Shown here: one piece after another, positions 1 to 64,000 of the stretch
How the letters are laid out: every line of letters begins with the position of its first letter
Position numbering within the stretch: position 1 is the first letter of the stretch
Origin: Escherichia phage 235Ecol030PP
Sequence record: PP355091.1
Strand: one strand, 5' to 3'
DNA: 64,000 nt
Program-made: the position numbers and the translations under genes
The notes under the pieces: generated by a model
Told to the model about the DNA's origin: nothing
The model's database searches: none
Seen by the model: the letters and a program-made list of their open reading frames with translations, nothing else

Positions 1-1650
1 CATTTGAAGATGCTGACCATATTCTTGCGGGTCATGGTCTTTATGCGAAATTATAAAGACATTAGTGTTTTTCATTGAATTTATAATATTAGCTACACCT
101 TTAATACCTTCGGCATCAAATGACCCATCAAACACTTCATCGAGTATTAATGTACTAATACTAACACCAGATACGATAGAAGCAATATCACGCCAAGTAA
201 ATAAAAGAGCAATATCGATTCGTGCCTTTTCACCTTCACTAAATGAAGCATAACTAAAATCTTCACGACCACGGGATTTAATTGTCTCATTAAATTCTTC
301 ATCTAATGTAAACACATAATCCGCTTCCATTATTTTAAGATAATGGTTAATCTGCTTATTAAATAATGGAATGTACTTTTTAATAATAGCACCTTTAATA
401 CCAGAATCTTTGAGCATATCAGTCAAAATTCCTCGGTGGTATTTTTCCATTACTAAATTAGTTTTTGTCTTAACAATTTTATCAAGTTCTTCTTGAAGCA
501 GTGCTATTTCATCAGCATGGTCAATAAACTCAGAAGATGCTTTTTCTATAGCCGCTTTAACCTTTTTGGCTTTATCTACCGTCGTGATTAGAGATTGCTT
601 TTTATTGCGAATATCATTTGCCAACGACTGCTGGGTTTTAATATTATCTCGGTATTCATCAACAAGAACTTTTAAATTATCACGATGTGTTGAAAGCTGT
701 TCAAACGAATGCGTGCATTCAGAAACTTTATCTTTAATTTTAGAAACAACTTTATCACCGGAACTTAATTGTGACAAACAGGTTGGACATAATCCACCTT
801 CGTGATACATATTAATGACTTTATTATACGAGTCAATTTTTGATTTAATTAAAACTGCTTCTTGACCGATTTTATTAAATGCATCAGTCGGGTCTTCATC
901 TAAAACAATATTAACTAATCTTTCATTAGCTTCTTCTATTTCCGATTTTAGCGTTCTAGCTTCTTTTGCCAAATCATCATACATATTTTGAAGACGAGTA
1001 AGGTTGTCACCCGTTAATTTTTTCTGGCGTTCAACGTTATCATTATATATTTTAATTTGTTGGATAATACTATCTTTTTTAACATCAAGCACTTGGTTTT
1101 GTGAATTTAATTCACGTATTAGTGCTTTATTAAGCTTATCCATTTCAGCTAATGTTCCTACCTCAAGCAGGTCTTCCACAAGCTTTCTTCGCGCAGGGGT
1201 CGACAACCCCATGAAAGGGGTATACCCTGCTGTACCAAGGACAACAATCTGCTTGAAACTGGCATATGACATTCCGATAAGCTGTTCAAATTCTGCTTGG
1301 AAATCTTTACTGCTGGCAGATTCATTAAGACGTGTACCGTTAACGGTGATTTCAAAAACGTTCGGTTTTTGTCCTCTTTTGATATAGTACTTTTTCTCAT
1401 CATATTCCATCCACAGTTCAACTAAAAGTTCTTTCTTATTTGTGCTGTTTATTAATTGACCTTTCTTTACATCACGAAATGGCTTGCCAAAAAGCCCAAA
1501 TGTGATGGCTTCTAGCATAGTAGACTTACCACCGCCATTTCGTCCAGTAATAAGAGTTTTTTGAACCTTATCTAATTGAATGTCAACCCCATTTTGACCA
1601 ACTGACATTATATTTTTATATTTTACTCTATTAAGTTTAAAATTCTTCAC
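1..1650 (-). CDS. 46: Recombination endonuclease subunit gp46 (Rad50/SbcC-like ATPase); 3' end lies beyond window start
   Basis: Minus-strand translation from 1650 gives VKNFKLNRVKYKNIMSVGQNG...LITGRNGGGKST (Walker A), matching recalled T4 gp46 N-terminus; GTG start preceded by AAGGAA and an in-frame TAA; open to window edge. Confidence 0.85.
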   Translation of the reverse strand, partial: MKNFKLNRVKYKNIMSVGQNGVDIQLDKVQKTLITGRNGGGKSTMLEAITFGLFGKPFRDVKKGQLINSTNKKELLVELWMEYDEKKYYIKRGQKPNVFEITVNGTRLNESASSKDFQAEFEQLIGMSYASFKQIVVLGTAGYTPFMGLSTPARRKLVEDLLEVGTLAEMDKLNKALIRELNSQNQVLDVKKDSIIQQIKIYNDNVERQKKLTGDNLTRLQNMYDDLAKEARTLKSEIEEANERLVNIVLDEDPTDAFNKIGQEAVLIKSKIDSYNKVINMYHEGGLCPTCLSQLSSGDKVVSKIKDKVSECTHSFEQLSTHRDNLKVLVDEYRDNIKTQQSLANDIRNKKQSLITTVDKAKKVKAAIEKASSEFIDHADEIALLQEELDKIVKTKTNLVMEKYHRGILTDMLKDSGIKGAIIKKYIPLFNKQINHYLKIMEADYVFTLDEEFNETIKSRGREDFSYASFSEGEKARIDIALLFTWRDIASIVSGVSISTLILDEVFDGSFDAEGIKGVANIINSMKNTNVFIISHKDHDPQEYGQHLQM

Positions 1651-1910
1651 AAAAGATTCCTTTTAATGTATCTTTTAGACCATTCTATCATATCATCATA
1701 ATCTAAAAAGTATTCATCAAATTCAGCCATGCAAACAACACCTTGTGCTGCTTTTGATGTGATATAAATTATTCCAACATATCTAGAATCTTCTTCGGTG
1801 TAATCAATATTTGCTATGAATTCATCGTTAATGTCAAATGTCGAAAACTTCACAGTATGCATCCTTAATACAAGATACAGCCATATCTTGTAATGATTTA
1901 GGTGTGTCAT
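1647..1910 (-). CDS. Hypothetical small protein (46.1-like position); start uncertain, possibly internal Met near 1862
   Basis: 87-aa ORF in track, co-directional between genes 46 and 47; no motif recognised. Confidence 0.4.
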   Translation of the reverse strand: MTHLNHYKIWLYLVLRMHTVKFSTFDINDEFIANIDYTEEDSRYVGIIYITSKAAQGVVCMAEFDEYFLDYDDMIEWSKRYIKRNLL

Positions 1911-2097
1911 TATCTAAAATGTTGAAGTTAAAAGATACGGCCCAATCAGTGCAGACAGTAACCTTTTTAATACAATTATCTTCAACCTCTAGTGGTTCAA
2001 ACCAATATTCAATAATTTCTTTATGCCCAATATCATCTTTTACTTCGCATTCAAAATGCTGACTCATCATAACATTTTTAAATTCATCAAAAGTCAT
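1834..2097 (-). CDS. Hypothetical small protein (46.2-like position)
   Basis: 87-aa ORF, 4-nt overlap with gene 47 stop; no motif recognised. Confidence 0.45.
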   Translation of the reverse strand: MTFDEFKNVMMSQHFECEVKDDIGHKEIIEYWFEPLEVEDNCIKKVTVCTDWAVSFNFNILDNDTPKSLQDMAVSCIKDAYCEVFDI

Positions 2098-3113
2098 TGT
2101 GTTGCCTCTACATATAACTGATTTGCATATTGAATAAGTGCTTCACGGTCAGAATCAGTGATGTCTGGAATTGCATTAATGTATTCTTCCATCAATGTCT
2201 GAAGCGATTGAACTTCAACTTCTTCACTGTCATCTGACTCAACAGAGTTATCAATCTTTGACACAACTCGTAATGAATGCACAACTTTCTCTAGTTCAGA
2301 TTCGAACTTCGTTAGATTTTTGTCTACTTCAGTTACTATAACACGTACTGATAGATTTGTAAAATCTTTATAGTCAATTTTTCCTTTAAATGGATAATGA
2401 ATTCTACGATGCCAGGTAGTGTTGTTTGGAATAAATTCCATTCGTTCTGTTTCTGTATCAAACATCCAGAACCCACGAGGGTCATTCTCGTCACCTGCAG
2501 TTAGTGTCCATGGTGTCCCAATATATCTGACGTTAGCAGCCTCAGAGATAGTATGGAAGTGACCAGACCACACTTCTTTATAAGTCTTAAGGAAATCAGG
2601 TTCAAGACCGTGAGATTTCATTCCTTTATAAAAATAAAATCCATTCAGCTCCCAGTGACCAACACAAAAAGAAGCAGATGAAGTTTTGATGTGCTCAAGA
2701 ATTTCACCAGTATTTTCTTCGCACATCCAAGGAATCAAATCAATCAAACATCCGTCAAAATCTACTGTAGTAGGCTTATCATATACTTTAACATTAGGAT
2801 ATTTAGCCAAAAGCTCAGTAGAAGCATTTGGATGCATTACATTTTTGTAGTGGAGATCGTGATTTCCTACAATAGTATGTAATGTGATTCCAGCACCATC
2901 AAGCATTTGAACTATTTCACGGGCAAACTCCATAGTTTTATGTGTGATTGCTTTTCGCACATCAAAAATATCACCATATTGAATCCATACAGTAATTCCA
3001 TTTTTCTTAGAATATTCTATCGCTTGCTTAATTCCATCAATTTGAATACCGCGAATCCACTCATCATCAGCTTTAACGCCTAAATGCCAATCACCTAAAT
3101 TTAAAATTTTCAT
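2094..3113 (-). CDS. 47: Recombination endonuclease subunit gp47 (Mre11/SbcD-like phosphoesterase)
   Basis: 339 aa; phosphoesterase motifs LGDWHLG, GDIFD, GNHD; position next to gene 46 as in T4. Confidence 0.9.
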   Translation of the reverse strand: MKILNLGDWHLGVKADDEWIRGIQIDGIKQAIEYSKKNGITVWIQYGDIFDVRKAITHKTMEFAREIVQMLDGAGITLHTIVGNHDLHYKNVMHPNASTELLAKYPNVKVYDKPTTVDFDGCLIDLIPWMCEENTGEILEHIKTSSASFCVGHWELNGFYFYKGMKSHGLEPDFLKTYKEVWSGHFHTISEAANVRYIGTPWTLTAGDENDPRGFWMFDTETERMEFIPNNTTWHRRIHYPFKGKIDYKDFTNLSVRVIVTEVDKNLTKFESELEKVVHSLRVVSKIDNSVESDDSEEVEVQSLQTLMEEYINAIPDITDSDREALIQYANQLYVEATQ

Positions 3114-3250
3114 ATATCAAGAACCGTCATTGAAATGCAAAATAAAATTATTGAAATAAATCCATCTGGAGTGCTAAAGAACCCAATCCAACATGCTCTA
3201 GCAAATAGATAGAATGCAAGAAAAAGTATCACATATCCAAGAAATATCAT
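3110..3250 (-). CDS. Small hydrophobic peptide (46 aa), translationally coupled to gene 47
   Basis: ATG at 3250; MIFLGYVILFLAFYLFARACWIGFF...; stop TGA overlaps gene 47 ATG (ATGA); below 60-aa cutoff of ORF track. Confidence 0.35.
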   Translation of the reverse strand: MIFLGYVILFLAFYLFARACWIGFFSTPDGFISIILFCISMTVLDI

Positions 3251-3265
3251 TATATCAAACTCCAT

Positions 3266-3290
3266 ATAAAGCTAAAGGGCCGAAGCCCTT
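3266..3290 (-). terminator. GC stem-loop (GGGC-UUCG-GCCC) directly after a-gt stop; putative intrinsic terminator or RNA-stabilising hairpin
   Basis: aagggccgaagccctt at 3275-3290 followed by U-rich tract on minus-strand RNA. Confidence 0.5.
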
Positions 3291-4492
3291 TATTTTGTAA
3301 TAATGTCAAACTGTTCTTTAAAGCAGAAGCTTGAATCTTGATGCTGATACAAAAATTCATATGCTTTTTCTCGCTCACGGTCATAAAGAGCTCGGTCAGA
3401 TGACAGTTCTTTAATACGCTCGAATGTTGATTCCATATCATTTTCATCAAACCAAATGATACCGCTATCATGTGAGGTCAAAGGAGTATTATCAACACGG
3501 AATTTTAAATTTTCGCCAGTAGATTTCCAAAATACCGGAATTGTTCCACATGCACCAAGCTCGAGATGAGTATATTCTAAAGAACGTTGTAAGTATTTCT
3601 GGTTAAGTTTACTCAACTGATATCCAAAGCCAGATTTACTCATTCGTTCAAGCATTTCACTATTAATATAACAATCTAGGATTTGTGCCGGTTGATTCGG
3701 CGTGAGATTCATTTTATCAATCTCACGATTACCATAATATTCATACGGAATACCTTTTTCCTTAATTGCAATAAAAGCAGGGGAACGTTCAAGACCTTCC
3801 ATTACAGTGGATTTACCAGCAGGTTTTAAGAATTTTTCGTGAAAATCAAACATCTGATAAAAACCTTTCCATGTAGTCGTACGACCAATCCAACGGTTGA
3901 TGTTCATGTTAATTTCAGAAACATCTTTCCAGTAGGTTGATCGAACCTTCGCAATATCCATAGGAGGCTGAAAGTTATATACTGCCGGCGCTTCTTCAAT
4001 ATCATCAAACAAAGAAACTGTTTCAGGATACCATTCTTTCATCAGAACTTTATTAAAATCGCCATTATCAGAATGACTAAAAATAACATCAGCTCGACGA
4101 ACAGTTTCTTCTAATCCCAAATTTCGACGCAAAGAAAGAACAGAATGATCATGCTGATAAACTACAACACGAATAGAAGGTTTAATATTATCTAAAAGTT
4201 TTTTATAGTTATTAATCGTGGCTTCTTGAACGGAAGTAGCAGGAACAGAATTAATAATTAGAATATCACAATCATTTACCAGCTTAAGTGCTTTATCGTA
4301 TTCTTTAGCTAAAATAACTGGAATTGAAAATGATTTGTGGTCATGAGAACTTGTACGAGTAAATGATTTATCTTTAGCATAAACCAAAGTTACTTCATGA
4401 CCATTTTTAATAAACCAATCACGTTGCTCAAGAGAAAATTTAGTTACACCGCAACCTTCAAGACCTCGAGCCAGAAAAATGCATACTTTCAT
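3290..4492 (-). CDS. a-gt: DNA alpha-glucosyltransferase (hydroxymethylcytosine glucosylation)
   Basis: 400 aa, same length and position (between 47 and 55) as T4 a-gt; assignment by recalled similarity and synteny. Confidence 0.85.
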   Translation of the reverse strand: MKVCIFLARGLEGCGVTKFSLEQRDWFIKNGHEVTLVYAKDKSFTRTSSHDHKSFSIPVILAKEYDKALKLVNDCDILIINSVPATSVQEATINNYKKLLDNIKPSIRVVVYQHDHSVLSLRRNLGLEETVRRADVIFSHSDNGDFNKVLMKEWYPETVSLFDDIEEAPAVYNFQPPMDIAKVRSTYWKDVSEINMNINRWIGRTTTWKGFYQMFDFHEKFLKPAGKSTVMEGLERSPAFIAIKEKGIPYEYYGNREIDKMNLTPNQPAQILDCYINSEMLERMSKSGFGYQLSKLNQKYLQRSLEYTHLELGACGTIPVFWKSTGENLKFRVDNTPLTSHDSGIIWFDENDMESTFERIKELSSDRALYDREREKAYEFLYQHQDSSFCFKEQFDIITK

Positions 4493-4520
4493 TTAATATC
4501 CTCATTGTTTTGGTTTATTT

Positions 4521-4564
4521 TACCAAAAAAATTTATAAAGCAATATAGGAGCCGAAGCTCCTAT
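4521..4564 (-). terminator. Stem-loop (AUAGGAGC-UUCG-GCUCCUAU) plus U-tract; putative terminator
   Basis: ataggagccgaagctcctat at 4545-4564 with T-rich run downstream on minus strand. Confidence 0.45.
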
Positions 4565-4734
4565 CCACATAATACGTCATACAGAGGCTCGTTAGAACTT
4601 TTAAATTTTATGCGCTTATATGTTATAGTTCCTTCTGCTTTAGCTTTATCGTGAGCCTCTTTAAAGCGTCTCATCATTTCCTCTTTAGAGGAACGAATTT
4701 TATTATAATCTATTTCAGAAGTCTGGGTGTTCAT
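4561..4734 (-). CDS. Small basic protein (57 aa), hypothetical
   Basis: ATG at 4734, MNTQTSEIDYNKIRSSKEEMMRRFKEAHDKAKAEG...; fills gap between flanking genes; not in ORF track (<60 aa). Confidence 0.35.
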   Translation of the reverse strand: MNTQTSEIDYNKIRSSKEEMMRRFKEAHDKAKAEGTITYKRIKFKSSNEPLYDVLCG

Positions 4735-4737
4735 CTT

Positions 4738-4944
4738 TCATAACTGCCACCATTTTTTGACTTGATAAGAATCAACCCACACTTTCATATTAGGGTCTGC
4801 TCTTACAATAGGAGGATTAACTTCTTTAATTGAACTATCATGGTATTCTTTTTCAGAAATTTTCACACAAAGATGACCATTCAAAGATTCAGTAAATCCT
4901 GCATTAATTTTAAGACGCTTGAATTTTACGTGTGTAAGCATCAA
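4738..4944 (-). CDS. Hypothetical protein
   Basis: 68-aa ORF, co-directional. Confidence 0.4.
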   Translation of the reverse strand: MMLTHVKFKRLKINAGFTESLNGHLCVKISEKEYHDSSIKEVNPPIVRADPNMKVWVDSYQVKKWWQL

Positions 4945-5227
4945 TCATATCCTCAATCTGCGATCTAGTAGTCTTCCAAAGAATACTGATGAGTTCATCG
5001 TTATATGGCTGTTTTAGAATATCCCGACTTTTCTTGATAGCATATTCGTATTGAGCAAAATTATTATTTTCAGCTGCAATCTGAGCGTGCTTATAAAGAC
5101 GATTCAGTTCACGTTTGTTTTTAGACAATAACTTATTTGCTTTTCTTTCTGCTTCAAGACGGTTCTTTTCTTCAATAGAAGAAATAAGCTTTTCCACTTC
5201 ATCATTGATTTCGGGTTTATCAGTCAT
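4910..5227 (-). CDS. Hypothetical protein, predicted coiled-coil
   Basis: 105-aa ORF; charged heptad-rich sequence. Confidence 0.45.
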   Translation of the reverse strand: MTDKPEINDEVEKLISSIEEKNRLEAERKANKLLSKNKRELNRLYKHAQIAAENNNFAQYEYAIKKSRDILKQPYNDELISILWKTTRSQIEDMIDAYTRKIQAS

Positions 5228-5228
5228 A

Positions 5229-5447
5229 TTATTTCTCTAATATAAAATAAAAATCATCATCTGTTAAATGATACCGATAGTTTAATTCTACACCATTAGA
5301 TTTAAAAGCGGTATCATACGGATTTTCTGGATCAATATCAATGTCAAGAGCTAAAACTTCCCTGAGATACATTTTAAGTAAATAGGGAATAGCTTCAACT
5401 TCAGGTATTTCTTCCAAGAATCCGGAGAGGTTAATCGTTAGCCTCAT
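5229..5447 (-). CDS. Hypothetical protein
   Basis: 72-aa ORF immediately downstream of gene 55. Confidence 0.45.
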
Positions 5448-5988
5448 ATAAAAAATCCAAACTAGGAGAATCGTCTACAACACTTTTCTTTTCAGCCCCC
5501 GGTGTTCTATAGGTTGATTCTTCGTAATGCGTCATTTTATCGTAGATGTCTTGAATAAAAGTTTCATCTACTAACGCAACCATATCGTCGTCACGGCTGT
5601 CATAGACATTGTGAACGAAGTAACTATATTTCTTTGCAACTTCCTTACGTTCTTTTTTAATACGTTGGACGAATGCATTAAAACAAGCTTGAGTTATATA
5701 CGCATGTGGGTTTTTATATTTCGTTTCATCAAAATTATGAAGCCCCTTAATAGAAGCTTCTATACCATCTGCAATCATTTCTTGTTTCCAAGACTGGGTG
5801 TATCCTGAAAAGTTGAAACGTTTAGATAAGCCTTCTGCAATAAGCATAATGGCTAATCCGATAGTATCATTCTGACGAACTACTTTATTTGGGTCTTTAT
5901 TATTTGCTAATTCTGTTTTCCAATCAATAATAGCTTGTAAAAGCTCTTTATTGTTTACGTAATTATATTTAGGCTTAGTTTCTGACAT
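5431..5988 (-). CDS. 55: Late-transcription sigma factor gp55
   Basis: [33 protein letters not shown]... matches recalled T4 gp55; start taken at second ATG (5988). Confidence 0.9.
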
Positions 5989-6066
5989 TTTCACCTCTTA
6001 GCTCAATTCATAGATCTATTATATCATAACATTTGAAGATCTATCTTAAAGCATAGAGGATATCAG

Positions 6067-6336
6067 TTATCTAAGTAAGCAGTATGCTTGGAATACTTTC
6101 TCCATCATCTTTTTAAATTCATGAATATCTATATAATGACTAGTTAGATCAGCATGATATAAAAAGTCTAAAAACTTTTCATGTGTGCTAACATATTCGC
6201 TTTCATTTAATTCAGAAACATGGCTTTCCCAATATCCAACACCAGTCTTATTTGGGAAAAATGAAATTTTCATATATTGGTCAACATAGAAAATACCAAA
6301 ATTTTCAATAGCAATAGAAATATTAATAAATTTCAT
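6067..6336 (-). CDS. Hypothetical protein (55.x region)
   Basis: 89-aa ORF. Confidence 0.45.
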   Translation of the reverse strand: MKFINISIAIENFGIFYVDQYMKISFFPNKTGVGYWESHVSELNESEYVSTHEKFLDFLYHADLTSHYIDIHEFKKMMEKVFQAYCLLR

Positions 6337-6548
6337 ACATTCATCAACTTAGCCGCTTCAAGAGCTGCATCTAGTGAATCAAATTGGTCAACGTATTCAA
6401 TCAATTCGCCATAATTAGCGTATAACCACCATTGGCTAAATTCATACTCAAGGATGAATCCATTTCCTTCAATTTGAGTTAAACCAATGCCATTTGTATT
6501 TACTTCGTATCCGGCAAGACGCAAATCATTGATAAGAGATTCATTCAT
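6333..6548 (-). CDS. Hypothetical protein (55.x region)
   Basis: 71-aa ORF, 4-nt overlap with neighbour. Confidence 0.45.
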   Translation of the reverse strand: MNESLINDLRLAGYEVNTNGIGLTQIEGNGFILEYEFSQWWLYANYGELIEYVDQFDSLDAALEAAKLMNV

Positions 6549-6550
6549 AA

Positions 6551-6877
6551 TTATGCCTTAGTAATTTTCAGATCAGCAAATTTTTTCTTGCGTTGATTTT
6601 TCATACGACGAATAGTTTTATCGGAAATTTCATGTTTTTGATAAGCTTTAGATTCTACACCAAAAGCTTTAACATCAAATTCTGACAAGATATATTGAAC
6701 CAACAATTCACGGACAGTATTGCGTCCAATCTTCTGATCATTCTGTTTCATCATCTGATGAAGCTCTTTTTCCCATTTATCCAAAATTTGAGGAGTTACA
6801 ATATCGTCTTTTTCTAGCAAAGAAACTACTTTATCATATGCGTAAGAATTAATGACGTTTTTAATTTGAATAGTCAT
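6551..6877 (-). CDS. Hypothetical protein (55.x region)
   Basis: 108-aa ORF. Confidence 0.45.
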   Translation of the reverse strand: MTIQIKNVINSYAYDKVVSLLEKDDIVTPQILDKWEKELHQMMKQNDQKIGRNTVRELLVQYILSEFDVKAFGVESKAYQKHEISDKTIRRMKNQRKKKFADLKITKA

Positions 6878-6910
6878 ATATTATCCTCAATTACGTTAAA
6901 ATTTTATTAT

Positions 6911-6930
6911 CCAAAAAGGGCCGAAGCCCT
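6911..6930 (-). terminator. Stem-loop AGGGC-UUCG-GCCCU plus U-tract; putative terminator
   Basis: aaaaagggccgaagccct at 6913-6930 immediately after stop of ORF 6930-7130. Confidence 0.5.
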
Positions 6931-7130
6931 TAGCTAAACTTTTTGGCACCCTTCCAGCCTTCATACATCATTGCGGCTGATATTAATATTGCTCCTGAGC
7001 AACTTGAATATTTGTGATTCCAAAACCAGTTCAGAAAAACTTCGTCATCAATACCTTGGGCTATCATATTTTCAAAGAACTGACGACGAGCTTCAGCAAT
7101 TCGCTGCGATAATTTAGATTCAGGATTCAT
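6930..7130 (-). CDS. Hypothetical protein
   Basis: 66-aa ORF. Confidence 0.4.
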   Translation of the reverse strand: MNPESKLSQRIAEARRQFFENMIAQGIDDEVFLNWFWNHKYSSCSGAILISAAMMYEGWKGAKKFS

Positions 7131-7349
7131 TTAAATTTCCCACCAATTGCCATTTTCATCAATAAATTCAATCCAGTCATTTACTGACCACTTAGTTGTA
7201 TCGCCTTTTGGAGTAACATTTAAAGTGTATAATCCTTGTTTAAAAAGCATTCGTTTGATATTCATATTTTCCTCAGCTATAACGATAGCACTCGTTTGAT
7301 TTACGCTTAGCAACTCGTTGAGAAGTATTGTAATCAAAATCATCGTCAA
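7131..7349 (-). CDS. Hypothetical protein
   Basis: 72-aa ORF. Confidence 0.4.
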   Translation of the reverse strand: MTMILITILLNELLSVNQTSAIVIAEENMNIKRMLFKQGLYTLNVTPKGDTTKWSVNDWIEFIDENGNWWEI

Positions 7350-7611
7350 TGTAAACTGATTTTTTCAACTTTCTTACTTCACCGCGTAATTGACGATTTA
7401 GCTCATCTTTAACTTCTGAATCAATGCCTTTCATTCTACGCCATTTATCTGAGCGAAAAATGTTTTCAACCATATCTTTATGACTTACCCCATCAGGAGC
7501 TTTACGCTTTCCGAAATAGTCATAATCACGCACTTTTAAGTCTTTACGACGATACGTTTTACCCATGGAGTTTAATTTCCTTAGCAACTGAACTAAATAC
7601 AGCACGGTCAC
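7273..7611 (-). CDS. Hypothetical basic protein; start probably internal (near 7566)
   Basis: 112-aa ORF, Lys/Arg-rich; overlaps upstream ORF so true start uncertain. Confidence 0.4.
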   Translation of the reverse strand: MTVLYLVQLLRKLNSMGKTYRRKDLKVRDYDYFGKRKAPDGVSHKDMVENIFRSDKWRRMKGIDSEVKDELNRQLRGEVRKLKKSVYIDDDFDYNTSQRVAKRKSNECYRYS

Positions 7612-7741
7612 AAATCATGTGTTTATGTAACTTAAGTATAAGATAATAAACATCATAACCATTTACGTAAGTAACGCGAACAGCATTACCATTAATAAGA
7701 TAATACTGTCCCTTTTTAATTTCTTTATCAACCACAACCAT
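7559..7741 (-). CDS. Hypothetical protein
   Basis: 60-aa ORF directly downstream of an early promoter. Confidence 0.4.
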   Translation of the reverse strand: MVVVDKEIKKGQYYLINGNAVRVTYVNGYDVYYLILKLHKHMICDRAVFSSVAKEIKLHG

Positions 7742-7771
7742 ATCAAATCCTCAAAGGCAATTCATATGTTA

Positions 7772-7801
7772 ATAATACCACGGTTTGAACTTGTTGTAAA
7801 C
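7772..7801 (-). promoter_or_regulatory. T4-type early promoter (-35 GTTTACA, 17-nt spacer, -10 TATTAT)
   Basis: Minus strand: ...CACAAAGTTGTTTACA-17nt-TATTAT; -35 at 7795-7801, -10 at 7772-7777. Confidence 0.6.
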
Positions 7802-7871
7802 AACTTTGTGAAAATTATTTTAGGGAATGATAAGAAGGGAACGATAGCTTAGAATGGTAATATACAGAATG

Positions 7872-7896
7872 TAAGAAAGAAAGGCCCAGAGGGCCC
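7872..7896 (-). terminator. GC stem-loop plus U-tract after nrdH stop; putative terminator
   Basis: ggcccagagggcc at 7883-7895, U-rich downstream on minus-strand RNA. Confidence 0.45.
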
Positions 7897-7899
7897 ATC

Positions 7900-8223
7900 T
7901 TAGTCTTCTATGATATCTCTATCATATCCAAGTGAAATGAGAGTTTCTTTGAAGTGTTTAATGTTCTTTTGTCTAGAACCATTGATGAAAATGACTGGAT
8001 AACGAATGTTAAGAGATGTGAATCCAGCACGTTTAGCAAGAGATACAATCAGTGGACGATCATACTCAATCTTACCGTTATTTGTAAGAACTTTATAGAA
8101 AGTAAAAGGAGCATTGAGCTCCTTTAGAAGTTTTGTAACTGATTGACATCCAGGACAACGACCTACTTCTTCGGGGATGCCATAGATTTCAATCTTATTC
8201 TTTAAGTTCGAGTTTTGTTCCAC
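7900..8223 (-). CDS. nrdH: Glutaredoxin-like redoxin NrdH (CPGC active site); start uncertain (GTG at 8223 assumed)
   Basis: KIEIYGIPEEVGRCPGCQSVTKLL... thioredoxin-fold signature; located beside nrdG; no in-frame ATG before the CPGC motif. Confidence 0.65.
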   Translation of the reverse strand: MEQNSNLKNKIEIYGIPEEVGRCPGCQSVTKLLKELNAPFTFYKVLTNNGKIEYDRPLIVSLAKRAGFTSLNIRYPVIFINGSRQKNIKHFKETLISLGYDRDIIED

Positions 8224-8506
8224 GAGAAATAATTCCTTGATAAGCCCAGTATGGCGGGTTAACAGAATCCTCACCAGAGTTTTCTTCAGGAAAATAAACC
8301 TGGATAACAAATCCAGATGCATCAAAGGTAAAATAAACCGTAGGCAGTTCACCTAACAATTCGGCACGAGCATTAATTTCTTCGAGATCTCGTTCACGTC
8401 CAGCCCAAAAACTAGGATTTAGACTACATTCGTAAAAATAATAGTCATTACCGAACATATCAAAACCATTCCAACTCTCTACTACATACCGCTCAAAACT
8501 AATCAT
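8195..8506 (-). CDS. Hypothetical protein
   Basis: 103-aa ORF. Confidence 0.45.
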   Translation of the reverse strand: MISFERYVVESWNGFDMFGNDYYFYECSLNPSFWAGRERDLEEINARAELLGELPTVYFTFDASGFVIQVYFPEENSGEDSVNPPYWAYQGIISRGTKLELKE

Positions 8507-8508
8507 AA

Positions 8509-8724
8509 TTAAGCCTTTTTATCAAGAACAGCATTCAGCTTGTTAGTAATTTTATCCAGACGCTCATTAAACTCACTAGAAGATAAACCCTTTTCTGGAG
8601 AAATCAAACTAATCACGAAAAATATAGCAATAAAAGGAATAAGGAAAATAGCTCCAACTGCCATAAACAGAAAGAATGTTACAGTTGTAAGAAAATCAGC
8701 TAAACCTTTACGAAATTTATACAT
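8509..8724 (-). CDS. Small membrane protein, hypothetical
   Basis: 71 aa with hydrophobic core FFLFMAVGAIFLIPFIAIFFVISLI. Confidence 0.45.
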   Translation of the reverse strand: MYKFRKGLADFLTTVTFFLFMAVGAIFLIPFIAIFFVISLISPEKGLSSSEFNERLDKITNKLNAVLDKKA

Positions 8725-8839
8725 ATTTTACCCTTAATTAATTAACCAAGCATTGATAAGCACTAAACTATACTGCGAATAAAATTCTGGACCAAAATGA
8801 AAAATCATATCATTTATAGTATCCATAATATAATTCAAT

Positions 8840-9310
8840 TTAATCATGTTTCCACACCCCATCGGTATTTGACCAAAGTCGCTGATTATCTGATCCTCGC
8901 CACAGCTTTTTAGTCGGAAGATTTTTCTCATACTTCCCATCAATAATAACATCAACATATTTAAGCATTTCTAGTTGTTTAATATCTTCAAACTTATATC
9001 CTGTCCACAACCAAATGCTTTTATTTGGATAAAGATTTTTTACTGTTTGAACAATGCAATGAATAACATCTCGATTATCAGGATAGAGAGGGTCACCTCC
9101 GGTTATAGTCAATCCTTCTATATAATCATTATTCAAACATTCAATTAATTGTTCTAGTGTTTCACCAGTGAATGGAATACCATTTCTAGCATTCCATGTT
9201 GATTTATTATAACACCCTTCGCATTTATGCAAACAACCTGTAACGAAAAGAACTGTCCTGCATCCAGGGCCATTCACAAAGCAGCACGGGTATATTCTGT
9301 CATAATTCAT
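8840..9310 (-). CDS. nrdG: Anaerobic ribonucleotide reductase activating protein NrdG (radical SAM)
   Basis: 156 aa; MNYDRIYPCCFVNGPGCRTVLFVTGCLHKCEGC (Cys cluster) and GGDPLY motif; adjacent to nrdD. Confidence 0.9.
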   Translation of the reverse strand: MNYDRIYPCCFVNGPGCRTVLFVTGCLHKCEGCYNKSTWNARNGIPFTGETLEQLIECLNNDYIEGLTITGGDPLYPDNRDVIHCIVQTVKNLYPNKSIWLWTGYKFEDIKQLEMLKYVDVIIDGKYEKNLPTKKLWRGSDNQRLWSNTDGVWKHD

Positions 9311-10139
9311 TTATATATTTCCAATTATAGCCTTCAACACTTTTACGTTCGCCATTTAAACATTTTAAAATATTTCCTTTGCTAGAAATATTAAAATATT
9401 TTGCTGCGTCTGGTATATAATTAAATGTTTTTAAAAGAACACCATCTTTATATGCGCCAAATAAATTAAGAGTATATTTTTCTCGAAGACGTTGATGTTT
9501 CCTTTTCATAACCTCAGGATTTGCATACGCCAACCTCAATGAATTTCTATGTTTTTCTTTTACTTCAGGTTTTTGCATTGCTAACTTAGTTAGCCTGGAA
9601 ATTTTATTTCTAACTTCGTCAGTTTTCATTGCATTTGACAAATTTAATAAAGTTTTATTTCTAACTTCAGGTTTTTGCATTGCTAACTTAGTTAGTTCTC
9701 TATGTCTTTTTCTAAAATCGTCATCCTTCCATATATTTTTCGATAATTTTGACATAGAGCGGTGAAATAATTCCTTTTCACCGGAATACAATTTAAGAAT
9801 TTCATCCAATTCATCTGTATTAAATCTATCGGTATTCGAGTTTATCATTCTATGAAAGGCATAACACATTTTACTATTACTTGTTTTAGCTAAATAGTAA
9901 TGAGCTAACGCGTGGTCATAATATGACAAATTAACAATATTCCATTTATCTGTTTTATATTCAGGAAATATAGATTTGGGAAGCACGTGATGTGCTTCCG
10001 TTTTTCCTTTTATTTTAGGATTATTATAATTTTTTGTTATCAAATCAACATATGACAATAGTAAATCATTATTTTCTTCAAATATTAAAGATAATTTATC
10101 ATTCACAAAATCGCAAGGATAAAATCTATCATAATTCAT
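9300..10139 (-). CDS. mobD: Free-standing HNH-family homing endonuclease (mobD-like) between nrdD and nrdG
   Basis: 279 aa; HNH core EAHHVLPKSIFPEYKTDKWNIVNLSYYDHALAHY; repeated KLAMQKPEV modules; start overlaps nrdD stop (ATGA), stop overlaps nrdG start; gene symbol by position only. Confidence 0.7.
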   Translation of the reverse strand: MNYDRFYPCDFVNDKLSLIFEENNDLLLSYVDLITKNYNNPKIKGKTEAHHVLPKSIFPEYKTDKWNIVNLSYYDHALAHYYLAKTSNSKMCYAFHRMINSNTDRFNTDELDEILKLYSGEKELFHRSMSKLSKNIWKDDDFRKRHRELTKLAMQKPEVRNKTLLNLSNAMKTDEVRNKISRLTKLAMQKPEVKEKHRNSLRLAYANPEVMKRKHQRLREKYTLNLFGAYKDGVLLKTFNYIPDAAKYFNISSKGNILKCLNGERKSVEGYNWKYINEL

Positions 10140-11415
10140 TGGTGTTTAACCCTATGCATGATTTCTTTATTTTTACCGAGATTAAATCCGCGTTCGTTCG
10201 GGTTTCCAAGATATCCGCATGTTCTTCTTATGGTGTTCATCTTTTTAGGATCAGTTTCTCCACAAATAGAACAAACAAATCCGTTTTCAGTAGGAGTCAT
10301 TTCATGGGTACTTCCACATGTAAAACATTTATCTACTGGCATATTAACACCAAAATAATCTAAATGCTGTGCAGCATAATCCCATACGGCCTCAAGACCT
10401 TTTAGGTTATTTTTCATATCAGGAAGTTCAACATAAGAAATGTGACCACCTGTCGCAATGAAATGATATGGGGCTTCGCGAGAAATCTTTTCAAACGGAG
10501 TAATATTTTCTTCTACTGAAACATGGAAACTGTTAGTGTACCAGCCTTTATCAGTAACATCTTTTACACTTCCATATTTTTCTGTATCAAGTTTACAGAA
10601 GCGATAACAAAGGTTTTCAGCAGGAGTCGAATACAAACTAAAAGCAAACCCAGTTCTTTCAGTCCACTGTTTAAGACGAGCATTCATTTTAGTTAAAATT
10701 TCTTGTCCAATATCACGACCGACAAGAATATTCAATTCATGAATACCAATGTATCCTAAAGACACTGAACTTCTGCCATTTTTAAATAACTCAATTATAT
10801 CGTCATCAGGTTTAAGACGAACCCCGAATGCACCTTCTTGGTAAAGAATAGGAGCAACAGTCGCTTTAACTCCTTTTAAGGAACTAATTCTACACATCAA
10901 TGCTTCAAAACATAAATCCATTCGTTCATTGAACAATTCAACAAATTTCTGTTCATTGAACTGTGTTCCAATATAAGAATCTAACGCAATACGAGGAAGA
11001 TTCAATGTTACAACGCCAAGATTATTACGTCCATCAAGAATTTCATTACCAGTCGAATCTTTCCATACGCTCAAGAAACTACGGCAACCCATTGGAGAAA
11101 CAGGAATAGATGAACCGGTGATAGCTTTATTGTTCTTAGCTGAAATAATATCAGGATACATTCTTTTGCTTGCACACTTTAGAGCAAGCTGCTTAATATC
11201 ATAGTTCGGATCGTCTTTGTAAAGATTAACGCCTTCTTCGACGAACATAACAAGCTTAGGGAAAATAGGAGTTATCCCATCACGACCAAGACCTTTAATA
11301 CGATTTTTCAGAATTGCTTTCTGAATCATTCGTTCAGTCCAGTCAGTTCCCGTACCAAATGTAATTGTTACAAAAGGAGTCTGTCCGTTTGAACTGAAAA
11401 GTGTATTTACTTCAT
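10136..11415 (-). CDS. nrdD: Anaerobic ribonucleotide reductase NrdD, exon 2 (3' splice site position approximate)
   Basis: Large ORF with class III RNR C-terminal region including glycyl-radical region; exon boundary inferred from expected ~605-aa length and a G at 11416; not experimentally defined. Confidence 0.75.
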
Positions 11416-12460
11416 CATTATATTCAGCATGAGTCGCAAATTCATGCTCGTTTATATGAAACAACAAAATTTGGATAGTCCATAGATATGCAACGTTCTT
11501 TTATAGTGCTAGGATGAAAATTTAGCGCTTTAGCTGCTTCTATATAAGACGTATACTTAATACCGTCAACAACCACATATTCAGGAACTTTATGAATAGT
11601 AGTCTTAATACTCAAAACAAGAGGATGAGTTTCGACTTCACTTTCAGTGCAATTTAAATATTCCGCTGCTTTTTTAAAACTTCTAAAAGTTTTATTTTTA
11701 AGCTTTATCGATACTTGTTTTTTACTTTTTCGACTATTGATATTATTTTGCACATGTTCCTTAGATCTTCCGTTTTTAGCATAATATTCAGCTACAGAAG
11801 ATTTTATATTGTTTTTATGAGATTCGGATAACACTTTACCCTTATGAGCATCTCTTAATTTTTGAATATGTTCTTCAGTATCCGGATGCTTATAAAACTT
11901 TTTACCGCCTATGGATTTATTTAAACATTTTTTGCTATAAAAATATTTACGTATGACCTCTTCTTCATGTTTTAATGCATCTTTATAACTATCAAATGTT
12001 TTTAAAATTATCCATTTAGTAGGTGTATCAGTTTTTAAGCGTTCATTTATATACTTAGATGACGTTGTGTAAGTTTTCCAGTTTGTGGGCTTGTTTTTAA
12101 TTGTTCTAAATTTTTTATAACCGATATAAATGTCGCCATTAGAAAACTTAACTAAGTATGTAAATGCGTCTTTATCTTTTATTTTAGTACAACGTCTTTT
12201 TATCCATTTCATTGTTTCACCTCGTATTCATAAGATAATCTTATTTATACAAGATGACTGCTGCATGTCGCCATGCAGATTAGACTATATCTTCATCTTT
12301 CGATGCCGGCCGTTTCGAATAGCATTAGCTTCTATTCTACACCGCTACATTCATCACGGTTAGTCGTTAGGCATTTAGTTCAAAAGAACATTTAGCACGG
12401 GATTGTCTACTAGAGAGGTTCCCCGTTTAGACCGGTTTTACATGAGCCTGAATTAAATTA
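11416..12460 (-). mobile_element. Group I self-splicing intron in nrdD (sunY-type) carrying I-TevII ORF; boundaries approximate (about +/-10 nt)
   Basis: nrdD reading frame interrupted by about 1 kb; contains GIY-YIG endonuclease ORF; putative P1 pairing (exon ...AUGAGU with intron GCUCAU) near 12461. Confidence 0.7.
11442..12212 (-). CDS. I-TevII: Intron-encoded homing endonuclease I-TevII
   Basis: 256 aa; MKWIKRRCTKIKDKDAFTYLVKFSNGDIYIGYKK... (GIY-YIG-type N-terminus); lies inside nrdD intron as in T4. Confidence 0.85.
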   Translation of the reverse strand: MKWIKRRCTKIKDKDAFTYLVKFSNGDIYIGYKKFRTIKNKPTNWKTYTTSSKYINERLKTDTPTKWIILKTFDSYKDALKHEEEVIRKYFYSKKCLNKSIGGKKFYKHPDTEEHIQKLRDAHKGKVLSESHKNNIKSSVAEYYAKNGRSKEHVQNNINSRKSKKQVSIKLKNKTFRSFKKAAEYLNCTESEVETHPLVLSIKTTIHKVPEYVVVDGIKYTSYIEAAKALNFHPSTIKERCISMDYPNFVVSYKRA

Positions 12461-12998
12461 ACTCATACGCCTGAAACGCGTCATAGACATCTTTTTCTGT
12501 TTTAGATTGAGCATAATTCAACGCATCAGCGATTTGCCATTTTTCTGCATCCTCAATATGTTTTGCATAGGTGCGTTTAACATAAGGAGAAAGTACTTTA
12601 TCTACATTCGCAAAAGTCGTTCCGCCATATTGATGGGAAGCAACCTGTGCAGTAATTTGTGCCATAATTGCAGTAGCAACGCCAATTGATTTAGGAGTTT
12701 CAATCTGTGCATTACCGAGCTTAAATCCGTTCTCAAGCATTCCTTTTAAATCTACTAAACAGCAATTAGTAAATGGAAGAGCAGGGGAATAATCAATATC
12801 GTGCACGTGAATAATTCCGCTTTCATGCGCTTTCATAATAAAAGACGGGACCATATTTTTGGCAATGTGTTTAGACACAATACCAGCCATAAGGTCCCGT
12901 TGAGTTGGAAAAACACGAGAATCTTTATTAGCATTCTCGTTTAAAAGGTCTTTATTAGTTTTATGAATCAATCCTTCAATTTCTTTTTCAATTGTCAT
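12461..12998 (-). CDS. nrdD: Anaerobic ribonucleotide reductase NrdD, exon 1 (5' splice site approximate)
   Basis: MTIEKEIEGLIHKTNKDLLNENANKDSRVFPTQRDLMAGIVSKH...; 4-nt overlap with gene 49 stop. Confidence 0.8.
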
Positions 12999-13468
12999 TT
13001 TAAACTCTTTCTAAGCTGCTTCTTAAATGAAGCTATTAACTGTGTTTTGGTGTCAGATTCATTATATTCAAATCCTCTTTGAAGCATCTCGGCCATCATT
13101 TCCTCTTTTCCTAAACGAGAAAATTCCTTTGATTTATCTCCAACAAAGTTAGGGTGAATATTATTTTGGGTGTAATCGGATTTTAAATAAGTAAGTAAAT
13201 TTTCTAACCATTCAAGATAATCAACACCTTGTCCCTTTAAGCCAGAACGATTAAATTTATGCTTCATTTGACCTTCTGCGGCATTGCAGAGATTACAAAG
13301 CAATCCACGCACCTTTCCTGCTTTTGGTCCATTTAATTCATGGTCATGGTCGAGGTGATTAGCTTGAACATCAGGATTTAGTTCTCGTTGGCAAATTAAG
13401 CATTTACCGTTTTGTGCATTATAAAATTTCTGTTTTTCTTCTTTATATAATTTGCCAGTCAATAACAT
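12995..13468 (-). CDS. 49: Endonuclease VII (Holliday junction resolvase) gp49
   Basis: 157 aa; MLLTGKLYKEEKQKFYNAQNGKCLICQRELNPDVQANHLDHDHELNGPKAGKVRGLLCNLCN matches recalled T4 endo VII. Confidence 0.9.
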   Translation of the reverse strand: MLLTGKLYKEEKQKFYNAQNGKCLICQRELNPDVQANHLDHDHELNGPKAGKVRGLLCNLCNAAEGQMKHKFNRSGLKGQGVDYLEWLENLLTYLKSDYTQNNIHPNFVGDKSKEFSRLGKEEMMAEMLQRGFEYNESDTKTQLIASFKKQLRKSLK

Positions 13469-13507
13469 AATAAAACCCTTACCTTAAATAGATAAGGGTA
13501 TTTATTA

Positions 13508-13556
13508 TTTTCAAGTATTGTAAAACATTCGATGCAATCGTTTATACTGTCGAATC
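13508..13556. repeat. Direct repeat copy 1 (49 bp; partner at 13721-13769)
   Basis: ttttcaagtattgtaaaacattcgatgcaatcgtttatactgtcgaatc versus copy 2 with about 4 mismatches; covers the last 14 codons and stop of two different ORFs. Confidence 0.8.
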
Positions 13557-13687
13557 ATCTTTTTAGTAGGACGAGAATAGGTTCCTACGCAAGTGGTCAT
13601 ATGAGGGTCCGTAGAATGTCCTTTAATAAAAAGTTTCCAAACCTTACCGCCATTTAACTTTTCAGTATAAACCAATTCGGTTTTCAT
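13511..13687 (-). CDS. Small ORF (58 aa) sharing its C-terminal 14 residues with the next gene via a direct repeat
   Basis: MKTELVYTEKLNGGKVWKLFIKGHSTDPHMTTCVGTYSRPTKKMIRQYKRLHRMFYNT; AAGG 8 nt upstream of ATG; not in ORF track. Confidence 0.35.
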   Translation of the reverse strand: MKTELVYTEKLNGGKVWKLFIKGHSTDPHMTTCVGTYSRPTKKMIRQYKRLHRMFYNT

Positions 13688-13720
13688 TAAAATGCCTTGT
13701 CAGAAAAAGAATTTTGAGTT

Positions 13721-13769
13721 TTTTCAAGTATTGTAAAACATTTGATGCAATCGCTTATATTGCCGAATC
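13721..13769. repeat. Direct repeat copy 2 (49 bp; partner at 13508-13556)
   Basis: ttttcaagtattgtaaaacatttgatgcaatcgcttatattgccgaatc. Confidence 0.8.
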
Positions 13770-14227
13770 TTTTGGTCAGAAAAAGAAATTTGATTTTCAA
13801 GCCATTCAATGTATTCTGCGGCAGCTTGCATCAGGTTACCTTCATAGCCATCGTTATTTTCTTGTGCAGCTAATTTAGCTAATGCGTATGAAATACGTTC
13901 ACCTTGAAAATCGGCTTTAGGCTTCTGAACAACTTGATTAGTTTGCTCTACAACTTCTTCAATTTCGCCATTTTCTACTGATTCAGTATTCCACAAACAC
14001 CAATACGTAATTGGCTTATCGTAGATGTTAATAATCTTTCCATCAGAAAGTTCAATTTCAATAATTCCAGTATCAGGTTCTATATCATCTTCACATTCTT
14101 TTGCAAGTTCACGAACTTTAAAGACAGTACCTGCACTAAGTTCCGGCCAGTAATTACATAGCCCTGTATCAGCACGATTAATTCTAAACCACTTATCTAC
14201 TGTAATCATGTCCCATCTCCATATCAA
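13724..14227 (-). CDS. Hypothetical protein (occupies the T4 pin position; identity not established)
   Basis: 167-aa ORF; C-terminus IRQYKRLHQMFYNT duplicated in the small ORF downstream. Confidence 0.5.
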   Translation of the reverse strand: MIWRWDMITVDKWFRINRADTGLCNYWPELSAGTVFKVRELAKECEDDIEPDTGIIEIELSDGKIINIYDKPITYWCLWNTESVENGEIEEVVEQTNQVVQKPKADFQGERISYALAKLAAQENNDGYEGNLMQAAAEYIEWLENQISFSDQKIRQYKRLHQMFYNT

Positions 14228-14331
14228 TTAAGTCATTTATCATTGGTTCATTATACACCGTTTCTTCATCAGTGTAAACCGGTTCTTCCGGCTCTGGCTC
14301 TACAGTTTCCCATCTAGCCGCCCACCAAGGT

Positions 14332-14541
14332 TTAACCCCGAAGCTTATTAAGTTCTTCATAATCAATCCAGGATTCTAATCCTGATGGCAAATCAGATTC
14401 AATTTCCCAAAGAAGCTCTTCAATTTTCTGAAGACGATCTAGTTCTTCGGCTGGAATAGTAACCATTGATGGAGTTCTTGATACACTAATATCGTAAATC
14501 ATATTTACCCCAGTTTGACCATACAATCGCCGTATTTCCAC
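14332..14541 (-). CDS. Hypothetical protein
   Basis: 69-aa ORF. Confidence 0.4.
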   Translation of the reverse strand: MEIRRLYGQTGVNMIYDISVSRTPSMVTIPAEELDRLQKIEELLWEIESDLPSGLESWIDYEELNKLRG

Positions 14542-14720
14542 TTAGAAATAGACTTTTCACCGTTAGAATAATAAACTTCGAGTTTAGCACGATTATTTTT
14601 AATTTGAATAACCTTGGCTGTCATCAAAGTTCCATACCCGTAATAAACTGCAACTTCATCACCTACATATACCGCGCTTCCGCGGTAATCATGGATATAA
14701 TCAGTTCCTTCGAGAATCAT
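14505..14720 (-). CDS. Hypothetical protein
   Basis: 71-aa ORF, 4-nt overlap with nrdC stop. Confidence 0.45.
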   Translation of the reverse strand: MILEGTDYIHDYRGSAVYVGDEVAVYYGYGTLMTAKVIQIKNNRAKLEVYYSNGEKSISKWKYGDCMVKLG

Positions 14721-14980
14721 TTAAAGTATTCCCGCAATTGGTCAAATCCACCAATATGACTTCCATCAGGAGCAAATACCTGAGGCATCGTCAATCCGAT
14801 TTGAGTATCACGACCTAGTTTAGTCAGAAGCTCAGCAATTTTCTCATCATCAAAAACACCTTTTTCCGGCATAATGTTGATAAATTCAAACGGCTGTTTC
14901 TTCACAGTCAAAAGACGTTTTGCATTATCACAATACACACATTTATGAATGTTGCTATCATAACCATATACTTTAAACAT
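14717..14980 (-). CDS. nrdC: Thioredoxin/glutaredoxin NrdC
   Basis: 87 aa; MFKVYGYDSNIHKCVYCDNAKRLL (CVYC active site); matches recalled T4 NrdC. Confidence 0.9.
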   Translation of the reverse strand: MFKVYGYDSNIHKCVYCDNAKRLLTVKKQPFEFINIMPEKGVFDDEKIAELLTKLGRDTQIGLTMPQVFAPDGSHIGGFDQLREYFK

Positions 14981-14981
14981 A

Positions 14982-15365
14982 TTATTCCTTAATTCCTAGT
15001 ACTTGTTTAAAAGTCTCGTCGTAATCAAGACTTTGGCCCGTTTGTTCTTTATGTTTGTATATAATATCACTTACTTCTGATAGCATATTTTTATATGAAC
15101 GAGTTAAAGCAGATTTAAGCACGCTGTATCTATCAGGAAATTTACCATGTTCATTATAATAAGCTATTGCTAATTCACGGACTGCCTTTTCAGCAGTCTC
15201 CATATATTCTTTACGCTTGGTCATTTTCTTCTCGGTCAAATCGGTGTTTACAATGGCGACATTTATAACGAAGATTACTAGTCTGCCAATGGACCAATTG
15301 CACCTGTTCAGTTCCACATTCAGGGCAATTAGGAACGTTTTTAGAAGCACGTTCGCGACGTTCAA
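14982..15365 (-). CDS. Hypothetical protein; start probably internal (MTKRKEY near 15224)
   Basis: ORF overlaps upstream zinc-ribbon ORF by about 150 nt in its 5' part. Confidence 0.4.
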
Positions 15366-15525
15366 CCATGACCATTACAGAATCCCAATTAACAGGAGGG
15401 CTATAATCATCACAACCATGAATCTTTCCACGCATTTCCAGATCGTCTTCTTCACCAGCCATAATAATTTTAATTAGACTGGAATTACTAGAAGCTGCAA
15501 TATCTTCTAATAGACGCTTTTTCAT
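15211..15525 (-). CDS. Zinc-ribbon protein, hypothetical
   Basis: 104 aa; CPECGTEQ...CRHCKH two CxxC pairs. Confidence 0.5.
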
Positions 15526-16449
15526 TTCAATACCTCAATAGCATTACGTAAACCATTTGCTTTGGCGGTTAAAGCCTTAAGAACTTTAGTATGCTCTTCA
15601 ATTTGTTTTTCAACTTCAATCAAACGGGCACTGAGATATTCACGTTCTTCGCTCAAGTTATCAACCTTTTCTACTTTAGGTTCTTTTACAACTGGCTTAT
15701 ACGTATTAGGGTTCTTCAGTTTAATTAGAATGCGTGAACTGTATAACATTGAACCATTATCTTCGGTTTCATCATACATTTCCACTACGTCCATGATTTT
15801 TAACATCATGCGGAGTTTATAAGACAACGAACGAATAGTTTTGTTGTGCTTATTAATTTCTTTAGCTGTCATGGTGCCGAGATTACGTGAGTAATAATAA
15901 GGAACCTGGATATTAATTAATACTGATGAACCACCTGGCTTGTGTGTTACTTCATCAGCAATAACCCAGTCCTTAACATGAACTGTATTTGTACGGTCAT
16001 CGCCTGCGGTAAATAGTTTACGAGCATGCTTAAAAAGCATATTCACTTGGTCATTGAATTGACAAGCAAATTTATCAGCAAATTTAGTTTCAGGAATGGT
16101 AGATAACCAATCAGCCAAATGGGTCTTTTTAACATCGTTAACAATAGTAAATTCAACCAAATCGGTTATAGATGTCTCAGATTTAATGAAGCTCGGCTTC
16201 ATAAAATTTTTAATGTTATCGCGAGCTACAGTAGAAGATAACATACGAGAACGTTTAAACCATTCAAGCAAATTGCCCAACGAATGAGAATAAGCGTTTT
16301 GAGTATCTTTACAGATATGATTTTCCTGGCCAACATATTGAAGGAAATCACGAAGAATATTATTAATTACTGCTCTGTGTCCGATCTGATAATTGCGGTG
16401 TTTAGTAATAAGACTGTCAAAATAATCAATATAATGTTTACGAGTCATA
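15522..16449 (-). CDS. Hypothetical protein with C-terminal coiled coil (start taken at MTRKHYIDYF)
   Basis: ORF 15522-16499; C-terminal about 45 aa heptad-like ([42 protein letters not shown]). Confidence 0.5.
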
Positions 16450-16505
16450 TTAATCTCCTCAGTAGAAAGTAAGAACATTATACCACATCCTTGTGGCAAA
16501 GTAAA

Positions 16506-17525
16506 CTAGTTCAGTGCATTTAGTGCATTGTTCAGTTTAGAACGTTGCTTTGTCAGATTTTGAACCCTTGACTGAGCTTGTTCTAACGCCTTTTCAGCTT
16601 CTAACACTTCATTGGTCGCTTTAACGAGTTCATCATCTACTGCCTTAAGAGACTTCTCAATCGCATCCGCGTGCCATTTTTCAACAGGTTTAAGACTCGG
16701 ATTTTCAATAGGAAGAAAATTCACTTTATTGAATTTCCATGCATCTTTATTACTTGAACTATACATCCAAAATTTAGGATCGTTTGATGAGTAATTAGAT
16801 AAATTTAAGTTATCTTGCACTTCTTGCTTTTTCTCTTGCGGGACTTCGTCCTTTCTCAAAAAATCGTATTTAAATGAAACGATCATATCAAGTTCATATG
16901 TTGTTGTATGTTCCCAATTTCGTTCAAAACGAGGTAAAATCTTAGATTGAACAGCAGCAACAACATCCATATACTTAAATGCTTCTGTCAACTGTGATTT
17001 AAGGCATTCACAAATTGAAAGAGAATTTTTAGTATTAGGCTTAAAGCTAATTCGTGCAGTTCTATTATTTTCTTTTAACGGTCTTACTTCCATCCGAAGA
17101 GTATAACCATCAAATTTCAGATTCTTTAAGTTAATATCAGAACCTTTTAATCGACTAGCCGTCGACAAAATTTGCTTTAATTGTTTACGGAACAGAGCAA
17201 TAAATCTCCATTCAAGACGATAATGATTTGGATTAAAAAATCCTGTTGATAAATCGACCTTACTTTGACCAACGCCTTGAACAAATAGAGGATTTTTATA
17301 ATCAATAGTTTTACAGAAATCGGTGAGCTGCTCACGAGCAGTCATTTGAGTAATATACCCTGCTTTACTAAAATTACGCACCCATTCACTGCTATTCATA
17401 TACTTAAAGTGAATGGAACTATTAACTCTATCAGGGTCTAAATTATTTTGGCACAAAAATGTCATAACATTACGAGTATAGCTGGCATTACGAACCATAT
17501 CTTCAATTTGAGAACGAGTTTTCAT
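16506..17525 (-). CDS. Hypothetical protein with C-terminal coiled coil
   Basis: 339 aa; C-terminus VDDELVKATNEVLEAEKALEQAQSRVQNLTKQRSKLNNALNALN. Confidence 0.5.
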   Translation of the reverse strand: MKTRSQIEDMVRNASYTRNVMTFLCQNNLDPDRVNSSIHFKYMNSSEWVRNFSKAGYITQMTAREQLTDFCKTIDYKNPLFVQGVGQSKVDLSTGFFNPNHYRLEWRFIALFRKQLKQILSTASRLKGSDINLKNLKFDGYTLRMEVRPLKENNRTARISFKPNTKNSLSICECLKSQLTEAFKYMDVVAAVQSKILPRFERNWEHTTTYELDMIVSFKYDFLRKDEVPQEKKQEVQDNLNLSNYSSNDPKFWMYSSSNKDAWKFNKVNFLPIENPSLKPVEKWHADAIEKSLKAVDDELVKATNEVLEAEKALEQAQSRVQNLTKQRSKLNNALNALN

Positions 17526-17533
17526 GGTGTTCC

Positions 17534-18442
17534 TTAAGATTTAAGTAAATCAACAATTTTAATTAATTTTTCACGTTCAGATTTAGCTTTACTACTCAAT
17601 CCAGATAGTCTGAAAATTTCATCATCATATTGCTGAATAGAAATATTTAGCTCTTCAATCTGCTTATTAAAATAAGCAATTTGTTCAGAATGTTTTTCAT
17701 TACTGCGAACTGGTACAGGTTTTGTAGGTAATTTAGATGAACTGGATTCATCCGGGCGATAAATTAAAATACAATTTGAACCAATCGGACATTTAGCACC
17801 AGACACATATTCTAATGTTCCGGCTTCTTTTAAAACTTCAAAAGCTAAACAGAGATGATGCCCCATATTAACATAATCTGTAGAGCGAGCTCTGATGTAA
17901 TAATCATCTCCACGAGTACTAAATTTAAAGCATTTAAGGTCTTCTGTATTATTAGTTTTAAAAATCATTTGTTTATCTAGACCTTTAGCTAATCGAGCGC
18001 CTAATGCTAATAATCGTCGTTGATTTTCCCACAAATCCGCAATCATTTGGTCAAATGATAATTTCGGCATTAGTCGACCATAAAGGTCGTATCCTTTATT
18101 ATAATTGCGAAGGATTTCACTCGCGTTAATGCGAGACAACGCTCCAATTTTATTAAGGGCTTTCATGATGCGATTAGATAAACCCATTCCAGACCCGTTT
18201 GTTCGTTGTAAATGTTTATCTAATCCAAACCCAATATCAACTTTAAATTTATCTAAAATTTCAGCATGAACATCTCTGTCAATAACATTCAAATCCAAAG
18301 TTGGGTTAAATCTATGAAAAAATTTATCTGGCTCTCCACGACGAAGTACAGTCCATTCATTCAATTTTTTATTAACTAAAGATTTAATTACTGCATTGAC
18401 ATTATTAATTACTACTGACATATTTTCCTCACTCAATTTCAA
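17534..18442 (-). CDS. Hypothetical protein with C-terminal coiled coil
   Basis: 302 aa; C-terminus IAYFNKQIEELNISIQQYDDEIFRLSGLSSKAKSEREKLIKIVDLLKS. Confidence 0.5.
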   Translation of the reverse strand: MKLSEENMSVVINNVNAVIKSLVNKKLNEWTVLRRGEPDKFFHRFNPTLDLNVIDRDVHAEILDKFKVDIGFGLDKHLQRTNGSGMGLSNRIMKALNKIGALSRINASEILRNYNKGYDLYGRLMPKLSFDQMIADLWENQRRLLALGARLAKGLDKQMIFKTNNTEDLKCFKFSTRGDDYYIRARSTDYVNMGHHLCLAFEVLKEAGTLEYVSGAKCPIGSNCILIYRPDESSSSKLPTKPVPVRSNEKHSEQIAYFNKQIEELNISIQQYDDEIFRLSGLSSKAKSEREKLIKIVDLLKS

Positions 18443-18836
18443 TTTTACTAAATATACAGAATAAGATGGAACAGACTATATAAGCACCACACACAGATTG
18501 AACTAATACCATTCCAAAGAACCAAACAATATTATCAAACAATGTCTGTTTTACGTCGAAAGGACGTAAACTTACAGTAATATTATCGTCTTTTTCTATT
18601 GAAGAATACATCTCTGGGGAAATATATTCACTAAATCTATAACCGTCTTTGAGTTCATATACGGCAATAAACGATAAACTAGACCCCTTTCCTTGAGTTC
18701 CTGTAAGGGTATTAACTACAGTAACATCATAATCTTTATAATGCATATAATCATTAATTGCGTAATAACCATATGCAACTACTACACATAAACAACATAT
18801 CAATAAATTCAATCTTTTAATTATCAACTGTTTCAT
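18429..18836 (-). CDS. Membrane protein, hypothetical
   Basis: 135 aa; N-terminal and C-terminal hydrophobic segments. Confidence 0.45.
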   Translation of the reverse strand: MKQLIIKRLNLLICCLCVVVAYGYYAINDYMHYKDYDVTVVNTLTGTQGKGSSLSFIAVYELKDGYRFSEYISPEMYSSIEKDDNITVSLRPFDVKQTLFDNIVWFFGMVLVQSVCGAYIVCSILFCIFSKIEIE

Positions 18837-18891
18837 AATAATCTCAATTAAAAGGGCTTAGAACCATTATACCATCCTTGGTATAAAGCGG

Positions 18892-19419
18892 TTATGCGAG
18901 TACCGTCTTTAACCGTTCTTCAAACTTCCGAAGAGTATTTTGGCGTTCAGCTCTTTGCTTTTTGTAAGTTTCAATACGCTCTGAAATGAGAGTGTATCGT
19001 TCATTTACTGATTCTTTCATAAAATCAGGAATTTCACGAGAAGCTTTAATCTCGTCAAATTTATCAATAACAGCTTGCTCTTCAGCAATTAAGTTATCAT
19101 ACATCAAAATATCTTTCTTGATGAACTCAATATCTTCTTGAGTTACACGAGATAATTTAGATGCTTTATCCTTTTTGTACTGTTCGTTAGTATCACGAGA
19201 CCAGTGTAATGTACGATTTTTATTCGTATTCTTGTAAATTTCTACAATACCAATCTCATCAATAATAACGATCCAATTCCAACGGGATTTGTAAATTTGT
19301 CCTCCATCAACCGTGATTTCACCTCCGATTGAGATGTCATTAAAGAACTTGCTTTGTGCTTCAGATTTAAATTTACCATCGTTGTAATTTACCAGGTTGA
19401 AAATATCTTTAGCGTTCAT
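18892..19419 (-). CDS. Hypothetical protein with C-terminal coiled coil (start at MNAKDIF)
   Basis: Track ORF 18892-19479 includes promoter; GGAGGAACACAAA precedes ATG at 19419. Confidence 0.5.
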   Translation of the reverse strand: MNAKDIFNLVNYNDGKFKSEAQSKFFNDISIGGEITVDGGQIYKSRWNWIVIIDEIGIVEIYKNTNKNRTLHWSRDTNEQYKKDKASKLSRVTQEDIEFIKKDILMYDNLIAEEQAVIDKFDEIKASREIPDFMKESVNERYTLISERIETYKKQRAERQNTLRKFEERLKTVLA

Positions 19420-19447
19420 TTTGTGTTCCTCCGTAGTTGATAGTTGT

Positions 19448-19477
19448 ATAGTACCACAGAGGAACGGTCTTGTAAAC
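19448..19477 (-). promoter_or_regulatory. T4-type early promoter
   Basis: -35 GTTTACA (19471-19477), 17-nt spacer, -10 TACTAT (19448-19453), followed by conserved ACAACTATCAACTA. Confidence 0.6.
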
Positions 19478-19479
19478 AA

Positions 19480-19794
19480 CTAAAAGAAACTTCTTTCACA
19501 ATTTTTTCCACTGAACCACGCACTCACTGCTTTCTTAGTCTCAGGAGCAGTGTTATCCATAAACCATTCAAAGGCAGCCTTTTTATGATTCTGGAGGGCT
19601 TCTCGGGCTTTAATCTGCTCACGGTCTATTAACACTAACATATGAGCCTTTCTTGTCACCAGGGGCTTCTTATGATTTTTTGAATACTCCCAATCATTTG
19701 TCCATCGCATCGTTGTTGCGAACTGAAATACTGCTTCTTTAATTTTAGTTTCGTAAATTTCACGAGCCTTTGAGTATAACATCATTACCTCCAT
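19480..19794 (-). CDS. Hypothetical protein
   Basis: 104-aa ORF. Confidence 0.45.
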   Translation of the reverse strand: MEVMMLYSKAREIYETKIKEAVFQFATTMRWTNDWEYSKNHKKPLVTRKAHMLVLIDREQIKAREALQNHKKAAFEWFMDNTAPETKKAVSAWFSGKNCERSFF

Positions 19795-19884
19795 TTACCA
19801 GTTTAATTCTAGTCATCTTTTTGATGGCAGTCCATATAATCTATTTCTGAACTGCCTTTTTGTCTTAGAAGGCCTCTTATGAAT

Positions 19885-20871
19885 TTATTTCAGAAGAGTA
19901 ACCTCAGCGATTTCTTGCCAACCGTTTTTGTCGGTCATAATAAAGTCAGCAAGATAAAGAGCAGTACGCAGTGAAACATTGCGTAAACGATTAACATTAA
20001 CTTTCATCCATGATAATGCTTTATAAGTTTCTTCATCAGAAAGACCGCGCTTTTGCATCATGTCGGTTGAAAGAATAACATCTTCAACCCTGACCATAAT
20101 TTCTTCATTAGTGTGAACACCCAAATCTAAATAAACTGAGCGGGACACTAATGCTTGTAAATGTGGAGCAAGTTTAGTACCACGGTCTAATTCGCGGTCA
20201 ATGTCAACGTTTGTGATAAAAACAATCGTTCCTTTAAATTCAAACTCACGCTCAATGCCTTTTTCTTCTAAGTAAGAAGATGCAGTGCTCCAGCAGACTT
20301 TACGGGTCTCTCCAGTGTCCAGAGCAGCTTTCAGAAGATTAAGAATGTCCATATCAGAGAAAACATCCACATCATCAATCAAAAGGACAGAATTCTCTTC
20401 ACGATTATTCCAAAGCTGTTCATAAAGACCGATACCAGAGATTTTACCATTAATGCTTTTATACTCAATGTATCCAATATCATTTGCTTTATTTAAAGCT
20501 TTATCTAAAGAATACGTTTTACCAATACCTGCTGCTCCCGAGATAATTAATGAACGAATGTTTCCGTTAATAATACCATTCGTCATCATTCCCATAACAT
20601 TAAATCTTTTATTAATGCGGGTTTTCATATCTTCATATGATTCTTTAACTTCTTCAACTTTTACACCATCATATGAAATGTCTGATTTGTAAACCCAAAC
20701 ACCGCGACGTTTACCGTCAATTTCAACAAAAACTTTACCATCTCCTTGTGCATCTACCGGAGCATTATCTGGGAACCATTCGCCTAAGAGCTCAAAAGTT
20801 CCAGAGATTTCTTTACCGAAGTAGATACCCTTATTGATAGTTACAGTTTTCATTTTATTCTCCAATTTCAC
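19885..20871 (-). CDS. P-loop ATPase (AAA-like), function unknown
   Basis: 328 aa; Walker A GAAGIGKT, Walker B LLIDDVD. Confidence 0.6.
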   Translation of the reverse strand: MKLENKMKTVTINKGIYFGKEISGTFELLGEWFPDNAPVDAQGDGKVFVEIDGKRRGVWVYKSDISYDGVKVEEVKESYEDMKTRINKRFNVMGMMTNGIINGNIRSLIISGAAGIGKTYSLDKALNKANDIGYIEYKSINGKISGIGLYEQLWNNREENSVLLIDDVDVFSDMDILNLLKAALDTGETRKVCWSTASSYLEEKGIEREFEFKGTIVFITNVDIDRELDRGTKLAPHLQALVSRSVYLDLGVHTNEEIMVRVEDVILSTDMMQKRGLSDEETYKALSWMKVNVNRLRNVSLRTALYLADFIMTDKNGWQEIAEVTLLK

Positions 20872-20889
20872 ATTTGTTTTGATAGGGTA

Positions 20890-20919
20890 ATAGTATCACA
20901 CTACTACCCTTCTGTAAAC
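20890..20919 (-). promoter_or_regulatory. T4-type early promoter
   Basis: -35 GTTTACA (20913-20919), 17-nt spacer, -10 TACTAT (20890-20895). Confidence 0.6.
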
Positions 20920-20922
20920 AAT

Positions 20923-21186
20923 TTATTTTAACATTCGCCAAATTTTTACTGCTTCGCGACGAGATACTTCTACAGCTCCAAGTTCTACAGCTTTTTGGCG
21001 TCGCCGAGCGTGTAAGTCATAATGTTTAATGCGTTTATCTTGAAACCAAGAACGTTTCATTCCTATTGCTTCTGCCATTTCATGAAGCTCTTCAATATCT
21101 CCATCAGTGAACATATGACAATTTTTAGTTGGATGACCGCGAAGTTTCCATCCATGATTCATTAAAACATCTACGTAAACTGTCAT
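20923..21186 (-). CDS. Hypothetical protein
   Basis: 87-aa ORF. Confidence 0.45.
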   Translation of the reverse strand: MTVYVDVLMNHGWKLRGHPTKNCHMFTDGDIEELHEMAEAIGMKRSWFQDKRIKHYDLHARRRQKAVELGAVEVSRREAVKIWRMLK

Positions 21187-21332
21187 TGATTCTTCTCCAA
21201 ATAAGTTTCGATAATTTTCTGGGCGAGATAAACCGCGTTATCTTCAGTTGCGTCTTCTAAGAAACTTTCAAAACACTCTGAAATTTCTTCTGTGTCAATC
21301 AATTTTTTTACTTCAATTGGTGTAATTTTCAT
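21183..21332 (-). CDS. Small acidic protein (49 aa; start at MKITPIEV)
   Basis: Track ORF 21183-21503 runs through promoter and terminator; first ATG downstream of promoter taken. Confidence 0.4.
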   Translation of the reverse strand: MKITPIEVKKLIDTEEISECFESFLEDATEDNAVYLAQKIIETYLEKNQ

Positions 21333-21369
21333 TTTGTTTTTCCGTTTAAGTGTTTGTTTTGATAGTTGT

Positions 21370-21399
21370 ATAGTACCATAAAGCTTTATGCTTGTAAAC
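21370..21399 (-). promoter_or_regulatory. T4-type early promoter
   Basis: -35 GTTTACA (21393-21399), 17-nt spacer, -10 TACTAT (21370-21375). Confidence 0.6.
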
Positions 21400-21423
21400 C
21401 ACTTTGTGAAAAAATTTTTGAAA

Positions 21424-21448
21424 TAAAAAAGGGAGCCCGAAGGCTCCC
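21424..21448 (-). terminator. Intrinsic terminator (GGGAGCC-UUCG-GGCUCCC plus U6)
   Basis: gggagcccgaaggctccc at 21431-21448 with plus-strand A-run 21425-21430 (U-run on minus RNA), directly after stop of ORF 21451-22464. Confidence 0.7.
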
Positions 21449-21450
21449 TA

Positions 21451-22464
21451 TCATTTATAATAACTTCGGTGGTTTTCAAGATAGACCTTCTCAAGGAAGT
21501 CATCCCAAAAACTCATGTCTACTGTTTTAGGCATACCGTTCTTAGAAGCTTCAGTAGATGCTGCTTCTACTTGATCGACCACATCTTCCAAAAACTCTTG
21601 AACTGTTTTAAATGGATGTTTACCCAACTTCACGTCGAGAATAAATGGAGCATCTTGAAGTGGATAGACTAAGTCACCAGTTTTGTAAATTTCCAATAGT
21701 TGGAGTCCACCACGGCAAGCATGACTCAGAGCTTTCCAGTCAATGCCTTCATTGGCTTCGGCCTTACGAGCACGTTCACCGTATTCAGCATCTAATTTGT
21801 TCAGTGACTGCTTAAGCTCAATAAGAGAAAGCGTTGTCTGATATTTACGACCCAACACAGTGTAGAACATTTGTGGGCCTGTTTTCTCATGATTATGGAA
21901 CACCCATTCACAGAACTCGTTTTCAGGGAGTCTGTGTTTGATATCTTCTACCTTAGTACGACGAAGTCTATCAGGGATTCCTTCTTGATAATCAACCCAC
22001 TGATCGGGGATTTGATTAACTACTTTCAATACATCACGCAATGCGGCCAAACGAGAGCCCTTAACACCATATTTAGAAGCTTGCTTGCGAACATATCCTA
22101 AATAGGATTTCATGTTAGTTGTATAAAACCGTGAACGATTGTCTTGAATAAACTTCCATACATCAGGCAAATCAGATTTAACTACCAGTTCAGGTGGAGT
22201 ATGGAGCATATCCAATGCCACAGTTTCACCATCTGCTGCTAATTTAAAGAAATATTTAAGACTGTATAGTTCATGGTCAATATCATCTTTAGTGTTTTTA
22301 GATGATGTGTTGTTAGTGTTTTTACTCATATGCTCTTTAACATTTCCGATAAGAATATCGCGAGCAGGAGGAACAAAGATTTCTTTAAAATCTACATCAG
22401 ATTCTGGAGTAGAAGTTCCATAAAGATGACTACCAAAATAACTTTTCATTACTGTTTTCATCAT
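21451..22464 (-). CDS. Putative nucleotidyltransferase-fold protein (Pol-beta superfamily-like), function unknown
   Basis: 337 aa; N-terminal GSHLYGTSTPESDVDF resembles minimal NTase G[SG]...D.D motif; assignment tentative. Confidence 0.45.
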   Translation of the reverse strand: MMKTVMKSYFGSHLYGTSTPESDVDFKEIFVPPARDILIGNVKEHMSKNTNNTSSKNTKDDIDHELYSLKYFFKLAADGETVALDMLHTPPELVVKSDLPDVWKFIQDNRSRFYTTNMKSYLGYVRKQASKYGVKGSRLAALRDVLKVVNQIPDQWVDYQEGIPDRLRRTKVEDIKHRLPENEFCEWVFHNHEKTGPQMFYTVLGRKYQTTLSLIELKQSLNKLDAEYGERARKAEANEGIDWKALSHACRGGLQLLEIYKTGDLVYPLQDAPFILDVKLGKHPFKTVQEFLEDVVDQVEAASTEASKNGMPKTVDMSFWDDFLEKVYLENHRSYYK

Positions 22465-22946
22465 TCAGCCTTATATTCAATAACAGGACATACTTTAGCT
22501 TTACGAGCTTTTAAAAATTCAACGATAATCGATTTCTTGGGTTGAATAGGCTCAAGTCCATTTTTGATTCGTTCTTCGTTTTGTACAATGAGCTCAATTT
22601 CTTTATTGAGCTTTCGGTCGTTATATTTGTCTAACAACCAGGAAGGACCAATTACCGCCCCAACAGCAATAAGAACCATAACCGATAATGCTAAAATGCC
22701 TATACCAATTGAAGCCGGAACTAATGTCCATAGACTACTAAAGACAAAGAATTTAATTAAAATTTCTTGGCCAATTATTGCGGCACCTGCTAAAGTTGCA
22801 AATCCAACAATTGAAACAGCTAATACCGGGAGAAACGTTTTCCAAAAATAAGCACATAACGTTTTTGGACGATTCCATGTGCTATTAAATGCCGAGTAAA
22901 TTTTATAGTGCCAAGAGTTTTCATTAATAATCATAATTATAATCAT
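22461..22946 (-). CDS. Membrane protein, hypothetical
   Basis: 161 aa; multiple hydrophobic segments. Confidence 0.5.
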   Translation of the reverse strand: MIIIMIINENSWHYKIYSAFNSTWNRPKTLCAYFWKTFLPVLAVSIVGFATLAGAAIIGQEILIKFFVFSSLWTLVPASIGIGILALSVMVLIAVGAVIGPSWLLDKYNDRKLNKEIELIVQNEERIKNGLEPIQPKKSIIVEFLKARKAKVCPVIEYKAE

Positions 22947-23464
22947 CCTTTCATTGAAGGTGTAACAGTTGTTAAATACTTAATCATAGCTTCAGCTTCT
23001 GATTTTGATAATGAAATTTCTCCATTGTTTTGACGAATAGAAATAAAATCCGGATGACGGTCACCACCAGCTTTTAAAACACACATATAAGTATCAGTTT
23101 CGCCTTCAATATTTGAAATGATTGAAGCAGTTCCACATGAATGCGGTTTTTGATAAATCAATACAGCTTTTCTTCCACCGTTTGACTGTTCATAGGCTTT
23201 TAATACATCAAGCAAATCAGTTCTTTTATCAATAGCTAAGATGTTATTTTCATCTTCAATATTAAATCCTTCGGATACTTCATAAAGAGTTACCCATAAA
23301 TCACCGATGTCAATAACAGCATTTACTTTTCCACGGCTTTCAAGAGTATGACAAATTTTCTTGATTTCATCATAACTCATTTTAATAATATCATCTCCTT
23401 GAATAAGGAAGATGTCATTTTTAAATTCAACGCGAATTAAACCACTTCCACTTGAAATAAACAT
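22943..23464 (-). CDS. Hypothetical protein, paralog of adjacent gene
   Basis: 173 aa; shares GFNIE...IRQ...A.A.K.YL..V.P.M with ORF 23471-24034. Confidence 0.5.
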   Translation of the reverse strand: MFISSGSGLIRVEFKNDIFLIQGDDIIKMSYDEIKKICHTLESRGKVNAVIDIGDLWVTLYEVSEGFNIEDENNILAIDKRTDLLDVLKAYEQSNGGRKAVLIYQKPHSCGTASIISNIEGETDTYMCVLKAGGDRHPDFISIRQNNGEISLSKSEAEAMIKYLTTVTPSMKG

Positions 23465-23470
23465 ATTTCC

Positions 23471-24034
23471 TCACTTTGAAATCATAGTTGGAATGACAGA
23501 ATCAAGATAAGTCTTTAGTGCAATAGCTTCGTCTTTGGTAAATGTGACAATATGTGCTCGAGAATCATCAATTTGACGAATAGTTAAGACATCTCCTTCT
23601 TCATAGCATTTTGATACATTTAAAACAGTTTCATCATTCTGATCGCACTGATCGCAAGCGTTAGTAATAATAGCATTGCAATTTTTAAGCCATTTTAAAC
23701 TGTGTTTTCTTTCATTAGAATAATAAAAATATTTAATGTAAGTTATAAAATTATCCCAATTATTAATTGATAAGCATATTGACTCGCTTTCAATGTTAAA
23801 TCCTGGGCATAAAGAATAGAAATGAATTTTATGCTCATCATTAATGCTTACAATTTTATCAGTGTAAGGTTTTTCAATTTGGGTTAAATGAATAATTTCG
23901 CTAGGCGTAAAATATAGCATATCGTCTTCTTGCGTCAAACGATACATATTATTTACTTTTTCTATAGCCAATTCACCAAAAAGTGAACTAACTTCTAATA
24001 CTAATCGTTTCATATTAATCCTTTTTATTGGCAC
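23471..24034 (-). CDS. Hypothetical protein, paralog of adjacent gene
   Basis: 187 aa; see paralog 22943-23464. Confidence 0.5.
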   Translation of the reverse strand: MPIKRINMKRLVLEVSSLFGELAIEKVNNMYRLTQEDDMLYFTPSEIIHLTQIEKPYTDKIVSINDEHKIHFYSLCPGFNIESESICLSINNWDNFITYIKYFYYSNERKHSLKWLKNCNAIITNACDQCDQNDETVLNVSKCYEEGDVLTIRQIDDSRAHIVTFTKDEAIALKTYLDSVIPTMISK

Positions 24035-24293
24035 GAATTTGTTCTAAAATTTTAGAATATTCCTTTGTATCAGATTTACGTACAATTGATACACTATAAG
24101 GCATACTATCGGTGTCTTTTATAAAGCGTTCCAAATGACACTCTAACAAAATTTCTGGATTATAAATCGTGTACATCAAATTACCTGTTGCTCCACGATA
24201 TTGGCAGATTTCTACTGATTGAACACCATTCCATAATTTTGTTAAAACTAAATCACCTACTTCTAATTTAGGAAAGCCCATGTTATTCACCAA
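24015..24293 (-). CDS. Hypothetical protein
   Basis: 92-aa ORF. Confidence 0.45.
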   Translation of the reverse strand: MVNNMGFPKLEVGDLVLTKLWNGVQSVEICQYRGATGNLMYTIYNPEILLECHLERFIKDTDSMPYSVSIVRKSDTKEYSKILEQIRANKKD

Positions 24294-24468
24294 TTAAAGT
24301 TTCAATATAAGAATCAAGATTTACTTTAGCTTCTTCCATAAGAGTTTTGTATTTAATCTTGTTAGCATGTCCGGAGAAAGCTGATTCATCAATAATTGTT
24401 GATGTATGAACAGCTTTACTATACGTCTCAATTAATTCTCTTAATTTAAAAGCCTGCTCACTTGTCAT
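24283..24468 (-). CDS. Small helical protein, hypothetical
   Basis: 61-aa ORF. Confidence 0.4.
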   Translation of the reverse strand: MTSEQAFKLRELIETYSKAVHTSTIIDESAFSGHANKIKYKTLMEEAKVNLDSYIETLIGE

Positions 24469-24600
24469 TACATACTCCTTTGAATAATATCAATAATGTT
24501 GTTCACCAGATTATAAGTAAACATTGGGTAATTATATTGAATCATCACATACACAACAAACAAAACTTTCATTCTCTTCTCCTTGGCAGTTGACAAGATT

Positions 24601-24630
24601 ACTATACCATAACCTTGCCAACTTGTAAAC
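24601..24630 (-). promoter_or_regulatory. T4-type early promoter
   Basis: -35 GTTTACA (24624-24630), 17-nt spacer, -10 TATAGT (24601-24606). Confidence 0.55.
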
Positions 24631-24795
24631 CGTTAAATGTTGTTTTCAATAAAATTTTGAAGCTTTGTGTGAGCATCAACCATGATTTTCATTTCTTCTT
24701 TTGCGAAAGCTGTACCTCTTTCCCGAGCAGAATACTCATAGTCAGAAACTGCATTAGCATATTCTTCAATTAGCTTCATTAAAAACATCTGCTTT

Positions 24796-24990
24796 TCAGT
24801 TTTCATTATTCCACCTAATCATTTCAAGATATTGAACTAACTTAGCTTTAGATTTATCCAAATCCTTTTTAGCTGCTTCTATACCGTCGTATGAATATCC
24901 TTCACAATGCTCAACTGCTAATTGATATGAATCTATTTCAATATCACGTGCTAATTTAATGATTTTTTCAAACTGTTCGCGTGTTAGCAT
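24796..24990 (-). CDS. Small helical protein, hypothetical
   Basis: 64-aa ORF. Confidence 0.4.
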   Translation of the reverse strand: MLTREQFEKIIKLARDIEIDSYQLAVEHCEGYSYDGIEAAKKDLDKSKAKLVQYLEMIRWNNEN

Positions 24991-24992
24991 AC

Positions 24993-25175
24993 TTAAACTC
25001 TCGTATTATGATCGATAATTTCATCAAGAAACATATCTAACGCTTCTACAGCATTATCAACTTTAGCTTCAAGTTCTTCAATACCTGATAAGGCAAAGTT
25101 AATGCGTTCCTCATCTGCTTTACGAATTAAAGATACCAATTCCTTAATTTTATCCGCTTGTTCGATACTAATCAT
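24993..25175 (-). CDS. Small helical protein, hypothetical (start at internal Met)
   Basis: Track ORF 24993-25211; start trimmed to avoid overlap. Confidence 0.4.
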   Translation of the reverse strand: MISIEQADKIKELVSLIRKADEERINFALSGIEELEAKVDNAVEALDMFLDEIIDHNTRV

Positions 25176-25360
25176 TATTCCACCACATATGAAAGAGAGA
25201 ATATTGCACACGCCATGTGAGTTGCAACTTCATCACACATATTATAACGTTTCTTAAGAAGTTCTACAAGTTCTTCACTAGTAACTTCATCCATGTCGAC
25301 GAAAAAATCACCATTAATGATGACGTAGATATTTCCTTCTTGATTGAGTGCTTCAATTTT
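25175..25360 (-). CDS. Small protein, hypothetical (start at [10 protein letters not shown])
   Basis: Track ORF 25175-25408 includes promoter; GAGGAGAACATC precedes ATG. Confidence 0.4.
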
Positions 25361-25391
25361 CATGATGTTCTCCTCTTTATCCGATAGTTGT

Positions 25392-25421
25392 ATAGTACCA
25401 CAGCTCAAACGGAAAGTAAAC
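25392..25421 (-). promoter_or_regulatory. T4-type early promoter
   Basis: -35 GTTTACT (25415-25421), 17-nt spacer, -10 TACTAT (25392-25397). Confidence 0.55.
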
Positions 25422-25430
25422 CGGTAAAAT

Positions 25431-25453
25431 GAAAAAAGTCTCCCGAAGGAGAC
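25431..25453 (-). terminator. Intrinsic terminator (GUCUCC-UUCG-GGAGAC plus U6)
   Basis: gtctcccgaaggagac at 25438-25453 with A-run 25432-25437 on plus strand. Confidence 0.65.
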
Positions 25454-25458
25454 TAATG

Positions 25459-25845
25459 TTATTCGAGGGAAAGAAGATACTTACTCTGGTAAAACATTCC
25501 AGTAATATCATCTATCGTGCTTTGGATGGCTGGAGGCATTTCTTTATAAATGCTGTTAGATTGGTCTAGTATGCGATCAATCATTTTAATTGTGTCGGTA
25601 GGAAGTTTACTGGCATCTGGAATTGAAGGTGTGTATTTTCTACCAGAATACCCCAAATATTGCTCACCAAATTTATCAATCAAATCTGGCAACTCGGAGA
25701 AAATAAAATCGTATGCTTTGTGTCTAGCATAACTTTTAGTTTCAAAATGTGCAGAATGAAAATAAGCTTGTGCAGCCATTAATAAACCTAAGTATTCATC
25801 TGCCTTTGAAGGTTTTCCACTTTGTGAAAAGTCACTGAATTTCAT
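25459..25845 (-). CDS. Hypothetical protein
   Basis: 128-aa ORF, 4-nt overlap with rI stop. Confidence 0.5.
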
Positions 25846-26135
25846 TCAGTCTCCAATTTAATGTTCATAATTCTAGCGTATGATTGTGCCATCTCCGCGC
25901 CTCGCTCTATACATTCAAAATCAGAAGAGCACGGGTCATTTTTATAGGTCGTTCTCATAAAACTATAGAATTGTTCAGACGATTCTACGCTTTTATTTTC
26001 AAAAAGCATATAAACATGCCTAATACCAGATTCCATAAATTTATCAAAATGAGGATCAACATTCGCTTCAATCGATGGAGATAAAACAAATGACAATCCT
26101 AGCATGGCAAATAGTGCCGTTGCTTTTAAGGCCAT
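25842..26135 (-). CDS. rI: Lysis inhibition regulator RI (periplasmic, signal-anchor)
   Basis: 97 aa; MALKATALFAMLGLSFVLSPSIEANVDPHF... matches recalled T4 RI; adjacent to tk. Confidence 0.85.
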   Translation of the reverse strand: MALKATALFAMLGLSFVLSPSIEANVDPHFDKFMESGIRHVYMLFENKSVESSEQFYSFMRTTYKNDPCSSDFECIERGAEMAQSYARIMNIKLETE

Positions 26136-26147
26136 AAAGGCCTCCTA

Positions 26148-26360
26148 TCATTTTTGTCCTGTATTTACTTTATGCCGATGCACGGCCTTAACTTTATCAA
26201 GGTATTTTTCAAAATTTCGCAATCTAGTATAGTCTGCCGGAGATTGGTTGAGTGATACTTCTCGACGCAAAGCTGAAATGATATTTCCAACTTCCCTACG
26301 AATTTCATCTAATTGAAGCACAGTAAGATTGCGAAGTTGCTTTTCAGTTAATTGTAGCAT
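26148..26360 (-). CDS. Hypothetical protein
   Basis: 70-aa ORF between rI and tk. Confidence 0.45.
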
Positions 26361-26402
26361 ATATACCCCTTTAGTTAGATAAACCTATTTATAACTTTTG
26401 CA

Positions 26403-26984
26403 CTAACCGAGCTTTTTAGTTAATTCATTCCAATGTTTTCTACACAAAGAAACATAAATTTCATCACCAATACAGATTTGATTACCTTCTTTAACTGGTG
26501 TTCCATCTTCCATTAATCGAGCTGTCATAATCGCTTTTTTACCGCAATGACAAACTGCCTTTAGTTCAATAAGTTTATCTGCAATCGCTAAAAGTTCTTT
26601 AGAACCTTCAAATAATTTTCCAGCGAAATCAGTCCTTAATCCATAAGCCATAACAGGAACATTATATGTATCAACAATTCGACTTAATTGATGCACTTGT
26701 TCAGTTTTTAAAAATTGGGCTTCATCTACAAATACACAATGAATATCTTTTTGTGCTTCAGCCCATTTATAGAACTCGAAAATATCCATATCATCTGTAA
26801 TAATATTCGCTTCCTGCTTAATTCCAATGCGAGAAACGACTTCACAGACAGAATCGCGAGTATCAATAGCAGGCTTAAGAACTAATACACTCATTCCACG
26901 TTCTTTATAATTATGTGCAGCAGTCAAAAGAGAAGCAGATTTTCCAGCATTCATTGCTGCATAAGTAAAAATTAAACTCGCCAT
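26403..26984 (-). CDS. tk: Thymidine kinase
   Basis: 193 aa; P-loop NAGKSASLL and C-terminal zinc motif CHCGKKA...CRKH typical of TK. Confidence 0.9.
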   Translation of the reverse strand: MASLIFTYAAMNAGKSASLLTAAHNYKERGMSVLVLKPAIDTRDSVCEVVSRIGIKQEANIITDDMDIFEFYKWAEAQKDIHCVFVDEAQFLKTEQVHQLSRIVDTYNVPVMAYGLRTDFAGKLFEGSKELLAIADKLIELKAVCHCGKKAIMTARLMEDGTPVKEGNQICIGDEIYVSLCRKHWNELTKKLG

Positions 26985-26985
26985 T

Positions 26986-27174
26986 TTAGTCCTTAGTTAA
27001 ATTTTCTAAATATGTTTCTAAATCATTTTCAGCTTTATCGATAGATTTTACTAATTCGTAATATGTTTCGGCATCTCCATATTCAGAAGATATTTCAAAA
27101 GACAAATCCTTTTCTAAACTAATAATTTCACCAACTAAAAATAATATTTCGTTCTTTTGTTCGCGAGTAATCAT
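26986..27174 (-). CDS. Small acidic helical protein, hypothetical
   Basis: 62 aa; similar to neighbour 27171-27356. Confidence 0.4.
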   Translation of the reverse strand: MITREQKNEILFLVGEIISLEKDLSFEISSEYGDAETYYELVKSIDKAENDLETYLENLTKD

Positions 27175-27356
27175 AAGGAATTTATATAATCAATGAGTTC
27201 TTGTTCTTTATTATCAAATTCTTTGGAAAGTTCTTCATATTCATTTGCGCTAAAAGGACCGCATTCATTACAAACTTTTTCCAATTCACTATTTTTATCC
27301 ATAATTTCGTGGATAAGAGAAAAGAGTTTGTCTTTTTGTTCTTTGCTTAGGCTCAT
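27171..27356 (-). CDS. Small acidic helical protein, hypothetical
   Basis: 61 aa; shares EQK..L..L..EI pattern with neighbour. Confidence 0.4.
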   Translation of the reverse strand: MSLSKEQKDKLFSLIHEIMDKNSELEKVCNECGPFSANEYEELSKEFDNKEQELIDYINSL

Positions 27357-27361
27357 ATATT

Positions 27362-27526
27362 AATTTCCAGAAGTTTTAAAATAATTCGCTTTTGCTTAAA
27401 TATTTCCACAGTTAAATGATCAGTATCTTTTTGACCAATTCCAATGGCAAAACCTTTATTAACAGCGAGTTCAATTAAATTATCAAGTTCACGTAACACT
27501 TCATATTGTAACTCAGAACTATTCAT
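27362..27526 (-). CDS. Small ORF (54 aa), hypothetical
   Basis: MNSSELQYEVLRELDNLIELAVNKGFAIGIGQ...; ATG overlaps stop of upstream gene (ATGA); not in track. Confidence 0.3.
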
Positions 27527-27735
27527 TTTGGTTTACCTTCTTTAACGAAATCAGGATAAGGATAAAATCCTGAATAAAATCCTTCACCTTTATGATTGAT
27601 GCATCCTTTATTAGAACAATAGCACCAATAATCGAAATCACAAGCCATTTCATCGTTGCATAAAGCAAAAACAACCGGCCACTTACACTTTTCACAGTGG
27701 GCATTTTTAAGAATACTAGTTTGGCTCATAACCAT
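27523..27735 (-). CDS. Cys-rich small protein (possible metal-binding), hypothetical
   Basis: 70 aa with 9 Cys (CEKCKW...CDFDYWCYCSNKGC). Confidence 0.45.
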   Translation of the reverse strand: MVMSQTSILKNAHCEKCKWPVVFALCNDEMACDFDYWCYCSNKGCINHKGEGFYSGFYPYPDFVKEGKPK

Positions 27736-27953
27736 GTCACCTTTAAGCAGTATTCTTCTACATGTTGTTTACGACCTTTCTTATCAATAAAGGTATATTC
27801 AACGAATGTTCCAATGTAGTCTTTATCTACATCATGTGGACTATTAATTGGACATTTAGTACGGCAAATGCGTTCCCATTGACGAATAATTACTGCTTTG
27901 TTTTTAGGATCAAACGGATGTGGATAATGTATATTCATAATAATGGTTCCCAA
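27726..27953 (-). CDS. Hypothetical protein
   Basis: 75-aa ORF. Confidence 0.45.
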   Translation of the reverse strand: MGTIIMNIHYPHPFDPKNKAVIIRQWERICRTKCPINSPHDVDKDYIGTFVEYTFIDKKGRKQHVEEYCLKVTWL

Positions 27954-28402
27954 TCAACAATCACAATTTCTAATTTAGAGGAATATGCATCTAAAATCCC
28001 CTCAATAATATCCCAGTTCCCTTTACCTATGCCTGCACCAATCCTAGGCATATAGATTGTAGGTTTAATTAGTTTATTTTCACCAAACTCATTTAATTCT
28101 AACATACAATTCATTAAAGCGGAATACTCAAAATTTGGCCCTGGCTGAAATTGAGTATAAAGGTTGAAGCAATACGCTTTATGAGTCCTAAAGTATTTTT
28201 CATAAACTGAGTAAGAACCGAGTTTAGTTACATCACCCCATTCAGTCTGTAATTTATCAGCTTCCAAAATTTTAGGGAAAGCTTTGGTTAATTGACCCGC
28301 TACGCCTGAACCCATAGTATGAAAACAATTGCATCCATGCGCAATATTTTTACCTTCAGCGAAAAGGGCGACAATATCGCCCTTGATATATTTTACAATC
28401 AT
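27935..28402 (-). CDS. Macrodomain protein, TARG1/DarG-like (putative ADP-ribosyl hydrolase)
   Basis: 155 aa; GDIVALFAEGKNIAHGCNCFHTMGSGVAGQL and YMPRIGAGIGKGNW resemble TARG1-type macrodomain motifs; from recalled motifs, not a search. Confidence 0.5.
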   Translation of the reverse strand: MIVKYIKGDIVALFAEGKNIAHGCNCFHTMGSGVAGQLTKAFPKILEADKLQTEWGDVTKLGSYSVYEKYFRTHKAYCFNLYTQFQPGPNFEYSALMNCMLELNEFGENKLIKPTIYMPRIGAGIGKGNWDIIEGILDAYSSKLEIVIVDWEPLL

Positions 28403-28746
28403 CTAGTACTCAATCCTCGATTATAAGAATCTACCAAACGGTCAACCATTGAATGACAAGCGGCTTTATCTTTCTCCTCCGCAACTGAACATTCTAAAGT
28501 ATTCCACTTTTTAGCATATCGTTTTAACAATGTATAGTTTTTGTATCTGCTTGATTTATCCCTTTCTCCGTCTTTATATGCATATATTAATTTCTGTGCA
28601 AATTCAGCTTGGCATGCTTTATTTTTCCCACAATAATCTGCCGCAGTGCGGTTTACATATTCTCTAATTTCAGTATATGATGTATCTGCTGACGCAGAAG
28701 CAGAAAATGAAATTAATCCTATACATAAAACTAAAATTTTAGTCAT
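28399..28746 (-). CDS. Secreted or lipoprotein-like protein, hypothetical
   Basis: 115 aa; N-terminal signal peptide MTKILVLCIGLISFSASASA. Confidence 0.5.
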   Translation of the reverse strand: MTKILVLCIGLISFSASASADTSYTEIREYVNRTAADYCGKNKACQAEFAQKLIYAYKDGERDKSSRYKNYTLLKRYAKKWNTLECSVAEEKDKAACHSMVDRLVDSYNRGLSTR

Positions 28747-29284
28747 TTACTATTTCCAAAAGTTTATTATTTTTAAGGTAATTAGCCTTTTCTAGGACTT
28801 CAGAAGCATATTTAGAACCAGCTTTAACATTCCATCCCGAATTATAAGAGGATATTGCTTTTCTTATATCGCCCTTATGTATATTTAACCAATAAGAAAG
28901 TTCAATGTACGCCCAGGAAGCTGAATTGGATCGTTTATTCAACATTCTTTTTATTTCAGCATCGGTCATATTATAACCAAGTTCCTTAACTCTTGCTCGC
29001 ATAGTAGGCAAATAATTTTGGAACATTCCGTAGGCGTGATGCTTTGGTTTAGATTTTAAATTAACTCCGCCAGAGCTTTCTTGCCATAAAATGGCTGCCA
29101 TTATATGACCTAATCCGCTCTTGTGGATATTTTTGTGTGTTTTATATTTTCCATCCTTAGAAAATTGTTCCCCGAATTGATACGCGTAACGCATGTTATC
29201 GAGTTGGACATTACTGAAAGTATGCTCGGAGCTATGTGCCATCATTGAAATGGCCAATAGACCAGCGAGTAGTGCTTTTCTCAT
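28739..29284 (-). CDS. Periplasmic lytic transglycosylase-like protein (SLT domain)
   Basis: 181 aa; signal peptide MRKALLAGLLAISMMAHS; SLT motifs WQESSGG, AYGMFQ, YNSGWN. Confidence 0.55.
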   Translation of the reverse strand: MRKALLAGLLAISMMAHSSEHTFSNVQLDNMRYAYQFGEQFSKDGKYKTHKNIHKSGLGHIMAAILWQESSGGVNLKSKPKHHAYGMFQNYLPTMRARVKELGYNMTDAEIKRMLNKRSNSASWAYIELSYWLNIHKGDIRKAISSYNSGWNVKAGSKYASEVLEKANYLKNNKLLEIVND

Positions 29285-29291
29285 GCTTACC

Positions 29292-29753
29292 TCATTGAGT
29301 TTTAATTACTGCTTTAGAAGCCTTTCCTGGTAAACGACGACTGTTGATAATTGCCATCCTACATTGAAGTGACGGGTCTTTGAATTTCGCATTAGGTTTA
29401 CAAACTGTAAATCCAAGCCAAAGATTTCCATCTGTGATTTCTAAACGTCCAGGACGATATTCAACCCCATCAATAAAATCCTCGTCAATGTCAGGACGCG
29501 GAGGCATACTCAGGAATTCATTAACTTCTAAAACATGGTCTTTTATTTTATGGAATAATTCAAAAACATATGTCTCATCAATCTCCCGTTGAATTGCGCG
29601 ATCAAGAAGATGCTGAGAATATTTTAGATGAAACGATGAGACCCCTGCTGCTTTTGATGCCTCACGAATCTCATTGTTAATTTGACGAAACTCCGACTCA
29701 AAGTGACGACGAAGCTTATTTCGACGGATAAAAACTTCTGTATTGATAGTCAT
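29292..29753 (-). CDS. regB: Sequence-specific endoribonuclease RegB
   Basis: 153 aa, same length as T4 RegB; preceded by early promoter; assignment by recalled similarity and synteny. Confidence 0.8.
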   Translation of the reverse strand: MTINTEVFIRRNKLRRHFESEFRQINNEIREASKAAGVSSFHLKYSQHLLDRAIQREIDETYVFELFHKIKDHVLEVNEFLSMPPRPDIDEDFIDGVEYRPGRLEITDGNLWLGFTVCKPNAKFKDPSLQCRMAIINSRRLPGKASKAVIKTQ

Positions 29754-29781
29754 GTTATTCTCCTCTTAACTGATAGAAAAA

Positions 29782-29811
29782 TTATACCACAGTCAAGAGG
29801 AAAAGTAAACA
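29782..29811 (-). promoter_or_regulatory. T4-type early promoter upstream of regB
   Basis: -35 GTTTACT (29805-29811), 17-nt spacer, -10 TATAAT (29782-29787). Confidence 0.6.
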
Positions 29812-29812
29812 G

Positions 29813-30091
29813 TTATTCTTTAAATCTAATCAATTTATTCATAGACTTTGAAACTTCGGCACGAACCTCATGTAGATTTTTGAGCTGTTCAAGACGCTGC
29901 GTATAGTAAGCAATTTCATCTTCTTCGAGACAGTCCTGCGAATCTTCTTTAAGATAACGTGCATAGTCCTGGAAAGCGTTACGGACTACTTCCTGGAAGT
30001 CATCAAGACTTTGAATTTTCTTAGGAGCAACAGATACACGACGAGGGGCAGTATAATACTCATAACCAAACCCTGCGCTTAATTGAGCCAT
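29813..30091 (-). CDS. Hypothetical protein (vs.x region)
   Basis: Track ORF 29813-30133; start set at [13 protein letters not shown] (ATGA overlap with upstream stop). Confidence 0.45.
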
Positions 30092-30357
30092 TAGTATTTT
30101 TCCTCTGGTTGGAACACTGCACGACAAGCCCACATACTGGCTTCTTTGAGTTTCGTTTTAGCAATAGTTAACTGATCGAGGCTTTCAGCATAATTCTTCG
30201 CGAATTCACAGTCTTCACAATTATCTAGTGCTTCCCAGAATTCATCGTATAAAGCGTCAAAGATAAGTCCTAAACGAACTTCAGCGTCTTTGATAGCATT
30301 CACTTTACCGATTTTCTCTTCAGTATGTGGCTTATAACCCTTAATATCTTCAATCAT
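30091..30357 (-). CDS. Hypothetical protein (vs.x region; candidate for the Acb2/Vs.4 position)
   Basis: Track ORF 30091-30393; start trimmed; no motif recognised. Confidence 0.4.
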
Positions 30358-30571
30358 ATTTGACTTCCTCACCAGTACATAAATCATATTCAACTAAACG
30401 AATGGGTTCATGAATGCCATATCCCTGAACAGAAATTTCTGTCGTAGGATAAATTCCATCAATATCACCCATATTCCACGCTTCATTAAATTGCTGTTCG
30501 CCTGAATTACTAAACCACTCGGCGAAAGCATTTAGCACATCTTCAGAACCTTCAATAATTATCTTTGCCAT
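30350..30571 (-). CDS. Hypothetical protein (vs.x region)
   Basis: 73-aa ORF. Confidence 0.45.
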   Translation of the reverse strand: MAKIIIEGSEDVLNAFAEWFSNSGEQQFNEAWNMGDIDGIYPTTEISVQGYGIHEPIRLVEYDLCTGEEVKYD

Positions 30572-30933
30572 TACAAACTTTCGGTGAAGGTACGAGCGAT
30601 AACGTCGCGCTGCTGTTCCGGAGTCAGAGAGTTAAAGCGAACTGCATAACCGGATACACGGATGGTCAGCTGCGGATATTTTTCCGGATGCTTAACTGCA
30701 TCTTCCAGAGTTTCACGACGCAGAACGTTAACGTTCAGGTGTTGACCACCTTCAATTTTAACTGTAGGCTGTTGCTCAATTTCAATTTCACGGGCATGCA
30801 AACCATAGAAAATTTCTGGGTCTACAAAAGAGTCCTCTTTAAAGGTTTTAGAAACGATAATTCGTGCTTGAATACCATCTTCAAAATAAATAGTACCTTT
30901 GTGTGTGCCTTCAAGAATTTGATATGCTTTCAT
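30571..30933 (-). CDS. Autonomous glycyl-radical cofactor (GrcA/YfiD-like)
   Basis: 120 aa; C-terminal [25 protein letters not shown] contains the glycyl-radical signature RVSGY. Confidence 0.8.
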
Positions 30934-30940
30934 ATAAACC

Positions 30941-31270
30941 TCAATTAGAAAATAAATTTATCCAAGATTGTTCTTTAATTAAAAATGGCTCAGAATCATA
31001 TGCCATTAAACTCTGTGTGATTAGTCCTTTAAAAGGCCCATCAATAAATTCCATGGTAAAATATGGAATTTTATTCATTAGCCGTGCATTAGGAGCCGTG
31101 CACAAAACTCTGCATCCTTTGAATACGCCTTTTTGTAATTTGTATTGCTTAGGATAAAATTCGCTCAAAATGTTATTTTTTGCCAAAATTTCAAAATGAT
31201 TCACCAATTTATTTTTAATAGTTTTTGGTGAAAAATAAAGATATTCGAAAAGCTGAGTGTCTGTCATCAT
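30941..31270 (-). CDS. Hypothetical protein (start at MMTDTQ, overlapping upstream stop)
   Basis: Track ORF 30941-31321; ATGA overlap with stop of 31267-31806. Confidence 0.4.
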
Positions 31271-31806
31271 TGCATTCCGATTACGAAAAACTGTGGACGA
31301 GTAATACCACCAATGCAACATTTAATATTACAGCAGCAGTGTACAGTGTCAATATGGACACTATAAATCTTATCCATATCAGGAGATTTGACAGGCTCAT
31401 CAATTATATATAAAATTCGCGAAAGCTTTAAACCTCTGAACTTGCTTCCTTTATTACCGATAAAACTGCGCACAGAATCAGTAAATAAACGAAAACGTAT
31501 ATCATCATTAGAATAACGCGAAAATTCCTTTTTAATGTTATTTGCAGAAATTTTAGCGTAAGCTGAAGTATTAGAAAGAACAATAACTGTTCCGCCATCA
31601 TACAACCAATTAGCAGCAAAGTTAGTCACAGCAATTGATTTACCGGATTGACGCCCACCATCTAGTCGAAGTGTGCAATACTGTTTAAGTAAGTCTTCAA
31701 ATGGCGGGATATATTCGTTTTTACAAATTTCTTCTACTCTAGCATCAGAATGGTGTGTAAAAGCATTCATCAGGGATAGATAAGGACCAGTTAAAAATGT
31801 TCTCAT
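31267..31806 (-). CDS. P-loop NTPase with Cys-rich C-terminal tail, hypothetical
   Basis: 179 aa; Walker A GGRQSGKS, Walker B ILYIIDEP; C-terminus HCCCNIKCCIGG. Confidence 0.45.
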   Translation of the reverse strand: MRTFLTGPYLSLMNAFTHHSDARVEEICKNEYIPPFEDLLKQYCTLRLDGGRQSGKSIAVTNFAANWLYDGGTVIVLSNTSAYAKISANNIKKEFSRYSNDDIRFRLFTDSVRSFIGNKGSKFRGLKLSRILYIIDEPVKSPDMDKIYSVHIDTVHCCCNIKCCIGGITRPQFFVIGMQ

Positions 31807-31971
31807 TTCTTCTCTCTAAATTTGGGCCATTCCGTGGCGCATGAATTGTCCATTTCTGTATTTACCCATTACCGCACTTGGGCTCGACCTTATTACAGGT
31901 TGGCGGGAATCCCTCACAGAATCATGAGGTCCAGCTTGTTCCCATTTTATTTGAATGTAAATAGATCTGAG

Positions 31972-32550
31972 TTAGGAATTACGGGCTGCATTAGCAACGG
32001 CGTAAGCGTACTGGACATTAGCGTCTTTAAACGTACCTTTAGAGGTATCTATTTCTGCCTTAAAGCCGCCTTTAGCCATAGCATCGGCAAATTCTTTACG
32101 GAAAGCCATTGCATCAAGACCTTTCCATGATGATTTATGCTTGGCAAATTCAAGACCAGCGTAGTTGACAGCCTTAGCTAATTTATTATCAATAACCCAT
32201 TTACCGGCTTTAGGCACAAACTTCGGGCCTTTTTGTTTAGAGAACAGTTTTAAATTCCAGCGACGAAGGTCACTGTCGGCTTTAACAAAAGCTGCGTCTA
32301 AGTTACTAGCAACAACATCTTCAATATGAGCAAATTTAAGTCCGTCAACTTCAATATTTAGATCGTTACGCCAGCGAAGTCCTTCCCAAGCGAAGGCTTT
32401 AAAGTCGGAAGCCTTTGTAGCTAAGTACCGTTCAATAGGAGCTGTTTTAGGGTCAAAGCCGTTTCCCGATCGGTAGGTCCACTCATCTTTATTAATGCCT
32501 TTGGCCTTTACTATAGAAGCTTCGGCAATAAATTCTTGATAGGTTTTCAT
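31972..32550 (-). CDS. ipIII: Internal protein III-like head protein (capsid targeting sequence MKTYQEFIAEA)
   Basis: 192 aa; N-terminal MKTYQEFIAEA is the classic T4 internal-protein targeting/cleavage leader; early promoter upstream. Confidence 0.75.
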   Translation of the reverse strand: MKTYQEFIAEASIVKAKGINKDEWTYRSGNGFDPKTAPIERYLATKASDFKAFAWEGLRWRNDLNIEVDGLKFAHIEDVVASNLDAAFVKADSDLRRWNLKLFSKQKGPKFVPKAGKWVIDNKLAKAVNYAGLEFAKHKSSWKGLDAMAFRKEFADAMAKGGFKAEIDTSKGTFKDANVQYAYAVANAARNS

Positions 32551-32578
32551 GTGTTTCCTTGTTTGTTTTGATAGAGTA

Positions 32579-32608
32579 ATTATACCATATTAATACTTAA
32601 GCGTAAAC
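32579..32608 (-). promoter_or_regulatory. T4-type early promoter upstream of ipIII
   Basis: -35 GTTTACG (32602-32608), 17-nt spacer, -10 TATAAT (32579-32584). Confidence 0.55.
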
Positions 32609-32611
32609 CGT

Positions 32612-32872
32612 TTAAGCTTTACCGCCAGAAATAATTCCGAAGTTGTTAAAATCATATCCAATATCGTCAACATCTACTTTAGGACTTGCTACAACATAAG
32701 CAATTTCACTACATTTTGCACAGGTGTTGATTTCTTTACCATCGCCACCTAAGAAAGAATACCCATTACGTTTTAATGAGCCAAAGTCTTCCGCATCATC
32801 AATGAAAGCTTTAACTTTAAATTTAGAACCTTTGGCATCTGCTTCAACGATAAATTCTTGATACATTTTCAT
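32612..32872 (-). CDS. Internal-protein-like gene (IPII position), CTS leader MKMYQEFIVEA
   Basis: 86 aa; leader matches IP consensus; rest unrelated to ipIII. Confidence 0.6.
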   Translation of the reverse strand: MKMYQEFIVEADAKGSKFKVKAFIDDAEDFGSLKRNGYSFLGGDGKEINTCAKCSEIAYVVASPKVDVDDIGYDFNNFGIISGGKA

Positions 32873-32878
32873 TTTTCC

Positions 32879-32982
32879 TTAGTAAATTGATTTACCAAAG
32901 TATTTGTACCAAGTCGGACGTTGATCAATTTTTTCATCTAAGCGTGCTTGATTTATCGCAATGGACGCTTCGGACGGGTCAT
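32879..32982 (-). pseudogene. denV: denV (endonuclease V, pyrimidine-dimer glycosylase) remnant: start codon plus C-terminal about 34 codons, out of frame
   Basis: Promoter, GGAGGAAATT and ATG ACC CGT (MTR) intact, stop after 9 codons; shifted frame encodes [32 protein letters not shown] matching recalled T4 DenV C-terminus. Confidence 0.7.
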
Positions 32983-33009
32983 AATTTCCTCCAAGTAGTT
33001 GATGAATGT

Positions 33010-33039
33010 ATAGTATCAAAACCCTTGGAGGAAGTAAAC
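33010..33039 (-). promoter_or_regulatory. T4-type early promoter (denV promoter)
   Basis: -35 GTTTACT (33033-33039), 17-nt spacer, -10 TACTAT (33010-33015). Confidence 0.55.
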
Positions 33040-33041
33040 AA

Positions 33042-34282
<1,241 letters not shown>

Positions 34283-34301
<19 letters not shown>

Positions 34302-34786
34302 TCAGTGATAAAGTTATTTAAATTTTGAGTATATTTCTTTTCATCAAAAATCTTTTGTTGTCTGCGTAAACGCCATGGCATTTCAATGAACACACACCAT
34401 ATTCCTGATAATATTGCTGTTGTCAAAATATTAACAAGTATGATTAAAAGAATCCAATCTCCCGTTCTGCCTACTGGACTTTCTCCAAAGAAGCAAAATA
34501 CAAATGATGTCACAGGAAGACTAATAATATACCACAGAATCATAATCTTATCTGTGAACCAATCAGCGTTCGTTAACTTAGCACGACCGTTTTGAATACA
34601 TACGAACTTATCATCTGTTATAATAGATGGCTTAGCTGCTTGATATCCCATTCTAAACTCCCTAATCAACAAATTTTTCATATCTTCGGAACAACCATTC
34701 CAGTCAACTCTATCAACTGGAATGCCATCATCCCCATCATCTAAATCATACCAGCGAGTTTTTAAAATCATCTGATTTTCCTGCAA
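34283..34786 (-). CDS. Membrane protein, member of a tandem paralog family
   Basis: 167 aa; TM segments; C-terminus NFITECRKLK. Confidence 0.5.
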
Positions 34787-35130
34787 TCACTCACAAACTC
34801 TTTCATTGCTTCATTTTCAATATAAGAAATGTAGCTATTATATTCCTTTAATTGTATTTTGTAATCTTTTTTTCTTTGCCAATTTATTTTAAAATTATCA
34901 TAATGAAAATATAACATGGTACCAAAGAATGAAAATAATGAAATAATTTTAGTATAGTGAAGTTCACTCCAAACTTCTATTATATTTACTGTGCCGTCAA
35001 TGTTTAAAATAAGACAGTCAATTAACAATCCAAAAAGACTACCCGCAAGAGCTGCAGCCAACGCCACAGCAAAAATTAAAAATGACTCAGGAAGCGAATA
35101 TTTGGCTTTATTTAGTTTTGGCTTTTGCAT
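34768..35130 (-). CDS. Membrane protein, member of a tandem paralog family
   Basis: 120 aa; C-terminus KEFVSDCRKIR. Confidence 0.5.
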   Translation of the reverse strand: MQKPKLNKAKYSLPESFLIFAVALAAALAGSLFGLLIDCLILNIDGTVNIIEVWSELHYTKIISLFSFFGTMLYFHYDNFKINWQRKKDYKIQLKEYNSYISYIENEAMKEFVSDCRKIR

Positions 35131-35525
35131 CGTGATTCCTTAACAAATTTCATAATTTCATTAAATTCATACTCAGCAAGTTTAAGCTGGTGTTCCTTTT
35201 TAATCTTTTTACACTGAGCTTTCCAATCGTGTACACGTTTACGATAATGTCTTCCTTGATACCAGTATCCTACCCAATTTACGGGTACTAATAAAAGTGG
35301 AACTACCAATGGAAGAATTAGCATTAACACAAGTATTTCGCCAGAATCAATATCAGTCATAACATCTAAAACACCTCCAATAATCAATAGAATTACAAAT
35401 GATATAAGTATAACAGGACCTATTAATACATCAGTAGAAATTATCTGGTGCTTTGATTCATACTTCAAAGGTTTACTTGGAAGGTATAGTGATGGTTTTG
35501 ACATATTCTCTACATTCCTTAACAA
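35112..35525 (-). CDS. Membrane protein, member of a tandem paralog family (TTG start in track; ATG at codon 8 more likely)
   Basis: 137 aa; C-terminus IMKFVKESRCKSQN. Confidence 0.5.
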   Translation of the reverse strand: MLRNVENMSKPSLYLPSKPLKYESKHQIISTDVLIGPVILISFVILLIIGGVLDVMTDIDSGEILVLMLILPLVVPLLLVPVNWVGYWYQGRHYRKRVHDWKAQCKKIKKEHQLKLAEYEFNEIMKFVKESRCKSQN

Positions 35526-36083
35526 ATTTTTCTAATAATAAATCGCTTTCAAAATTGGGATTTTCCACGAATTTATCAAAAAGATCATCAACAATAGTTA
35601 AGATATTCTTTTTACTAAGAATACGCTTATTTTCATGCTTCGTTTCAGAATCAACTATAAGAGTAAAGAAATATTTCTTGCCCTGAAATTTTACAGTAGT
35701 ATCAATATAGAATAAATTTGACTTTTGTAAATTACGTTTAAACCATGCGTCGCTTAAACTATAAACGCCAAGATAATCATAATCGTCGTTTAAATAACAG
35801 ACCGTCCATTCAGGAGAAACAAAATCAGTAAATTCAACGTCAAAATCGCATATGTTAATAAATGAATTGATTCAATACTGTTAATAAGTATTCCAGGACG
35901 TATTAAAGACTTTTTACCTCTAGAAAATCTTCCAGAAAGACTTTCATCAGTTTCATATGAAGAACCCCAATAATAATTACGTCCTTCTGCCATACGTTTA
36001 AGAGCATTTAATAATTGGTCTGGAACATCAACCTGTCTTTGAAACTCTTCAAACATTGAATTGAAATCACTTTGCATTTTCAT
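35473..36083 (-). pseudogene. Frameshifted gene: 5' ORF (35790-36083) continues in the +1 frame to 35473; C-terminus KFVKECREYVK resembles the downstream paralog family
   Basis: 97-aa track ORF ends in implausible tail; adjacent frame open for about 118 codons without any ATG/GTG/TTG start; frame change lies between 35790 and 35878. Confidence 0.45.
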
Positions 36084-36124
36084 TCCTATTTACTCCAAGT
36101 AATAGGGGCCGAAGCCCCTTATCA

Positions 36125-36718
36125 TTATTTCAGAGAATTAATGTATTCCTGAACATCGGCAGAGGTAGTTTCAACCCCAGAAATATTACCGTTAAAGGTT
36201 TCAACTCGAGCAAGAGTATCTTCAATATCAACCTTAGTCAGTGCTGCAATTTCAACTACATCATCAGCAGTACTAATTCCAAGGGCATTCGCGGCGCGAG
36301 TTTCACGGATATATTCCAATTTAACTGCAAGTTCTTGGCGAGCATCATCCAATTCAACTACTTTCTTAGCGATTTCAATTCGCATTTCAGCATAACCATC
36401 AGCTTTAGTAGTCAACTGCTCAGCTGTTCGACGATATAGTAAACCGAGTTTAGCATGCATTGTTACATCTTGACCTTCGGAAAGAAGCTTGCGAATTTCA
36501 CGCTCTTTTGATTCGGCTTGCTTATTCTTTTCGACAATAAGTTCACGAATACGCTTTTCTTCATTAATAGATTTAACGGAAGCAGTTTTTAGATCTTTAA
36601 TCTTATCAAGTAGTTTTGCTGCCGCAGCAGTATACTGTTCTTCAACAGATAGATTTTTAGCCATAGCAGAACCAAGTTTAGTGCGAATAAACTCAACAAT
36701 TTTCTTCAGTGTGTTCAT
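36125..36718 (-). CDS. Coiled-coil protein, hypothetical (PspA-like architecture, unverified)
   Basis: 197 aa; long charged heptad regions. Confidence 0.5.
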
Positions 36719-36774
36719 AGTATTTCCTTAGGTTGGTATAATTAGATAATATCACGTTTTAATAGATTGTAAAC

Positions 36775-37110
36775 TTATTCTTCGTCTAGCTCGTCGATAA
36801 AGACGTTGATGGCCTCGATAACGGCATCATTGATAGCCAATAAAATAAAATCATCGTCAGTACCTTTAGAAGATTCTAAAGCATTGATATATGCTTGGTT
36901 GGCGAGTTCCCAAGCCTTTTTAAAATAAGGAGCTTCATCATCAGGACAAATATCCCGCACGCCTTCAAAGATACGTTTGGCATAATCTAACACCCATTGT
37001 ACAGGCATGTTTTGAGAACGTTCGTTAAACTCTTTAAAGTCCTTAGATTCAAAAAGCTCTTCAGGATAATTATTTCTATTACAAAAAGCTTTACTAAAGT
37101 TACGTTTCAT
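36775..37110 (-). CDS. Hypothetical protein
   Basis: 111-aa ORF. Confidence 0.5.
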   Translation of the reverse strand: MKRNFSKAFCNRNNYPEELFESKDFKEFNERSQNMPVQWVLDYAKRIFEGVRDICPDDEAPYFKKAWELANQAYINALESSKGTDDDFILLAINDAVIEAINVFIDELDEE

Positions 37111-37166
37111 AATGTTTTCCTCATTTGTATAGGCTCATAATATCTCAATCATGAGCCTATGTAAAC

Positions 37167-37442
37167 TTATTTCATATTATTGAAATATTCTTCTGCGATT
37201 TCGTCGTTATCATGGTAAACTTTAGAAGACAGTTTAACATAACTTTCAGCAGTGAACATGTTAATCACAACCTTTACAGTATACCACTGACCATCTTCAT
37301 TACCCATTACTGCGTAAGTTTCAAACATCGGATGATCAGGACCGATAACTTTAATATCATTCACTGTACGACCAAAATCTTCTGAAACACATTTCATAAA
37401 GAAGTTGAACAGTTCGCCGTAATTATCCATTTCATTCTCCAA
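37167..37442 (-). CDS. Hypothetical protein
   Basis: 91-aa ORF downstream of early promoter. Confidence 0.5.
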   Translation of the reverse strand: MENEMDNYGELFNFFMKCVSEDFGRTVNDIKVIGPDHPMFETYAVMGNEDGQWYTVKVVINMFTAESYVKLSSKVYHDNDEIAEEYFNNMK

Positions 37443-37473
37443 GTTGTTTTCTGTATCAGTAGTTGATAGTTGT

Positions 37474-37503
37474 ATAGTACCATAGAAGAACAGGGATGTA
37501 AAC
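37474..37503 (-). promoter_or_regulatory. T4-type early promoter
   Basis: -35 GTTTACA (37497-37503), 17-nt spacer, -10 TACTAT (37474-37479). Confidence 0.6.
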
Positions 37504-37633
37504 AGTTTTGTGAAAAATTTTTTAAAAAGTTTTGGGGAATTCTAGGGCAAGGAGGGGAAATTAAAGGATAGGATAATATATTATAAAGGGTAGAAACTAA
37601 ATGATGCCTAGAGAGGCCTGGAAAGGCCTAGAT

Positions 37634-37663
37634 ACCAAAAAGCCCCAACCTTTTGGTCGGGAC
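37634..37663 (-). terminator. Intrinsic terminator (GUCCCGACC-AAAA-GGUUGGGGC plus U5)
   Basis: Hairpin from plus 37642-37663 with U-run from 37634-37641; 9 nt after stop at 37672. Confidence 0.65.
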
Positions 37664-37671
37664 TAAGAATA

Positions 37672-38144
37672 TTATTTGATTTGTTTAGCAGACCAAATGC
37701 GGTCTTTAATAATTTTTTGGATGTCTTCAACATACTCAAGAGAATGAGCATGTGGGTTATCTTTAAAGCTATGAGCACGAGCTAGCTTTTGGCCTTCAGT
37801 TTTGATTACTAAAAGCTCTTTAAGGATAGCTTCATATTTGGAGATAATTCCTTTAACGATATTTTTTCTTGTGCGACTTTAGGATCTGCTTTAGGAGCAG
37901 GTTTACCCGAAGCCTTTGCAAAAGCAGCGCCAGTAGCAACTAAACTTTTCCAGGCCATACTAACTGCATTTCCCGTAAATCCTTCCGCTTTCATGTCGCG
38001 TGCGAACTGGAATCGTGATTCATCAGAAGCATCTTTGTAAGAATATTTACCCGCTGCAATGGCTGCTTTTGCGACAGCTTGAATTTCGGTGCTAGATGCT
38101 TCATTTAACACCGCTTCATTTAAAAATTGAGTATATGATTTCAT
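37672..38144 (-). CDS. Internal-protein-like gene (CTS leader MKSYTQFLNEA), interrupted by a frameshift at an A6 run (37862-37867)
   Basis: Track ORF 37809-38144 (111 aa); one extra A in the A6 run joins it to a 65-codon ORF ending at 37672; late promoter immediately upstream. Confidence 0.5.
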
Positions 38145-38184
38145 CTTATTTCCTGTTTTAATTCGTGGTTTTAATATACTACTA

Positions 38185-38192
38185 TATTTATA
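38185..38192 (-). promoter_or_regulatory. T4 late promoter (TATAAATA) upstream of IP-like gene
   Basis: Minus-strand TATAAATA at 38185-38192, about 40 nt upstream of ATG at 38144. Confidence 0.5.
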
Positions 38193-38221
38193 CCAAAAAG
38201 CCCCAACCTTTCGGTCGGGGC
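38193..38221 (-). terminator. Intrinsic terminator (GCCCCGACC-GAAA-GGUUGGGGC plus U5)
   Basis: Near-identical to hairpin at 37634-37663; closes the stable-RNA region. Confidence 0.65.
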
Positions 38222-38529
38222 TAAGCCTTGCGGCAACCTTGTCGGGGTTCCACCTGCTAAGGCAAGTGTTTGTACGAAACGCCGGGATTCGAACCCGGTT
38301 ATTAAGCAGTTGACGCTACTCAATATTTTTAAAAGGCCATATCTCGACCATATCCGAACGTTCCGTCAAAAACGCTACTCGGTTTACGGCAAAGATATTT
38401 CCTCGAATCGATAATTCGGTGCGCCGTTTCTGCTGTGATAGTAAAGAGCCAGAACACAGTAAAACTGTGGGAGGAAACTATACTCCAGGGAACATCAGTC
38501 CGACGACTTACCGGTAGCGACCCGGTTTC
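38222..38529 (-). ncRNA. Putative phage stable RNA region (T4 RNA C / RNA D-like, tRNA-like elements); boundaries approximate
   Basis: No ORF; contains tRNA-like T-arm CCGGG-UUCGAAU-CCCGG at 38281-38298; follows tRNA-Arg locus and ends at terminator, as for T4 species 1/2 RNAs. Confidence 0.4.
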
Positions 38530-38880
38530 TTAGTATTCTTTTAAAGCATCAACCTGTTCACGACGTTTACGCCATAAATCAATTACTTCATACGCAGATT
38601 CAGCATTTCGAATTGGACGGCATTTATATAAAGACTTGTGATTTTGATATTGTGTAGATAACGGAATTTTATCTAAAAGGTCTTTACGTTCAAAATATTC
38701 GTAACCATCTAAACCAAATGAACGATTTTTGAGAAATTGCCAATGACCATATTCGTTTTCGACATAAACATAATCTGCATGCTGATAAAGCAAATTAATT
38801 ACACGTTCAGAAATAACAGTATCATTATGATTAAAATAGAATGTTAAATCATGAACTACTAAATAAACATTACCTTTCAT
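38530..38880 (-). CDS. Hypothetical protein
   Basis: 116-aa ORF directly downstream of tRNA-Arg. Confidence 0.45.
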   Translation of the reverse strand: MKGNVYLVVHDLTFYFNHNDTVISERVINLLYQHADYVYVENEYGHWQFLKNRSFGLDGYEYFERKDLLDKIPLSTQYQNHKSLYKCRPIRNAESAYEVIDLWRKRREQVDALKEY

Positions 38881-38898
38881 ATTTTCCTCACTTATAAT

Positions 38899-38974
38899 TG
38901 GTCGAGGCAGTAGGGATCGAACCTACGACCCAGGACTTAGAAGGTCCTTGCTCTTCCTTCTGAGCTATGCCCCG
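38899..38974 (-). tRNA. tRNA-Arg (anticodon TCT), CCA encoded
   Basis: Manual fold: acceptor CGGGGCA/TGCCTCG, anticodon stem AGGAC/GTCCT, loop CUUCUAA, T-arm GTAGG-TTCGATC-CCTAC; 76 nt. Confidence 0.85.
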
Positions 38975-38977
38975 TAA

Positions 38978-39643
38978 TTAAAATTTCATTTTTCGACCTT
39001 TAAACCATCCTTCTGGAATTGGGTCAGTTTTCTTAATACGTTTAGAAACTTTTTCATCTAATGAATGAATCCACATCATACCAAATTGGGAATTCTTTTC
39101 GCCCTGTTGATGTTTATTTCTGGCGTGAGATTCTTTCATTTTATTAATAGTTTCAGGAGTATGATGCTTATTTAAAAATCTGCTATTATTTAAAAATTTT
39201 TCCCTGTATTCAGGAGTTGACCACAAGCGTTTAAATACATTTGAACCATGTTTACGATATTTTTCTTGAAGTAAAATATCATTTTTAAAACGTGACTTAA
39301 ACGATTTAGCTCCTTTTAAGCTAGCATCTTTCTTCTGGTTTAGCATCCCAGGAATATTTACATGATCCCATCCACCTTCACCACCAAGTTTTAAATTATA
39401 CACATCTGGTCTATTTAAAAACTCTTCTGTGACAATATTTTTCTCGGCTTCAAGCATAGATTCTTTATCGTCAAAGAACTCTAATATTTCTTTAGAAAAA
39501 TTTTCTATACCATACTTATCTTGGGCTCTTTTTAATAATTTACCAGAACCCATATATCCATCATCTAAATTTTCGGTAGAATGAGCGCCTATATAGATTT
39601 TATTATTAATTTTATTTGTTATTTTATAAATGTAATGGAACAT
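38978..39643 (-). CDS. segB: GIY-YIG homing endonuclease SegB within tRNA cluster
   Basis: 221 aa; MFHYIYKITNKINNKIYIGAHS (GIY-YIG) N-terminus; located between tRNA-Arg and main tRNA cluster as in T4. Confidence 0.85.
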   Translation of the reverse strand: MFHYIYKITNKINNKIYIGAHSTENLDDGYMGSGKLLKRAQDKYGIENFSKEILEFFDDKESMLEAEKNIVTEEFLNRPDVYNLKLGGEGGWDHVNIPGMLNQKKDASLKGAKSFKSRFKNDILLQEKYRKHGSNVFKRLWSTPEYREKFLNNSRFLNKHHTPETINKMKESHARNKHQQGEKNSQFGMMWIHSLDEKVSKRIKKTDPIPEGWFKGRKMKF

Positions 39644-39684
39644 AAATATCTCCTATTTCTAAGAGTATTTATGTTCTCAAAATA

Positions 39685-39756
39685 TGGCCCTGGGTGGAAT
39701 TGAACCACCATCTGGCGATTATGAGTCGCTTGCTTGAACCTTCCAGCTACAGGGCC
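39685..39756 (-). tRNA. tRNA-Ile (anticodon CAT; Met-type anticodon, assigned Ile by T4 precedent), CCA not encoded
   Basis: Acceptor GGCCCTG/CAGGGCC, anticodon loop CUCAUAA, T-arm GGTGG-TTCAATT-CCACC; 72 nt. Confidence 0.8.
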
Positions 39757-39762
39757 TTGATA

Positions 39763-39835
39763 TGCTGATTGACGGAATCGAACCGCCGACGTCCTCATTA
39801 CAAGTGAGGTGCTCTACCTACTGAGCTAAATCAGC
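39763..39835 (-). tRNA. tRNA-Thr (anticodon TGT), CCA not encoded
   Basis: Acceptor GCTGATT/AATCAGC, anticodon stem CCTCA/TGAGG loop CUUGUAA; 73 nt. Confidence 0.85.
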
Positions 39836-39842
39836 GAAATTA

Positions 39843-39929
39843 CGGAGGCGATAGGATTTGAACCTATGAGTCGCCGGAGCGACTGCCGGTTTTCAAGACC
39901 GGTGCATTAAACCACTCTGCCACGCCTCC
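39843..39929 (-). tRNA. tRNA-Ser (anticodon TGA), long variable arm, CCA not encoded
   Basis: Acceptor GGAGGCG/CGCCTCC, anticodon stem CCGGT/ACCGG loop CUUGAAA; 87 nt. Confidence 0.85.
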
Positions 39930-39931
39930 AG

Positions 39932-40005
39932 TCTCCGTGGCAGGATTTGAACCTACGACATTCTGCTCCCAAAGCAGACGCTCTACCAAACTGAGCTACA
40001 CGGAG
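39932..40005 (-). tRNA. tRNA-Pro (anticodon TGG), CCA not encoded; separated from tRNA-Ser by 2 nt
   Basis: Acceptor CTCCGTG/CACGGAG, anticodon stem TCTGC/GCAGA loop UUUGGGA; 74 nt. Confidence 0.85.
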
Positions 40006-40017
40006 TAAATTAAATTT

Positions 40018-40089
<72 letters not shown>

Positions 40090-40095
40090 AAACTT

Positions 40096-40182
40096 TGGTA
40101 CGAGAAGTGGGACTCGAACCCACAAGGAAATCATTCCGCAGCATTTTAAGTGCTGTGTCTTTACCAATTTGACCATTCTCGC
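40096..40182 (-). tRNA. tRNA-Leu (anticodon TAA), long variable arm, CCA encoded
   Basis: Acceptor GCGAGAA/TTCTCGT, anticodon stem CAGCA/TGCTG loop CUUAAAA; 87 nt. Confidence 0.85.
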
Positions 40183-40183
40183 G

Positions 40184-40256
40184 CTGGGAATAAAGGACTC
40201 GAACCTTTGCATCCTGGAATCAAAATCCAGTGCCTTACCAACTTGGCTAATTCCCA
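40184..40256 (-). tRNA. tRNA-Gln (anticodon TTG), CCA not encoded; 1 nt from tRNA-Leu
   Basis: Acceptor TGGGAAT/ATTCCCA, anticodon stem CTGGA/TCCAG loop UUUUGAU; 73 nt. Confidence 0.85.
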
Positions 40257-40342
40257 ATTATTAACAAAGGCTCTTTAGCAAGAACCCTTGATGATAGAGG
40301 GTATTAATCAGTGCGGTATGAGTTAATAATAACAAATAATTC

Positions 40343-40858
40343 TTAAAGCAAATTAATCATTTTAACGGTCGGCAAAACAATTTCTTCTTCAATATAAGCG
40401 AATTCGACGCTTTCAACTACACGTAGGAAATCATAGTCATAGTATTCAGAAGCATGGCCAAGAATATCAATGAGTCCTTGGGATACCTCGTCACCACTAA
40501 TAAAGAACAAGTCGAATACACGCTCTTCATCTTCTTCAGATTTATTACCAAGGTCAACTTCAATATCAAAGACCTTTTTAATAAATTCCGGGGTGAGCTG
40601 ATCAGAGAACAGTCCTTCAACCAAGTATTCATAGATAATAGATGAGCAATCACTGAATGGTGTATTACCACAATAATGTTTAGCTTTGGTACTAGAATGA
40701 CGATTCTTAAATTTCTTCAAGAGATATTTAAACTGTTGAAGCTCATGCTCTTCTACGCCAAACAATGTTTTGGTTTTATAGTTGTCACCGTCATTTTCCC
40801 AAGTAGTGACATCAATTACATAGCCCTTAGGAATTGTACTGCCTAAACGAATATTCAT
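40343..40858 (-). CDS. Hypothetical acidic protein (start at internal Met assumed)
   Basis: Track ORF 40343-40894. Confidence 0.45.
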   Translation of the reverse strand: MNIRLGSTIPKGYVIDVTTWENDGDNYKTKTLFGVEEHELQQFKYLLKKFKNRHSSTKAKHYCGNTPFSDCSSIIYEYLVEGLFSDQLTPEFIKKVFDIEVDLGNKSEEDEERVFDLFFISGDEVSQGLIDILGHASEYYDYDFLRVVESVEFAYIEEEIVLPTVKMINLL

Positions 40859-40862
40859 TTGC

Positions 40863-41159
40863 TCACCGTACCATATTAATGTAAGTATATTCAATACAAC
40901 GTAATTTCAAATGATTCTTGAAAATATCATATTCAAGAGGACCTTTTTCTGTTTCAATAAAGAAATCAAAATTTACTGTATTAAATTTACGGTCTTCCTT
41001 CACTAATTTAACTTGAGAAGATGAACGGTCAACATAAACCTTTTCAACTTCAAAACATGTTAAAACGCCATAATCATCAATCAAGGCTTTAGCCGCGTCT
41101 TGATCATATTTATATCCATTTTCAACGGACGATACTTTAGCATAAAGAATCATTATCAA
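40863..41159 (-). CDS. Hypothetical protein
   Basis: 98-aa ORF. Confidence 0.45.
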   Translation of the reverse strand: MIMILYAKVSSVENGYKYDQDAAKALIDDYGVLTCFEVEKVYVDRSSSQVKLVKEDRKFNTVNFDFFIETEKGPLEYDIFKNHLKLRCIEYTYINMVR

Positions 41160-41575
41160 CCTTCATCAACAATAGTATGAGTGTGGGCATTTACAATTTG
41201 CCACCAATCAAAGCGATTAGAACCATACATTGGTTTGTTCTCATTTTCTTTAATGATATCACGGAGTTCATCTTCAGTAGCGGCTTTCGCGATTAAATCA
41301 GCATACCCACCGCGAGGATAATAATTATCACCCGCAAAAAGTAAAAAGTTCGGTTTAATATTATTGAACTCTTCAAGAGTAATAACTTTTCCTGTCGGTT
41401 GAACAATCTCTACATATTTATATCCTAATTTTTGAGCAGCATCTACTGCTTCAAGCAGGGTATCATGAGCCCATCCAATTTGGCAATCTGGCTTTTCAGA
41501 TGGATTAGCCTGATAATCCGCGTACACTTTATACATTCTATTCACCTTTAGAAATTTTATCCATAACGATAGCAA
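41156..41575 (-). CDS. Hypothetical protein
   Basis: 139-aa ORF; start may be internal (MYKVYADYQ). Confidence 0.45.
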   Translation of the reverse strand: MLSLWIKFLKVNRMYKVYADYQANPSEKPDCQIGWAHDTLLEAVDAAQKLGYKYVEIVQPTGKVITLEEFNNIKPNFLLFAGDNYYPRGGYADLIAKAATEDELRDIIKENENKPMYGSNRFDWWQIVNAHTHTIVDEG

Positions 41576-41723
41576 TTAAACCAATTAAAAATGCTACTAC
41601 AAGTGAAAATACATTTTCTGCTGTAGTTAATAATCCGCATATAAATCCAACAAACATTGAAAAACTAAATGCAGAAGCAGAAATTGCAATAGCAACATTT
41701 CGAATTAATTCACAACGTTTCAT
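41538..41723 (-). CDS. Small membrane protein, hypothetical
   Basis: 61 aa; two hydrophobic segments. Confidence 0.4.
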   Translation of the reverse strand: MKRCELIRNVAIAISASAFSFSMFVGFICGLLTTAENVFSLVVAFLIGLIAIVMDKISKGE

Positions 41724-41751
41724 TTTATTCTCCTCAGTAGTTGATAGGGTA

Positions 41752-41781
41752 ATAGTATCACAACTAAAACCCTATGTAAAC
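41752..41781 (-). promoter_or_regulatory. T4-type early promoter
   Basis: -35 GTTTACA (41775-41781), 17-nt spacer, -10 TACTAT (41752-41757). Confidence 0.6.
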
Positions 41782-41799
41782 AACTTTGTGAAAAATTTA

Positions 41800-42084
41800 T
41801 TACAAAAGATTTTTAGCAATAATTTTAAGCTGAGCTACTGAAATATGCTTGGCTTTAAACAAAGCAGTTTCTTCAGCAGGGGAGATAATGATTGTAGCAC
41901 CATCTTTCTTAGCGGACCATCCATCACCCAGGTAAACAGTACCTTTAACTTCTTCGCCATCAACCAGGCTAATCATCGGTTTACCTTCACGTCCTTTGTT
42001 TGCTTTAATAACTTCAGAAGTAAGGGTCGCTTCAGTCAAAGTAGAAGCGTTAGTGGTTGAAGTGAATTCTTGATAAGTTTTCAT
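41800..42084 (-). CDS. ipI: Internal protein I (packaged head protein; anti-restriction in T4)
   Basis: 94 aa; CTS leader MKTYQEF; position upstream of 57B as in T4. Confidence 0.8.
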   Translation of the reverse strand: MKTYQEFTSTTNASTLTEATLTSEVIKANKGREGKPMISLVDGEEVKGTVYLGDGWSAKKDGATIIISPAEETALFKAKHISVAQLKIIAKNLL

Positions 42085-42104
42085 TTTATTTTCCTAATTA
42101 ATTT

Positions 42105-42134
42105 TGATGAGGTAATAGTATCACTACCTCATCA
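42105..42134 (-). promoter_or_regulatory. T4-type early promoter upstream of ipI
   Basis: -35 GTTTACA (42128-42134), 17-nt spacer, -10 TACTAT (42105-42110). Confidence 0.6.
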
Positions 42135-42156
42135 GCATGTAAACAACTTTGTGAAA

Positions 42157-42841
<685 letters not shown>

Positions 42842-42842
<1 letters not shown>

Positions 42843-43567
42843 TATAGTACCTTTAGTGTATTTTTAATTTTAGAAAAAAGTTCTTCAAGAGAACCATCGT
42901 TTGTAATTACTAAATCGCCATCACGAATTGGCAATCCAGCTTCTGTAATATGTGTATCATTGGATTTTTGACCAGGACGAACTACATGAATTACTGTAGC
43001 ACCCATCGCCCTAGCCGCATCCATTTCATGATCTTGACGGGTATCAGGAACGATATAATAATCATAACCTGAGTTAAATTTATCAAGATAATCTAAAGCA
43101 AATAATTTTACCCAGTACATGCGGTCGAAGTTATTAACAATCAAATCCGTACCTAGGGCTTGCATCAGACGACGGACTGACCATTGATCTTCAATATTAT
43201 TTATAACGTCAATAATCTTGTTAAATGCTACGGAATTAACTGATTCTTGTCCTTCGTCATCAAAAACAAACACACCTTTAATTGGGCTTTTACCATTAAG
43301 ATAGCAAAATGCTTGTTCCATAATCGTGATTACTTCTAATTTAGTTAGATTTAAATTAGTCTCACGATCATAGTCAATTCCTTCAAACTCTTTACGAGTT
43401 AAGCAAGGATAGTCGGTATTTGCTGCAAATACTCCCCATGCATAAGCCAATGCATCCTTAATAGGACCAGCAAGTTGGTATTTAACTGCAGAATAATTGC
43501 TCATGATAAAATCAGCAGTAGTATCTTTTCCACTACGCTTTACACCGCTTAAAAAGATTAGTTTCAT
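42842..43567 (-). CDS. 1: Deoxynucleoside monophosphate kinase gp1
   Basis: 241 aa; P-loop GVKRSGKDT; T4 gp1 length and position. Confidence 0.9.
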
Positions 43568-43616
43568 ATGTTTCTCCTCAAATTTAGTTAAGATTATAAC
43601 ACATGAAACTGAAGCA

Positions 43617-44147
43617 TTAAACTTCCGCTATAATTTTTCCATCTTTTTCTACTTGAAAATACGTATAAGGAATCGTTGCTGTACATACTAAAGCCGGGTC
43701 TGAATCTTCTGTGTAGCTAAATTCTACTTCAGATAGGTCAGAAACCCAAGGCTTATAAAAATTTATTGACATCACGATTTCAGTTTTGCTATTATCTAAA
43801 ATGTAAAGCGTAATGTATTCAGGACCTGTTTTTTGGGCAGTATTTTCACCTGTAAGATAGTTGCTAGTTCCTAGCATCCATTCATACATTCCTATCCATG
43901 ACTTAAGTTCTTCATCAACTATAAATCTCACGATGAGTGGATCGTACTCAAATGTAGCACCTGGACGTTGTGCTCGGCCCAGTCCAAACGGCCCAGTCAC
44001 GGTATCAGTAACAGGTATTCTAATTCCTGGAATAGGAACTGACTGAGCATTTAAAGTAAAAGCAGATGTAGTATTACTATGTGGTATTGATACTACAAAG
44101 TTAGTTGTATTTGCTTGGTTAAAAATTTGTTGCAGTGCTTGCGACAT
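43617..44147 (-). CDS. 3: Tail completion / sheath stabiliser gp3
   Basis: Track ORF starts at TTG (44228); ATG at 44147 with GAGGAA 5 nt upstream gives 176 aa as in T4. Confidence 0.85.
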   Translation of the reverse strand: MSQALQQIFNQANTTNFVVSIPHSNTTSAFTLNAQSVPIPGIRIPVTDTVTGPFGLGRAQRPGATFEYDPLIVRFIVDEELKSWIGMYEWMLGTSNYLTGENTAQKTGPEYITLYILDNSKTEIVMSINFYKPWVSDLSEVEFSYTEDSDPALVCTATIPYTYFQVEKDGKIIAEV

Positions 44148-44253
44148 ATATTCCTCATAATGCTTTATAACTGTTGGTGGTATAATGGGTCTAAGTCCCT
44201 TCCATTCAATTCCATTTAGAACAAACAACAGAAAAGAATGGAAGATAATAGAA

Positions 44254-45078
44254 TTAGATATTTGACCAGACTTTGTTTGCAGAGAAACGTTTTCCTTTTG
44301 AAACGAACTGCTGAAGTGGCATTAACACAACGTTCGCCCAGTCTTTCGGGGCGATTTCAACAAGGCTACCCATAATATTACCAGGTATATATGCCTTAAT
44401 CATTTGATCTGCACCCCTAAATCCTTTCACTTGACTCCAATCAATTTTTAATTTCGTTTTATTAGTAATAGTAGGTGTATTTGCATATTGCTTTAAAAGC
44501 TCTTCTAGGAATTGCTGACGAGCTTTAGGTGGAATATAGTGCAAGTTTAATCCGTACATTAAATTATGCTTACCTAAACCGAGGTAAATTATCAAAGGAA
44601 ATTTATCCCAGTAAGGAAGAGTTTCCTTGTGTTTAGCGTCATAAGCAAAAGCATATATTCGTCCCGGCTGCGGGCGAACAACTTTATGTCCTTTTACTTG
44701 CTTAATAGTTTCAGCAAACCACTTTCTGGTTTTATTATTAATTGCTGCGCCTTCATTACGAATTTTATCACGCAATGTTTGCCTGAATGAATTTATCATA
44801 AGCAGTTGTCTTTCTTGCTTATTGAGTTTATTCATTGGTTTTGATTCAAGCTTTTGAATCTTTTCAGCCGTTTTAATTCCTGAAGCATATTTTGACATTG
44901 CCGAAGTAAACGTGGAGTATTTAATTCCTCTTTCTTCAGCAAATTGCTTTCCTGTCATTCCTTTTGCTTTGGCCTTTTTATATTCAAGACCTATCTGAAT
45001 CCATTTCTTTTCGTTTAATGATTGCTTAACCTTTGGAACTTGGGGAGTGCTTTCATTAATTATTTGAAAAATAGCCAT
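44254..45078 (-). CDS. 2: DNA end protector protein gp2
   Basis: 274 aa; synteny 4-2-3-1. Confidence 0.85.
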
Positions 45079-45530
45079 TATGCCCCCTTAAAGCCAAGAG
45101 CTCGTAATCCATCTTCTGTTAGAATTCTAAATTTTATTCCACGCTTTTCAGCTAAAGCTTGCGCTGCTTTCCATTTGTCGGTATTAACAGAATATGTATA
45201 AATTTCATTCATAAATCTTTTCTTCGCTGCGGTTGTTAGATGTGCTGGTTTAACCGGTGGTTGTGTTTCTTTTTTAGGTTTTATTTCAATAAAAAATTCT
45301 TGTCCAGAAGAATCTTTCATCCAAATATCCATGAAGTATCTACGTTTTTTCCCTTCTGCATTACAAAAATAAGGAATTACTGCTGTTTCACTACCCCATG
45401 CAATAATTTCTGGATTTTTATCTAACCATTCAAAAAAGAATTTTTCCCAATTTGATCTATACGTAATTTTTTTAGGGTCACCTCTATACTTTGATATATT
45501 TTTAGGAACCCATTTTCCAGAATATGCCAT
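45078..45530 (-). CDS. 4: Head completion protein gp4
   Basis: 150 aa; late promoter upstream on minus strand. Confidence 0.85.
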
Positions 45531-45541
45531 TGGATTCTCCT

Positions 45542-45549
45542 TATAAATA
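45542..45549 (+). promoter_or_regulatory. T4 late promoter TATAAATA for gene 53
   Basis: Exact TATAAATA about 29 nt upstream of gene 53 ATG. Confidence 0.65.
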
Positions 45550-45556
45550 GATAATA

Positions 45557-45564
45557 TATTTATA
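45557..45564 (-). promoter_or_regulatory. T4 late promoter TATAAATA (minus strand) for gene 4
   Basis: Exact TATAAATA on minus strand about 27 nt upstream of gene 4 ATG; divergent with 45542-45549. Confidence 0.65.
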
Positions 45565-45577
45565 AACAGGAGGGCCC

Positions 45578-46168
45578 ATGCTCTTTACATTTTTTGATCC
45601 GATTGAATATGCGGCCAAAACGGTGAATAAAAACGCGCCGACTATTCCTATGACAGATATTTTTAGAAACTATAAAGACTATTTTAAACGCGCTCTTGCG
45701 GGATACCGCTTACGTACTTATTATATCAAAGGTTCACCACGCCCGGAAGAATTAGCAAATACTATATATGGAAATCCACAGTTGTATTGGGTTTTATTGA
45801 TGTGTAATGATAATTATGACCCGTATTATGGATGGATTACTTCACAAGAAGCAGCTTATCAAGCATCTATACAAAAATACAAAAATGTAGGTGGAGACCA
45901 AATAGTATATCATGTGAATGAGAACGGTGAAAAATTTTATAATTTAATATCATACGATGATAATCCATATGTTTGGTATGATAAAGGTGATAAAGCTAGA
46001 AAATATCCTCAATATGAAGGAGCACTTGCTGCTGTTAATACGTATGAAGATGCTGTTCTTGAAAATGAAAAACTTCGTCAAATAAAAATAATAGCAAAAT
46101 CAGACATTAATTCATTTATGAACGACCTTATACGTATAATGGAGAAATCTTATGGAAATGATAAGTAA
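45578..46168 (+). CDS. 53: Baseplate wedge protein gp53
   Basis: 196 aa; synteny before gene 5. Confidence 0.9.
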   Translation: MLFTFFDPIEYAAKTVNKNAPTIPMTDIFRNYKDYFKRALAGYRLRTYYIKGSPRPEELANTIYGNPQLYWVLLMCNDNYDPYYGWITSQEAAYQASIQKYKNVGGDQIVYHVNENGEKFYNLISYDDNPYVWYDKGDKARKYPQYEGALAAVNTYEDAVLENEKLRQIKIIAKSDINSFMNDLIRIMEKSYGNDK

Positions 46169-47879
46169 TAACCTTAATTGGTTTGTTGGTGTTGTTGAAG
46201 ATAGAATGGACCCATTAAAATTAGGTCGTGTTCGTGTTCGTGTGGTTGGTCTGCATCCACCTCAAAGAGCACAAGGCGATGTAATGGGTATTCCAACTGA
46301 AAAATTACCATGGATGTCAGTTATTCAACCTATAACTTCTGCAGCAATGTCTGGAATTGGAGGTTCTGTTACTGGACCGGTAGAAGGAACTAGAGTTTAT
46401 GGTCATTTTTTAGACAAATGGAAAACTAACGGAATTGTCCTTGGCACGTATGGTGGAATAGTTCGCGAAAAACCGAATAGACTTGAAGGATTTTCTGACC
46501 CAACTGGGCAATATCCTAGACGTTTAGGAAATGATACTAATGTATTAAACCAAGGCGGAGAAGTAGGATATGATTCGTCTTCTAACATTATCCAAGATAG
46601 TAACTTAGACACTGCAATAAATCCCGATGATAGACCACTATCAGAGATTCCAACCGATGATAATCCAAATATGTCAATGGCTGACATGCTTCGCCGTGAT
46701 GAAGGATTAAGACTAAAAGTTTATTGGGATACTGAAGGATATCCGACAATTGGTATTGGTCATCTTATCATGAAGCAGCCAGTTCGTGATATGGCTCAAA
46801 TTAATAAAGTTTTATCAAAACAAGTTGGTCGTGAAATTACTGGAAACCCAGGTTCTATTACGATGGAAGAGGCGACGACTTTATTTGAACGTGATTTGGC
46901 TGATATGCAACGGGACATTAAATCACATTCTAAAGTAGGACCAGTCTGGCAAGCTGTCAACCGTTCTCGTCAAATGGCGTTAGAAAATATGGCATTTCAA
47001 ATGGGTGTTGGCGGTGTAGCTAAATTTAACACAATGTTAACTGCTATGTTAGCCGGAGATTGGGAAAAAGCATATAAAGCCGGTCGTGATTCATTGTGGT
47101 ATCAACAAACAAAAGGCCGTGCATCCCGTGTTACCATGATTATTCTTACGGGGAATTTGGAATCATATGGTGTTGAAGTGAAAACCCCAGCTAGGTCTCT
47201 ATCAGCAATGGCTGCTACTGTAGCTAAATCTTCTGACCCGGCTGACCCTCCTATTCCAAATGACTCGAGAATTTTATTCAAAGAACCAGTTTCTTCATAT
47301 AAAGGTGAATATCCTTATGTGCATACAATGGAAACTGAAAGCGGACATATTCAGGAATTTGATGATACTCCTGGGCAAGAACGATACAGATTAGTTCATC
47401 CGACTGGAACTTATGAAGAAGTATCACCGTCAGGAAGAAGAACAAGAAAAACTGTCGATAATTTGTATGATATAACCAACGCTGATGGTAATTTTTTGGT
47501 AGCCGGTGATAAAAAGACTAACGTCGGTGGATCAGAAATTTATTACAACATGGATAATCGTCTTCACCAAATAGATGGAAGCAATACAATATTTGTACGT
47601 GGCGATGAAACTAAGACAGTTGAAGGCAATGGAACTATCCTAGTTAAAGGTAATGTTACTATTGTAGTTGAAGGTAATGCTGACATTACAGTTAAAGGAG
47701 ATGCTACCACTTTAGTTGAAGGAAATCAAACTAACACAGTAAATGGAAATCTTTCTTGGAAAGTTGCTGGGACAGTTGATTGGGACGTTGGTGGTGATTG
47801 GACAGAAAAAATGGCATCTATGAGTTCTATTTCATCTGGTCAATACACAATTGATGGATCGAGGATTGACATTGGCTAA
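46152..47879 (+). CDS. 5: Baseplate hub / tail lysozyme gp5 (cell-puncturing device)
   Basis: 575 aa; lysozyme domain motif DEGLRLKVYWDTEGYPTIGIGHL; C-terminal VxGxxxxx beta-helix repeats. Confidence 0.95.
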   Translation: MEMISNNLNWFVGVVEDRMDPLKLGRVRVRVVGLHPPQRAQGDVMGIPTEKLPWMSVIQPITSAAMSGIGGSVTGPVEGTRVYGHFLDKWKTNGIVLGTYGGIVREKPNRLEGFSDPTGQYPRRLGNDTNVLNQGGEVGYDSSSNIIQDSNLDTAINPDDRPLSEIPTDDNPNMSMADMLRRDEGLRLKVYWDTEGYPTIGIGHLIMKQPVRDMAQINKVLSKQVGREITGNPGSITMEEATTLFERDLADMQRDIKSHSKVGPVWQAVNRSRQMALENMAFQMGVGGVAKFNTMLTAMLAGDWEKAYKAGRDSLWYQQTKGRASRVTMIILTGNLESYGVEVKTPARSLSAMAATVAKSSDPADPPIPNDSRILFKEPVSSYKGEYPYVHTMETESGHIQEFDDTPGQERYRLVHPTGTYEEVSPSGRRTRKTVDNLYDITNADGNFLVAGDKKTNVGGSEIYYNMDNRLHQIDGSNTIFVRGDETKTVEGNGTILVKGNVTIVVEGNADITVKGDATTLVEGNQTNTVNGNLSWKVAGTVDWDVGGDWTEKMASMSSISSGQYTIDGSRIDIG

Positions 47880-48408
47880 TATACTTCCAATGAGCGCTGA
47901 TTTAGGAGAATCCATGGAAGGTTCTTCTATCGACGTCACCTTTACCGCTCAATTAGAAACAGGTGAAACGTTAGTATCTATAAATATAACTAGTTACGAA
48001 GAAACTCCTGGGGTTTTAGTAGAAGAAAATCGCTTATACGGAACATATGAATCTGTGTTTGGATTTGGAAATGACGCGTTGAAATATCGTTTAGGCGATG
48101 AATTTAAAACTGCTGCTTCATGGGAAGAACTTCCTACTGATTCTGATACTCAGTTGTATTTATGGAAAGCTCCTCAAAACCTCCAGAAGACATTCACTTA
48201 CGAAGTAACATTAATATATGACTACCAAGAACAAAGTGAATCTGGAGGTTCTGGCAGTAATTCTAGGTCATCTTCTGATACTACTGAACCGACAGATCCT
48301 CCTGCTCCAGTAAGAAAAACTCTCGTTAAAAATTATACTAAAACTATAGTTGGAAATTGGAGTCGTTGGGCTAATAAATTAAGAAGCTATGTGTATGAGA
48401 GGTCATAG
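47851..48408 (+). CDS. 5.1: gp5.1-like protein
   Basis: 185 aa ORF immediately after gene 5. Confidence 0.7.
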
Positions 48409-48702
48409 ATGTCAGGATTAAGTTATGATAAATGTGTTACTGCTGGTCATGAAGCATGGCCTCCAACAGTTGTGAATGCTACACAAAGTAAAGTATTCAC
48501 TGGAGGAATTGCTGTTCTCGTAGCAGGTGATCCAATTACAGAACATACAGAAATTAAAAAGCCATATGAAACACATGGCGGAGTGACACAACCCAGAACT
48601 TCTAAGGTATATGTCACTGGAAAGAAAGCTGTTCAAATGGCTGATCCAATATCATGCGGTGATACTGTGGCTCAGGCATCATCTAAAGTATTCATTAAAT
48701 AG
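48409..48702 (+). CDS. 5.4: PAAR-repeat spike tip protein gp5.4
   Basis: 97 aa; position before gene 6. Confidence 0.85.
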
Positions 48703-48710
48703 GATTTAAA

Positions 48711-50693
48711 ATGGCAAATACCCCTGTAAATTATCAATTAACAAGAACAGCAAATGCTATTCCCGAGATATTCGTCGGGGGTACGTTTGCTGAAATAAAA
48801 CAAAACCTCATTGAATGGCTTAATGGCCAAAATGAATTTTTGGATTATGATTTTGAAGGCTCAAGATTAAACGTTCTGTGTGACCTTTTAGCTTATAATA
48901 CATTGTACATTCAACAGTTTGGTAATGCTGCTGTGTATGAAAGCTTTATGCGTACTGCTAACTTACGAAGTTCAGTTGTTCAAGCTGCACAAGATAACGG
49001 ATATTTACCTACTTCAAAATCCGCTGCGCAGACCGAAATTATGTTAACATGCACCGACGCATTGAATAGGAATTACATTACTATTCCTCGCGGAACTCGC
49101 TTTTTAGCATATGCAAAAGATACTTCTGTTAATCCATATAACTTCGTTTCTACCGAAGACGTTATTGCTATTCGTGATAAAAATAACCAATATTTTCCGC
49201 GTTTAAAATTGGCCCAGGGACGTATAGTAAGAACTGAAATCATTTATGATAAATTAACACCTATTATCATTTATGATAAAAATATTGATAGAAACCAGGT
49301 TAAATTATACGTTGATGGAGCAGAATGGATTAACTGGACAAGAAAGTCAATGGTTCATGCTGGTTCTACATCGACAATTTACTACATGCGTGAAACTATT
49401 GATGGAAATACTGAATTCTATTTTGGTGAAGGTGAAATTTCTGTTAATGCTTCTGAAGGAGCTTTGACCGCTAATTATATCGGAGGTCTTAAACCTACTC
49501 AGAACTCTACGATTGTTATTGAGTACATCAGTACTAATGGTGCTGACGCGAACGGAGCAGTCGGATTTTCATACGCAGATACATTAACAAATATAACTGT
49601 CATCAATATTAATGAAAATCCAAACGATGACCCAGATTTTGTTGGGGCAGATGGCGGCGGTGATCCAGAAGATATTGAGCGTATCCGCGAATTGGGTACT
49701 ATTAAACGCGAAACCCAGCAACGCTGCGTAACTGCGACTGACTATGATACATTCGTTTCAGAGAGATTTGGTTCTATTATTCAGGCAGTTCAGACTTTCA
49801 CTGATTCTACTAAACCTGGGTATGCATTTATTGCTGCTAAACCTAAATCAGGTCTGTATTTAACTACTGTACAGCGTGAAGATATTAAAAATTATCTCAA
49901 AGACTATAATTTAGCTCCTATTACGCCATCAATTATTTCTCCTAATTATCTTTTTATTAAGACTAATTTAAAAGTCACATATGCTTTAAATAAACTACAA
50001 GAATCCGAGCAGTGGCTTGAAGGTCAAATAATTGATAAAATTGATCGCTATTATACCGAAGATGTAGAAATTTTTAACTCGTCTTTCGCTAAATCTAAGA
50101 TGTTAACTTATGTAGATGATGCAGATCATTCTGTCATTGGTTCATCAGCGACTATTCAAATGGTTCGTGAAGTACAAAACTTCTATAAAACACCTGAAGC
50201 AGGTATTAAATACAATAATCAAATAAAAGATCGTTCTATGGAATCTAATACGTTTTCATTTAATTCTGGACGAAAGGTTGTAAATCCTGATACTGGTTTA
50301 GAAGAAGATGTATTATATGATGTTCGTATAGTATCAACAGACCGAGATTCTAAAGGAATTGGTAAAGTTATTATTGGTCCATTTGCTTCTGGCGATGTTA
50401 CAGAAAATGAAAACATTCAGCCATATACAGGCAATGATTTTAATAAATTAGCAAATTCTGATGGACGCGACAAATACTATGTTATCGGTGAAATAAATTA
50501 TCCGGCTGACATGATTTATTGGAATATCGCTAAAATTAATTTAACATCTGAAAAATTTGAGGTTCAGACTATTGAATTATATTCTGACCCAACCGATGAT
50601 GTTATCTTTACCCGTGATGGTTCACTGATTGTATTTGAAAATGATTTACGTCCGCAATACTTAACTATCGATTTGGAGCCTATATCACAATGA
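48711..50693 (+). CDS. 6: Baseplate wedge protein gp6
   Basis: 660 aa; synteny. Confidence 0.9.
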   Translation: MANTPVNYQLTRTANAIPEIFVGGTFAEIKQNLIEWLNGQNEFLDYDFEGSRLNVLCDLLAYNTLYIQQFGNAAVYESFMRTANLRSSVVQAAQDNGYLPTSKSAAQTEIMLTCTDALNRNYITIPRGTRFLAYAKDTSVNPYNFVSTEDVIAIRDKNNQYFPRLKLAQGRIVRTEIIYDKLTPIIIYDKNIDRNQVKLYVDGAEWINWTRKSMVHAGSTSTIYYMRETIDGNTEFYFGEGEISVNASEGALTANYIGGLKPTQNSTIVIEYISTNGADANGAVGFSYADTLTNITVININENPNDDPDFVGADGGGDPEDIERIRELGTIKRETQQRCVTATDYDTFVSERFGSIIQAVQTFTDSTKPGYAFIAAKPKSGLYLTTVQREDIKNYLKDYNLAPITPSIISPNYLFIKTNLKVTYALNKLQESEQWLEGQIIDKIDRYYTEDVEIFNSSFAKSKMLTYVDDADHSVIGSSATIQMVREVQNFYKTPEAGIKYNNQIKDRSMESNTFSFNSGRKVVNPDTGLEEDVLYDVRIVSTDRDSKGIGKVIIGPFASGDVTENENIQPYTGNDFNKLANSDGRDKYYVIGEINYPADMIYWNIAKINLTSEKFEVQTIELYSDPTDDVIFTRDGSLIVFENDLRPQYLTIDLEPISQ

Positions 50694-53600
50694 CAGTAAA
50701 AGCACCTTCAGTCACTAGTCTCAGAATTTCCAAGTTATCCGCAAATCAGGTGCAAGTACGCTGGGATGACGTTGGTGCTAATTTCTACTATTTTGTAGAA
50801 ATCGCTGAGACAAAAACGAACTCGGGGGAAAATCTCCCGAGTAATCAATACAGATGGATTAACTTAGGATATACTGCAAATAACAGCTTCTTTTTTGATG
50901 ATGCTGACCCATTGACATCATACATTATCAGAGTAGCTACAGCTGCGCAAGATTTTGAGCAGTCTGATTGGATTTATACCGAAGAGTTTGAAACTTTTGC
51001 TACAAATGCTTATACATTTCAAAACATGATTGAAATGCAATTAGCCAATAAATTCATTCAGGAAAAATTTACTCTTAATAATTCTGATTATGTTAATTTT
51101 AACAATGACACTATAATGGCTGCATTGATGAATGAATCATTTCAATTCAGCCCATCGTATGTTGATGTTTCATCAATAAGTAATTTTATTATTGGTGAAA
51201 ATGAGTATCATGAAATACAAGGTTCCATTCAGCAAGTATGTAAGGATATTAACCGAGTTTATTTGATGGAATCAGAAGGGATTCTATATCTTTTTGAGCG
51301 CTATCAACCCGTAGTTAAAGTATCTAATGATAAAGGACAAACCTGGAAAGCTGTGAAGCTCTTCAATGACCGTGTAGGATATCCTTTATCTAAGACAGTA
51401 TATTACCAATCTGCGAACACAACATACGTTCTAGGATACGACAAGATCTTCTATGGCCGTAAATCAACTGATGTTAGATGGTCAGCTGATGATGTCAGAT
51501 TTAGTTCACAGGATATAACATTTGCTAAACTTGGCGACCAATTACATCTAGGATTTGATGTAGAAATTTTTGCCACTTACGCGACTTTGCCAGCGAATGT
51601 ATACCGCATTGCAGAAGCTATTACTTGCACCGATGATTACATTTACGTTGTCGCCAGAGACAAAGTTAGATACATAAAAACGAGTAATGCACCTATAGAT
51701 TCTGATCCATTATCTCCAACATATTCGGAAAGACTTTTTGAACCTGATACCATGACTATAACCGGAAATCCTAAAGCAGTATGCTATAAAATGGATTCTA
51801 TCGGTGATAAAGTTTTTGCTCTTATTATCGGTGAAGTTGAAACATTAAATGCTAATCCTAGAACATCAAAAATAATTGATTCTGCTGATAAAGGAATATA
51901 TGTTTTAAATCACGACACAAAAACATGGAAAAGAGTTTTTGGCAACACTGAAGAAGAAAGAAGACGTATTCAACCGGGGTATGCGAATATGTCAACTGAT
52001 GGTAAATTAGTTTCTCTATCATCGAGTAATTTTAAATTTTTAAGTGATAATGTTGTTAATGACCCTGAAACTGCAGCAAAATATCAGTTAATCGGTGCTG
52101 TTAAATACGAATTTCCTCGTGAATGGTTAGCTGATAAGCATTATCATATGATGGCATTTATAGCAGATGAAAAGTCTGATTGGGAAACTTTTACTCCTCA
52201 GCCGATGAAATACTACGCAGAACCGTTCTTTAACTGGTCTAAAAAATCTAACACACGTTGTTGGATAAACAACTCCGATAGGGTTGTAGTAGTTTATGCT
52301 GATTTAAAATACACCAAAGTTATAGAAAATATTCCGGAAACATCACCAGATAGATTAGTTCATGAATATTGGGATGATGGTGATTGTACTATAGTAATGC
52401 CAAATGTTAAATTCACGGGATTTAAAAAATATGCGTCTGGGATGCTTTTTTATAAATCTTCTGGTGAAATAATTTCTTACTATGATTTTAACTATCGTGT
52501 GAGAGATACAGTAGAAATTATTTGGAAGCCGACTGGAGTATTTTTAAAAGCATTTTTACAAAACCAAGAGCATGAGACTCCTTGGTCACCAGAAGAAGAG
52601 CATGGATTAGCTGATCCTGATTTAAGACCATTAATTGGCACAATGATGCCTGATTCTTATTTGTTGCAGGATTCGAATTTTGAGGCATTTTGCGAAGCAT
52701 ATATTCAGTATCTTTCTGATGGATATGGAACTCAGTATAACAATTTACGAAATTTAATTCGTAACCAATATCCACGAGAAGAGCATGCGTGGGAATATTT
52801 GTGGTCAGAGATATATAAAAGAAACATTTATTTAAATGCTGATAAACGTGATGCTGTTGCGAGATTCTTTGAATCACGTAGCTATGATTTTTATTCTACT
52901 AAAGGAATTGAAGCATCATACAAGTTTCTTTTTAAAGTTCTTTATAATGAAGAAGTTGAAATTGAAATTGAATCTGGGGCCGGTACTGAATATGACATAA
53001 TCGTTCAATCTGATTCTTTGACTGAAGATTTAGTAGGACAAACGATTTATACGGCAACAGGAAGATGTAATGTTACTTATATAGAAAGAAGTTATTCTAA
53101 TGGTAAATTGCAATGGACCGTAACTATTCATAATCTTTTGGGAAGATTAATTGCTGGTCAAGAAGTTAAAGCAGAAAGACTCCCTAGTTTTGAAGGCGAA
53201 ATTATTCGTGGAGTTAAAGGAAAGGATTTGCTTCAAAACAATATAGACTATATTAATAGAAGTAGATCATACTATGTAATGAAAATTAAATCCAATTTAC
53301 CTTCTTCTCGTTGGAAATCTGACGTTATTCGTTTTGTTCATCCAGTAGGATTTGGATTTATAGCAATCACGCTTTTAACTATGTTTATTAATGTCGGTTT
53401 AACTCTTAAACACACAGAGACAATAATTAATAAATATAAAAACTACAAATGGGATTCTGGATTGCCTACTGAATATGCTGATAGAGTAGCTAAATTAACT
53501 CCAACCGGTGAAATTGAGCATGATTCAGTAACAGGCGAAGCAATTTATGAGCCTGGCCCAATGGCTGGTGTAGAATATCCTCTTCCTGATGACTATAATG

Positions 53601-53788
53601 CTGAAAATAATAATTCAATATTTCAAGGTCAATTGCCGTCTGAACGACGTAAATTAATGAGTCCTTTATTTGATGCATCTGGAACAACATTTGCGCAATT
53701 TAGAGATTTAGTTAATAAACGTCTAAAAGATAATATAGGAAATCCAAGAGACCCTGAAAATCCAACACAGGTTAAAATAGATGAATGA
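50690..53788 (+). CDS. 7: Baseplate wedge protein gp7
   Basis: 1032 aa; synteny. Confidence 0.9.
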   Translation: MTVKAPSVTSLRISKLSANQVQVRWDDVGANFYYFVEIAETKTNSGENLPSNQYRWINLGYTANNSFFFDDADPLTSYIIRVATAAQDFEQSDWIYTEEFETFATNAYTFQNMIEMQLANKFIQEKFTLNNSDYVNFNNDTIMAALMNESFQFSPSYVDVSSISNFIIGENEYHEIQGSIQQVCKDINRVYLMESEGILYLFERYQPVVKVSNDKGQTWKAVKLFNDRVGYPLSKTVYYQSANTTYVLGYDKIFYGRKSTDVRWSADDVRFSSQDITFAKLGDQLHLGFDVEIFATYATLPANVYRIAEAITCTDDYIYVVARDKVRYIKTSNAPIDSDPLSPTYSERLFEPDTMTITGNPKAVCYKMDSIGDKVFALIIGEVETLNANPRTSKIIDSADKGIYVLNHDTKTWKRVFGNTEEERRRIQPGYANMSTDGKLVSLSSSNFKFLSDNVVNDPETAAKYQLIGAVKYEFPREWLADKHYHMMAFIADEKSDWETFTPQPMKYYAEPFFNWSKKSNTRCWINNSDRVVVVYADLKYTKVIENIPETSPDRLVHEYWDDGDCTIVMPNVKFTGFKKYASGMLFYKSSGEIISYYDFNYRVRDTVEIIWKPTGVFLKAFLQNQEHETPWSPEEEHGLADPDLRPLIGTMMPDSYLLQDSNFEAFCEAYIQYLSDGYGTQYNNLRNLIRNQYPREEHAWEYLWSEIYKRNIYLNADKRDAVARFFESRSYDFYSTKGIEASYKFLFKVLYNEEVEIEIESGAGTEYDIIVQSDSLTEDLVGQTIYTATGRCNVTYIERSYSNGKLQWTVTIHNLLGRLIAGQEVKAERLPSFEGEIIRGVKGKDLLQNNIDYINRSRSYYVMKIKSNLPSSRWKSDVIRFVHPVGFGFIAITLLTMFINVGLTLKHTETIINKYKNYKWDSGLPTEYADRVAKLTPTGEIEHDSVTGEAIYEPGPMAGVEYPLPDDYNAENNNSIFQGQLPSERRKLMSPLFDASGTTFAQFRDLVNKRLKDNIGNPRDPENPTQVKIDE

Positions 53789-54785
53789 TTCAAGTGTTAT
53801 CTATCGTGCGATAGTTACTTCAAAATTTAGAACAGAAAAAATGTTGAATTTTTATAATTCAATTGGAAGTGGTCCGGATAAAAACACTATCTTTATCACA
53901 TTTGGAAGATCAGAACCGTGGTCATCAAATGAAAATGAGGTGGGCTTTGCCCCACCTTATCCAACCGATTCTGTATTAGGCGTAACTGACATGTGGACGC
54001 ATATGATGGGAACAGTAAAGGTTCTTCCATCAATGCTTGACGCAGTTATTCCTCGTCGAGATTGGGGAGATACTAGATATCCGGATCCATACACATTTAG
54101 AATTAACGATATTGTAGTGTGTAACTCAGCTCCTTACAACGCTACTGAATCAGGCGCAGGCTGGTTAGTATATCGTTGTTTAGATGTTCCTGATACTGGA
54201 ATGTGTTCAATTGCATCTTTAACTGATAAGGATGAATGCCTTAAATTAGGCGGAAAATGGACACCTTCTGTTAGGTCAATGACTCCTCCTGAAGGTCGAG
54301 GAGATGCTGAAGGAACAATTGAACCTGGGGACGGGTATGTATGGGAATATCTTTTTGAGATTCCACCCGATGTATCTATAAATAGATGCACGAATGAATA
54401 TATTGTGGTTCCTTGGCCTGAGGAATTAAAAGAAGACCCGACTAGATGGGGATATGAAGATAATCTCACTTGGCAACAAGATGATTTTGGATTAATTTAC
54501 CGGGTTAAGGCAAATACTATCCGTTTTAAAGCATATTTAGATTCAGTTTATTTTCCTGATGCTGCATTGCCAGGAAATAAAGGATTTAGACAAATATCAA
54601 TAATCACGAATCCTCTTGAAGCTAAAGCTCATCCAAATGACCCAAACGTTAAAGCTGAAAAGGATTATTATGATCCAGAAGATTTAATGAGGCATTCGGG
54701 CGAAATGATTTATATGGAAAATAGGCCACCTATTATCATGGCAATGGATCAGACAGAAGAAATCAATATTCTGTTTACATTTTAA
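53781..54785 (+). CDS. 8: Baseplate wedge protein gp8
   Basis: 334 aa; synteny. Confidence 0.9.
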   Translation: MNDSSVIYRAIVTSKFRTEKMLNFYNSIGSGPDKNTIFITFGRSEPWSSNENEVGFAPPYPTDSVLGVTDMWTHMMGTVKVLPSMLDAVIPRRDWGDTRYPDPYTFRINDIVVCNSAPYNATESGAGWLVYRCLDVPDTGMCSIASLTDKDECLKLGGKWTPSVRSMTPPEGRGDAEGTIEPGDGYVWEYLFEIPPDVSINRCTNEYIVVPWPEELKEDPTRWGYEDNLTWQQDDFGLIYRVKANTIRFKAYLDSVYFPDAALPGNKGFRQISIITNPLEAKAHPNDPNVKAEKDYYDPEDLMRHSGEMIYMENRPPIIMAMDQTEEINILFTF

Positions 54786-54790
54786 ATTAA

Positions 54791-54813
54791 GGGAGCCCAT
54801 GGGCTCCCTTTTT
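54791..54813 (+). terminator. Intrinsic terminator (GGGAGCC-CAUG-GGCUCCC plus U5) after gene 8
   Basis: gggagcccatgggctccc followed by tttttcttt. Confidence 0.7.
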
Positions 54814-54816
54814 CTT

Positions 54817-54824
54817 TATAAATA
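54817..54824 (+). promoter_or_regulatory. T4 late promoter TATAAATA for gene 9
   Basis: Exact TATAAATA 25 nt upstream of gene 9 ATG. Confidence 0.65.
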
Positions 54825-54848
54825 CTATAAACTCATAAGGAAACCGCT

Positions 54849-55715
54849 ATGTTCATTCAAGAACCAAAGAAATTGATTGATACCGGCGAAATTGGTAACG
54901 CTTCTACTGGTGATATCTTATTCGACGGTGGTAATAAAATTAATAGTGATTTTAACGCAATTTATAATGCGTTTGGCGATCAGCGTAAAATGGCAGTAGC
55001 AAATGGCACTGGAGCAGATGGTCAAATTATCCATGCTACTGGATATTATCAAAAGCACTCTATCGCGGAGTACGCAACTCCAGTGAAAGTTGGCACTAGA
55101 CATGATATTGATACCTCTACTGTAGGTGTTAAAGTTATTATTGAAAGAGGAGAACTTGGCGATTGTGTTGAATTCATTAACTCTAATGGATCAATATCAG
55201 TTACTAATCCTTTAACGATTCAGGCTATTGATTCAATTAAAGGCGTTTCAGGTAATTTAGTAGTAACTAGCCCATATAGTAAAGTAACTTTACGCTGTAT
55301 TTCATCTGATAATTCTACATCGGTTTGGAATTATTCTATTGAAAGTATGTTTGGACAAAAGGAATCACCAGCTGAAGGTACATGGAATATTTCTACATCC
55401 GGATCAGTTGATATTCCACTATTTCATCGCACTGAATACAATATGGCTAAATTGCTAGTTACGTGCCAATCAGTAGATGGAAGAAAAATTAAAACAGCAG
55501 AAATAAATATTCTTGTGGATACTGTTAATTCAGAAGTTATTTCTTCTGAGTATGCTGTCATGAGAGTTGGAAATGAAACAGAAGAAGACGAGATTGCTAA
55601 TATTGCATTTAGTATTAAAACCAACTATGTAACGGCGACTATAAGTTCTTCTACCGTTGGCATGAGAGCAGCAGTTAAAGTTATCGCTACGCAGAAAATC
55701 GGGGTGGCTCAATAA
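54849..55715 (+). CDS. 9: Baseplate wedge protein gp9 (long tail fiber socket)
   Basis: 288 aa; synteny. Confidence 0.9.
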   Translation: MFIQEPKKLIDTGEIGNASTGDILFDGGNKINSDFNAIYNAFGDQRKMAVANGTGADGQIIHATGYYQKHSIAEYATPVKVGTRHDIDTSTVGVKVIIERGELGDCVEFINSNGSISVTNPLTIQAIDSIKGVSGNLVVTSPYSKVTLRCISSDNSTSVWNYSIESMFGQKESPAEGTWNISTSGSVDIPLFHRTEYNMAKLLVTCQSVDGRKIKTAEINILVDTVNSEVISSEYAVMRVGNETEEDEIANIAFSIKTNYVTATISSSTVGMRAAVKVIATQKIGVAQ

Positions 55716-57520
55716 TGAAACAAAATATTAATATCGGTAATGTTGTTGATGATGGTACCGGTGACTACCTGCGTAAAGGTGGTATAAAAATAAATGAAAA
55801 CTTTGATGAACTTTATTATGAACTTGGCGATGGAGATGTTCCATATTCAGCCGGTGCCTGGAAAACTTATAATGCTTCATCTGGTCAAACATTAAAAGCT
55901 AAGTGGGGAAAATCATACGCTATTAATACCTCTTCTGGAAGAGTAACTTTACAACTTCCTAAAGGAACTGTTAATGATTATAATAAAGTAATTAGAGCTA
56001 GGGATGTATTTGCAACATGGAACATTAATCCAGTTACTTTAGTAGCTGCTTCTGGAGATACAATTAAAGGGTCGTCATCATCGGTTGAAATTAATACTCA
56101 ATTTAGTGATTTAGAGCTCGTTTATTGCGCTCCAGGACGTTGGGAGTATGTCAAAAACAAACAAATTGACAAAATTATTAGTTCAGATATTAGTAATGTA
56201 GCACGTAAAGAATTTTTAGTCGAAGTTCAAGGACAAACGGACTTTTTAGATGTTTTCCGCGGAACTAGCTATAATGTTAATAACATCCGAGTAAAACACC
56301 GTGGTAATGAATTATATTACGGCGATGTATTTAGTGAAAACAGTGACTTTGGCTCTCCTGGGGAAAATGAAGGAGAATTGATTCCTCTTGATGGATTTAA
56401 TATTAGGTTAAGACAGCCTTGTAATATTGGTGACACTGTTCAAATTGAAACATTTATGGATGGTATATCACAATGGAGAAGTTCATATACAAGACGCCAA
56501 ATAAAAGTATTAGATTCAAAATTAACGTCAAAAACTTCTTTAGAAGGAAGTATTTACGTTACTGATTTATCAACAATGAAATCAATTCCATTCTCTGCAT
56601 TTGGATTAATTCCTGGAGAACCTATTAATCCTAATTCTCTTGAAGTTCGTTTTAATGGAATTTTACAACAACAAGCTGGAACAGCAGGATATCCTCTGTT
56701 TTTGTGTGAAGGTGCTAACTCAGATACGCAAGCAGGATGTATATCTCTTGGTGGTGAATGGAAAGAATCGAACACAGATTATTCTATAGAATATGAAGAT
56801 GGAAAACCTGTCAGTCTTTTATTTGATAGAAAATTTGAATCAGGTGATATAATCGTTATAACATGGTTTAATAATGATTTAGGAACTCTTTTAGAAAAAG
56901 ATGACATTATTGAATTAACTGATGACCGTTATGTTAGTAAAGGATCATCTACCGAAGTTACTGGTGATGTAGCCTTAACAGATTTTGATAAAATCGGTTG
57001 GCCAAATGTTGAAAAAGTTGATTCTTATACTAGAACGTATAATTCAATATCATCTATTTTCGATAGCATTTATCCTGTAGGTTCAATTTATGAAAATGCT
57101 ATAAATCCAAATAATCCGGTGACTTATATGGGATTTGGTTCATGGAAATTATTTGGTAAAGGACAAGTTTTAGTAGGATGGAATGATGATGTTACGGATC
57201 CAAACTTTGCTTTAAACAATAATGATTTAGATTCTAGCGGAAATCCTTCACATACTGCCGGTGGAACAGTTGGAACAACATCGGTGACACTTGAGAACGC
57301 AAATCTTCCTGCGACTAAAACTGATGAAAAAGTTTTAATTGAAGATGAAAACGGATCAGTTATTATTGGAGGTTGTCAATATGACCCAGACGAAACTGGT
57401 CCTATATATACAAAATATCGTGAAGACTACGCAACAACAAACTCTTCACATACTCCTCCTACTAATATTAGTAATATTCAACCGTCTATTACTGTATACC
57501 GTTGGATAAGGATTGCATAA
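55715..57520 (+). CDS. 10: Baseplate wedge protein gp10
   Basis: 601 aa; synteny. Confidence 0.9.
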
Positions 57521-58179
57521 TGAGTTTACTTAATAATAAAGCGGGAGTTATTTCCCGCTTAGCAGATTTTCTTGGTTTTAGAACTAAGAAAAATGATATT
57601 TCGGTTATGAATAATCAGCCAGTAGGCGCTGTAACAATTTCACAAATAGCAAAAGGTTTTTATGACCCGAATGTAGAATCTGCTATCAATGATGTTAGAA
57701 ATATGGCAGAGCAACCGGTTGGAGCTGTATTAGTTAATATAAGCGGCGTATCTCCTACTGGCGTGCAACAAACCGACTATTGGTCATTTGAAGGAACTGT
57801 TACTGATACTTCAGTCAAATCAGGTGACCCAGTTATTGTTAACATGTTTGGTATTCCAGTTAAAGCTACTAATGGAATGACTTCAATTGAATTTACTAGT
57901 GCCGTTAGAATAGCTCTACAGGAAATGGTTGTAAAATTTATTGCAATTGATTCATTTGAAGACCATCCTACCATAGGAAATAAAATACAAGTTAAGTATT
58001 TAGATAACCAAGAACATATCTTAGAACAATACTCTGATAAAGGAATTACTTTCAAACAGGAAATAATTTCTCCTTCTAAACCTGGGTATGGAACTTGGCA
58101 ATTATTAGGTGCGCAAACTGTTACGCTAGATAGTCACACACAACCTACAGTATTTTATTATTTTGAGAGAGTAGCATGA
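57502..58179 (+). CDS. 11: Baseplate wedge protein gp11
   Basis: 225 aa; synteny. Confidence 0.9.
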
Positions 58180-59726
58180 GTAACAATACATATCAGCACG
58201 TATCAAATGAATCAAAATATGTTAAATTCGATCCTACTGGATCGAATTTTCCTGGCACTGTTACGACAGTACAGTCTGCATTATCAAAAATAAGTAATAT
58301 CGGCGTAAATGGTATTCCTGATGCAACTATGGAAGTTAAAGGAATAGCAATGATTGCGTCAGAGCAAGAGGTTTTAGATGGAACTAATAATTCTAAAATC
58401 GTTACACCAGCTACATTAGCAACAAGATTATTGTATCCAAATGCTACTGAAACTAAATATGGTTTAACGCGTTATTCAACAAATGAAGAAACATTAAAAG
58501 GCTCAGATAATAATTCATCAATAACACCACAAAAACTGAAATACCACACTGACGATGTGTTCAAAAATAGATATTCGTCTGAGTCATCAAACGGGGTTAT
58601 TAAAATATCATCTACACCTGCAGCTTTGGCTGGAGTTGATGATACTACTGCGATGACTCCGCTAAAAACCCAAAAACTTGCAATAAAATTAATTTCGCAA
58701 ATAGCTCCTTCAGAAGACACTGCAACAGAATCGGTGAGAGGAGTAGTTCAATTATCTACTGTTGCACAAATTCGTCAAGGAACTCTCCGCGAAGGATATG
58801 CAATTTCCCCGTATACCTTTATGAATTCTGTTGCAACACATGAATATAAGGGTGTTATACGCCTAGGAACGCAGACTGAAATTAATAATAATTTGGGTGG
58901 TGTTGCAGTAACAGGTGAAACACTAAATGGTCGAGGAGCTACCGGTTCTATGCGTGGAGTAGTTAAATTAACGACGCAAGCCGGTATTGCCCCTGAAGGT
59001 GATAGCTCTGGAGCATTAGCATGGAACGCAGATGTAATTAATACTCGTGGTGGACAAACTATTAATGGTTCTTTAAATTTAGACCATCTTACAGCAAATG
59101 GAATTTGGTCACGCGGTGGAATGTGGAAAAATGGCGATCAACCTGTTGCCACTGAAAGATATGCGTCCGAACGAGTTCCGGTTGGAACTATTATGATGTT
59201 TGCGGGTGATTCAGCACCTCCAGGTTGGATTATGTGTCATGGTGGAACCGTGTCAGGTGACCAATTTCCTGATTATAGAAACGTAGTTGGAACAAGATTT
59301 GGTGGCGATTGGAATAATCCTGGCGTTCCTGATATGCGGGGTCTTTTCGTCAGAGGAGCCGGCACAGGCGGTCATATTTTAAATCAACGTGGACAAGATG
59401 GCTATGGAAAGGATAGACTGGGCGTAGGATGTGACGGAATGCATGTTGGTGGTGTTCAGGCACAACAAATGTCATACCATAAACATGCTGGTGGTTGGGG
59501 TGAATATAACAGAAGTGAAGGCCCATTTGGCGCGTCAGTTTATCAAGGATATCTTGGAACTAGAAAATATTCCGACTGGGATAATGCTTCATACTTCACT
59601 AATGATGGATTTGAATTAGGTGGACCGAGAGATGCTCATGGTACACTTAATCGTGAAGGATTAATTGGTTATGAAACTAGACCATGGAATATATCATTAA
59701 ACTATATTATTAAAGTTCATTACTAA
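58176..59726 (+). CDS. 12: Short tail fiber gp12
   Basis: 516 aa; synteny. Confidence 0.9.
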
Positions 59727-59735
59727 GGATTACAA

Positions 59736-61193
59736 ATGATTGAATTAAAAGAGTTACCTTTTGTTGATAGCGTTCCTGACGAAGGTCAGGAACGTATTTC
59801 ATGGATTAAAAATGGTGAAGAAATATTAGGAGCTAGTACTAAGTATGGAAATGATGGATCAATGAATAGACCAATTGTTTCCGTGTTTAAAAACGTCGAA
59901 GTTCTTGATGAAAATGTGGGAATTCTTAAAACTGCCATTGAAACATCACAGAAAGATATTAAAACAATTCAAGGAGTTTTAGATGTATCAGGAGATATAG
60001 AAGCACTATCGCAGATCAGTGTTAATAAAAATGACATATCGAATTTAAAGACACTTACCAGTGAACACACTGATATATTAACTGGAACTAATAATACAGT
60101 TGACAAAATTATTGCTGATATAGGTCCATTTAATGATGAAGAAAACTCTGTTTATAGAACAATTAGAAATGATTTATTGTGGATTAAACAGGAATTAGGA
60201 CAATATTCTGGCCAAGACATTAACGGTCTTCCTGTTGTTGGTAATGCTAGCACAGGAATGAAACACAGAATAATAACAAATAGTACATTATTATCTTCAC
60301 AGGGCATTCGTTTAAGCGAATTAGAAAATAAATTTACTGAATCTGACGTAGGATCATTAACTGTTGAAGTTGGTAAATTACGTGATGAACTTGGTAATAA
60401 ACCAGTAGATTTTGGGCCAAATATTTATAATAGATTAAACACCATAGATGATAAACAAACTTTAATAATTTCTGATATAGCAGAAATTAAATCTTCTATT
60501 GGATACCCAGAAAATGTTTCTATAATAACAGAAATTAATAATAACAAAAGTAGCATTGAAGCTATTAATAATGAATTAAATCAGAGTGAAGGTGTTAAAC
60601 AGCGCTTAACGGCTATTGAAACTTCTATAGGTTCAGATGATATTCCTTCTAGTATTAAAGGAAAAATTAAAAATCACACAACTTCTATTGAGTCTTTAAA
60701 CGGAATTGTTGGTGAAAACACTTCGTCTGGTTTAAGAGCGAATGTTTCGTGGTTAAATCAAATTGTTGGAACTGACTCCAGCGGAGGACAACCGTCTCCT
60801 TCTGGATCTCTATTAAATAAAGTTTCAGTGCTTGAAGGAGAAGTTTCAGTTTTAAACAATAATGTTCAAAATATACAAGTTGAAATAGGAAATAATAGAA
60901 CAGGAATTAAAGGTCAAGTTATTGAACTTACTTCACTTATAAATGGAAATAATCCTGACGGATCAACTGTTGAAGAACGAGGATTAACTAATTCTATAAA
61001 AACGAATGAAACCAACATTGCGGCAGTCACACATGAAGTAAATACAGCTAAAGACAATATATCCTCTTTACAGAGCAGCGTTCAAGCTCTACAAGAAGCA
61101 GGTTATATTCCTGAAGCTCCAAAAGATGGCCAAGCTTACGTTCGTAAAGACGGCGAATGGGTACTACTTTCTACCTTTTTATCACCAGCATAA
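59736..61193 (+). CDS. wac: Fibritin (whisker) with C-terminal foldon
   Basis: 485 aa; C-terminal [27 protein letters not shown] is the foldon trimerisation motif. Confidence 0.95.
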
Positions 61194-61196
61194 CAT

Positions 61197-61212
61197 GGGG
61201 CCGCAAGGCCCC
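61197..61212 (+). other. Stable GNRA-tetraloop hairpin (GGGGCC-GCAA-GGCCCC) after wac; RNA-stabilising element or weak terminator
   Basis: Perfect 6-bp GC stem; no U-tract directly following. Confidence 0.5.
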
Positions 61213-61224
61213 AAAGGATTTTAA

Positions 61225-62926
<1,702 letters not shown>

Positions 62927-62967
62927 TAAATATTATAAACTAATTAAAGCCCAGATTAGGAGAAATC

Positions 62968-64000
<1,033 letters not shown>

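Follow-up and report, generated by a model that had tools for sequence, protein, structure and literature searches.

Four conserved small genes in the intergenic gaps of a T4-like Escherichia phage

The genes 47.1 and a-gt.2 are both annotated in the T4 genome. T4 gp47.1 (NP_813808, "hypothetical predicted membrane protein"; phrog_6693) consists of 46 aa and is encoded between a-gt and gene 47 with a 4-nt overlap with gene 47. T4 a-gt.2 (NP_049675) is located downstream of a-gt.3 and ends in a CUUCGG hairpin. Both transcripts were classed as early by RNA-seq. By LC-MS, the a-gt.2 protein was detected, and the 47.1 protein was not found in the T4 proteome (PMC9697503 and its supplement). Hydrophobic peptides of 46 aa are hard to detect by tryptic MS. 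Two further types of small gene are found in relatives of T4: RB69ORF087c, JS98 ORF076c and VR7ORF082c between pin and gene 49, and the RB32ORF110c type of T2, RB14 and RB32.

The analyzed window (64,000 nt of Escherichia phage 235Ecol030PP, record PP355091.1) is a Tequatrovirus (T4-like) genome. In it, a homologue was found for each of these four genes, all of them minus-strand ORFs in gaps between larger genes (Table 1). A previous sequence-only reading of the window had proposed four such ORFs. All four exist, and the coordinates were accurate for three of them, including the lengths of 57 and 58 aa for the a-gt.2 and DUF7279 homologues. For the fourth, described as 27362-27526 with 54 aa, the start at 27526 is right; there is no stop codon at 27362, and the frame ends at 27353 (57 aa). 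At least four further gap-filling ORFs of less than 60 aa with PHROG families, which had not been listed, are located in the same block. The four genes are already known in the sense that they are catalogued as hypothetical proteins in public annotations and family libraries.

Table 1. Coordinates of the four small genes and of associated sequence features in the window
Feature	Position	Strand	Description
47.1 homologue	3110..3250	-	46 aa; phrog_6693 and same position as in T4
T4 middle-promoter-like motif	3249..3272	-	GCTTTA (MotA-box-like) 3272-3267, 12 nt spacer, TATAAT 3254-3249; read from sequence
CUUCGG-loop hairpin	3273..3292	-	after a-gt stop, directly upstream of the 47.1 homologue; terminator-like scan
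CUUCGG-loop hairpin	4545..4564	-	contains stop codon of the a-gt.2 homologue
a-gt.2 homologue (DUF5486)	4561..4734	-	57 aa, basic; last gene before a-gt promoter region
Hairpin	13475..13499	-	between DUF7279 gene stop and gene 49 ATG; encloses gene 49 SD
Direct repeat copy 2	13508..13556	-	3′ end of the DUF7279 gene, codons for ..IRQYKRLHRMFYNT-stop
DUF7279 protein gene (RB69ORF087c / JS98 ORF076c / VR7ORF082c type)	13511..13687	-	58 aa, pI 10.1; between pin and gene 49
Spacer between pin and DUF7279 gene	13688..13728	-	second copy of pin segment CTTGAAAA..TTCTTTTTCTGAC plus remnant ..SFSDKAF-stop; from alignments
Direct repeat copy 1	13721..13769	-	pin 3′ end, codons for ..IRQYKRLHQMFYNT-stop
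RB32ORF110c-type protein gene	27353..27526	-	57 aa; phrog_3452

The 47.1 homologue is identical to T4 gp47.1 in 45 of 46 residues; residue 17 is an A in the window and a T in T4 and most relatives. The match to phrog_6693 (E 6.4e-31) aligns residues 1-46 with positions 2-47 of the 47-position profile, and tblastn found the gene in 601 GenBank phage records. As had been described from the letters alone, the product is hydrophobic (GRAVY 1.79) and the stop codon TGA shares an ATGA (3110-3113) with the start codon of gene 47. A stop/start overlap with the next gene was likewise found in T4, JS10, CIP9 and PaulHMueller, and 47.1 is also annotated in JS10. Two hydrophobic segments are separated by STPDG, and the hydropathy profile predicts that the protein is most likely an inner-membrane hairpin. 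The Shine-Dalgarno (SD) sequence GGAG (3263-3260) is located 9 nt upstream of the ATG. A longer product of 51 aa from an in-frame ATG at 3265 was rejected, since this ATG is unique to the window and is ACG in T4 and other relatives.

The −10 element of the middle-promoter-like motif upstream of this gene overlaps its ATG in Tequatrovirus. In JS10, SP18 and CIP9, the same motif is located about 25 nt farther upstream and the SD sequence is GAGGAG. The motif in the window may be active as a promoter; its transcripts would lack the start of the 47.1 homologue. The gene would be translated from transcripts reading through the a-gt hairpin, and its translation would be coupled to that of gene 47. 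In a sigma-70 promoter scan, all three regions scored no better than shuffled sequences.

For the a-gt.2 homologue, a 96% identity to T4 a-gt.2 was found over residues 5-57. The Pfam model PF17588 (DUF5486) matched the same residues over profile positions 1-53 of 53 with 138.2 bits (cut-off 27), phrog_2140 matched with E 4e-37, and 831 GenBank phage records contain matches (tblastn). The gene starts 3 nt past the stop of an a-gt.3-like ORF (4738-4941), which differs from T4 a-gt.3 in one residue (H34 vs R34), and its SD sequence is weak. As in T4, it ends in the CUUCGG hairpin; past this hairpin, a MotA-box-like GCTTTA and a TAAAAT are located upstream of a-gt. The gene is annotated at the same place downstream of a-gt.3 in T4, VR7, JS10, JS09 and SP18. 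In T4, the homing endonuclease gene mobB lies between a-gt.2 and a-gt, whereas it is absent from the phage analyzed here.

Compared to T4 a-gt.2, the homologue has one additional nucleotide close to its 5′ end, which leads to the start at ATG 4734 and to the N-terminus MNTQ instead of MVATVKDEHP. Two ATGs that lie in different frames are used alternatively, and in this way the conserved body stays translated despite the 1-nt indel. The a-gt.2 gene of F1 has a frameshift near the 3′ end. The product would be a basic soluble protein that ends the 55 to a-gt.2 unit. A partial match to phrog_17354 carries the label "head maturation protease", which was rejected, as the protein has no protease features; the label goes back to short matches in phages of Citrobacter and Klebsiella that are named "prohead core protein protease".

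The RB32ORF110c-type gene shows 100% identity to its T2 and RB14 counterparts and agrees with them in neighbours and overlaps. It was matched over residues 1-57 by positions 1-58 of 58 of phrog_3452 (E 2.8e-33) and was found in 438 GenBank phage records by tblastn. It has ATGA overlaps with both neighbours, the Phage_zn_bind ORF (27523-27735) upstream and tk.2 (27171-27356) downstream. The gene is annotated in EC121, G28, phiD1 and JoYop with conserved 4-nt overlaps, the alleles of G28 and phiD1 being 57% identical, and is absent from T4, VR7, JS10 and JS09. The AF2 model is a generic helical hairpin (pLDDT 81). Such a helical hairpin protein would be made by coupled translation within the tk.4, tk.3, 111c, 110c, tk.2 run.

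The gene between pin and gene 49 encodes a protein with a single Pfam match, PF23945 (DUF7279; residues 7-56, 62.7 bits, cut-off 24.5), and phrog_3272 matched with E 3.4e-34. It agrees in size and position with RB69ORF087c, JS98 ORF076c and VR7ORF082c (54-81% identity) and shares with them the conserved C-terminus RPTKKMIRQ(Y/F)KRLHR.FY. Matches were found in 357 GenBank records (tblastn), and orthologues are annotated at the same position in VR7, JS10 and JS09. The GenBank phage records were used since IMG/VR scans yielded only 6 loci for this gene and 4 for the RB32ORF110c type. The AF2 model comprises three strands and a C-terminal helix (pLDDT 82). The product is predicted to be a basic protein of this fold, always encoded between pin and gene 49. 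The hairpin that follows the gene is nearly invariant in five aligned relatives, with one substitution in KNP5. Since T4 lacks both the DUF7279 gene and the RB32ORF110c-type gene, neither of the two is essential.

The neighbouring pin gene contains a related sequence. The last 14-15 residues of T4-type PinA, the inhibitor of Lon protease, share 81-93% identity with the C-terminal end of the DUF7279 protein, whereas RB69-type and KNP5-type Pin are without this tail. The Pfam PinA model (Inhibitor_I24) covers Pin residues 4-141 and stops before the shared tail, and no PinA domain was found by Pfam in the DUF7279 protein. The C-terminus of the studied T4 PinA thus lies outside the conserved PinA domain, and its last 14-15 residues are a relic of the DUF7279 gene. 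That the tail corresponds to the C-terminal helix of DUF7279, joined by a deletion that fused both genes, is well supported.

In contrast to the RB69ORF087c, JS98 and VR7 loci, the window has, in front of the intact gene, a pin allele whose 3′ end duplicates the DUF7279 tail. The remnant ..SFSDKAF in the spacer is read from the alignments as the original pin 3′ end, as in KNP5-type phages. In one Mosigvirus record, pin and the DUF7279 gene form a single ORF, and in Mosigviruses two DUF7279 paralogues flank pin. The repeats are a clean example of T4-like accessory genes being gained, lost and fused via short-repeat recombination; together with the PinA tail, they are the only observation that is mildly new. 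From adjacency and fusion, it could be proposed that the DUF7279 protein and PinA act jointly on Lon of the host, which is rather doubtful.

The lengths of the four ORFs are unremarkable. When the 46-kb gene strand was shuffled by mononucleotides, three frames contained about 21 ATG-ORFs that reached 46 aa or more, and about 8 that reached 57 aa or more. A single ORF of such length is therefore not unusual, and the evidence for genes lies in conservation, not in length. For the codon comparison, relatives from up to five genera were used. With a small set of 7-13 distinct sequences per gene and pairwise counts that are phylogenetically non-independent, the pooled pN/pS was 0.21 in frame vs 0.99 and 2.25 off frame for the 47.1 homologue, 0.34 vs 1.2-1.3 for the a-gt.2 homologue, 0.30 vs 0.9-1.7 for the DUF7279 gene (13 distinct sequences) and 0.39 vs 0.95-1.04 for the RB32ORF110c-type gene. 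Overall, 0.21-0.39 in frame compares to 0.89-2.25 off frame, which indicates purifying selection in the proposed frame only. No in-frame stop was found in the relatives of the test set, compared to 13-79 stops off frame. The median pairwise dN/dS of 0.14-0.23 falls in the range of the neighbours 49, pin and tk.2 (0.06-0.22). An excess of variable sites at the third codon position was found for the 47.1 homologue (p=0.001) and the DUF7279 gene (p=0.005), and only with p=0.07 and p=0.09 for the a-gt.2 homologue and the RB32ORF110c-type gene, respectively.

The existence of the four ORFs, the conservation of their coding frames, their synteny across genera and their family membership were directly observed. 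The sequence-only reading had regarded them as genuine small genes, to be abandoned if the frames were not conserved in relatives. The frames are conserved, and the claim is sustained by protein families, tblastn matches over the full length in hundreds of phage records, cross-genus synteny and in-frame purifying selection. With a probability of about 0.9, the four ORFs are thus considered to encode small proteins kept by purifying selection and to belong to the accessory region of a T4-like phage that is transcribed leftward in the early/middle phase.

Alternatively, at least one of them could be a chance ORF in AT-rich intergenic DNA that is conserved through overlapping regulatory elements such as promoters, hairpins or the next RBS. 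Some 8-21 such ORFs are expected per 46 kb of shuffled sequence, the 5′ end of the 47.1 homologue overlaps the promoter-like motif, and the 3′ ends of the a-gt.2 homologue and the DUF7279 gene abut conserved hairpins. Regulatory conservation does not explain the third-position excess, the low pN/pS in one frame only or a single stop-free frame, and the full-length matches to curated protein families as well as the detected a-gt.2 protein (PMC9697503) also speak against it. The codon-level results largely refute this reading, which is highly improbable. A different question is whether the 47.1 peptide itself matters, or whether the ORF persists chiefly as a leader whose translation brings ribosomes to the SD-poor gene 47, whose anti-SD match amounts to only -2.5 kcal/mol. 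The ATGA overlap would fit such a leader, as would phage L14, in which a compensated double frameshift (+1/-1) scrambles 19 residues while the ORF and the overlap are kept. However, RACWIGFFSTPDGFISIILFCI is invariant between genera at a pS of 0.56-0.68, and the low in-frame pN/pS likewise points to selection on the peptide. Moreover, G28 and PaulHMueller have an intact copy, next to which comes a homing endonuclease gene and not gene 47, and one Vequintavirinae phage has an intact copy in an unrelated context. A functionless leader peptide is therefore unlikely.

The DUF7279 gene could also be a decaying remnant of recombination between pin alleles that is non-functional in Tequatrovirus. It is missing from T4, EC121 and G28, its SD sequence (AAGG) is weak, the flanking direct repeats of 49 nt and about 27 nt could delete it, and in T4 the tail alone persists within pin. 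Decay is nevertheless difficult to reconcile with the coverage of at least 80% of the gene in 352 of 357 records and with the extracted orthologues, all of which are intact ORFs. The position is the same in Tequatrovirus, Gaprivervirus, Dhakavirus and Mosigvirus, Mosigvirus has a paralogue, and neither the in-frame pN/pS nor the lack of in-frame stops is that of a remnant. This possibility is considered very unlikely, and a functional DUF7279 gene is preferred.

None of the family libraries or papers searched assigned a function to any of the four genes; they probably encode accessory host-interaction or takeover factors. No match was obtained with NCBIfam, and PDB sequence searches gave nothing credible. 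The PADLOC defence and counter-defence profiles yielded nothing significant aside from a marginal, partial Cmr1 match to the a-gt.2 homologue (E 0.0011), which is regarded as chance. Foldseek searches with the AF2 models of the DUF7279 and RB32ORF110c-type proteins gave nothing informative in the PDB (best E 0.27, TM <0.5); in BFVD, the sole significant match was an uncharacterized homologue from Salmonella phage S16. In the literature search, "a-gt.2" occurred in no paper's main text and matches to "47.1" were mostly numbers. The four genes do not appear in the main texts of the T4 essentiality papers on CRISPRi-ART and HIDEN-SEQ.

As a discovery, the four genes carry small weight, since the finding is correct but ordinary. 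It is of use as a quality check for annotation: a 60-aa ORF cut-off loses at least eight real genes in the 46-kb block, 47.1 among them. Of the sampled GenBank records, about two thirds leave 47.1 unannotated.

The window has a GC content of about 34% and carries minus-strand genes up to approximately 46 kb. A 13-kb stretch of it is 95-97% identical to hundreds of Tequatrovirus (T4-like) genomes, and the gene order is that of T4 (46.2, 47, a-gt, 55, nrdG, nrdD, 49, pin, nrdC ... tk, tk.1-tk.4, vs). Four short ORFs that were missing from the ORF track had been proposed as genuine genes in the sequence-only reading; they are here identified as c1 (homologue of T4 47.1), c2 (homologue of a-gt.2), c3 (a DUF7279 protein) and c4 (RB32ORF110c type). 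All four lie within the leftward-transcribed block, which is early/middle in T4. The coordinates and lengths proposed for c1, c2 and c3 agree with the sequence. For c4 the start at 27526 was correct, whereas the end (27362, 54 aa) was not, since there is no stop codon at this position and the ORF continues further (see table).

Coordinates, lengths and family matches of the small ORFs and other features of the window (all PHROG matches are full length).
Feature	Coordinates	Strand	Length	Match or remark
c1 (47.1)	3110-3250	minus	46 aa	phrog_6693, E 6e-31
c2 (a-gt.2)	4561-4734	minus	57 aa	phrog_2140, E 4e-37; Pfam DUF5486, 138 bits
c3	13511-13687	minus	58 aa	phrog_3272, E 3e-34; Pfam DUF7279, 62.7 bits
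c4	27353-27526	minus	57 aa	phrog_3452, E 3e-33
Small ORF	14193-14360	minus		phrog_2382; T4 49.1 position, directly upstream of pin
Small ORF	14332-14502	minus		phrog_3402; label 'antitoxin' (from a toxin-antitoxin system)
Small ORF	24468-24572	minus		phrog_3515
Small ORF	24633-24806	minus		phrog_2758
Promoter-like motif at c1	3249-3272	minus		GCTTTA, 12-nt spacer, TATAAT
CUUCGG hairpin	3273-3292	minus		3' of a-gt
Promoter-like motif at a-gt	4510-4545	minus		upstream of a-gt
CUUCGG hairpin	4545-4564	minus		contains c2 stop
nrdD, two ORFs	10136-11467; 12453-12998	minus		apparent split
ORF between nrdD parts	11442-12212		256 aa
Hairpin	13475-13499	minus		3' of c3, enclosing gene 49 SD
Direct repeats flanking c3	13508-13556; 13721-13769		49 nt
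Phage_zn_bind protein	27523-27735	minus		PF23895, RB32ORF111c type; upstream of c4
tk.3 homologue	27726-27938	minus		DUF7202; upstream of c4
tRNA gene cluster	38899-40256	minus	8 genes	Arg, Met, Thr, Ser, Pro, Gly, Leu, Gln

A plausible ribosome binding site or translational coupling had been claimed for each ORF. This held for c1, which has a GGAG 9 nt 5' of its ATG and a TGA sharing bases with the ATG of gene 47 (the proposed ATGA coupling), and for c4, with AAGAAGGT 7 nt 5' of the start and an ATGA overlap at each end. The signals of the other two are poorer: c2 starts 3 nt past the a-gt.3 stop with a weak Shine-Dalgarno sequence (SD), and the SD of c3 consists of AAGG only. After shuffling of the 46-kb gene strand, roughly 21 ORFs reached 46 aa or more and roughly 8 reached 57 aa or more. 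ORFs of this size are thus not rare by length alone, and the case for the four genes rests on conservation.

All four ORFs are already known, as hypothetical proteins. The T4 RefSeq record annotates 47.1 at the position of c1 ('hypothetical predicted membrane protein', 141 nt) as well as a-gt.2. At the position of c3 T4 has no ORF (the gap between pin and 49 is 41 nt), and there is none at that of c4, where tk.2 and tk.3 overlap directly; tblastn of c3 and c4 against the T4 locus gave only a 16-residue match of the c3 tail to the Pin end. Other phages have c3 under the names RB69ORF087c, JS98 ORF076c or VR7ORF082c, and c4 shows 100% identity to its counterparts in T2 and RB14. Among 50,697 GenBank phage records, tblastn matches were found in 601 (c1), 831 (c2), 357 (c3) and 438 (c4), nearly all of them full length. 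In around two thirds of the sampled records matched by c1, gene 47 is the only annotation at the matched site, so 47.1 often goes unannotated.

For the analysis of selection, orthologous ORFs from 28 loci (Tequatrovirus, Gaprivervirus, Dhakavirus, Mosigvirus and Kanagawavirus) were used for protein-guided codon alignments and Nei-Gojobori counts. The median pairwise dN/dS was 0.14 for c1, 0.23 for c2, 0.20 for c3 and 0.18 for c4, with 0.06, 0.16 and 0.22 for the controls gene 49, pin and tk.2, respectively. Pooled in-frame pN/pS was 0.21, 0.34, 0.30 and 0.39 for c1 to c4; with the same alignments read in either shifted frame it was 0.89-2.25. No stop codon occurred in the proposed frame of any relative in the frame test, against 13-79 in the off frames. 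Third codon positions held an excess of variable columns (p=0.001 for c1, 0.005 for c3, 0.07 for c2 and 0.09 for c4). With 7-13 distinct sequences the sets are small, and the pairwise counts lack phylogenetic independence. All four genes point in the same direction. Conservation in related genomes, the check suggested along with the proposal, was thereby found for every frame; together with the family matches and a constraint restricted to the proposed frame, it supports four genuine small genes, the end and length of c4 aside.

The product of c1 is hydrophobic, as had been noted (GRAVY 1.79), with two hydrophobic stretches separated by STPDG, and its RACWIGFFSTPDGFISIILFCI is unchanged between genera. 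An alternative is that c1 serves merely as a coupling leader of gene 47. The ORF is intact where a homing endonuclease is inserted between c1 and gene 47, and an intact, unannotated copy is present in unrelated context in a Vequintavirinae phage, which argues against a mere leader. This copy (Escherichia phage A7_1, extracted locus ~395-535) ends in ..FLGVIVLILAFYLFTRACWIGFFSTPDGLLSVVLFLISISALDL* and partly overlaps an annotated CDS in a different frame; its presence in another subfamily suggests horizontal transfer of the mini-gene. The 47.1 of phage L14 (extracted locus 401-535) has a compensated +1/-1 frameshift pair scrambling 19 residues, and F1 a-gt.2 (extracted locus 3064-3241) has a frameshift near the 3' end and is annotated with 46 aa; either could be a genuine variant or a sequencing error. 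A longer c1 starting at ATG 3265 was rejected as window-specific, as relatives read ACG there.

T4 middle-promoter-like motifs (GCTTTA, 12-13 nt spacer, TAnnnT) were identified upstream of 47.1/47 and of a-gt. At c1 the GCTTTA resembles a MotA box and the TATAAT overlaps the ATG. This -10/ATG overlap is the Tequatrovirus arrangement; in Dhakavirus, Gaprivervirus and Kanagawavirus (JS10, SP18, CIP9) the same motif lies ~25 nt farther upstream, ahead of a GAGGAG SD. If the Tequatrovirus motif fires, transcripts would begin inside 47.1, and translation of 47.1 would then depend entirely on transcripts reading through from a-gt.

The c2 protein is basic (pI 9.2). Near the c2 5' end (window 4700-4760, minus), one additional base distinguishes the window, EC121 and G28 from T4 and F1. 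It makes the T4 start frame run into a stop, and in the other frame a second ATG (4734) leads into the conserved body. That the body is still translatable despite this indel argues for selection on the protein. In the supplement of a dual-omics study (PMC9697503), T4 a-gt.2 is listed with RNA class early and a detected protein of class late, and 47.1 with RNA class early and protein 'NA'. The expression evidence found covers these two genes only.

The junction of c3 with pin, the gene of the Lon protease inhibitor PinA, is the one observation beyond the existing annotation. Comparison of the window (13480-13830, minus) with extracts of T4 (14860-15000) and KNP5 (600-960) revealed three configurations across phages. 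In the KNP5 type, Pin has 148 aa (..SFSDRAF*) and the pin stop overlaps the c3 ATG. In T4, EC121 and G28, a deletion has attached the final 14-15 codons of c3 to pin near codon 147, resulting in a Pin of 161 aa (..MIQQYKRLHQMFYNT*) and the loss of c3. The window and F1 carry a T4-type tailed pin 3' end, a CTTGAAAA microhomology joint, a KNP5-type remnant (..SFSDKAF*) and the full c3. Owing to this arrangement, c3 in the window lies between the 49-nt direct repeats; a duplicated pin segment of ~27 nt flanks it as well. Recombination at either repeat pair would regenerate the T4 or the KNP5 type. By sequence comparison, the 3' end of the DUF7279 gene, joined to pin by a deletion, is the source of the last 14-15 residues of T4-type PinA. 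The Pfam PinA model stops at Pin residue 141, ahead of the tail, and RB69-type Pin is without it. In Mosigviruses a further DUF7279 paralogue lies upstream of pin, and one record, carrying an unverified flag, shows pin continuous with c3 in a single ORF. The alignments show that c3 and pin are evolutionarily linked; that this reflects a functional link to Lon inhibition is speculation.

The c3 protein (pI 10.1) is more basic than that of c2, and its AlphaFold2 model has three strands and a C-terminal helix (best pLDDT 82, the other four 52-63). The c4 model is a helical hairpin (pLDDT 81). Foldseek searches of both models against PDB and BFVD, as well as PDB sequence, NCBIfam and PADLOC searches, returned nothing informative. 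Our best guess is that the four are dispensable accessory host-interaction proteins, because of their location and because T4 does without c3 and c4.

The zinc-binding ORF upstream of c4 is absent from T4, and together with c4 it forms an insertion relative to T4. In Escherichia phage UFV-AREG1, a 57-aa chimeric protein is c4-like in residues 1-35 and matches the end of the tk.3/DUF7202 protein at its C-terminus, indicating recombination within this run of small genes.

The gap analysis detected further minus-strand ORFs of less than 60 aa with PHROG matches (see table), so the list of four was incomplete. Small ORFs at 39619-40212 overlap the tRNA gene cluster and were discarded as spurious. 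In the nrdD region (10136-12998), where F1 and T4 have an intron and a homing endonuclease, the window differs from F1, as only 94% of the query is covered by the alignment.

What the first reader, a model, noticed from the sequence alone, without database searches (positions are those of the whole stretch)
9300..10139. HNH homing endonuclease wedged between nrdD and nrdG, beginning with a copy of the nrdG 5' coding sequence
The ORF has an HNH core (EAHHVLP...NLSYYDHALAHY) and repeated KLAMQKPEV(R/K) modules encoded by a roughly 33-bp tandem DNA repeat (about 9563-9595 and 9669-9700). Its first 14 codons (MNYDRFYPCDFVND) are homologous at DNA level to the nrdG start (MNYDRIYPCCFVNG, about 34 of 42 nt). 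Its ATG overlaps the nrdD stop and its stop overlaps the nrdG start. This looks like a homing-site duplication or capture of the nrdG initiation region.
Basis: seen in the sequence. Interest (0 to 1): 0.6.

Follow-up and report, generated by a model that had tools for sequence, protein, structure and literature searches.

The report
Homing endonuclease gene inside nrdG start
A selfish HNH homing-endonuclease gene of a T4-like phage, already annotated as "mobC" in close relatives, sits inside the first codons of nrdG, borrows that gene's start codon, and carries a re-coded spare copy of the displaced gene start. It is a tidy example of a known kind of element, not a new kind.

Summary
ORF 9300-10139 (-) encodes a 279-aa Mob-family HNH homing endonuclease between nrdD and nrdG of a Tequatrovirus. 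It is 98% identical to the gene annotated "mobC" in Yersinia phage PST, but it is not the T4 mobC gene. The protein has an HNH core, an array of 17-aa modules and a weak NUMOD1-like C-terminus.

Nucleotides -1 to 40 of nrdG occur twice, 829 bp apart, with 33 of 41 positions identical; shuffles reach at most 27.

Endonuclease-free relatives show that the 829-bp cassette lies after nrdG nt 40. The upstream copy matches the local endonuclease-free nrdG allele in both Escherichia-type and Klebsiella-type phages. It supplies the mobC ATG, which overlaps the nrdD stop as ATGA. The downstream copy rebuilds nrdG with a distinct "CC" haplotype, with changes confined to nt 12-30 (F6I, D10C).

That haplotype has 69 carriers. 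Among the 60 records listed, all but two sit next to an endonuclease gene where the annotation is informative. The neighbour is this mobC or the GIY-YIG gene segH.

mobC is under strong purifying selection (dN/dS 0.07) and is more similar between genera than its flanks.

Whether the re-coded patch gives immunity to cleavage is inferred only.

The parts
9300..10139 (-). PST-type mobC ORF, 279 aa, a Mob-family HNH homing endonuclease
   Evidence: ORF list. Yersinia phage PST, 98% identical across the locus, annotates the gene at this position 'mobC: homing endonuclease'. phrog_655 matches at E=3.8e-36. dN/dS is 0.07 against the Klebsiella-phage homologue.
10100..10140 (-). Upstream copy of nrdG nt -1 to 40: the resident nrdG initiation region, now the first 13 codons plus 1 nt of mobC
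   Evidence: Direct repeat D3. It is 36 of 36 identical to the nrdG 5' end of hundreds of endonuclease-free phages. The Sf23 sequence is and the alignment.
9271..9311 (-). Downstream copy of nrdG nt -1 to 40, carried at the 3' end of the cassette; it restores a full-length nrdG
   Evidence: Direct repeat D3, 33 of 41 identical. Alignment A4.
9281..9299 (-). Endonuclease-linked 'CC' patch, nrdG nt 12-30: 8 substitutions relative to endonuclease-free alleles (F6I, D10C)
   Evidence: Differences from 9 endonuclease-free Tequatrovirus nrdG genes cluster at nt 12, 16, 18, 21, 24 and 28-30. The haplotype is found in 69 records; among the 60 listed, only two are empty sites.
10100..10109 (-). Left copy of the 10-nt core TTTGTGAATG (nrdG nt 31-40), identical at both ends of the insert; the left junction follows it
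9271..9280 (-). Right copy of the 10-nt core TTTGTGAATG; the resident nrdG sequence resumes after it
10136..10139 (-). ATGA overlap of the nrdD stop and the mobC start (formerly the nrdG start)
   Evidence: The junction is identical in endonuclease-free Sf23.
9300..9310 (-). 11-nt overlap of the mobC 3' end (..N E L stop) with the rebuilt nrdG start; the mobC stop codon is supplied by nrdG sequence read in another frame
   Evidence: T4 mobC ends on nrdG in the same way.
9885..10007 (-). HNH core, residues about 45-85 (E48, H50, H51, N67, H76 and H80 invariant in the family alignment)
   Evidence: The AF2 model shows strand 47-51, strand 68-72 and helix 73-84 at pLDDT 87-94.
9480..9734 (-). Five 17-aa helical modules ([M/Y]xx[P/D]EV[R/K/M]xK...), residues about 136-220; includes the exact 32-nt copies at 9562-9593 and 9664-9695
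   Evidence: The modules were read from the translation. No Pfam NUMOD3 match.
9306..9458 (-). C-terminal NUMOD1 / I-HmuI-like putative DNA-binding domain, residues about 228-278
   Evidence: Sub-threshold Pfam matches. phrog_7140 and phrog_20162 match residues 228-278.
8840..9310 (-). nrdG (anaerobic ribonucleotide reductase activase), intact, 156 aa
   Evidence: Fer4_12 at E=4.6e-48 and Radical_SAM.
10136..11467 (-). 3' exon region of nrdD
   Evidence: NRDD at E=6.6e-123 and Gly_radical. PST annotates it as nrdD-B.

Best explanation
What it is. This is a free-standing Mob-family HNH homing-endonuclease gene cassette of 829 bp. It lies inside the 5' end of nrdG, after nt 40, rather than between genes.

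Shown by sequence comparison:
1. The cassette leaves the resident first 40 nt of nrdG in place upstream. The endonuclease ORF continues in frame from them. MobC is therefore initiated at the old nrdG ATG, which overlaps the nrdD stop as ATGA. Its first 13 residues are NrdG residues.
2. The cassette carries its own copy of nrdG nt 1-40 at its 3' end. This rebuilds a complete nrdG whose ATG lies 8 nt before the mobC stop.
3. That carried copy is a distinct haplotype, with differences only at nt 12-30 (F6I, D10C).
4. The same cassette sits at the same nucleotide position in two phage genera. In each genus the upstream copy equals the local endonuclease-free allele, and the downstream copy encodes MNYDRIYPCC.
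5. The endonuclease is under strong purifying selection. It is less diverged between the genera than the flanking genes.

Inferred, not shown:
- MobC is translated by coupling to nrdD, and nrdG is then re-initiated by coupling to mobC.
- MobC cuts or nicks endonuclease-free nrdG close to nt 40. Repair from a mobC-bearing genome uses the nrdD 3' end plus the upstream copy as the left arm and nrdG from about nt 31 onward as the right arm. This would copy the endonuclease gene and the re-coded patch together.
- In the mobC-bearing genome the target is lost at the left junction, where its right half is replaced by mobC. It is altered at the right junction, where its left half is re-coded. This would give the kind of self-protection that intron insertion gives intron-encoded endonucleases.
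For: Identity of the gene:
- The locus is 98% identical to Yersinia phage PST, whose record annotates the gene at this position as mobC.
- phrog_655 and phrog_12434 match, and the HNH core aligns to T4 MobC.
- HNH residues are invariant across homologues.

Insertion point and capture of the start:
- Sf23 and L006-L013 have the nrdD stop, the identical 40 nt, then GCCCTGG.
- The 36-nt upstream copy is 100% identical to the nrdG start in hundreds of endonuclease-free records.
- Family-conserved columns start at K15, and homologues elsewhere have unrelated N-termini.
- There is no ATG, GTG or TTG in frame between codon 2 and codon 27 (sequence).

Same architecture in the Klebsiella-phage lineage:
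- The upstream copy of Roth77 and UTI-K1 equals the nrdG start of the endonuclease-free loci L023 and L032.
- Their downstream copy encodes MNYDRIYPCC with synonymous differences.

The patch is sharply delimited:
- The window differs from endonuclease-free Tequatroviruses at nt 12, 16, 18, 21, 24 and 28-30 (nt 16 is shared by two of the nine), then only at polymorphic sites.
- Roth77 differs from L023 at nt 6-29.

Selection and transfer:
- mobC is 84.6% identical between the genera, with dN/dS 0.07 and dS 0.98.
- nrdG is 69.6% identical (dS 1.5) and the nrdD 3' end 74.4% (dS 1.7).

Distribution typical of a homing element:
- 31 records hold at least 80% of this mobC.
- 561 records have nrdD running directly into nrdG (at least 80% of the nrdD/nrdG junction query in one stretch).

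Parallel case, T4-type mobC:
- It starts with nrdG nt 1-20.
- In Klebsiella phage Wolf_ER13 it is identical to the T4 gene except at nt 8-9, which are the local allele.
- T4-like nrdG sequence extends through nt 113 and stops there.

Linkage of the patch to endonuclease genes:
- There are 69 carriers. Of the 60 listed, only U5 and ESh24 have an empty site.
Against: - No cleavage data exist for this protein. The T4 review lists MobC activity as not determined and its target as unknown (PMC2988022).
- The same CC patch sits next to the unrelated GIY-YIG gene segH in T6, RB3 and others. It is therefore not specific to this cassette. It could be a scar of one endonuclease gene replacing the other.
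- From my recollection of the Sandegren et al. 2005 abstract (paper not held), SegH cleaves its own phage's DNA as well. This weakens the general assumption of sequence immunity at this locus.
- Two empty sites carry the patch (U5, ESh24). It could simply be a natural nrdG allele.
- One close relative, BF15, has a frameshifted copy. Some copies are therefore decaying.
Confidence: 0.65

Rival explanations
1. Neutral scar. The partial duplication is a by-product of an old illegitimate insertion. The CC patch is just the nrdG allele of the original donor, or of a segH-bearing ancestor, and hitch-hikes by tight linkage. It has no role in protecting the genome from MobC.
For: - The patch is shared with segH loci and with two empty sites.
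- T4-type mobC is also followed by a long foreign nrdG tract, nt 24-297 and about 35% diverged. That tract looks like plain co-conversion from a diverged donor.
- The flanks around the cassette are a free mosaic. All four combinations of the nt-36 polymorphism occur in the two copies.
Against: - The patch is only about 19 nt long and ends before nt 36.
- It includes a three-base change of an Asp codon. That Asp is conserved in every endonuclease-free NrdG fetched, across several T4-like lineages.
- Its distinguishing positions (codon 6 ATA, codon 8 CCR, codon 10 TGC) are kept in both genera while neighbouring synonymous sites have drifted.
- It is almost absent from about 560 empty sites.
Confidence: 0.3
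2. Decaying remnant. The ORF is a former homing endonuclease that no longer cuts DNA. It persists only because nrdG expression now depends on its reading frame and on the rebuilt start.
For: - T4 Mob proteins other than MobE have no demonstrated activity (PMC2988022).
- BF15 carries a frameshift, with a stop at codon 38.
- A 34-aa in-frame deletion variant exists (P0003).
Against: - dN/dS is 0.07 over the whole protein between genera.
- All HNH motif residues are intact and invariant.
- The cassette occupies the same site in two genera, with local flanks in each. mobC is more similar between the genera than its flanks are. Both point to transfer after the genera split.
Confidence: 0.1
3. Chance or annotation artefact. 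The N-terminal resemblance to NrdG is coincidental, or the upstream copy is an untranslated remnant and MobC starts further downstream.
For: In-frame TTG codons exist at codons 28 and 33 (sequence). The first 4 residues of the model have low confidence.
Against: - 33 of 41 identical, against a maximum of 27 in 200 shuffles.
- The upstream copy is exactly the nrdG start of endonuclease-free relatives.
- Family-invariant K15 and E21, and a confidently modelled helix at 9-20, lie upstream of any alternative start codon.
Confidence: 0.03

Closest known systems
T4 MobC (NP_049689; H-N-H free-standing endonuclease between nrdG and nrdD)
   Same: - Same locus and same geometry: ATGA overlap with the nrdD stop and an 11-nt overlap with the nrdG start.
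- Same PHROG family, phrog_655.
- It also begins with nrdG codons (nt 1-20) and ends ..EL-stop on the rebuilt nrdG start.
- It is also found in a Klebsiella phage with a locally derived upstream copy.
   Different: - It is a different gene lineage: only 38% identity over 60 aa of the HNH core and about 30% overall, 210 aa against 279 aa.
- Its junction is at about nrdG nt 20, not nt 40.
- It is followed by a long foreign nrdG tract (113-297 nt) rather than a 19-nt patch.
- It is not linked to the CC haplotype.
SegH (GIY-YIG free-standing endonuclease of T6, RB3 and others, described as replacing mobC; Sandegren et al. 2005, cited in PMC2988022)
   Same: It occupies the same nrdD/nrdG site. Its stop overlaps the nrdG start. 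It is linked to the identical CC haplotype of nrdG nt 12-30.
   Different: - It is an unrelated protein, with no significant similarity and a GIY-YIG catalytic domain.
- It has no upstream nrdG copy. It has its own start after an intergenic spacer, and the nrdD 3' end is different.
Aeromonas phage Aeh1 mobE, which splits nrdA ('genes in pieces'; PMC3045599 abstract)
   Same: A Mob-type HNH gene inserted inside a ribonucleotide reductase coding sequence rather than between genes.
   Different: There the host gene stays split into two polypeptides that reassemble. Here the host gene is made whole again by a carried copy of its 5' end, and the displaced piece is fused to the endonuclease.
Partial gene-end duplications next to free-standing endonuclease ORFs in fungal mitochondria (C-terminal atp6 and cob duplications flanked by GIY-YIG or LAGLIDADG ORFs; PMC6279837)
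   Same: A free-standing endonuclease ORF is associated with a duplicated terminal segment of the coding sequence it invaded.
   Different: Those duplications are at the 3' ends of mitochondrial genes. Here the 5' end of a phage gene is duplicated, and the resident copy is reused as the endonuclease's own translation start.
Intron-encoded homing endonucleases, for example I-TevII in the nrdD intron of this same window
   Same: If the inferred mechanism is right, the logic is shared: insertion destroys the recognition site, so the carrier is protected and empty alleles are converted.
   Different: No intron or intein is involved. The host gene is kept functional by duplication and re-coding instead of splicing. 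Cleavage and protection are untested here.

Membership tests
HNH (beta-beta-alpha-metal) nuclease superfamily | Conserved H-N-H catalytic motif (His general base, Asn, metal-binding His) | tested here: met
   E48, H50, H51, N67, H76 and H80 are invariant in the alignments of 8 and 9 homologues. The motif aligns to the HNH core of T4 MobC at E=2e-7.
HNH (beta-beta-alpha-metal) nuclease superfamily | Significant match to a curated HNH profile | tested here: inconclusive
   Pfam HNH models give no match. PHROG profiles labelled homing/HNH endonuclease match strongly. A family profile hits PDB HNH domains (McrA, pyocin AP41, Cas8f-HNH) only at E 0.04-0.27.
HNH (beta-beta-alpha-metal) nuclease superfamily | Beta-beta-alpha fold around the motif | tested here: inconclusive
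T4-type Mob family of free-standing endonucleases (phrog_655) | Profile membership together with T4 MobC | tested here: met
   phrog_655 matches at E=3.8e-36 for this protein and 4e-43 for T4 MobC.
T4-type Mob family of free-standing endonucleases (phrog_655) | Modular C-terminal DNA-binding region (NUMOD-type) | tested here: inconclusive
   I-HmuI NUMOD-like at E=2.3e-4 and NUMOD1 at 5.8e-3, both below the Pfam cut-offs. The 17-aa modules are not recognised as NUMOD3.
Orthologue of T4 mobC | Full-length sequence similarity to T4 MobC | tested here: not met
   Only 60 aa align, at 38% identity. DNA searches with each gene find non-overlapping sets of phages.
Homing endonuclease gene (mobile by homing) | Sporadic presence or absence at one precise site among close relatives | tested here: met
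   31 records hold at least 80% of the gene. 561 records match at least 80% of the nrdD/nrdG junction query in one stretch, i.e. have no insert. The junctions are identical in all 8 carriers examined.
Homing endonuclease gene (mobile by homing) | Evidence of horizontal movement independent of the flanks | tested here: met
   It occupies the same site in the Tequatrovirus and Klebsiella-phage lineages, with local flanks in each. mobC has dS 0.98 against 1.5-1.7 for the flanking genes.
Homing endonuclease gene (mobile by homing) | Site-specific cleavage of the empty allele and over-transmission in mixed infection | not testable with these tools
   Needs enzyme assays and phage crosses. The T4 review lists MobC activity as not determined (PMC2988022).

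The most novel reading that the evidence does not exclude
Free-standing endonuclease genes at the nrdD/nrdG hot-spot may achieve intron-like self-protection without an intron. The cassette would insert within the recognition site in the coding sequence. It would turn the displaced gene start into its own translation start. It would also bring a re-coded, cleavage-resistant replacement of that gene start. The short CC patch (nrdG nt 12-30, including D10C at an otherwise conserved residue) would be the immunity determinant. It may also be a marker fought over by two competing endonuclease genes, this mobC and segH.
Probability: 0.35. Interest if true: 0.6.

Novelty: new member of a known kind. 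Interest (0 to 1): 0.38.

Why it matters
The gene itself is ordinary. It is a Mob-family homing endonuclease at a locus known since the T4 genome was annotated, and it is already labelled mobC or homing endonuclease in several GenBank records.

The comparison adds a precise anatomy:
- The insertion point is resolved to the nucleotide.
- The element's two ends are defined.
- Two different Mob genes show that these "intergenic" endonuclease genes actually sit inside the nrdG coding sequence and reuse its start.
- A short nrdG haplotype is almost exclusively linked to endonuclease occupancy, by two unrelated enzymes.

This gives a directly testable prediction of the MobC target, around nrdG nt 12-55, and of the bases that confer resistance. 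No target is listed for MobC in the T4 review (PMC2988022).

It also has a practical use for annotation. At least one record (UTI-K1) names the homologous gene as an NrdG activase, probably because of the captured codons.

Tried and rejected
- Pfam search for an HNH domain, on the whole protein and on the isolated core at E<=10: nothing. NCBIfam: nothing relevant.
- phmmer against PDB sequences: no nuclease.
- Sandegren et al. 2005, the paper most likely to describe this site, is not in the held library by PMC id or DOI. Other papers mentioning mobC say nothing about a duplicated nrdG start.
- Idea that nt 36 co-varies between the two copies, which would have mapped the right crossover: rejected, because all four combinations occur among 8 carriers.
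- Idea that SegH and this MobC share a DNA-binding domain: no significant similarity.
- Search for a paralogue of this gene elsewhere in the window: none.
- Flanking haplotypes could not show whether U5 and ESh24 lost mobC or never had it. The region is a recombination mosaic.
- An exact-pattern scan of IMG/VR for the nrdD/nrdG junction gave only 9 loci, all endonuclease-free.
- Rfam found no group I intron model in nrdD.
- The sigma-70 and terminator scan found nothing above shuffle expectation.
Full report
**Context.** The window is from a T4-like phage (Tequatrovirus). Around the finding, all on the minus strand, lie:
- gene 49 (endonuclease VII);
- nrdD, split by an ORF-bearing intron (I-TevII-like GIY-YIG ORF at 11442-12212);
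- the ORF in question (9300-10139);
- nrdG (8840-9310).

The 1.8-kb interval is 96-98% identical over its full length to 21 phage records. Yersinia phage PST labels the ORF "mobC: homing endonuclease".

**Check of the observation.**
- The ORF is 279 aa. Its ATG overlaps the nrdD stop (ATGA, 10136-10139). Its stop lies 8 nt inside nrdG, an 11-nt overlap at 9300-9310.
- The two copies of the nrdG start are 10100-10140 and 9271-9311, with 33 of 41 positions identical.
- This is the only strong non-self match of that 41-mer in the window. The next best is 24 of 41, and 200 shuffles of the window never exceeded 27 of 41.
- The internal repeat is real but is not a 33-bp tandem repeat. Two exact 32-nt copies (9562-9593 and 9664-9695) are 102 nt apart, inside an imperfect 51-nt-period array that encodes 17-aa modules.

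**Is it an HNH endonuclease?**
- Pfam does not see an HNH domain.
- The protein matches phrog_655 "homing endonuclease" (3.8e-36) and phrog_12434 "HNH endonuclease" (1.9e-15). T4 MobC matches the same phrog_655.
- Its core aligns with the HNH core of T4 MobC at E=2e-7.
- In alignments of its 7 database homologues, with and without T4 MobC, residues E48, H50, H51, N67, H76 and H80 are invariant.
- A profile of that alignment picks out the HNH motifs of McrA, pyocin AP41 and Cas8f-HNH among PDB sequences, but only weakly, at E 0.04-0.27.
- The C-terminus gives only sub-threshold NUMOD1 / I-HmuI-like matches.

I accept the HNH assignment on the profile and motif evidence.

**It is not T4 mobC.**
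- T4's own mobC occupies the same position with the same overlaps. It is 210 aa and aligns with this protein only over 60 aa at 38% identity.
- DNA searches with the two genes recover different phage sets: 31 records for this type and 32 for the T4 type.
- A third, unrelated occupant of the site is the GIY-YIG gene segH, found in 71 records including T6 and RB3.

**Defining the insertion.**
- In endonuclease-free Tequatroviruses, the nrdD stop overlaps an nrdG that begins ATGAATTATGATAGATTTTATCCTTGCGATTTTGTGAATG|GCCCTGGATGC (Sf23; L006-L013).
- In the window the same 40 nt follow nrdD, but after the bar comes ATAAATTATC..., the body of mobC. 829 bp later a second ...TTTGTGAATG is followed by GCCCTGGATGC.
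- The 36 nt of the upstream copy included in a DNA search are 100% identical to the nrdG start of hundreds of endonuclease-free records.
- So the upstream copy is the resident nrdG start, and mobC is fused in frame to its first 13 codons.
- Family-conserved columns begin at K15. Homologues at other loci start with unrelated sequences (MKNFKLDINDEF..., MKDLLKSKLG..., MEENGKRV...).
- There is no alternative start codon between codon 2 and codon 27.

**The same structure in a second genus.**
- Klebsiella phages Roth77 and UTI-K1 (Jiaodavirus) carry an 84-85% identical gene.
- Their upstream copy (ATGAATTTCGACAGAATCTACCCTTCTGACTTTGTGAATG) is identical to the nrdG start of endonuclease-free loci of that lineage (L023, L032).
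- Their downstream copy again encodes MNYDRIYPCC.
- Between the genera, mobC is 84.6% identical with dN/dS 0.07 and dS 0.98. nrdG is 69.6% identical (dS 1.5) and the nrdD 3' end 74.4% (dS 1.7).
- The endonuclease is therefore under purifying selection. It has moved between the lineages more recently than they diverged.

**The downstream copy is a special haplotype.**
- Against nine endonuclease-free Tequatrovirus nrdG genes, the window differs at nt 12, 16, 18, 21, 24, 28, 29 and 30 (nt 16 matches in two of them). After that it differs only at scattered polymorphic sites.
- Roth77 differs from its endonuclease-free relative at nt 6-29.
- Features common to all carriers: codon 6 ATA, codon 8 CCR instead of CCY, and codon 10 TGC instead of GAY (D10C).
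- Asp10 is present in every endonuclease-free NrdG fetched, including distant T4-like lineages.
- A search with the 45-nt CC allele finds 69 records. In the 60 listed, it abuts a homing-endonuclease gene (this mobC or segH) wherever the annotation is informative. The exceptions are phage U5 and Shigella phage ESh24, where it follows nrdD directly.
- Conversely, 561 records have nrdD running straight into nrdG, and apart from those two none ranks as carrying the patch.
- T6 shows the identical patch after segH, with no upstream nrdG copy.

**A parallel in T4-type mobC.**
- T4 mobC begins with nrdG nt 1-20.
- In Klebsiella phage Wolf_ER13 the gene is identical to T4's except at nt 8-9, which are the local nrdG allele.
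- Wolf_ER13's nrdG is T4-like through nt 113 and local afterwards.
- T4's own nrdG is about 35% diverged from other Tequatroviruses over nt 24-297.
- So two different Mob genes use the same trick, with different junctions and different co-conversion tract lengths.

**Mechanism (inference).**
- *Translation.* Because the captured start is the one that natively follows the nrdD stop as ATGA, MobC is most likely made by translational coupling to nrdD. nrdG, whose new ATG lies 8 nt upstream of the mobC stop, would then be re-initiated after mobC.
- *Position of the break.* In both genera the upstream copy is local right up to nt 40, and local sequence resumes by about nt 31-36 of the downstream copy. 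This fits a break close to the insertion point with little co-conversion.
- *Self-protection.* In a carrier, the sequence spanning nt 12-55 of an empty nrdG exists nowhere intact. At the left junction its right half is replaced by mobC. At the right junction its left half is re-coded. That would protect the carrier in the way intron insertion protects intron-bearing alleles.

**Caveats on the mechanism.**
- There are no cleavage data for any MobC (PMC2988022).
- The patch is shared with segH. It could be a scar of one gene replacing the other.
- By my recollection of the Sandegren 2005 abstract, SegH cuts its own DNA too.
- Two empty sites carry the patch.
- The flanks are a free recombination mosaic, so the history of U5 and ESh24 cannot be reconstructed.

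**Comparison with what is known.**
- The element is a member of the T4 Mob family at a documented endonuclease hot-spot.
- The review of T4 mobile elements treats mobC as lying between nrdG and nrdD, promoter-less, with an uncertain translation start. It does not mention a duplicated nrdG start.
- Aeh1 mobE splits nrdA (PMC3045599).
- Fungal mitochondrial atp6 and cob have C-terminal duplications flanked by free-standing endonuclease ORFs (PMC6279837).
- In-frame loss or gain of repeats in endonuclease DNA-binding regions is described for ICP1 phages (PMC10448857). This matches the 34-aa deletion variant P0003 seen here.

**Verdict.** The object is a new, uncharacterised lineage of a known kind of element, already annotated in relatives. 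The anatomy is clean and gives a testable target-site prediction, but nothing here is categorically new.

Noticed in passing
window 9979-9999: A perfect 8-9 bp hairpin (GGAAGCAC..GTGCTTCC) lies exactly on the codons for the catalytic motif E-A-H-H-V-L-P. The stem is kept in Klebsiella phage Roth77 although the loop codons differ (CACCAT against CATCAC). The scan flags it as terminator-like on the antisense strand.
   Followed up: partly
window 9562-9593 and 9664-9695; L004 (Roth77) mobC: The two 32-nt repeat copies are identical to each other in each genome, but both carry the same two substitutions in Roth77 relative to the window. This suggests concerted evolution between the copies. Database protein P0003 lacks exactly 34 aa, one 102-nt unit, as expected from recombination between them.
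   Followed up: partly
L048 (Escherichia phage BF15, MW822007.1): The closest relative of the window's mobC (99.6% identical) has a 1-nt insertion that puts a stop at codon 38. The record annotates only a shorter internal ORF. This is either a decaying copy or a sequencing error.
   Followed up: partly
window 11442-12453: nrdD is interrupted by an ORF-bearing intervening sequence. The ORF at 11442-12212 has a SegE-like GIY-YIG domain and NUMOD1, and is annotated I-TevII in PST and T4. The Rfam gathering search found no group I intron model there.
   Followed up: partly
L005 (Klebsiella phage UTI-K1, OL870318.1) 1377-2213: The mobC homologue is annotated 'ribonucleotide reductase class III activating protein'. 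This is probably a mis-annotation seeded by the captured NrdG codons.
   Followed up: no
L003 (T4) nrdG nt 24-297: T4's nrdG is about 35% diverged from all other Tequatrovirus nrdG genes over this stretch and near-identical beyond it. This is a long foreign tract next to T4-type mobC. In Klebsiella phage Wolf_ER13 (L046), nrdG is identical to T4's through nt 113 and differs beyond that.
   Followed up: partly
L044 (phage U5, AY262145.2) and L045 (Shigella phage ESh24): These two are the empty nrdD/nrdG junctions seen to carry the endonuclease-linked CC haplotype (9 of the 69 carriers were not listed). They are candidates for precise loss of the endonuclease gene or for resistant alleles. The flanks are too mosaic to decide.
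   Followed up: partly
L004 2298-2531; L046 1298-1537: The Klebsiella-phage lineage has an extra ORF of about 77 aa between nrdD and nrdG (or mobC). Its stop overlaps the nrdG or mobC ATG in the way the nrdD stop does in Tequatroviruses.
   Followed up: no
window 9311-9340: The last codons of mobC contain TATAAT and TATAAATG immediately upstream of the rebuilt nrdG ATG. TATAAATG is 7 of 8 of the T4 late-promoter consensus TATAAATA, which I quote from memory. [quoted passage not shown] Not tested here.
   Followed up: no

What the first reader, a model, noticed from the sequence alone, without database searches (positions are those of the whole stretch)
11416..12460. Group I intron with I-TevII splits nrdD; predicted splice boundaries
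nrdD is interrupted by about 1045 nt containing the GIY-YIG endonuclease ORF. I predict the 5' splice site after ...GCGTATGAGT (minus strand, exon 1 ending at 12461), with P1 pairing AUGAGU to GCUCAU, and the 3' splice site after a G at 11416. This would join ...DAFQAYE-Y-EVNTLF... Both boundaries are inferences.
Basis: partly seen in the sequence, partly recalled or inferred. Interest (0 to 1): 0.4.

Follow-up and report, generated by a model that had tools for sequence, protein, structure and literature searches.

The report
Self-splicing intron in phage nrdD gene

Summary
Confirmed. On the minus strand, nrdD (12998..10136) is interrupted by a 1045-nt insert, 12460..11416. A local Rfam scan finds a group I core at 12492..12261 (72.7 bits against a threshold of 50, E 3e-18); two whole-window scans missed it. 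Both predicted splice sites hold. The 5' site follows a U·G pair in P1 (AUGAGU/GCUCAU). The 3' site follows G11416. The spliced 605-aa protein matches crystallised T4 NrdD 1-605 without gaps, and about 620 intronless phage genomes are colinear with the predicted junction. The insertion site is the same as in T4.

One correction: this is not the T4 allele. The intron is 66% identical to T4's, and the 256-aa ORF is only 56% identical to I-TevII, although I-TevII is its closest full-length relative. This allele is about 99.6-100% conserved in roughly 44 phage records from two genera. Silent exon markers travel with it, and decayed copies exist, all as expected for a homing element. Its core is a mosaic of segments best matching other phage introns.

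This is textbook biology with a new member; interest is modest. Splicing and endonuclease activity are inferred, not shown.

The parts
12461..12998 (-). nrdD exon 1 (538 nt; 179 codons plus the first base of the Tyr180 codon). If unspliced, the frame stops after two further codons (ELI*).
   Evidence: 96.5% identical to T4 exon 1. The product matches PDB 1h78 residues 1-179.
11416..12460 (-). Group I intron, 1045 nt, at the same insertion site as the T4 nrdD (sunY) intron.
   Evidence: T4 has a 1033-nt intron at the homologous point.
12442..12466 (-). P1: exon AUGAGU (12466..12461) pairs with the internal guide GCUCAU (12447..12442), with U12461·G12447 at the 5' splice site. UUCA (12452..12449) can pair with exon 2 UGAA (11414..11411) as P10.
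   Evidence: Direct reading. P1 pairing is kept in four of the five aligned introns; the td row is misaligned there. P10 is an inference.
12261..12435 (-). Catalytic core: P3, P4, P5, P6/P6a, P7 (a pseudoknot, GACUA/UAGUC), P7.1, P7.2, P8 and P9.
   Evidence: Rfam RF00028, 72.7 bits. On a 5-intron alignment, 95.4% of cells pair and 23 of 52 pairs show changes on both sides, against 33-41% paired in slid controls.
12217..12257 (-). Hairpin (-17.3 kcal/mol) that buries the Shine-Dalgarno GAGG (12223..12220) of the endonuclease ORF. A T4 late-promoter box TATAAATA (12249..12242) lies in its 5' arm, so late transcripts would lack that arm.
   Evidence: Fold (the T4 equivalent is -15.5). A late-promoter box is annotated just upstream of the same ORF in phage SA20RB. 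The mechanism is described for I-TevI, II and III in PMC2988022.
12219..12234 (-). CTTATGAATAcGAgGT: a 14/16 copy of the intronless nrdD junction sequence (CTTATGAATATGAAGT), overlapping the ribosome-binding site. A candidate operator for autorepression.
   Evidence: It is the only match with 2 or fewer mismatches in the window; 0.13 are expected by chance. The I-TevI precedent and a putative I-TevII operator are described in PMC2988022. Function is inferred.
11442..12212 (-). Homing-endonuclease ORF, 256 aa, an I-TevII homologue. It lies downstream of P9, not in P6a.
   Evidence: 56% identity to T4 I-TevII, E 1e-101. Pfam SegE_GIY-YIG and NUMOD1 both pass their cut-offs. dN/dS against I-TevII is 0.24. 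100% identical copies occur in many phages.
11426..11448 (-). 3'-terminal hairpin (P9.2-like), AGCAUGA/UCAUGCU, which contains the ORF stop codon UGA (11444..11442).
   Evidence: Fold. T4 has GUAGAG/CUCUAC and td GGUAAG/CUUAUC at the same place, so the stem sequence differs while the pairing is kept.
11416..11418 (-). A11418 and U11417 (candidate P9.0, pairing with A12280 and U12279 in J7/9), followed by the terminal G11416 (omega-G) at the 3' splice site.
   Evidence: Window: AU with AU. T4: UU with AA. td: AU with AU. The Si3 intron does not fit, so P9.0 remains an inference.
10136..11415 (-). nrdD exon 2 (1280 nt including the stop codon).
   Evidence: 96.0% identical to T4 exon 2.
12461..12489 (-). 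Exon-1 tract of silent differences from T4 at -29, -26, -23, -20, -17, -14, -11 and -8. The next 100 nt upstream are 100/100 identical to T4. The markers -11G and -8G travel with this intron type in all 8 carriers examined.
11394..11415 (-). Exon-2 tract (+1..+22) shared by all 8 carriers examined. The silent markers +14A, +17T and +20C distinguish it from the 3 intronless phages examined.

Best explanation
The insert at 12460..11416 (minus strand) is a self-splicing group I intron of the phage IA type, with P7.1 and P7.2 present and no P2. It sits in nrdD at the same site as the T4 nrdD (sunY) intron but is a different allele.

Inferred mechanism, taken from the group I chemistry established for the T4 homologue:
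- The core at 12435..12261 folds.
- Exogenous guanosine attacks after U12461, which is held in P1 by a U·G pair.
- The remote 3' end, about 800 nt downstream, is brought in by the 3'-terminal hairpin, a 2-bp P9.0 and a 4-bp P10.
- G11416 enters the G-binding site and the exons are joined, restoring the Tyr180 codon and a 605-aa NrdD.

The 256-aa ORF between P9 and the 3' domain encodes an I-TevII-like endonuclease. Three inferences apply to it. It is silent on early nrdD transcripts because a hairpin buries its ribosome-binding site. It is made late from a TATAAATA promoter inside that hairpin. It cuts intronless nrdD near the junction, so that repair copies the intron and a few dozen flanking bases into the recipient (homing).

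Shown here: the core, the boundaries, the homology, the distribution and the linked exon markers. Not shown: splicing and cleavage activity.
For: - Rfam group I hit of 72.7 bits against a threshold of 50.
- The region is colinear with T4 nrdD, with an insert at the identical site. The T4 CDS there is annotated as a two-piece join with I-TevII inside it.
- The spliced product equals PDB T4 NrdD 1-605 without gaps.
- About 620 intronless phage records are colinear with the predicted junction.
- On the 5-intron alignment, 95.4% of cells pair and 23 pairs change on both sides. No shuffle out of 500 reached these values, and slid controls gave 33-41%.
- The stems of P3, P6a, P7.1 and P7.2 and of the 3' hairpin differ between the window and T4 while still pairing.
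- The HEG is 56% identical to I-TevII over its full length, and dN/dS is 0.24.
- The allele is 99.6-100% identical in every full-length copy listed. The sampled carriers include both Tequatrovirus and Mosigvirus phages.
- Linked silent exon markers occur in all 8 carriers sampled, with variable outer endpoints.
- Decayed copies exist: a 558-nt HEG deletion in phage 215Ecol030PP and a split ORF in phages F1 and FN.
- An RBS hairpin, a late-promoter box and a junction-like operator lie upstream of the ORF, as described for the T4 intron endonucleases in PMC2988022.
Against: - No RNA or enzyme data exist for this allele.
- Two whole-window Rfam scans did not report the core.
- The Rfam hit starts 32 nt inside exon 1 and ends at P9, so it does not itself define either splice site.
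- The GIY-YIG assignment is marginal in Pfam, and the catalytic Glu could not be placed reliably by alignment with I-TevI.
- P9.0, P10 and any P9.1 rest on two or three sequence types, and the Si3 intron does not fit the P9.0 scheme.
- Part of the exon-1 tract (-29..-17) also occurs in an intronless Mosigvirus phage. Only -11, -8, +14, +17 and +20 are strictly linked to the intron.
Confidence: 0.93

Rival explanations
1. The intron splices, but its endonuclease is now inactive, a relic. The element would persist by vertical descent and ordinary recombination rather than by active homing.
For: HEG decay does occur in this allele: a 558-nt deletion in phage 215Ecol030PP and a split ORF in phages F1 and FN. 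The GIY-YIG motif is degenerate (FTY...YIG) and Pfam support is marginal.
Against: The ORF is intact here and 100% identical in many phages. dN/dS against I-TevII is 0.24. The expression signals are kept. The allele is about 99.6-100% identical in two genera whose flanks differ. All of this fits recent spread.
Confidence: 0.15
2. There is no splicing. nrdD would be a truly split gene whose two polypeptides reassemble, as reported for the nrdA gene of Aeromonas phage Aeh1 split by mobE (from my own knowledge). Most public records annotate two separate CDSs here.
For: Public records annotate exon 1 and a TTG-started exon 2 as separate genes. A TTG at 11467 opens a 443-aa ORF.
Against: A complete group I core with supporting covariation is present. 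The U·G, the omega-G and the exact codon restoration are all in place. The TTG lies inside the endonuclease ORF. The homologous T4 CDS is annotated as spliced.
Confidence: 0.02
3. The intron is real but uses a different 3' splice site, for example the next G at 11413, or a shifted 5' site.
For: The two AUG repeats (AAUGAUGAAG) offer a second G three bases downstream. P10 and P9.0 are short.
Against: Splicing at 11413 would create a UAA stop immediately (T+AA). Only the junction 12461|11415 reproduces the NrdD sequence and the intronless DNA. The boundaries are homologous to those of T4.
Confidence: 0.02

Closest known systems
Phage T4 nrdD (sunY) group I intron with I-TevII
   Same: The gene and the exact insertion site are the same, within the Tyr180 codon. 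So are P1 (AUGAGU/GCUCAU), the absence of P2, the ORF placed after P9, the remote 3' splice site with a small 3' hairpin, and the late-promoter box and RBS hairpin before the ORF. The NrdD product has the same length, 605 aa.
   Different: The intron is 1045 nt against 1033 nt. Overall identity is 66%: the core is 71% and the ORF 63% at the nucleotide level and 56% at the protein level. The stems of P3, P6a, P7.1, P7.2 and P8 and of the 3' hairpin are different sequences. The RBS hairpin carries a 9-nt insert. The silent exon markers differ. The T4 type was found in 25 records, including U5, PST, RB55 and RB59. The window type is in about 44 other records, with no intermediates.
Phage T4/RB3 td group I intron with I-TevI
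   Same: The core architecture is the same phage IA type. Intron nt 30-71 (P4-P6) are 42/42 identical to the td intron. The candidate P9.0 dinucleotides are the same (AU/AU), and the tail is of the ...UGAAYAUAAUG type.
   Different: It sits in a different host gene, has a P2, and carries its ORF in the P6a loop. I-TevI is only about 24% identical in a global alignment.
nrdD introns of Felixounavirus (e.g. Salmonella phage Si3) and Vibrio phage 1.084.O
   Same: The host gene is also nrdD and the cores are closely related. Intron nt 83-124 are 41/42 identical to Si3, and nt 85-204 are 85% identical to the Vibrio phage intron, including the same 9-nt P7.2 loop.
   Different: The insertion site differs (after ...SPMG, before Cys, about 110 codons downstream). 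The ORFs lie in P6a and are of other kinds (HNH, or winged helix-turn-helix).
SPO1/SP82 DNA-polymerase introns with I-HmuI/I-HmuII (Goodrich-Blair and Shub 1996, cited in PMC2988022)
   Same: Two related phage groups carry homologous introns at one site, encoding diverged endonucleases of the same family. This is the precedent for competition between intron alleles. The comparison rests on my own knowledge plus the reference list seen.
   Different: Those enzymes are HNH nickases of Bacillus phages. No evidence here shows that the window-type enzyme cuts T4-type DNA.

Membership tests
Group I intron (Rfam RF00028; phage IA-type) | The conserved catalytic core (P3-P9) scores above the family threshold | tested here: met
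   72.7 bits against a gathering score of 50, E 3.2e-18, in the local scan. It was not reported by the whole-window scans.
Group I intron (Rfam RF00028; phage IA-type) | Helices supported by compensatory changes, including the P3/P7 pseudoknot | tested here: met
   95.4% of cells pair and 23 of 52 pairs change on both sides. No shuffle out of 500 reached this, and slid controls gave 33-41%. P7 (GACUA/UAGUC) is invariant, so it says nothing either way. There are only 5 sequences, and the structure was drawn from the window sequence.
Group I intron (Rfam RF00028; phage IA-type) | U·G wobble closing P1 at the 5' splice site | tested here: met
   U12461·G12447. The same pair is present in T4, Si3 and the Vibrio phage intron.
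Group I intron (Rfam RF00028; phage IA-type) | A terminal G (omega-G) at the 3' end, positioned by P9.0 and P10 | tested here: inconclusive
   G11416 is present and is fixed by the protein and DNA junction. P9.0 (2 bp) covaries among the window, T4 and td introns but does not fit Si3. P10 is 4 bp. The role of P9.0 and omega-G is described in PMC11417360.
Group I intron (Rfam RF00028; phage IA-type) | P7.1/P7.2 extension between P7 and P3' (subgroup IA) | tested here: met
   P7.1 is ACCG/CGGU and P7.2 is GAAUAG/CUAUUC, both with compensatory differences from T4.
Group I intron (Rfam RF00028; phage IA-type) | Guanosine-dependent self-splicing | not testable with these tools
   Needs in vitro transcription and splicing, or RT-PCR.
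T4 nrdD (sunY) intron lineage | Same insertion site in nrdD | tested here: met
   Global alignment with T4. Both split the Tyr180 codon as T|AT.
T4 nrdD (sunY) intron lineage | ORF placed downstream of P9, with a remote 3' splice site | tested here: met
   The ORF is at 12212..11442, after P9 ends at 12261. In td, Si3 and the Vibrio phage intron the ORF is in P6a.
T4 nrdD (sunY) intron lineage | The same allele as T4 (T4-type copies are 99.2% or more identical to each other) | tested here: not met
   66% identity over 96% of the intron. All 25 T4-type records are 99.2% or more identical to T4. The window is therefore a sister allele, not the T4 intron.
I-TevII (T4 intron-associated endonuclease 2) | Full-length sequence homology to I-TevII | tested here: met
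   56% identity, 72% positives, E 1e-101 over 256 aa. Conservation is even across the N-terminal, linker and C-terminal parts: 57, 59 and 53%.
I-TevII (T4 intron-associated endonuclease 2) | Being the same enzyme | tested here: not met
   There are two discrete clades, one at 95% identity or more to the window and one at about 56% (the T4 type), with nothing between them.
I-TevII (T4 intron-associated endonuclease 2) | GIY-YIG catalytic domain | tested here: inconclusive
   PF19835 SegE_GIY-YIG scores 26.6 bits against a cut-off of 25 (E 7e-6), and PF01541 has E 0.9. The motif reads FTY...(9 residues)...YIG. The catalytic Glu could not be placed reliably. I-TevII is classed as GIY-YIG in PMC2988022.
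I-TevII (T4 intron-associated endonuclease 2) | Double-strand cleavage of intronless nrdD near the insertion site | not testable with these tools
   Needs purified protein and a cleavage assay.
Mobile (homing) intron | Sporadic distribution among close relatives, with near-identical copies | tested here: met
   About 44 window-type, 25 T4-type and about 620 intronless records. Listed window-type copies are 99.6-100% identical. Carriers include Tequatrovirus and Mosigvirus phages.
Mobile (homing) intron | Co-conversion of flanking exon markers | tested here: met
   -11G, -8G, +14A, +17T and +20C are present in all 8 carriers and absent from the 3 intronless phages. The outer endpoints vary. Against T4, the adjacent 30 nt are 22/30 and 25/30 identical, while the next 100 nt on each side are 100/100.
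Mobile (homing) intron | Demonstrated homing in crosses | not testable with these tools
   Needs mixed infections.

The most novel reading that the evidence does not exclude
Two diverged intron/endonuclease cassettes, the T4 type and the window type, occupy the same nrdD site in natural T-even populations and may compete for it. The window-type enzyme, with its own linked silent exon markers around the expected cleavage region, might have altered cleavage or recognition properties. Those could let it displace or resist the T4-type allele, analogous to I-HmuI and I-HmuII in SPO1 and SP82.

The window-type ribozyme may also be a natural product of domain shuffling between co-resident phage introns. 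Its P4-P6 is 42/42 identical to td, its P6'-P7.1 is 41/42 identical to Felixounavirus nrdD introns, and its P7.2 loop is shared with a Vibrio phage intron. Such shuffling between td and sunY was produced in the laboratory in T4 by Bryk and Belfort in 1990 (from my own knowledge).
Probability: 0.2. Interest if true: 0.55.

Novelty: new member of a known kind. Interest (0 to 1): 0.3.

Why it matters
Three practical points follow.

1. **Annotation.** In nearly all public genomes that carry this allele, nrdD is annotated as two separate genes, with the second started at a TTG inside the intron. The exact splice coordinates given here allow a correct joined 605-aa CDS.

2. **Method.** A covariance scan of the whole 64-kb window misses this bona fide group I intron, while a local scan finds it easily. 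Negative whole-window scans should not be used to reject intron calls.

3. **Biology.** The classic T4 nrdD/I-TevII system turns out to have a widespread sister allele. This allele has a 56%-identical endonuclease, a mosaic ribozyme core, intron-linked exon markers with variable endpoints, and natural decay intermediates. Together these form a ready-made natural data set for studying the homing cycle, intron-intron recombination and possible competition between endonuclease alleles at one site.

Tried and rejected
- **Whole-window Rfam scans.** The gathering scan and the E-value 1e-3 scan returned only tRNAs. The miss is attributed to the search filters, because the local scan scores well above threshold.
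- **Rfam hit boundaries.** They were not used as splice sites. The model forces its P1/P2 onto exon sequence and stops at P9.
- **A long-range P9.1.** One candidate pairs UGAAACAAUG (12218..12209, spanning the ORF start) with UGUUGUUUCA near the ORF end. It is 10 bp in both the window and T4 but has no double compensatory change. The T4 GUUUAU/AUAAAC pairing has no counterpart in the window. This remains unresolved and is not claimed.
- **P9.0.** The scheme fits the window, T4 and td introns but not the Si3 intron, so it is kept as an inference only.
- **Catalytic residues.** Alignment with I-TevI to place Arg27, Glu75 and Asn90 was unreliable at 24% identity, so no residue-level claim is made.
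- **Exon-1 tract.** Treating the whole -29..-8 tract as intron-linked was rejected, because an intronless Mosigvirus phage (AlbertHofmann) carries the -29..-17 states.
- **Other introns.** A search for a further group I S-element (AAGATATAGTC) elsewhere in the window found only the one in this intron.
- **Literature.** The original I-TevII cleavage paper (PMC331075) is not held. The cleavage position, 13-15 nt downstream of the insertion site, is from memory only. Literature searches found no paper describing this second allele.
- **Not run, judged unnecessary.** The large protein-database searches and structure prediction.
Full report
**Context.** The window is a T4-like (Tevenvirinae) phage genome. 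Around the finding, the minus strand carries gene 49 (endonuclease VII, 13468..12995). Then come an ORF matching the N-terminus of NrdD (12998..12453), a 256-aa ORF (12212..11442), an ORF matching the rest of NrdD (to 10136) and an HNH endonuclease ORF (10139..9300). The region aligns colinearly with T4 nrdD at 85% overall. In T4 that CDS is annotated as a two-piece join with I-TevII inside it.

**Observation check.** The sequence at the stated coordinates is as described. Exon 1 ends ...GCGTATGAGT at 12461. The insert runs from 12460 (TAATTT...) to 11416 (...AATATAATG), which is 1045 nt. Exon 2 starts ATGAAGTAAAT at 11415.
- A local Rfam scan of 11300..12560 finds RF00028 (group I intron) at 12492..12261 on the minus strand, with 72.7 bits against a gathering score of 50 and E 3.2e-18.
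- Two scans of the whole window, one at gathering thresholds and one at E 1e-3 or better, did not report it. I read this as a filter effect.

**Boundaries.** Three independent lines fix them.
- *Homology with T4.* In the global alignment, the 1033-nt T4 intron (T4 record 45847..44815) starts and ends at the homologous bases. T4 exon 1 ends ...GCTTATGAGT and T4 exon 2 begins ATGAAGTG. The arithmetic agrees: the T4 CDS span of 2851 nt minus 1818 coding nt gives 1033, and the window span of 2863 minus 1818 gives 1045.
- *The protein.* Exons joined at 12461|11415 encode 605 aa. These align 1-605 to 1-605, without gaps, to crystallised T4 NrdD (1h78 and others), including DAFQAYEYEVNTLF. Because the Tyr codon is split T|AT, and the neighbouring bases are T on the intron's 5' side and G on its 3' side, no shifted pair of sites reproduces this sequence.
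- *Intronless DNA.* A 300-nt spliced-junction query is covered at 80% or more in one place in 620 phage records. Every intronless record listed aligns in a single piece, mostly at 93-96% identity. Three of them (RB14, PYps11T, AlbertHofmann) were inspected base by base.

**RNA structure.** I assigned the helices by hand from the sequence.
- P3: CCGGUC/GGCCGG.
- P4: ACGGG/CCCGU.
- P5: UCU/AGA.
- P6: GC/GC, and P6a: GUUC-UUUU-GAAC.
- P7: GACUA/UAGUC, which forms a pseudoknot.
- P7.1: ACCG/CGGU.
- P7.2: GAAUAG/CUAUUC.
- P8: CAUC-GAAA-GAUG.
- P9: CUGCAUG-GCGA-CAUGCAG.

I tested these on an alignment of five related phage introns. They were the window and T4 nrdD introns, the Salmonella phage Si3 and Vibrio phage 1.084.O nrdD introns, and the RB3 td intron. 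The P6a ORFs of the last three were removed first.
- 95.4% of cells form standard pairs, and 23 of 52 pairs carry changes on both sides.
- None of 500 shuffles reached these values. Sliding the partners by 1-3 columns drops pairing to 33-41%.
- Caveats: there are only five sequences, the structure was drawn from the window sequence, and MAFFT misaligns P8 and the td P1/P2.

Between the window and T4 alone, the stems of P3, P6a, P7.1 and P7.2 are different sequences that still pair. There is no P2, and P7.1/P7.2 are present, as in the T4 introns.

**The 3' end.** The ORF lies after P9, so the 3' splice site is about 845 nt from the core.
- The last 33 nt form a hairpin, AGCAUGA-AUUUGCGAC-UCAUGCU (11448..11426), which contains the ORF stop codon. 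It is followed by GAAUAUAAUG.
- T4 has GUAGAG/CUCUAC and td GGUAAG/CUUAUC at the same place, again different stems that pair.
- The two bases before the terminal G can pair with J7/9 (candidate P9.0). In the window this is A11418-U12279 and U11417-A12280. T4 has UU with AA, and td has AU with AU. That is one compensatory change, but the Si3 intron does not fit, so P9.0 stays an inference. The general role of P9.0 and omega-G is described in PMC11417360.
- P10 can form as exon-2 UGAA (11414..11411) with UUCA (12452..12449).
- I could not establish a P9.1.

**The ORF.** The 256-aa product is 56% identical (72% similar, E 1e-101) to T4 I-TevII over its whole length, evenly across the N-terminal, linker and C-terminal parts.
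- Pfam gives SegE_GIY-YIG (26.6 bits, cut-off 25) and NUMOD1 (25.3 bits, cut-off 22.8). The generic GIY-YIG model is not significant.
- A tblastn search of 50,697 phage records finds two discrete groups. About 44 records are 95% or more identical to the window and about 25 are at 56% (the T4 type). Nothing lies between them. All other hits are about 31-34% identical over the N-terminal domain only.
- So I-TevII is its closest relative, but it is not I-TevII.
- dN/dS against I-TevII is 0.24, with dS about 1.6 and saturated. For nrdD itself the ratio is 0.02 with dS 0.19. The ORF has therefore evolved as a protein and is far older than the host-gene divergence.

**Expression signals (inferred function).** Between P9 and the ORF, 12257..12217 folds into a hairpin of -17.3 kcal/mol that pairs the Shine-Dalgarno GAGG. 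The T4 equivalent is -15.5. A T4 late-promoter box, TATAAATA (12249..12242), sits in the 5' arm, so a late transcript would lack that arm and expose the ribosome-binding site. The review PMC2988022 describes this arrangement for I-TevI, II and III. A late-promoter box is also annotated just upstream of the same ORF in phage SA20RB. Overlapping the ribosome-binding site, CTTATGAATAcGAgGT (12234..12219) matches 14 of 16 bases of the intronless junction. It is the only such match in the window, where 0.13 are expected by chance. The same review describes junction-like operators, proven for I-TevI and putative for I-TevII.

**Distribution and mobility.**
- The window-type intron covers 80% or more of the query in about 43 records, and every full-length copy listed is 99.6-100% identical. 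Sampled carriers include both Tequatrovirus and Mosigvirus phages.
- The T4 type is in 25 records (T4 isolates, PST, RB55, RB59, U5, fPS-2, G8, EC128, Manna), all 99.2% or more identical to T4.
- About 620 records are intronless.
- Against T4, the host gene is 100/100 identical at -31..-130 and at +31..+130. It is only 22/30 and 25/30 identical in the 30 nt adjoining the intron, and every difference is silent.
- I compared 8 carriers with 3 intronless phages. The markers -11G, -8G, +14A, +17T and +20C are always linked to this intron type. G at -2, which P1 needs, is shared with T4. Markers further out (-29..-14 and beyond +22) are patchy, with different endpoints in different phages.
- Part of the outer exon-1 tract also occurs in an intronless Mosigvirus phage, so only the inner markers are strictly intron-linked.
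- Decay intermediates exist. Phage 215Ecol030PP has the same intron with a 558-nt internal ORF deletion (479 nt remain). Phages F1 and FN have a 1-nt longer intron and a split ORF.
- All of this is what the homing cycle predicts, but no cross or enzyme assay exists for this allele.

**Mosaic core.** By segment, the window intron is closest to different introns.

| Segment | Closest intron | Identity |
|---|---|---|
| P1/guide region | T4 nrdD | 21/25 |
| P3-P6 | td | 43/47, including a 42/42 run at nt 30-71 |
| P6'-P7-P7.1 | Si3 nrdD | 40/41 |
| P7.2 | Vibrio phage nrdD | 14/21, same 9-nt loop |

The Si3 and Vibrio phage introns lie at another nrdD site (after ...SPMG) and carry their ORFs in P6a. 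Exchange of domains between phage introns is a plausible cause. Strong conservation of core elements is the alternative. I did not run a formal recombination test.

**Comparison with what is known, and novelty.** The element works like, and is a sister allele of, the T4 nrdD (sunY) intron with I-TevII. It fails the test of being that allele or that enzyme. Some public annotations already call the ORF 'homing endonuclease' or 'intron-associated endonuclease 2', while most split nrdD into two CDSs. Literature searches found no description of this second allele. From memory, the 2004 survey by Sandegren and Sjöberg found the nrdD intron only in T4 and U5, and the U5 copy is T4-type here. I rate it a new member of a known kind.

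**Verdict.** The finding is correct in all its coordinates. Interest is modest (0.3). It lies in the allele-level biology and in the two practical lessons about annotation and covariance-scan filters.

Noticed in passing
window 12261..12492 (-): Rfam scans of the whole 64-kb window, at gathering thresholds and at E 1e-3 or better, do not report the group I intron. A 1.26-kb local scan scores it at 72.7 bits, above the threshold of 50. Negative whole-window scans are therefore unreliable for ORF-bearing phage introns.
   Followed up: yes
window 12431..12390 and 12378..12337 (-): The intron core is a mosaic. Nt 30-71 are 42/42 identical to the td intron of RB3, T6 and others. Nt 83-124 are 41/42 identical to the nrdD introns of Felixounavirus phages. 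The P7.2 loop AAGCUAAUG is shared with a Vibrio phage intron. T4's own nrdD intron differs in all three segments.
   Followed up: partly
L007 (PP328843.1, phage 215Ecol030PP) 748..1226; L015 (phage F1): These are natural decay forms of the same intron allele. One has a 558-nt internal deletion of the endonuclease ORF, leaving a 479-nt intron. In phages F1 and FN the intron is 1 nt longer (1046 nt) and the ORF is split in two.
   Followed up: partly
L005 (Salmonella phage Si3) about 928..1654; L006 (Vibrio phage 1.084.O) from about 1370: Other phage families carry related group I introns in nrdD at a different site, after ...SPMG and before Cys. Their ORFs are an HNH endonuclease (Si3) or a winged helix-turn-helix protein (Vibrio phage), both in the P6a loop. 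The 3' end of the Vibrio phage intron was not determined.
   Followed up: partly
window 9300..10139 (-): A 279-aa HNH plus NUMOD-like endonuclease ORF sits in the mobC position between nrdD and nrdG, overlapping the nrdD stop codon as ATGA. It shares only 38% identity over 60 aa (the HNH motif) with the 210-aa T4 MobC, so this is a different free-standing endonuclease at the same locus.
   Followed up: partly
window 13511..13687 (-) and 13724..14227 (-): A 58-aa ORF between pin and gene 49 ends in IRQYKRLHRMFYNT. That is almost the same as the C-terminus of the upstream Pin-like ORF (IRQYKRLHQMFYNT), which suggests a partial duplication or an insertion scar. T4 has no ORF there.
   Followed up: no
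window 11467 (-); public records: Most public genomes with this allele annotate nrdD as two CDSs. The second starts at a TTG inside the intron and overlaps the 3' end of the endonuclease ORF. This looks like an annotation artefact of unrecognised splicing.
   Followed up: yes
window 38902..40256 (-): A cluster of eight tRNA genes, as in the T4 tRNA region.
   Followed up: no

What the first reader, a model, noticed from the sequence alone, without database searches (positions are those of the whole stretch)
13508..13769. 49-bp direct repeat next to gene 49 duplicates the last 14 codons and stop of a gene onto a second small ORF
Copies at 13508-13556 and 13721-13769 are about 92% identical and 213 bp apart. 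Both provide the C-terminus IRQYKRLH(R/Q)MFYNT plus stop and about 10 nt of 3' flank, to the 167-aa ORF 13724-14227 and to an unlisted 58-aa ORF 13511-13687. This could be a partial gene duplication, a recombination scar, or a conserved RNA or protein signal used twice.
Basis: seen in the sequence. Interest (0 to 1): 0.5.

Follow-up and report, generated by a model that had tools for sequence, protein, structure and literature searches.

The report
Pin gene carries its neighbour's tail
The 49-bp repeat is real: it is the natural 3' end of a small conserved phage gene (DUF7279), present once in that gene and once as a piece fused long ago onto the Lon-protease-inhibitor gene pin, so it is a recombination scar in a variable stretch of T4-like genomes rather than a reused signal.

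Summary
The repeat is confirmed: 13508-13556 and 13721-13769 match at 45/49 positions, 213 bp apart, far beyond chance. The window is a T4-like phage (Tequatrovirus, closest D5505 and RB32). The 58-aa ORF is a real gene of Pfam family DUF7279. The repeated 14 codons are that family's own conserved C-terminal helix. They are foreign to Pin, whose profiles end before the tail and whose native end elsewhere is ...FSDRAF*.

About 508 sequenced relatives fall into four architectures:
- C (~74, ancestral): native pin, then ORF58, then gene 49.
- B (~252, including T4): a 137-bp deletion fused pin to the ORF58 tail, and ORF58 is lost.
- D (~69): ORF58 is cleanly deleted.
- A (113, this window): fused pin plus a 213-bp cassette holding a relic of the native pin end (TQNSFSDKAF*), an intact ORF58 and its tail.

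The units are bounded by CTTGAAA microhomology. The repeat shows no RNA structure and no promoter. On pin, the tail is losing residues that are invariant in DUF7279. This is an ordinary mechanism, with one useful nugget: the C-terminus of the T4 PinA prototype is chimeric.

The parts
13508..13556 (-). Repeat copy T': the native 3' end of ORF58 (last 14 codons IRQYKRLHRMFYNT, TGA stop 13511-13513, 3 nt of flank).
   Evidence: The Pfam DUF7279 profile (positions 1-53 of 53) covers ORF58 residues 7-56, which includes this tail. The tail is conserved in Dhakavirus, Gaprivervirus, Mosigvirus and Gelderlandvirus homologues. The residues marked I45 R46 K49 R50 H52 R53 F55 are invariant in alignment A1.
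13721..13769 (-). Repeat copy T: the same 14 codons (IRQYKRLHQMFYNT) plus the stop (13724-13726), fused in frame to the end of pin. This is the captured copy.
   Evidence: The Pin profiles stop before it (Pfam PF10465 ends at residue 141, PHROG 2167 at 146), and pin residues 147-161 hit the ORF58 family PHROG 3272 at positions 44-58. Tail-less pins (148 aa...SDRAF*) are common in Tequatrovirus, and in other genera pin also ends without the tail, except for one independently fused Mosigvirus-type sequence, P0028.
13511..13687 (-). ORF58, a 58-aa DUF7279 protein (RB32ORF078c homologue). Predicted fold: three beta strands plus a C-terminal helix at residues 42-56, which is the repeated tail.
   Evidence: Pfam DUF7279 E = 3e-17, 62.7 bits against a cutoff of 24.5. 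PHROG 3272 E = 3e-34. tblastn finds it in 369 phage records. It is annotated as a CDS in RB32, UFV10, EcNP1 and L14. AF2 best model pLDDT 81.7; the other four models score 52-63.
13724..14209 (-). pin (PinA, inhibitor of host Lon protease), 161 aa. It is a chimera: the Pin body (residues 1 to about 146) plus a junction codon or two plus the DUF7279 tail.
   Evidence: Pfam PF10465 Inhibitor_I24 E = 1.6e-48. Annotated in T4 and RB32. The fusion junction GAC C[G/A]A A[T/A]G ATT is shared by every A and B form examined.
13687..13722 (-). Relic of the native pin 3' end, now non-coding spacer. It reads in frame as K TQNSFSDKAF*, with its TAA overlapping the ORF58 ATG (TAATG). It contains repeat X' (13699-13721).
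   Evidence: and 72 translations. It is homologous to the pin end plus ORF58 start of the C forms UFV10 and EcNP1 (...TQ(K/I)SFSDRAF*, TTTTAATG). C-type junction queries hit A forms at about 88% identity.
13775..13797 (-). Repeat X: the pin codons (E)NQISFSD immediately before the fusion point. It is the partner of the relic X' (21/23, 76 bp apart).
   Evidence: Family D3. The C form is 77 bp shorter than the A form, which matches the X/X' spacing.
13718..13728 (-). Cassette junction: CTTGAAA at the end of T followed by an A-run. The same heptamer ends T' (13509-13515) and precedes X inside pin (13795-13801).
   Evidence: One search lists the three CTTGAAA sites, which bound the 73-nt and 213-nt units. 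The A-run is 6 long here and 11 long in phage L14.
13475..13499 (-). Gene 49 leader hairpin, just downstream of T'. It is not part of the repeat, but it sets the limit for viable deletions on that side.
   Evidence: Terminator-like stem of 10 pairs. The fold of 13440-13560 gives -25.6 kcal/mol, z = -3.1. It is retained in all four architectures.
12995..13468 (-). Gene 49 (endonuclease VII), the conserved right-hand anchor of the variable segment.
   Evidence: Annotated in T4 and RB32. Identity to relatives is 96-99%.

Best explanation
The repeat is a scar of two successive illegitimate recombination events in the small variable segment between pin and the essential gene 49 of Tequatrovirus phages.

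Ancestral arrangement (form C). This arrangement is still found in about 74 Tequatrovirus records, and the same pin-ORF58-gene 49 order is found in Mosigvirus, Dhakavirus and Gaprivervirus. Pin ends ...FSDRAF*. Its stop overlaps the ATG of a 58-aa DUF7279 gene (ORF58). The C-terminal helix of ORF58 is ...MIRQYKRLHRMFYNT, and it is followed within about 10 nt by the gene 49 leader.

Event 1. A 137-bp deletion removed the pin stop and the ORF58 body and joined pin in frame to the last 15 codons of ORF58 (SDR|MIRQ...). This produced the 161-aa PinA of T4 (form B). The junction is the same in all A and B genomes examined, so this happened once.

Event 2 (inferred). A 213-bp unit from a phage still carrying the ancestral arrangement was inserted right after the fused pin stop. 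The unit consisted of the last codons of native pin, ORF58 and its tail. The insertion came either from an unequal crossover at the heptamer CTTGAAA or from integration of an excised circle through the tail homology. It produced form A, which is this window.

The two 49-bp copies are therefore two alleles of the same ORF58 3' end placed in tandem.

Consequences:
- The T4 PinA C-terminus is not part of the Pin family.
- In form A the 49-bp repeat (and the 23-bp X repeat) makes ORF58 (or the pin tail) excisable by the phage's homology-driven recombination.
- The repeat itself has no separate RNA or regulatory role.

Shown directly: the repeat, the four architectures and their counts, that the tail is native to DUF7279, the relic, and the shared junction. 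Inferred: the order of events and the CTTGAAA mechanism.
For: - Repeat and chance.
- Tail native to ORF58: the Pfam DUF7279 profile spans it. Homologues in four other genera carry RPTK+MIRQ(Y/F)KR.HR.FY. It is invariant in A1. It forms the only helix of the AF2 model.
- Tail foreign to Pin: the Pin profiles end at residues 141-146 and the tail hits PHROG 3272. The native end ...WLE.Q..FS..F* is conserved across genera.
- Four architectures aligned.
- Counts from junction-spanning BLAST: A 113, A+B 365, D 69, A+C 187. They sum to about 508, against 505 full-length matches.
- Relic TQNSFSDKAF* with the TAATG overlap.
- Shared fusion junction.
- Order of events: the pin tail equals the EcNP1-type ORF58 allele at 3/3 synonymous sites, while T' is a different allele. 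The A cassette is >=98.8% identical in about 115 records and 131/131 identical in three genomes whose flanks differ by 2-4%.
- CTTGAAA lies at all three unit boundaries.
- Independent parallels: SHSML-52-1 lost pin by a crossover between two DUF7279 tails, and P0028 is a second pin-tail fusion.
- T4-type recombination needs less than 50 bp of homology (Singer et al. 1982, as cited in PMC2839356).
Against: - The order of events is not proven. A tandem duplication in a C-type genome, followed by deletion in the first unit, and then T/T' recombination giving T4's form, uses the same junctions.
- The donor C-type allele of the A cassette is not among the sampled phages.
- The observed junction has three more A's than a simple CTTGAAA crossover predicts.
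- No experimental data exist here on ORF58 expression or on excision.
- The near-fixation of HR->HQ in pin tails could mean the tail has acquired a role on pin.
Confidence: 0.8

Rival explanations
1. The two-copy form A is the older form. A tandem duplication of the unit [CTTGAAA - pin end - ORF58 - tail] arose in an ancestral genome. The ORF58 body was then deleted from the first unit. The single-copy T4 form arose later, possibly repeatedly, by homologous recombination between the two 49-bp repeats.
For: T4 and about 250 relatives are exactly 213-214 bp shorter, with one repeat copy left. The C form differs from the A form by the X/X' spacing. T4 recombination works on less than 50 bp of homology. 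4E10 and ECO95 carry a pin tail with the T'-type CGA codon, as a crossover between the third and fourth diagnostic sites would give.
Against: After a duplication, T and T' should start identical. Instead T matches another extant ORF58 allele (EcNP1-type) at 3/3 synonymous sites, and T' belongs to a distinct allele. All five IMG/VR and T4 B forms carry pure T-type diagnostics. 4E10's tail plus leader is identical to the EcNP1 type, including the GGG-TTTATT leader variant, which fits an ancestral B state rather than descent from A. The A cassette is nearly invariant, suggesting it is young, while B includes the classical phage T4 itself.
Confidence: 0.3
2. The repeated tail is a portable functional peptide, for example a basic amphipathic helix that binds Lon or another shared partner. 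Selection keeps it on both proteins, so the duplication is adaptive rather than a neutral scar.
For: The tail is the most conserved part of DUF7279. DUF7279 genes sit next to pin in three genera beyond Tequatrovirus (Mosigvirus, Dhakavirus, Gaprivervirus), and in Mosigvirus two paralogues flank pin. The pin tail is kept in frame in 365 records. An independent pin-tail fusion exists (P0028). The way PinA binds Lon is still unknown (PMC8835725).
Against: About 143 Tequatrovirus records, and the pins of other genera apart from the single fused P0028, lack the tail. In pin copies, residues invariant in DUF7279 are replaced (R46->Q in T4, H52->N, R53->Q), giving 4 distinct non-synonymous changes against 1 synonymous within the compared tail codons. 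ORF58 tails show 3 distinct synonymous changes against 1 non-synonymous. AF2 gives the pin tail low confidence, as a plain helical extension (pLDDT 47-63). Gene order is conserved in these phages anyway.
Confidence: 0.1
3. The repeat is a cis-acting nucleic-acid signal used twice, such as an RNA structure, a promoter, a processing site, or a PeSL-like promoter/stem-loop cassette.
For: Identity is at the DNA level and includes the stop codon and a few flanking bases. T' lies just upstream of the gene 49 leader hairpin.
Against: The repeat units fold no better than shuffles (z = -1.18 and +0.51), and the T region with its flanks folds worse than shuffles (z = +2.1). No sigma-70-like promoter or terminator-like site falls inside either copy. 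D-form phages (69 records) delete nearly all of T' and keep gene 49. Three of the four differences between the two copies are synonymous, the pattern expected for a protein-coding constraint.
Confidence: 0.03

Closest known systems
PeSL-mediated modular shuffling in T4-type phages (Arbiol et al. 2010, PMC2839356; Comeau et al. 2014, PMC4122927)
   Same: A small accessory ORF in a variable region is flanked by direct repeats of about 50 bp. Close relatives carry a single repeat copy and lack the ORF. Excision as a mini-circle and re-insertion through the repeat would interconvert the forms.
   Different: PeSLs are intergenic promoter-plus-stem-loop cassettes. Here the repeat is coding sequence (the last 14 codons plus the stop) with no promoter-like site or stem-loop. 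It arose from a gene fusion, not from a dispersed regulatory motif. It occurs only at this locus in the window.
Gene fusion by deletion between neighbouring phage genes, and deletions between short repeats in T4
   Same: A deletion with 0-3 nt of microhomology joins two adjacent reading frames in frame. Forms B and D and the Mosigvirus protein P0028 are three independent deletions ending inside or next to the same tail.
   Different: Here the fused product is the laboratory prototype protein (T4 PinA). The lost gene was later put back next to the fusion, creating the tandem repeat.
Recombination between DUF7279 paralogues in Mosigvirus
   Same: Two direct copies of the DUF7279 tail flank a segment (there it is pin itself). 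One natural genome is the clean crossover product within the tail, at ...ACTTTTATA.
   Different: In Mosigvirus the repeats belong to two complete paralogous genes. In the window one of the two copies is only a 15-codon fragment grafted onto pin.
T4 PinA, inhibitor of E. coli Lon protease (Pfam PF10465 / MEROPS I24; Skorupski 1988 and Hilliard 1998, as cited in PMC8835725)
   Same: The window's pin is 97% identical in its body to T4 pin and has the same 161-aa fused form.
   Different: None for the protein itself. The new point is that residues 147-161 of this prototype lie outside the family-conserved Pin core.

Membership tests
Pfam DUF7279 (PF23945) / PHROG 3272, for ORF58 | Profile HMM match above the curated gathering score across the whole domain, including the C-terminal basic helix. 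| tested here: met
   62.7 bits against a cutoff of 24.5, E = 3e-17, profile positions 1-53 of 53 on residues 7-56. PHROG 3272 E = 3e-34 over residues 1-58.
PinA peptidase inhibitor (Pfam PF10465, Inhibitor_I24), for the 161-aa gene | Profile HMM match above the gathering score. | tested here: met
   164.5 bits against a cutoff of 27. The match covers residues 4-141 only, and the tail at 147-161 lies outside the profile.
PinA peptidase inhibitor | Inhibition of Lon ATPase and proteolysis. | not testable with these tools
   Known for T4 PinA from the literature. It has not been tested for tail-less 148-aa pins.
PeSL cassette (promoter-early stem-loop) | A sigma-70-like early promoter inside the repeat. 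| tested here: not met
   None of the 6 promoter-like sites in 12900-14400 lies in either repeat copy, and the count equals that of shuffles.
PeSL cassette (promoter-early stem-loop) | A stable stem-loop inside the repeat, and an intergenic location. | tested here: not met
   Fold z-scores are -1.18 and +0.51. The repeat is 42 nt of coding sequence plus the stop.
Target-site duplication of a mobile element or homing-endonuclease insertion | The inserted segment encodes a transposase, integrase or homing endonuclease, and the duplication is short and non-coding. | tested here: not met
   The 213-bp unit encodes only the 58-aa DUF7279 protein with no nuclease domain. The 'duplication' is two diverged alleles of a gene end.
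Direct-repeat-flanked indel produced by phage recombination | Close relatives exist with exactly one repeat copy and without the intervening segment. | tested here: met
   T4 and four IMG/VR genomes are 213-214 bp shorter with one copy. About 252 such records are inferred.
Direct-repeat-flanked indel produced by phage recombination | De novo deletion or excision between the repeats observed in a phage stock. | not testable with these tools
   This needs PCR or inverse PCR, or deep sequencing of an A-form phage lysate.

The most novel reading that the evidence does not exclude
The DUF7279 C-terminal helix is a transferable functional module, for example a Lon-docking pseudo-degron or another host-factor-binding helix. 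On this reading, pin kept it because it changes how PinA engages Lon. ORF58 would then be a second, unrecognised player in the same anti-Lon (or anti-proteolysis) function, and the rapid spread of the near-identical ORF58 cassette through diverged Tequatrovirus backgrounds would reflect selection for it.
Probability: 0.08. Interest if true: 0.6.

Novelty: new member of a known kind. Interest (0 to 1): 0.3.

Why it matters
- It shows that the biochemically studied T4 PinA (161 aa) is a chimera. Its last 15 residues come from a neighbouring gene that T4 has lost, and they are absent from about 140 close relatives and from nearly all pins seen in other genera. Anyone mapping the still-unknown PinA-Lon interface, or designing constructs, should treat residues 147-161 as non-family sequence.
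- It gives a fully resolved four-allele example, with counts over about 500 genomes, of how microhomology deletions and short-repeat recombination delete, fuse and re-insert small accessory genes next to an essential gene in T4-like phages.
- It provides an easy experimental system: a 213-bp excision between 49-bp repeats in RB32- or D5505-type phages.
- It does not reveal a new kind of element.

Tried and rejected
- RNA folding of both repeat copies and their contexts gave no structure beyond shuffles. Only the known-type gene 49 leader hairpin, outside the repeat, stands out.
- The sigma-70 promoter and terminator scan found nothing inside the repeat.
- PDB sequence searches for Pin and ORF58 gave no hits.
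- Foldseek of the ORF58 model against the PDB and viral models found only another DUF7279 member (Salmonella phage S16). All PDB matches had E > 0.2, so no function can be inferred.
- The exhaustive HMMER search of 1.8 billion representatives with ORF58 returned three short proteins that look like family members. The other five hits are long proteins matched over many short stretches, which I judged spurious.
- The AF2 model of Pin has low confidence (pLDDT 67.5, tail 47-63), so I drew no structural conclusion about the tail on Pin.
- Literature: there are no papers mentioning DUF7279. The T4-related genome review and the PeSL paper do not mention pin's tail. Skorupski 1988 (PMC211243) is not held.
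- Gene conversion keeping the copies alike is rejected, because the same four differences are present in all four A genomes read.
- A frameshift or read-through role for the A-run after the pin stop is rejected, because it lies after the stop and read-through would add only seven codons before the next stop (frame 1).

Full report
**1. What the window is**

The region is from a T4-like phage of the genus Tequatrovirus. Bases 12990-14300 are 99.2% identical to phage D5505 and 97.5% identical to RB32, and they match 696 phage records. All genes here are on the minus strand:
- nrdC: 14717-14980
- several small ORFs
- pin (PinA, Lon inhibitor): 13724-14209
- a 58-aa ORF: 13511-13687
- gene 49 (endonuclease VII): 12995-13468
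- the 5' part of nrdD

**2.

- Copies 13508-13556 and 13721-13769 match at 45 of 49 positions, 213 bp apart.
- No other direct repeat of this quality with spacing under 3 kb exists in the 64 kb.
- The chance expectation over the whole window is about 5e-12.
- Both copies encode IRQYKRLH(R/Q)MFYNT plus a TGA stop.
- Perfect identity extends only 3-4 nt past the stop. The next 14 nt match 8/14, so "about 10 nt of flank" is an overstatement.
- The real pin gene is 161 aa from the ATG at 14209. The 167-aa version is the mechanical TTG ORF.
- A second repeat is interleaved with the first: 13699-13721 and 13775-13797, 21/23, 76 bp apart.

**3. Who owns the tail**

The tail is native to ORF58:
- ORF58 is a member of Pfam DUF7279 (62.7 bits against a cutoff of 24.5). 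The 53-position profile runs through residue 56, so the tail is part of the family domain. PHROG 3272 matches residues 1-58.
- Homologues in Dhakavirus (JS10), Gaprivervirus (VR7), Mosigvirus (G53, SHSML-52-1) and Gelderlandvirus (UTK0003) all end with RPTK+MIRQ(Y/F)KR.HR.FY... In the first three genera they sit directly upstream of gene 49.
- In an alignment of ten family members, I45, R46, K49, R50, H52, R53 and F55 are invariant.
- The AF2 model has three strands and one helix at residues 42-56, and that helix is the tail. The best model has pLDDT 81.7, but the other four score 52-63, so I treat this as moderate evidence.

The tail is foreign to Pin:
- The Pin profiles stop at residue 141 (Pfam PF10465) or 146 (PHROG 2167). 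Pin residues 147-161 instead hit the ORF58 family, PHROG 3272, at positions 44-58.
- Pins from other genera, and many Tequatrovirus pins, end ...WLE.Q..FS(D/S)(R/K).F* with no tail.

So the tail is native to ORF58 and foreign to Pin, the reverse of the direction implied by the finding's title.

**4. Four architectures**

Alignment of the pin-to-gene 49 interval shows four forms:

| Form | Examples | Structure |
|---|---|---|
| C | UFV10, EcNP1 | Pin ends ...SDRAF*, its TAA overlaps the ORF58 ATG (TTTTAATG), then ORF58 with its tail, then the gene 49 leader |
| B | T4, 4E10 and four IMG/VR genomes | Pin ...SD(R/Q)(M/K)IRQYKRLH.MFYNT*, no ORF58, 213-214 bp shorter than the window |
| D | KIT06 | Native pin end joined directly to ...ATACTTGAAAATAATAAATA, with neither ORF58 nor the tail |
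| A | window, RB32, L14 and one IMG/VR genome | Fused pin, then a 36-nt spacer, then ORF58 with its tail |

Junction-spanning queries of about 62 nt at E <= 1e-10 give these counts:
- A junction: 113 records.
- Pin/tail fusion junction (A+B): 365 records, so B is about 252.
- D junction: 69 records.
- Native pin end / ORF58 start (C, plus the relic in A): 187 records, so C is about 74.

The total of about 508 matches the 505 records that cover at least 80% of the original query.

**5. The spacer is a relic**

In the window, 13687-13722 reads in frame as K-TQNSFSDKAF*, with the TAA overlapping the ORF58 ATG. That is the native pin C-terminus and its stop/start overlap, now stranded downstream of the fused pin's stop. 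Form A therefore contains one fused pin end plus a complete copy of the ancestral segment "pin end - ORF58 - tail". The heptamer CTTGAAA sits at all three unit boundaries: 13795 inside pin, 13722 at the end of T, and 13509 at the end of T'. The A-run at the junction is unstable: 6 A's here and 11 in phage L14.

**6. Reconstructing the events**

*Form B.* The T4 junction GAC CGA | ATG ATT keeps the Arg codon of the native ...SDRAF end and the Met-Ile of ORF58's ...KKMIRQ. A single 137-bp deletion in a C-type genome explains form B. The same junction, plus one or two point changes (CGA>CAA, ATG>AAG), is present in every A and B genome read, so the fusion arose once.

*Form D.* This is an independent 168-bp deletion at an AAT / TTTTA microhomology.

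*Order of A and B.* Three observations bear on it:
- The pin tail is identical to the ORF58 tail of EcNP1-type C phages at all three synonymous diagnostic sites, differing only by CGA>CAA (R>Q). About 26 C-form records carry that exact tail, and two B forms (4E10, ECO95) still have CGA.
- The T' copy belongs to a different allele (CGA, CAG, AAA). Two copies made by a tandem duplication would have started identical, so the hybrid make-up favours [quoted passage not shown]. The route would be an unequal crossover at CTTGAAA, or integration of an excised circle through the tail homology.
- The A cassette is remarkably uniform. It is >=98.8% identical in about 115 records, against <=93% for C alleles. 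The ORF58 body is 131/131 identical in three A genomes whose pin bodies and gene 49 differ by 2-4%. This suggests a recent origin and spread.

I put about 0.6-0.65 on this order. The alternative, A first with T4's form produced by recombination between the repeats, uses the same junctions and stays open at about 0.3.

**7. The repeat is not a signal used twice**

- The repeat units fold no better than shuffles (z = -1.18 and +0.51). Only the gene 49 leader hairpin at 13475-13499, outside the repeat, is significant (z = -3.1).
- No promoter-like site lies in either copy.
- D-form phages delete almost all of T' and are common.
- At the protein level, ORF58 tails differ from each other mostly by synonymous changes (3 distinct synonymous against 1 non-synonymous).
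- Pin tails show 4 distinct non-synonymous changes against 1 synonymous within the compared codons, plus a CGA>CAA (R>Q) change in the junction codon just upstream. Three of the in-tail changes hit positions invariant in DUF7279 (R46>Q in T4, H52>N, R53>Q).
- The sample is small, but it points to relaxed or altered constraint on the grafted copy.
- AF2 draws the tail on Pin as a low-confidence continuation of the last helix.

**8. Independent parallels**

- In Mosigvirus G53, two DUF7279 paralogues flank pin. SHSML-52-1 is a clean chimera of the upstream paralogue and the last codons of the downstream one, with the crossover in ...ACTTTTATA and with pin deleted.
- A Mosigvirus-type Pin (P0028) ends ...EYLERR|FHRDFYNVY. 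This is a second, independent pin-tail fusion, at an ACGTTT microhomology inferred by comparison with the Mosigvirus G53 sequences.
- P0027 is a read-through fusion of the upstream paralogue to pin.

The recurring survival of the tail is best explained by its position. The essential gene 49 leader starts about 10 nt after the stop, so deletions that remove ORF58 can only end inside or just before the tail. This last point is inference.

**9. Comparison with known systems**

The closest described mechanism is PeSL-mediated modular shuffling in T4-type phages. There, accessory ORFs flanked by repeats of about 50 bp are excised as mini-circles and re-inserted, and T4 recombination is said to need less than 50 bp of homology (PMC2839356). 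The logic is the same, but the defining PeSL features were tested and are not met: promoter, stem-loop, intergenic location and dispersed copies. The case is also not a target-site duplication, because the cassette carries no nuclease or transposase.

The function of DUF7279 remains unknown:
- no PDB homologue;
- no informative fold match;
- no literature;
- the family appears confined to Tevenvirinae.

How PinA binds Lon is still unresolved in the literature I could read (PMC8835725). I found no paper noting that its C-terminus is borrowed. The RB32 GenBank note "similar to ... pin" for ORF078c shows the similarity had been seen.

**10. Verdict**

This is a real and well-explained feature. 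It is a recombination scar and gene-fusion remnant in a variable region, with a population-level four-allele polymorphism. The mechanism is ordinary for T4-like phages. The specific point that the T4 PinA prototype is chimeric appears to be new and is of practical use.

- Interest: 0.3.
- Novelty: new member of a known kind.
- Most novel reading not excluded: the tail is a transferable functional helix, for example Lon-directed. Probability about 0.08; interest if true 0.6.

Noticed in passing
L007 906-1076 and 1501-1680 (Mosigvirus G53); L008 1501-1671 (SHSML-52-1); L022: In Mosigvirus, pin is flanked by two DUF7279 paralogues. SHSML-52-1 (and the IMG/VR locus L022) lack pin and carry a chimeric paralogue whose crossover lies in the shared tail sequence ...ACTTTTATA. 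This is a natural deletion between DUF7279 tails.
   Followed up: yes
P0028 (141 aa) and P0027 (191 aa): P0028 is a Mosigvirus-type Pin fused to the last 9 residues (FHRDFYNVY) of its downstream DUF7279 gene. P0027 is an upstream DUF7279 paralogue fused by read-through to Pin. Each is a single metagenomic or Logan sequence, so assembly error is not excluded.
   Followed up: partly
window 13718-13723; L057 (phage L14) about 745-760: The A-run right after the pin stop, at the cassette junction, varies in length: 6 A's counting the A of TGA in the window, and 11 in L14.
   Followed up: partly
window 13475-13499 (minus strand), with AATAAATA just upstream: There is a strong hairpin in the gene 49 leader that pairs the region before the start codon (z = -3.1). 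It is annotated as a 'terminator' in several records. From memory, this corresponds to the hairpin and late-promoter arrangement described for T4 gene 49 by Barth et al. 1988. I did not check that here.
   Followed up: partly
window 11442-12212 (minus strand): A 256-aa ORF with a SegE-like GIY-YIG domain and a NUMOD1 motif (a homing endonuclease) lies just after the 181-aa 5' part of nrdD (12453-12998). Some relatives are annotated with a 'homing endonuclease' here and others are not.
   Followed up: partly
window 14332-14541 (minus strand): A 69-aa ORF gives a weak, sub-threshold Pfam hit to the T7 gp5.9 RecBCD inhibitor (PF25708, 20.2 bits against a cutoff of 24.5, over 19 residues only). 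This is probably chance.
   Followed up: no
window 13557-13723 compared with about 115 phage records: The ORF58 cassette of two-copy phages is nearly invariant (>=98.8% identical; 131/131 in the ORF58 body of three genomes), while the flanking pin and gene 49 differ by 2-4%. No single-copy (C-form) phage carries this allele. This suggests a recent spread from an unsampled donor.
   Followed up: partly
L054 (phage 4E10) and L056 (ECO95 1-6-1), pin tail: Only these two of about 365 fused pins keep the ORF58-type Arg codon (CAT CGA ATG). All the others have CAA (Gln). This is either the ancestral state of the fusion or a product of exchange with an ORF58 tail.
   Followed up: partly
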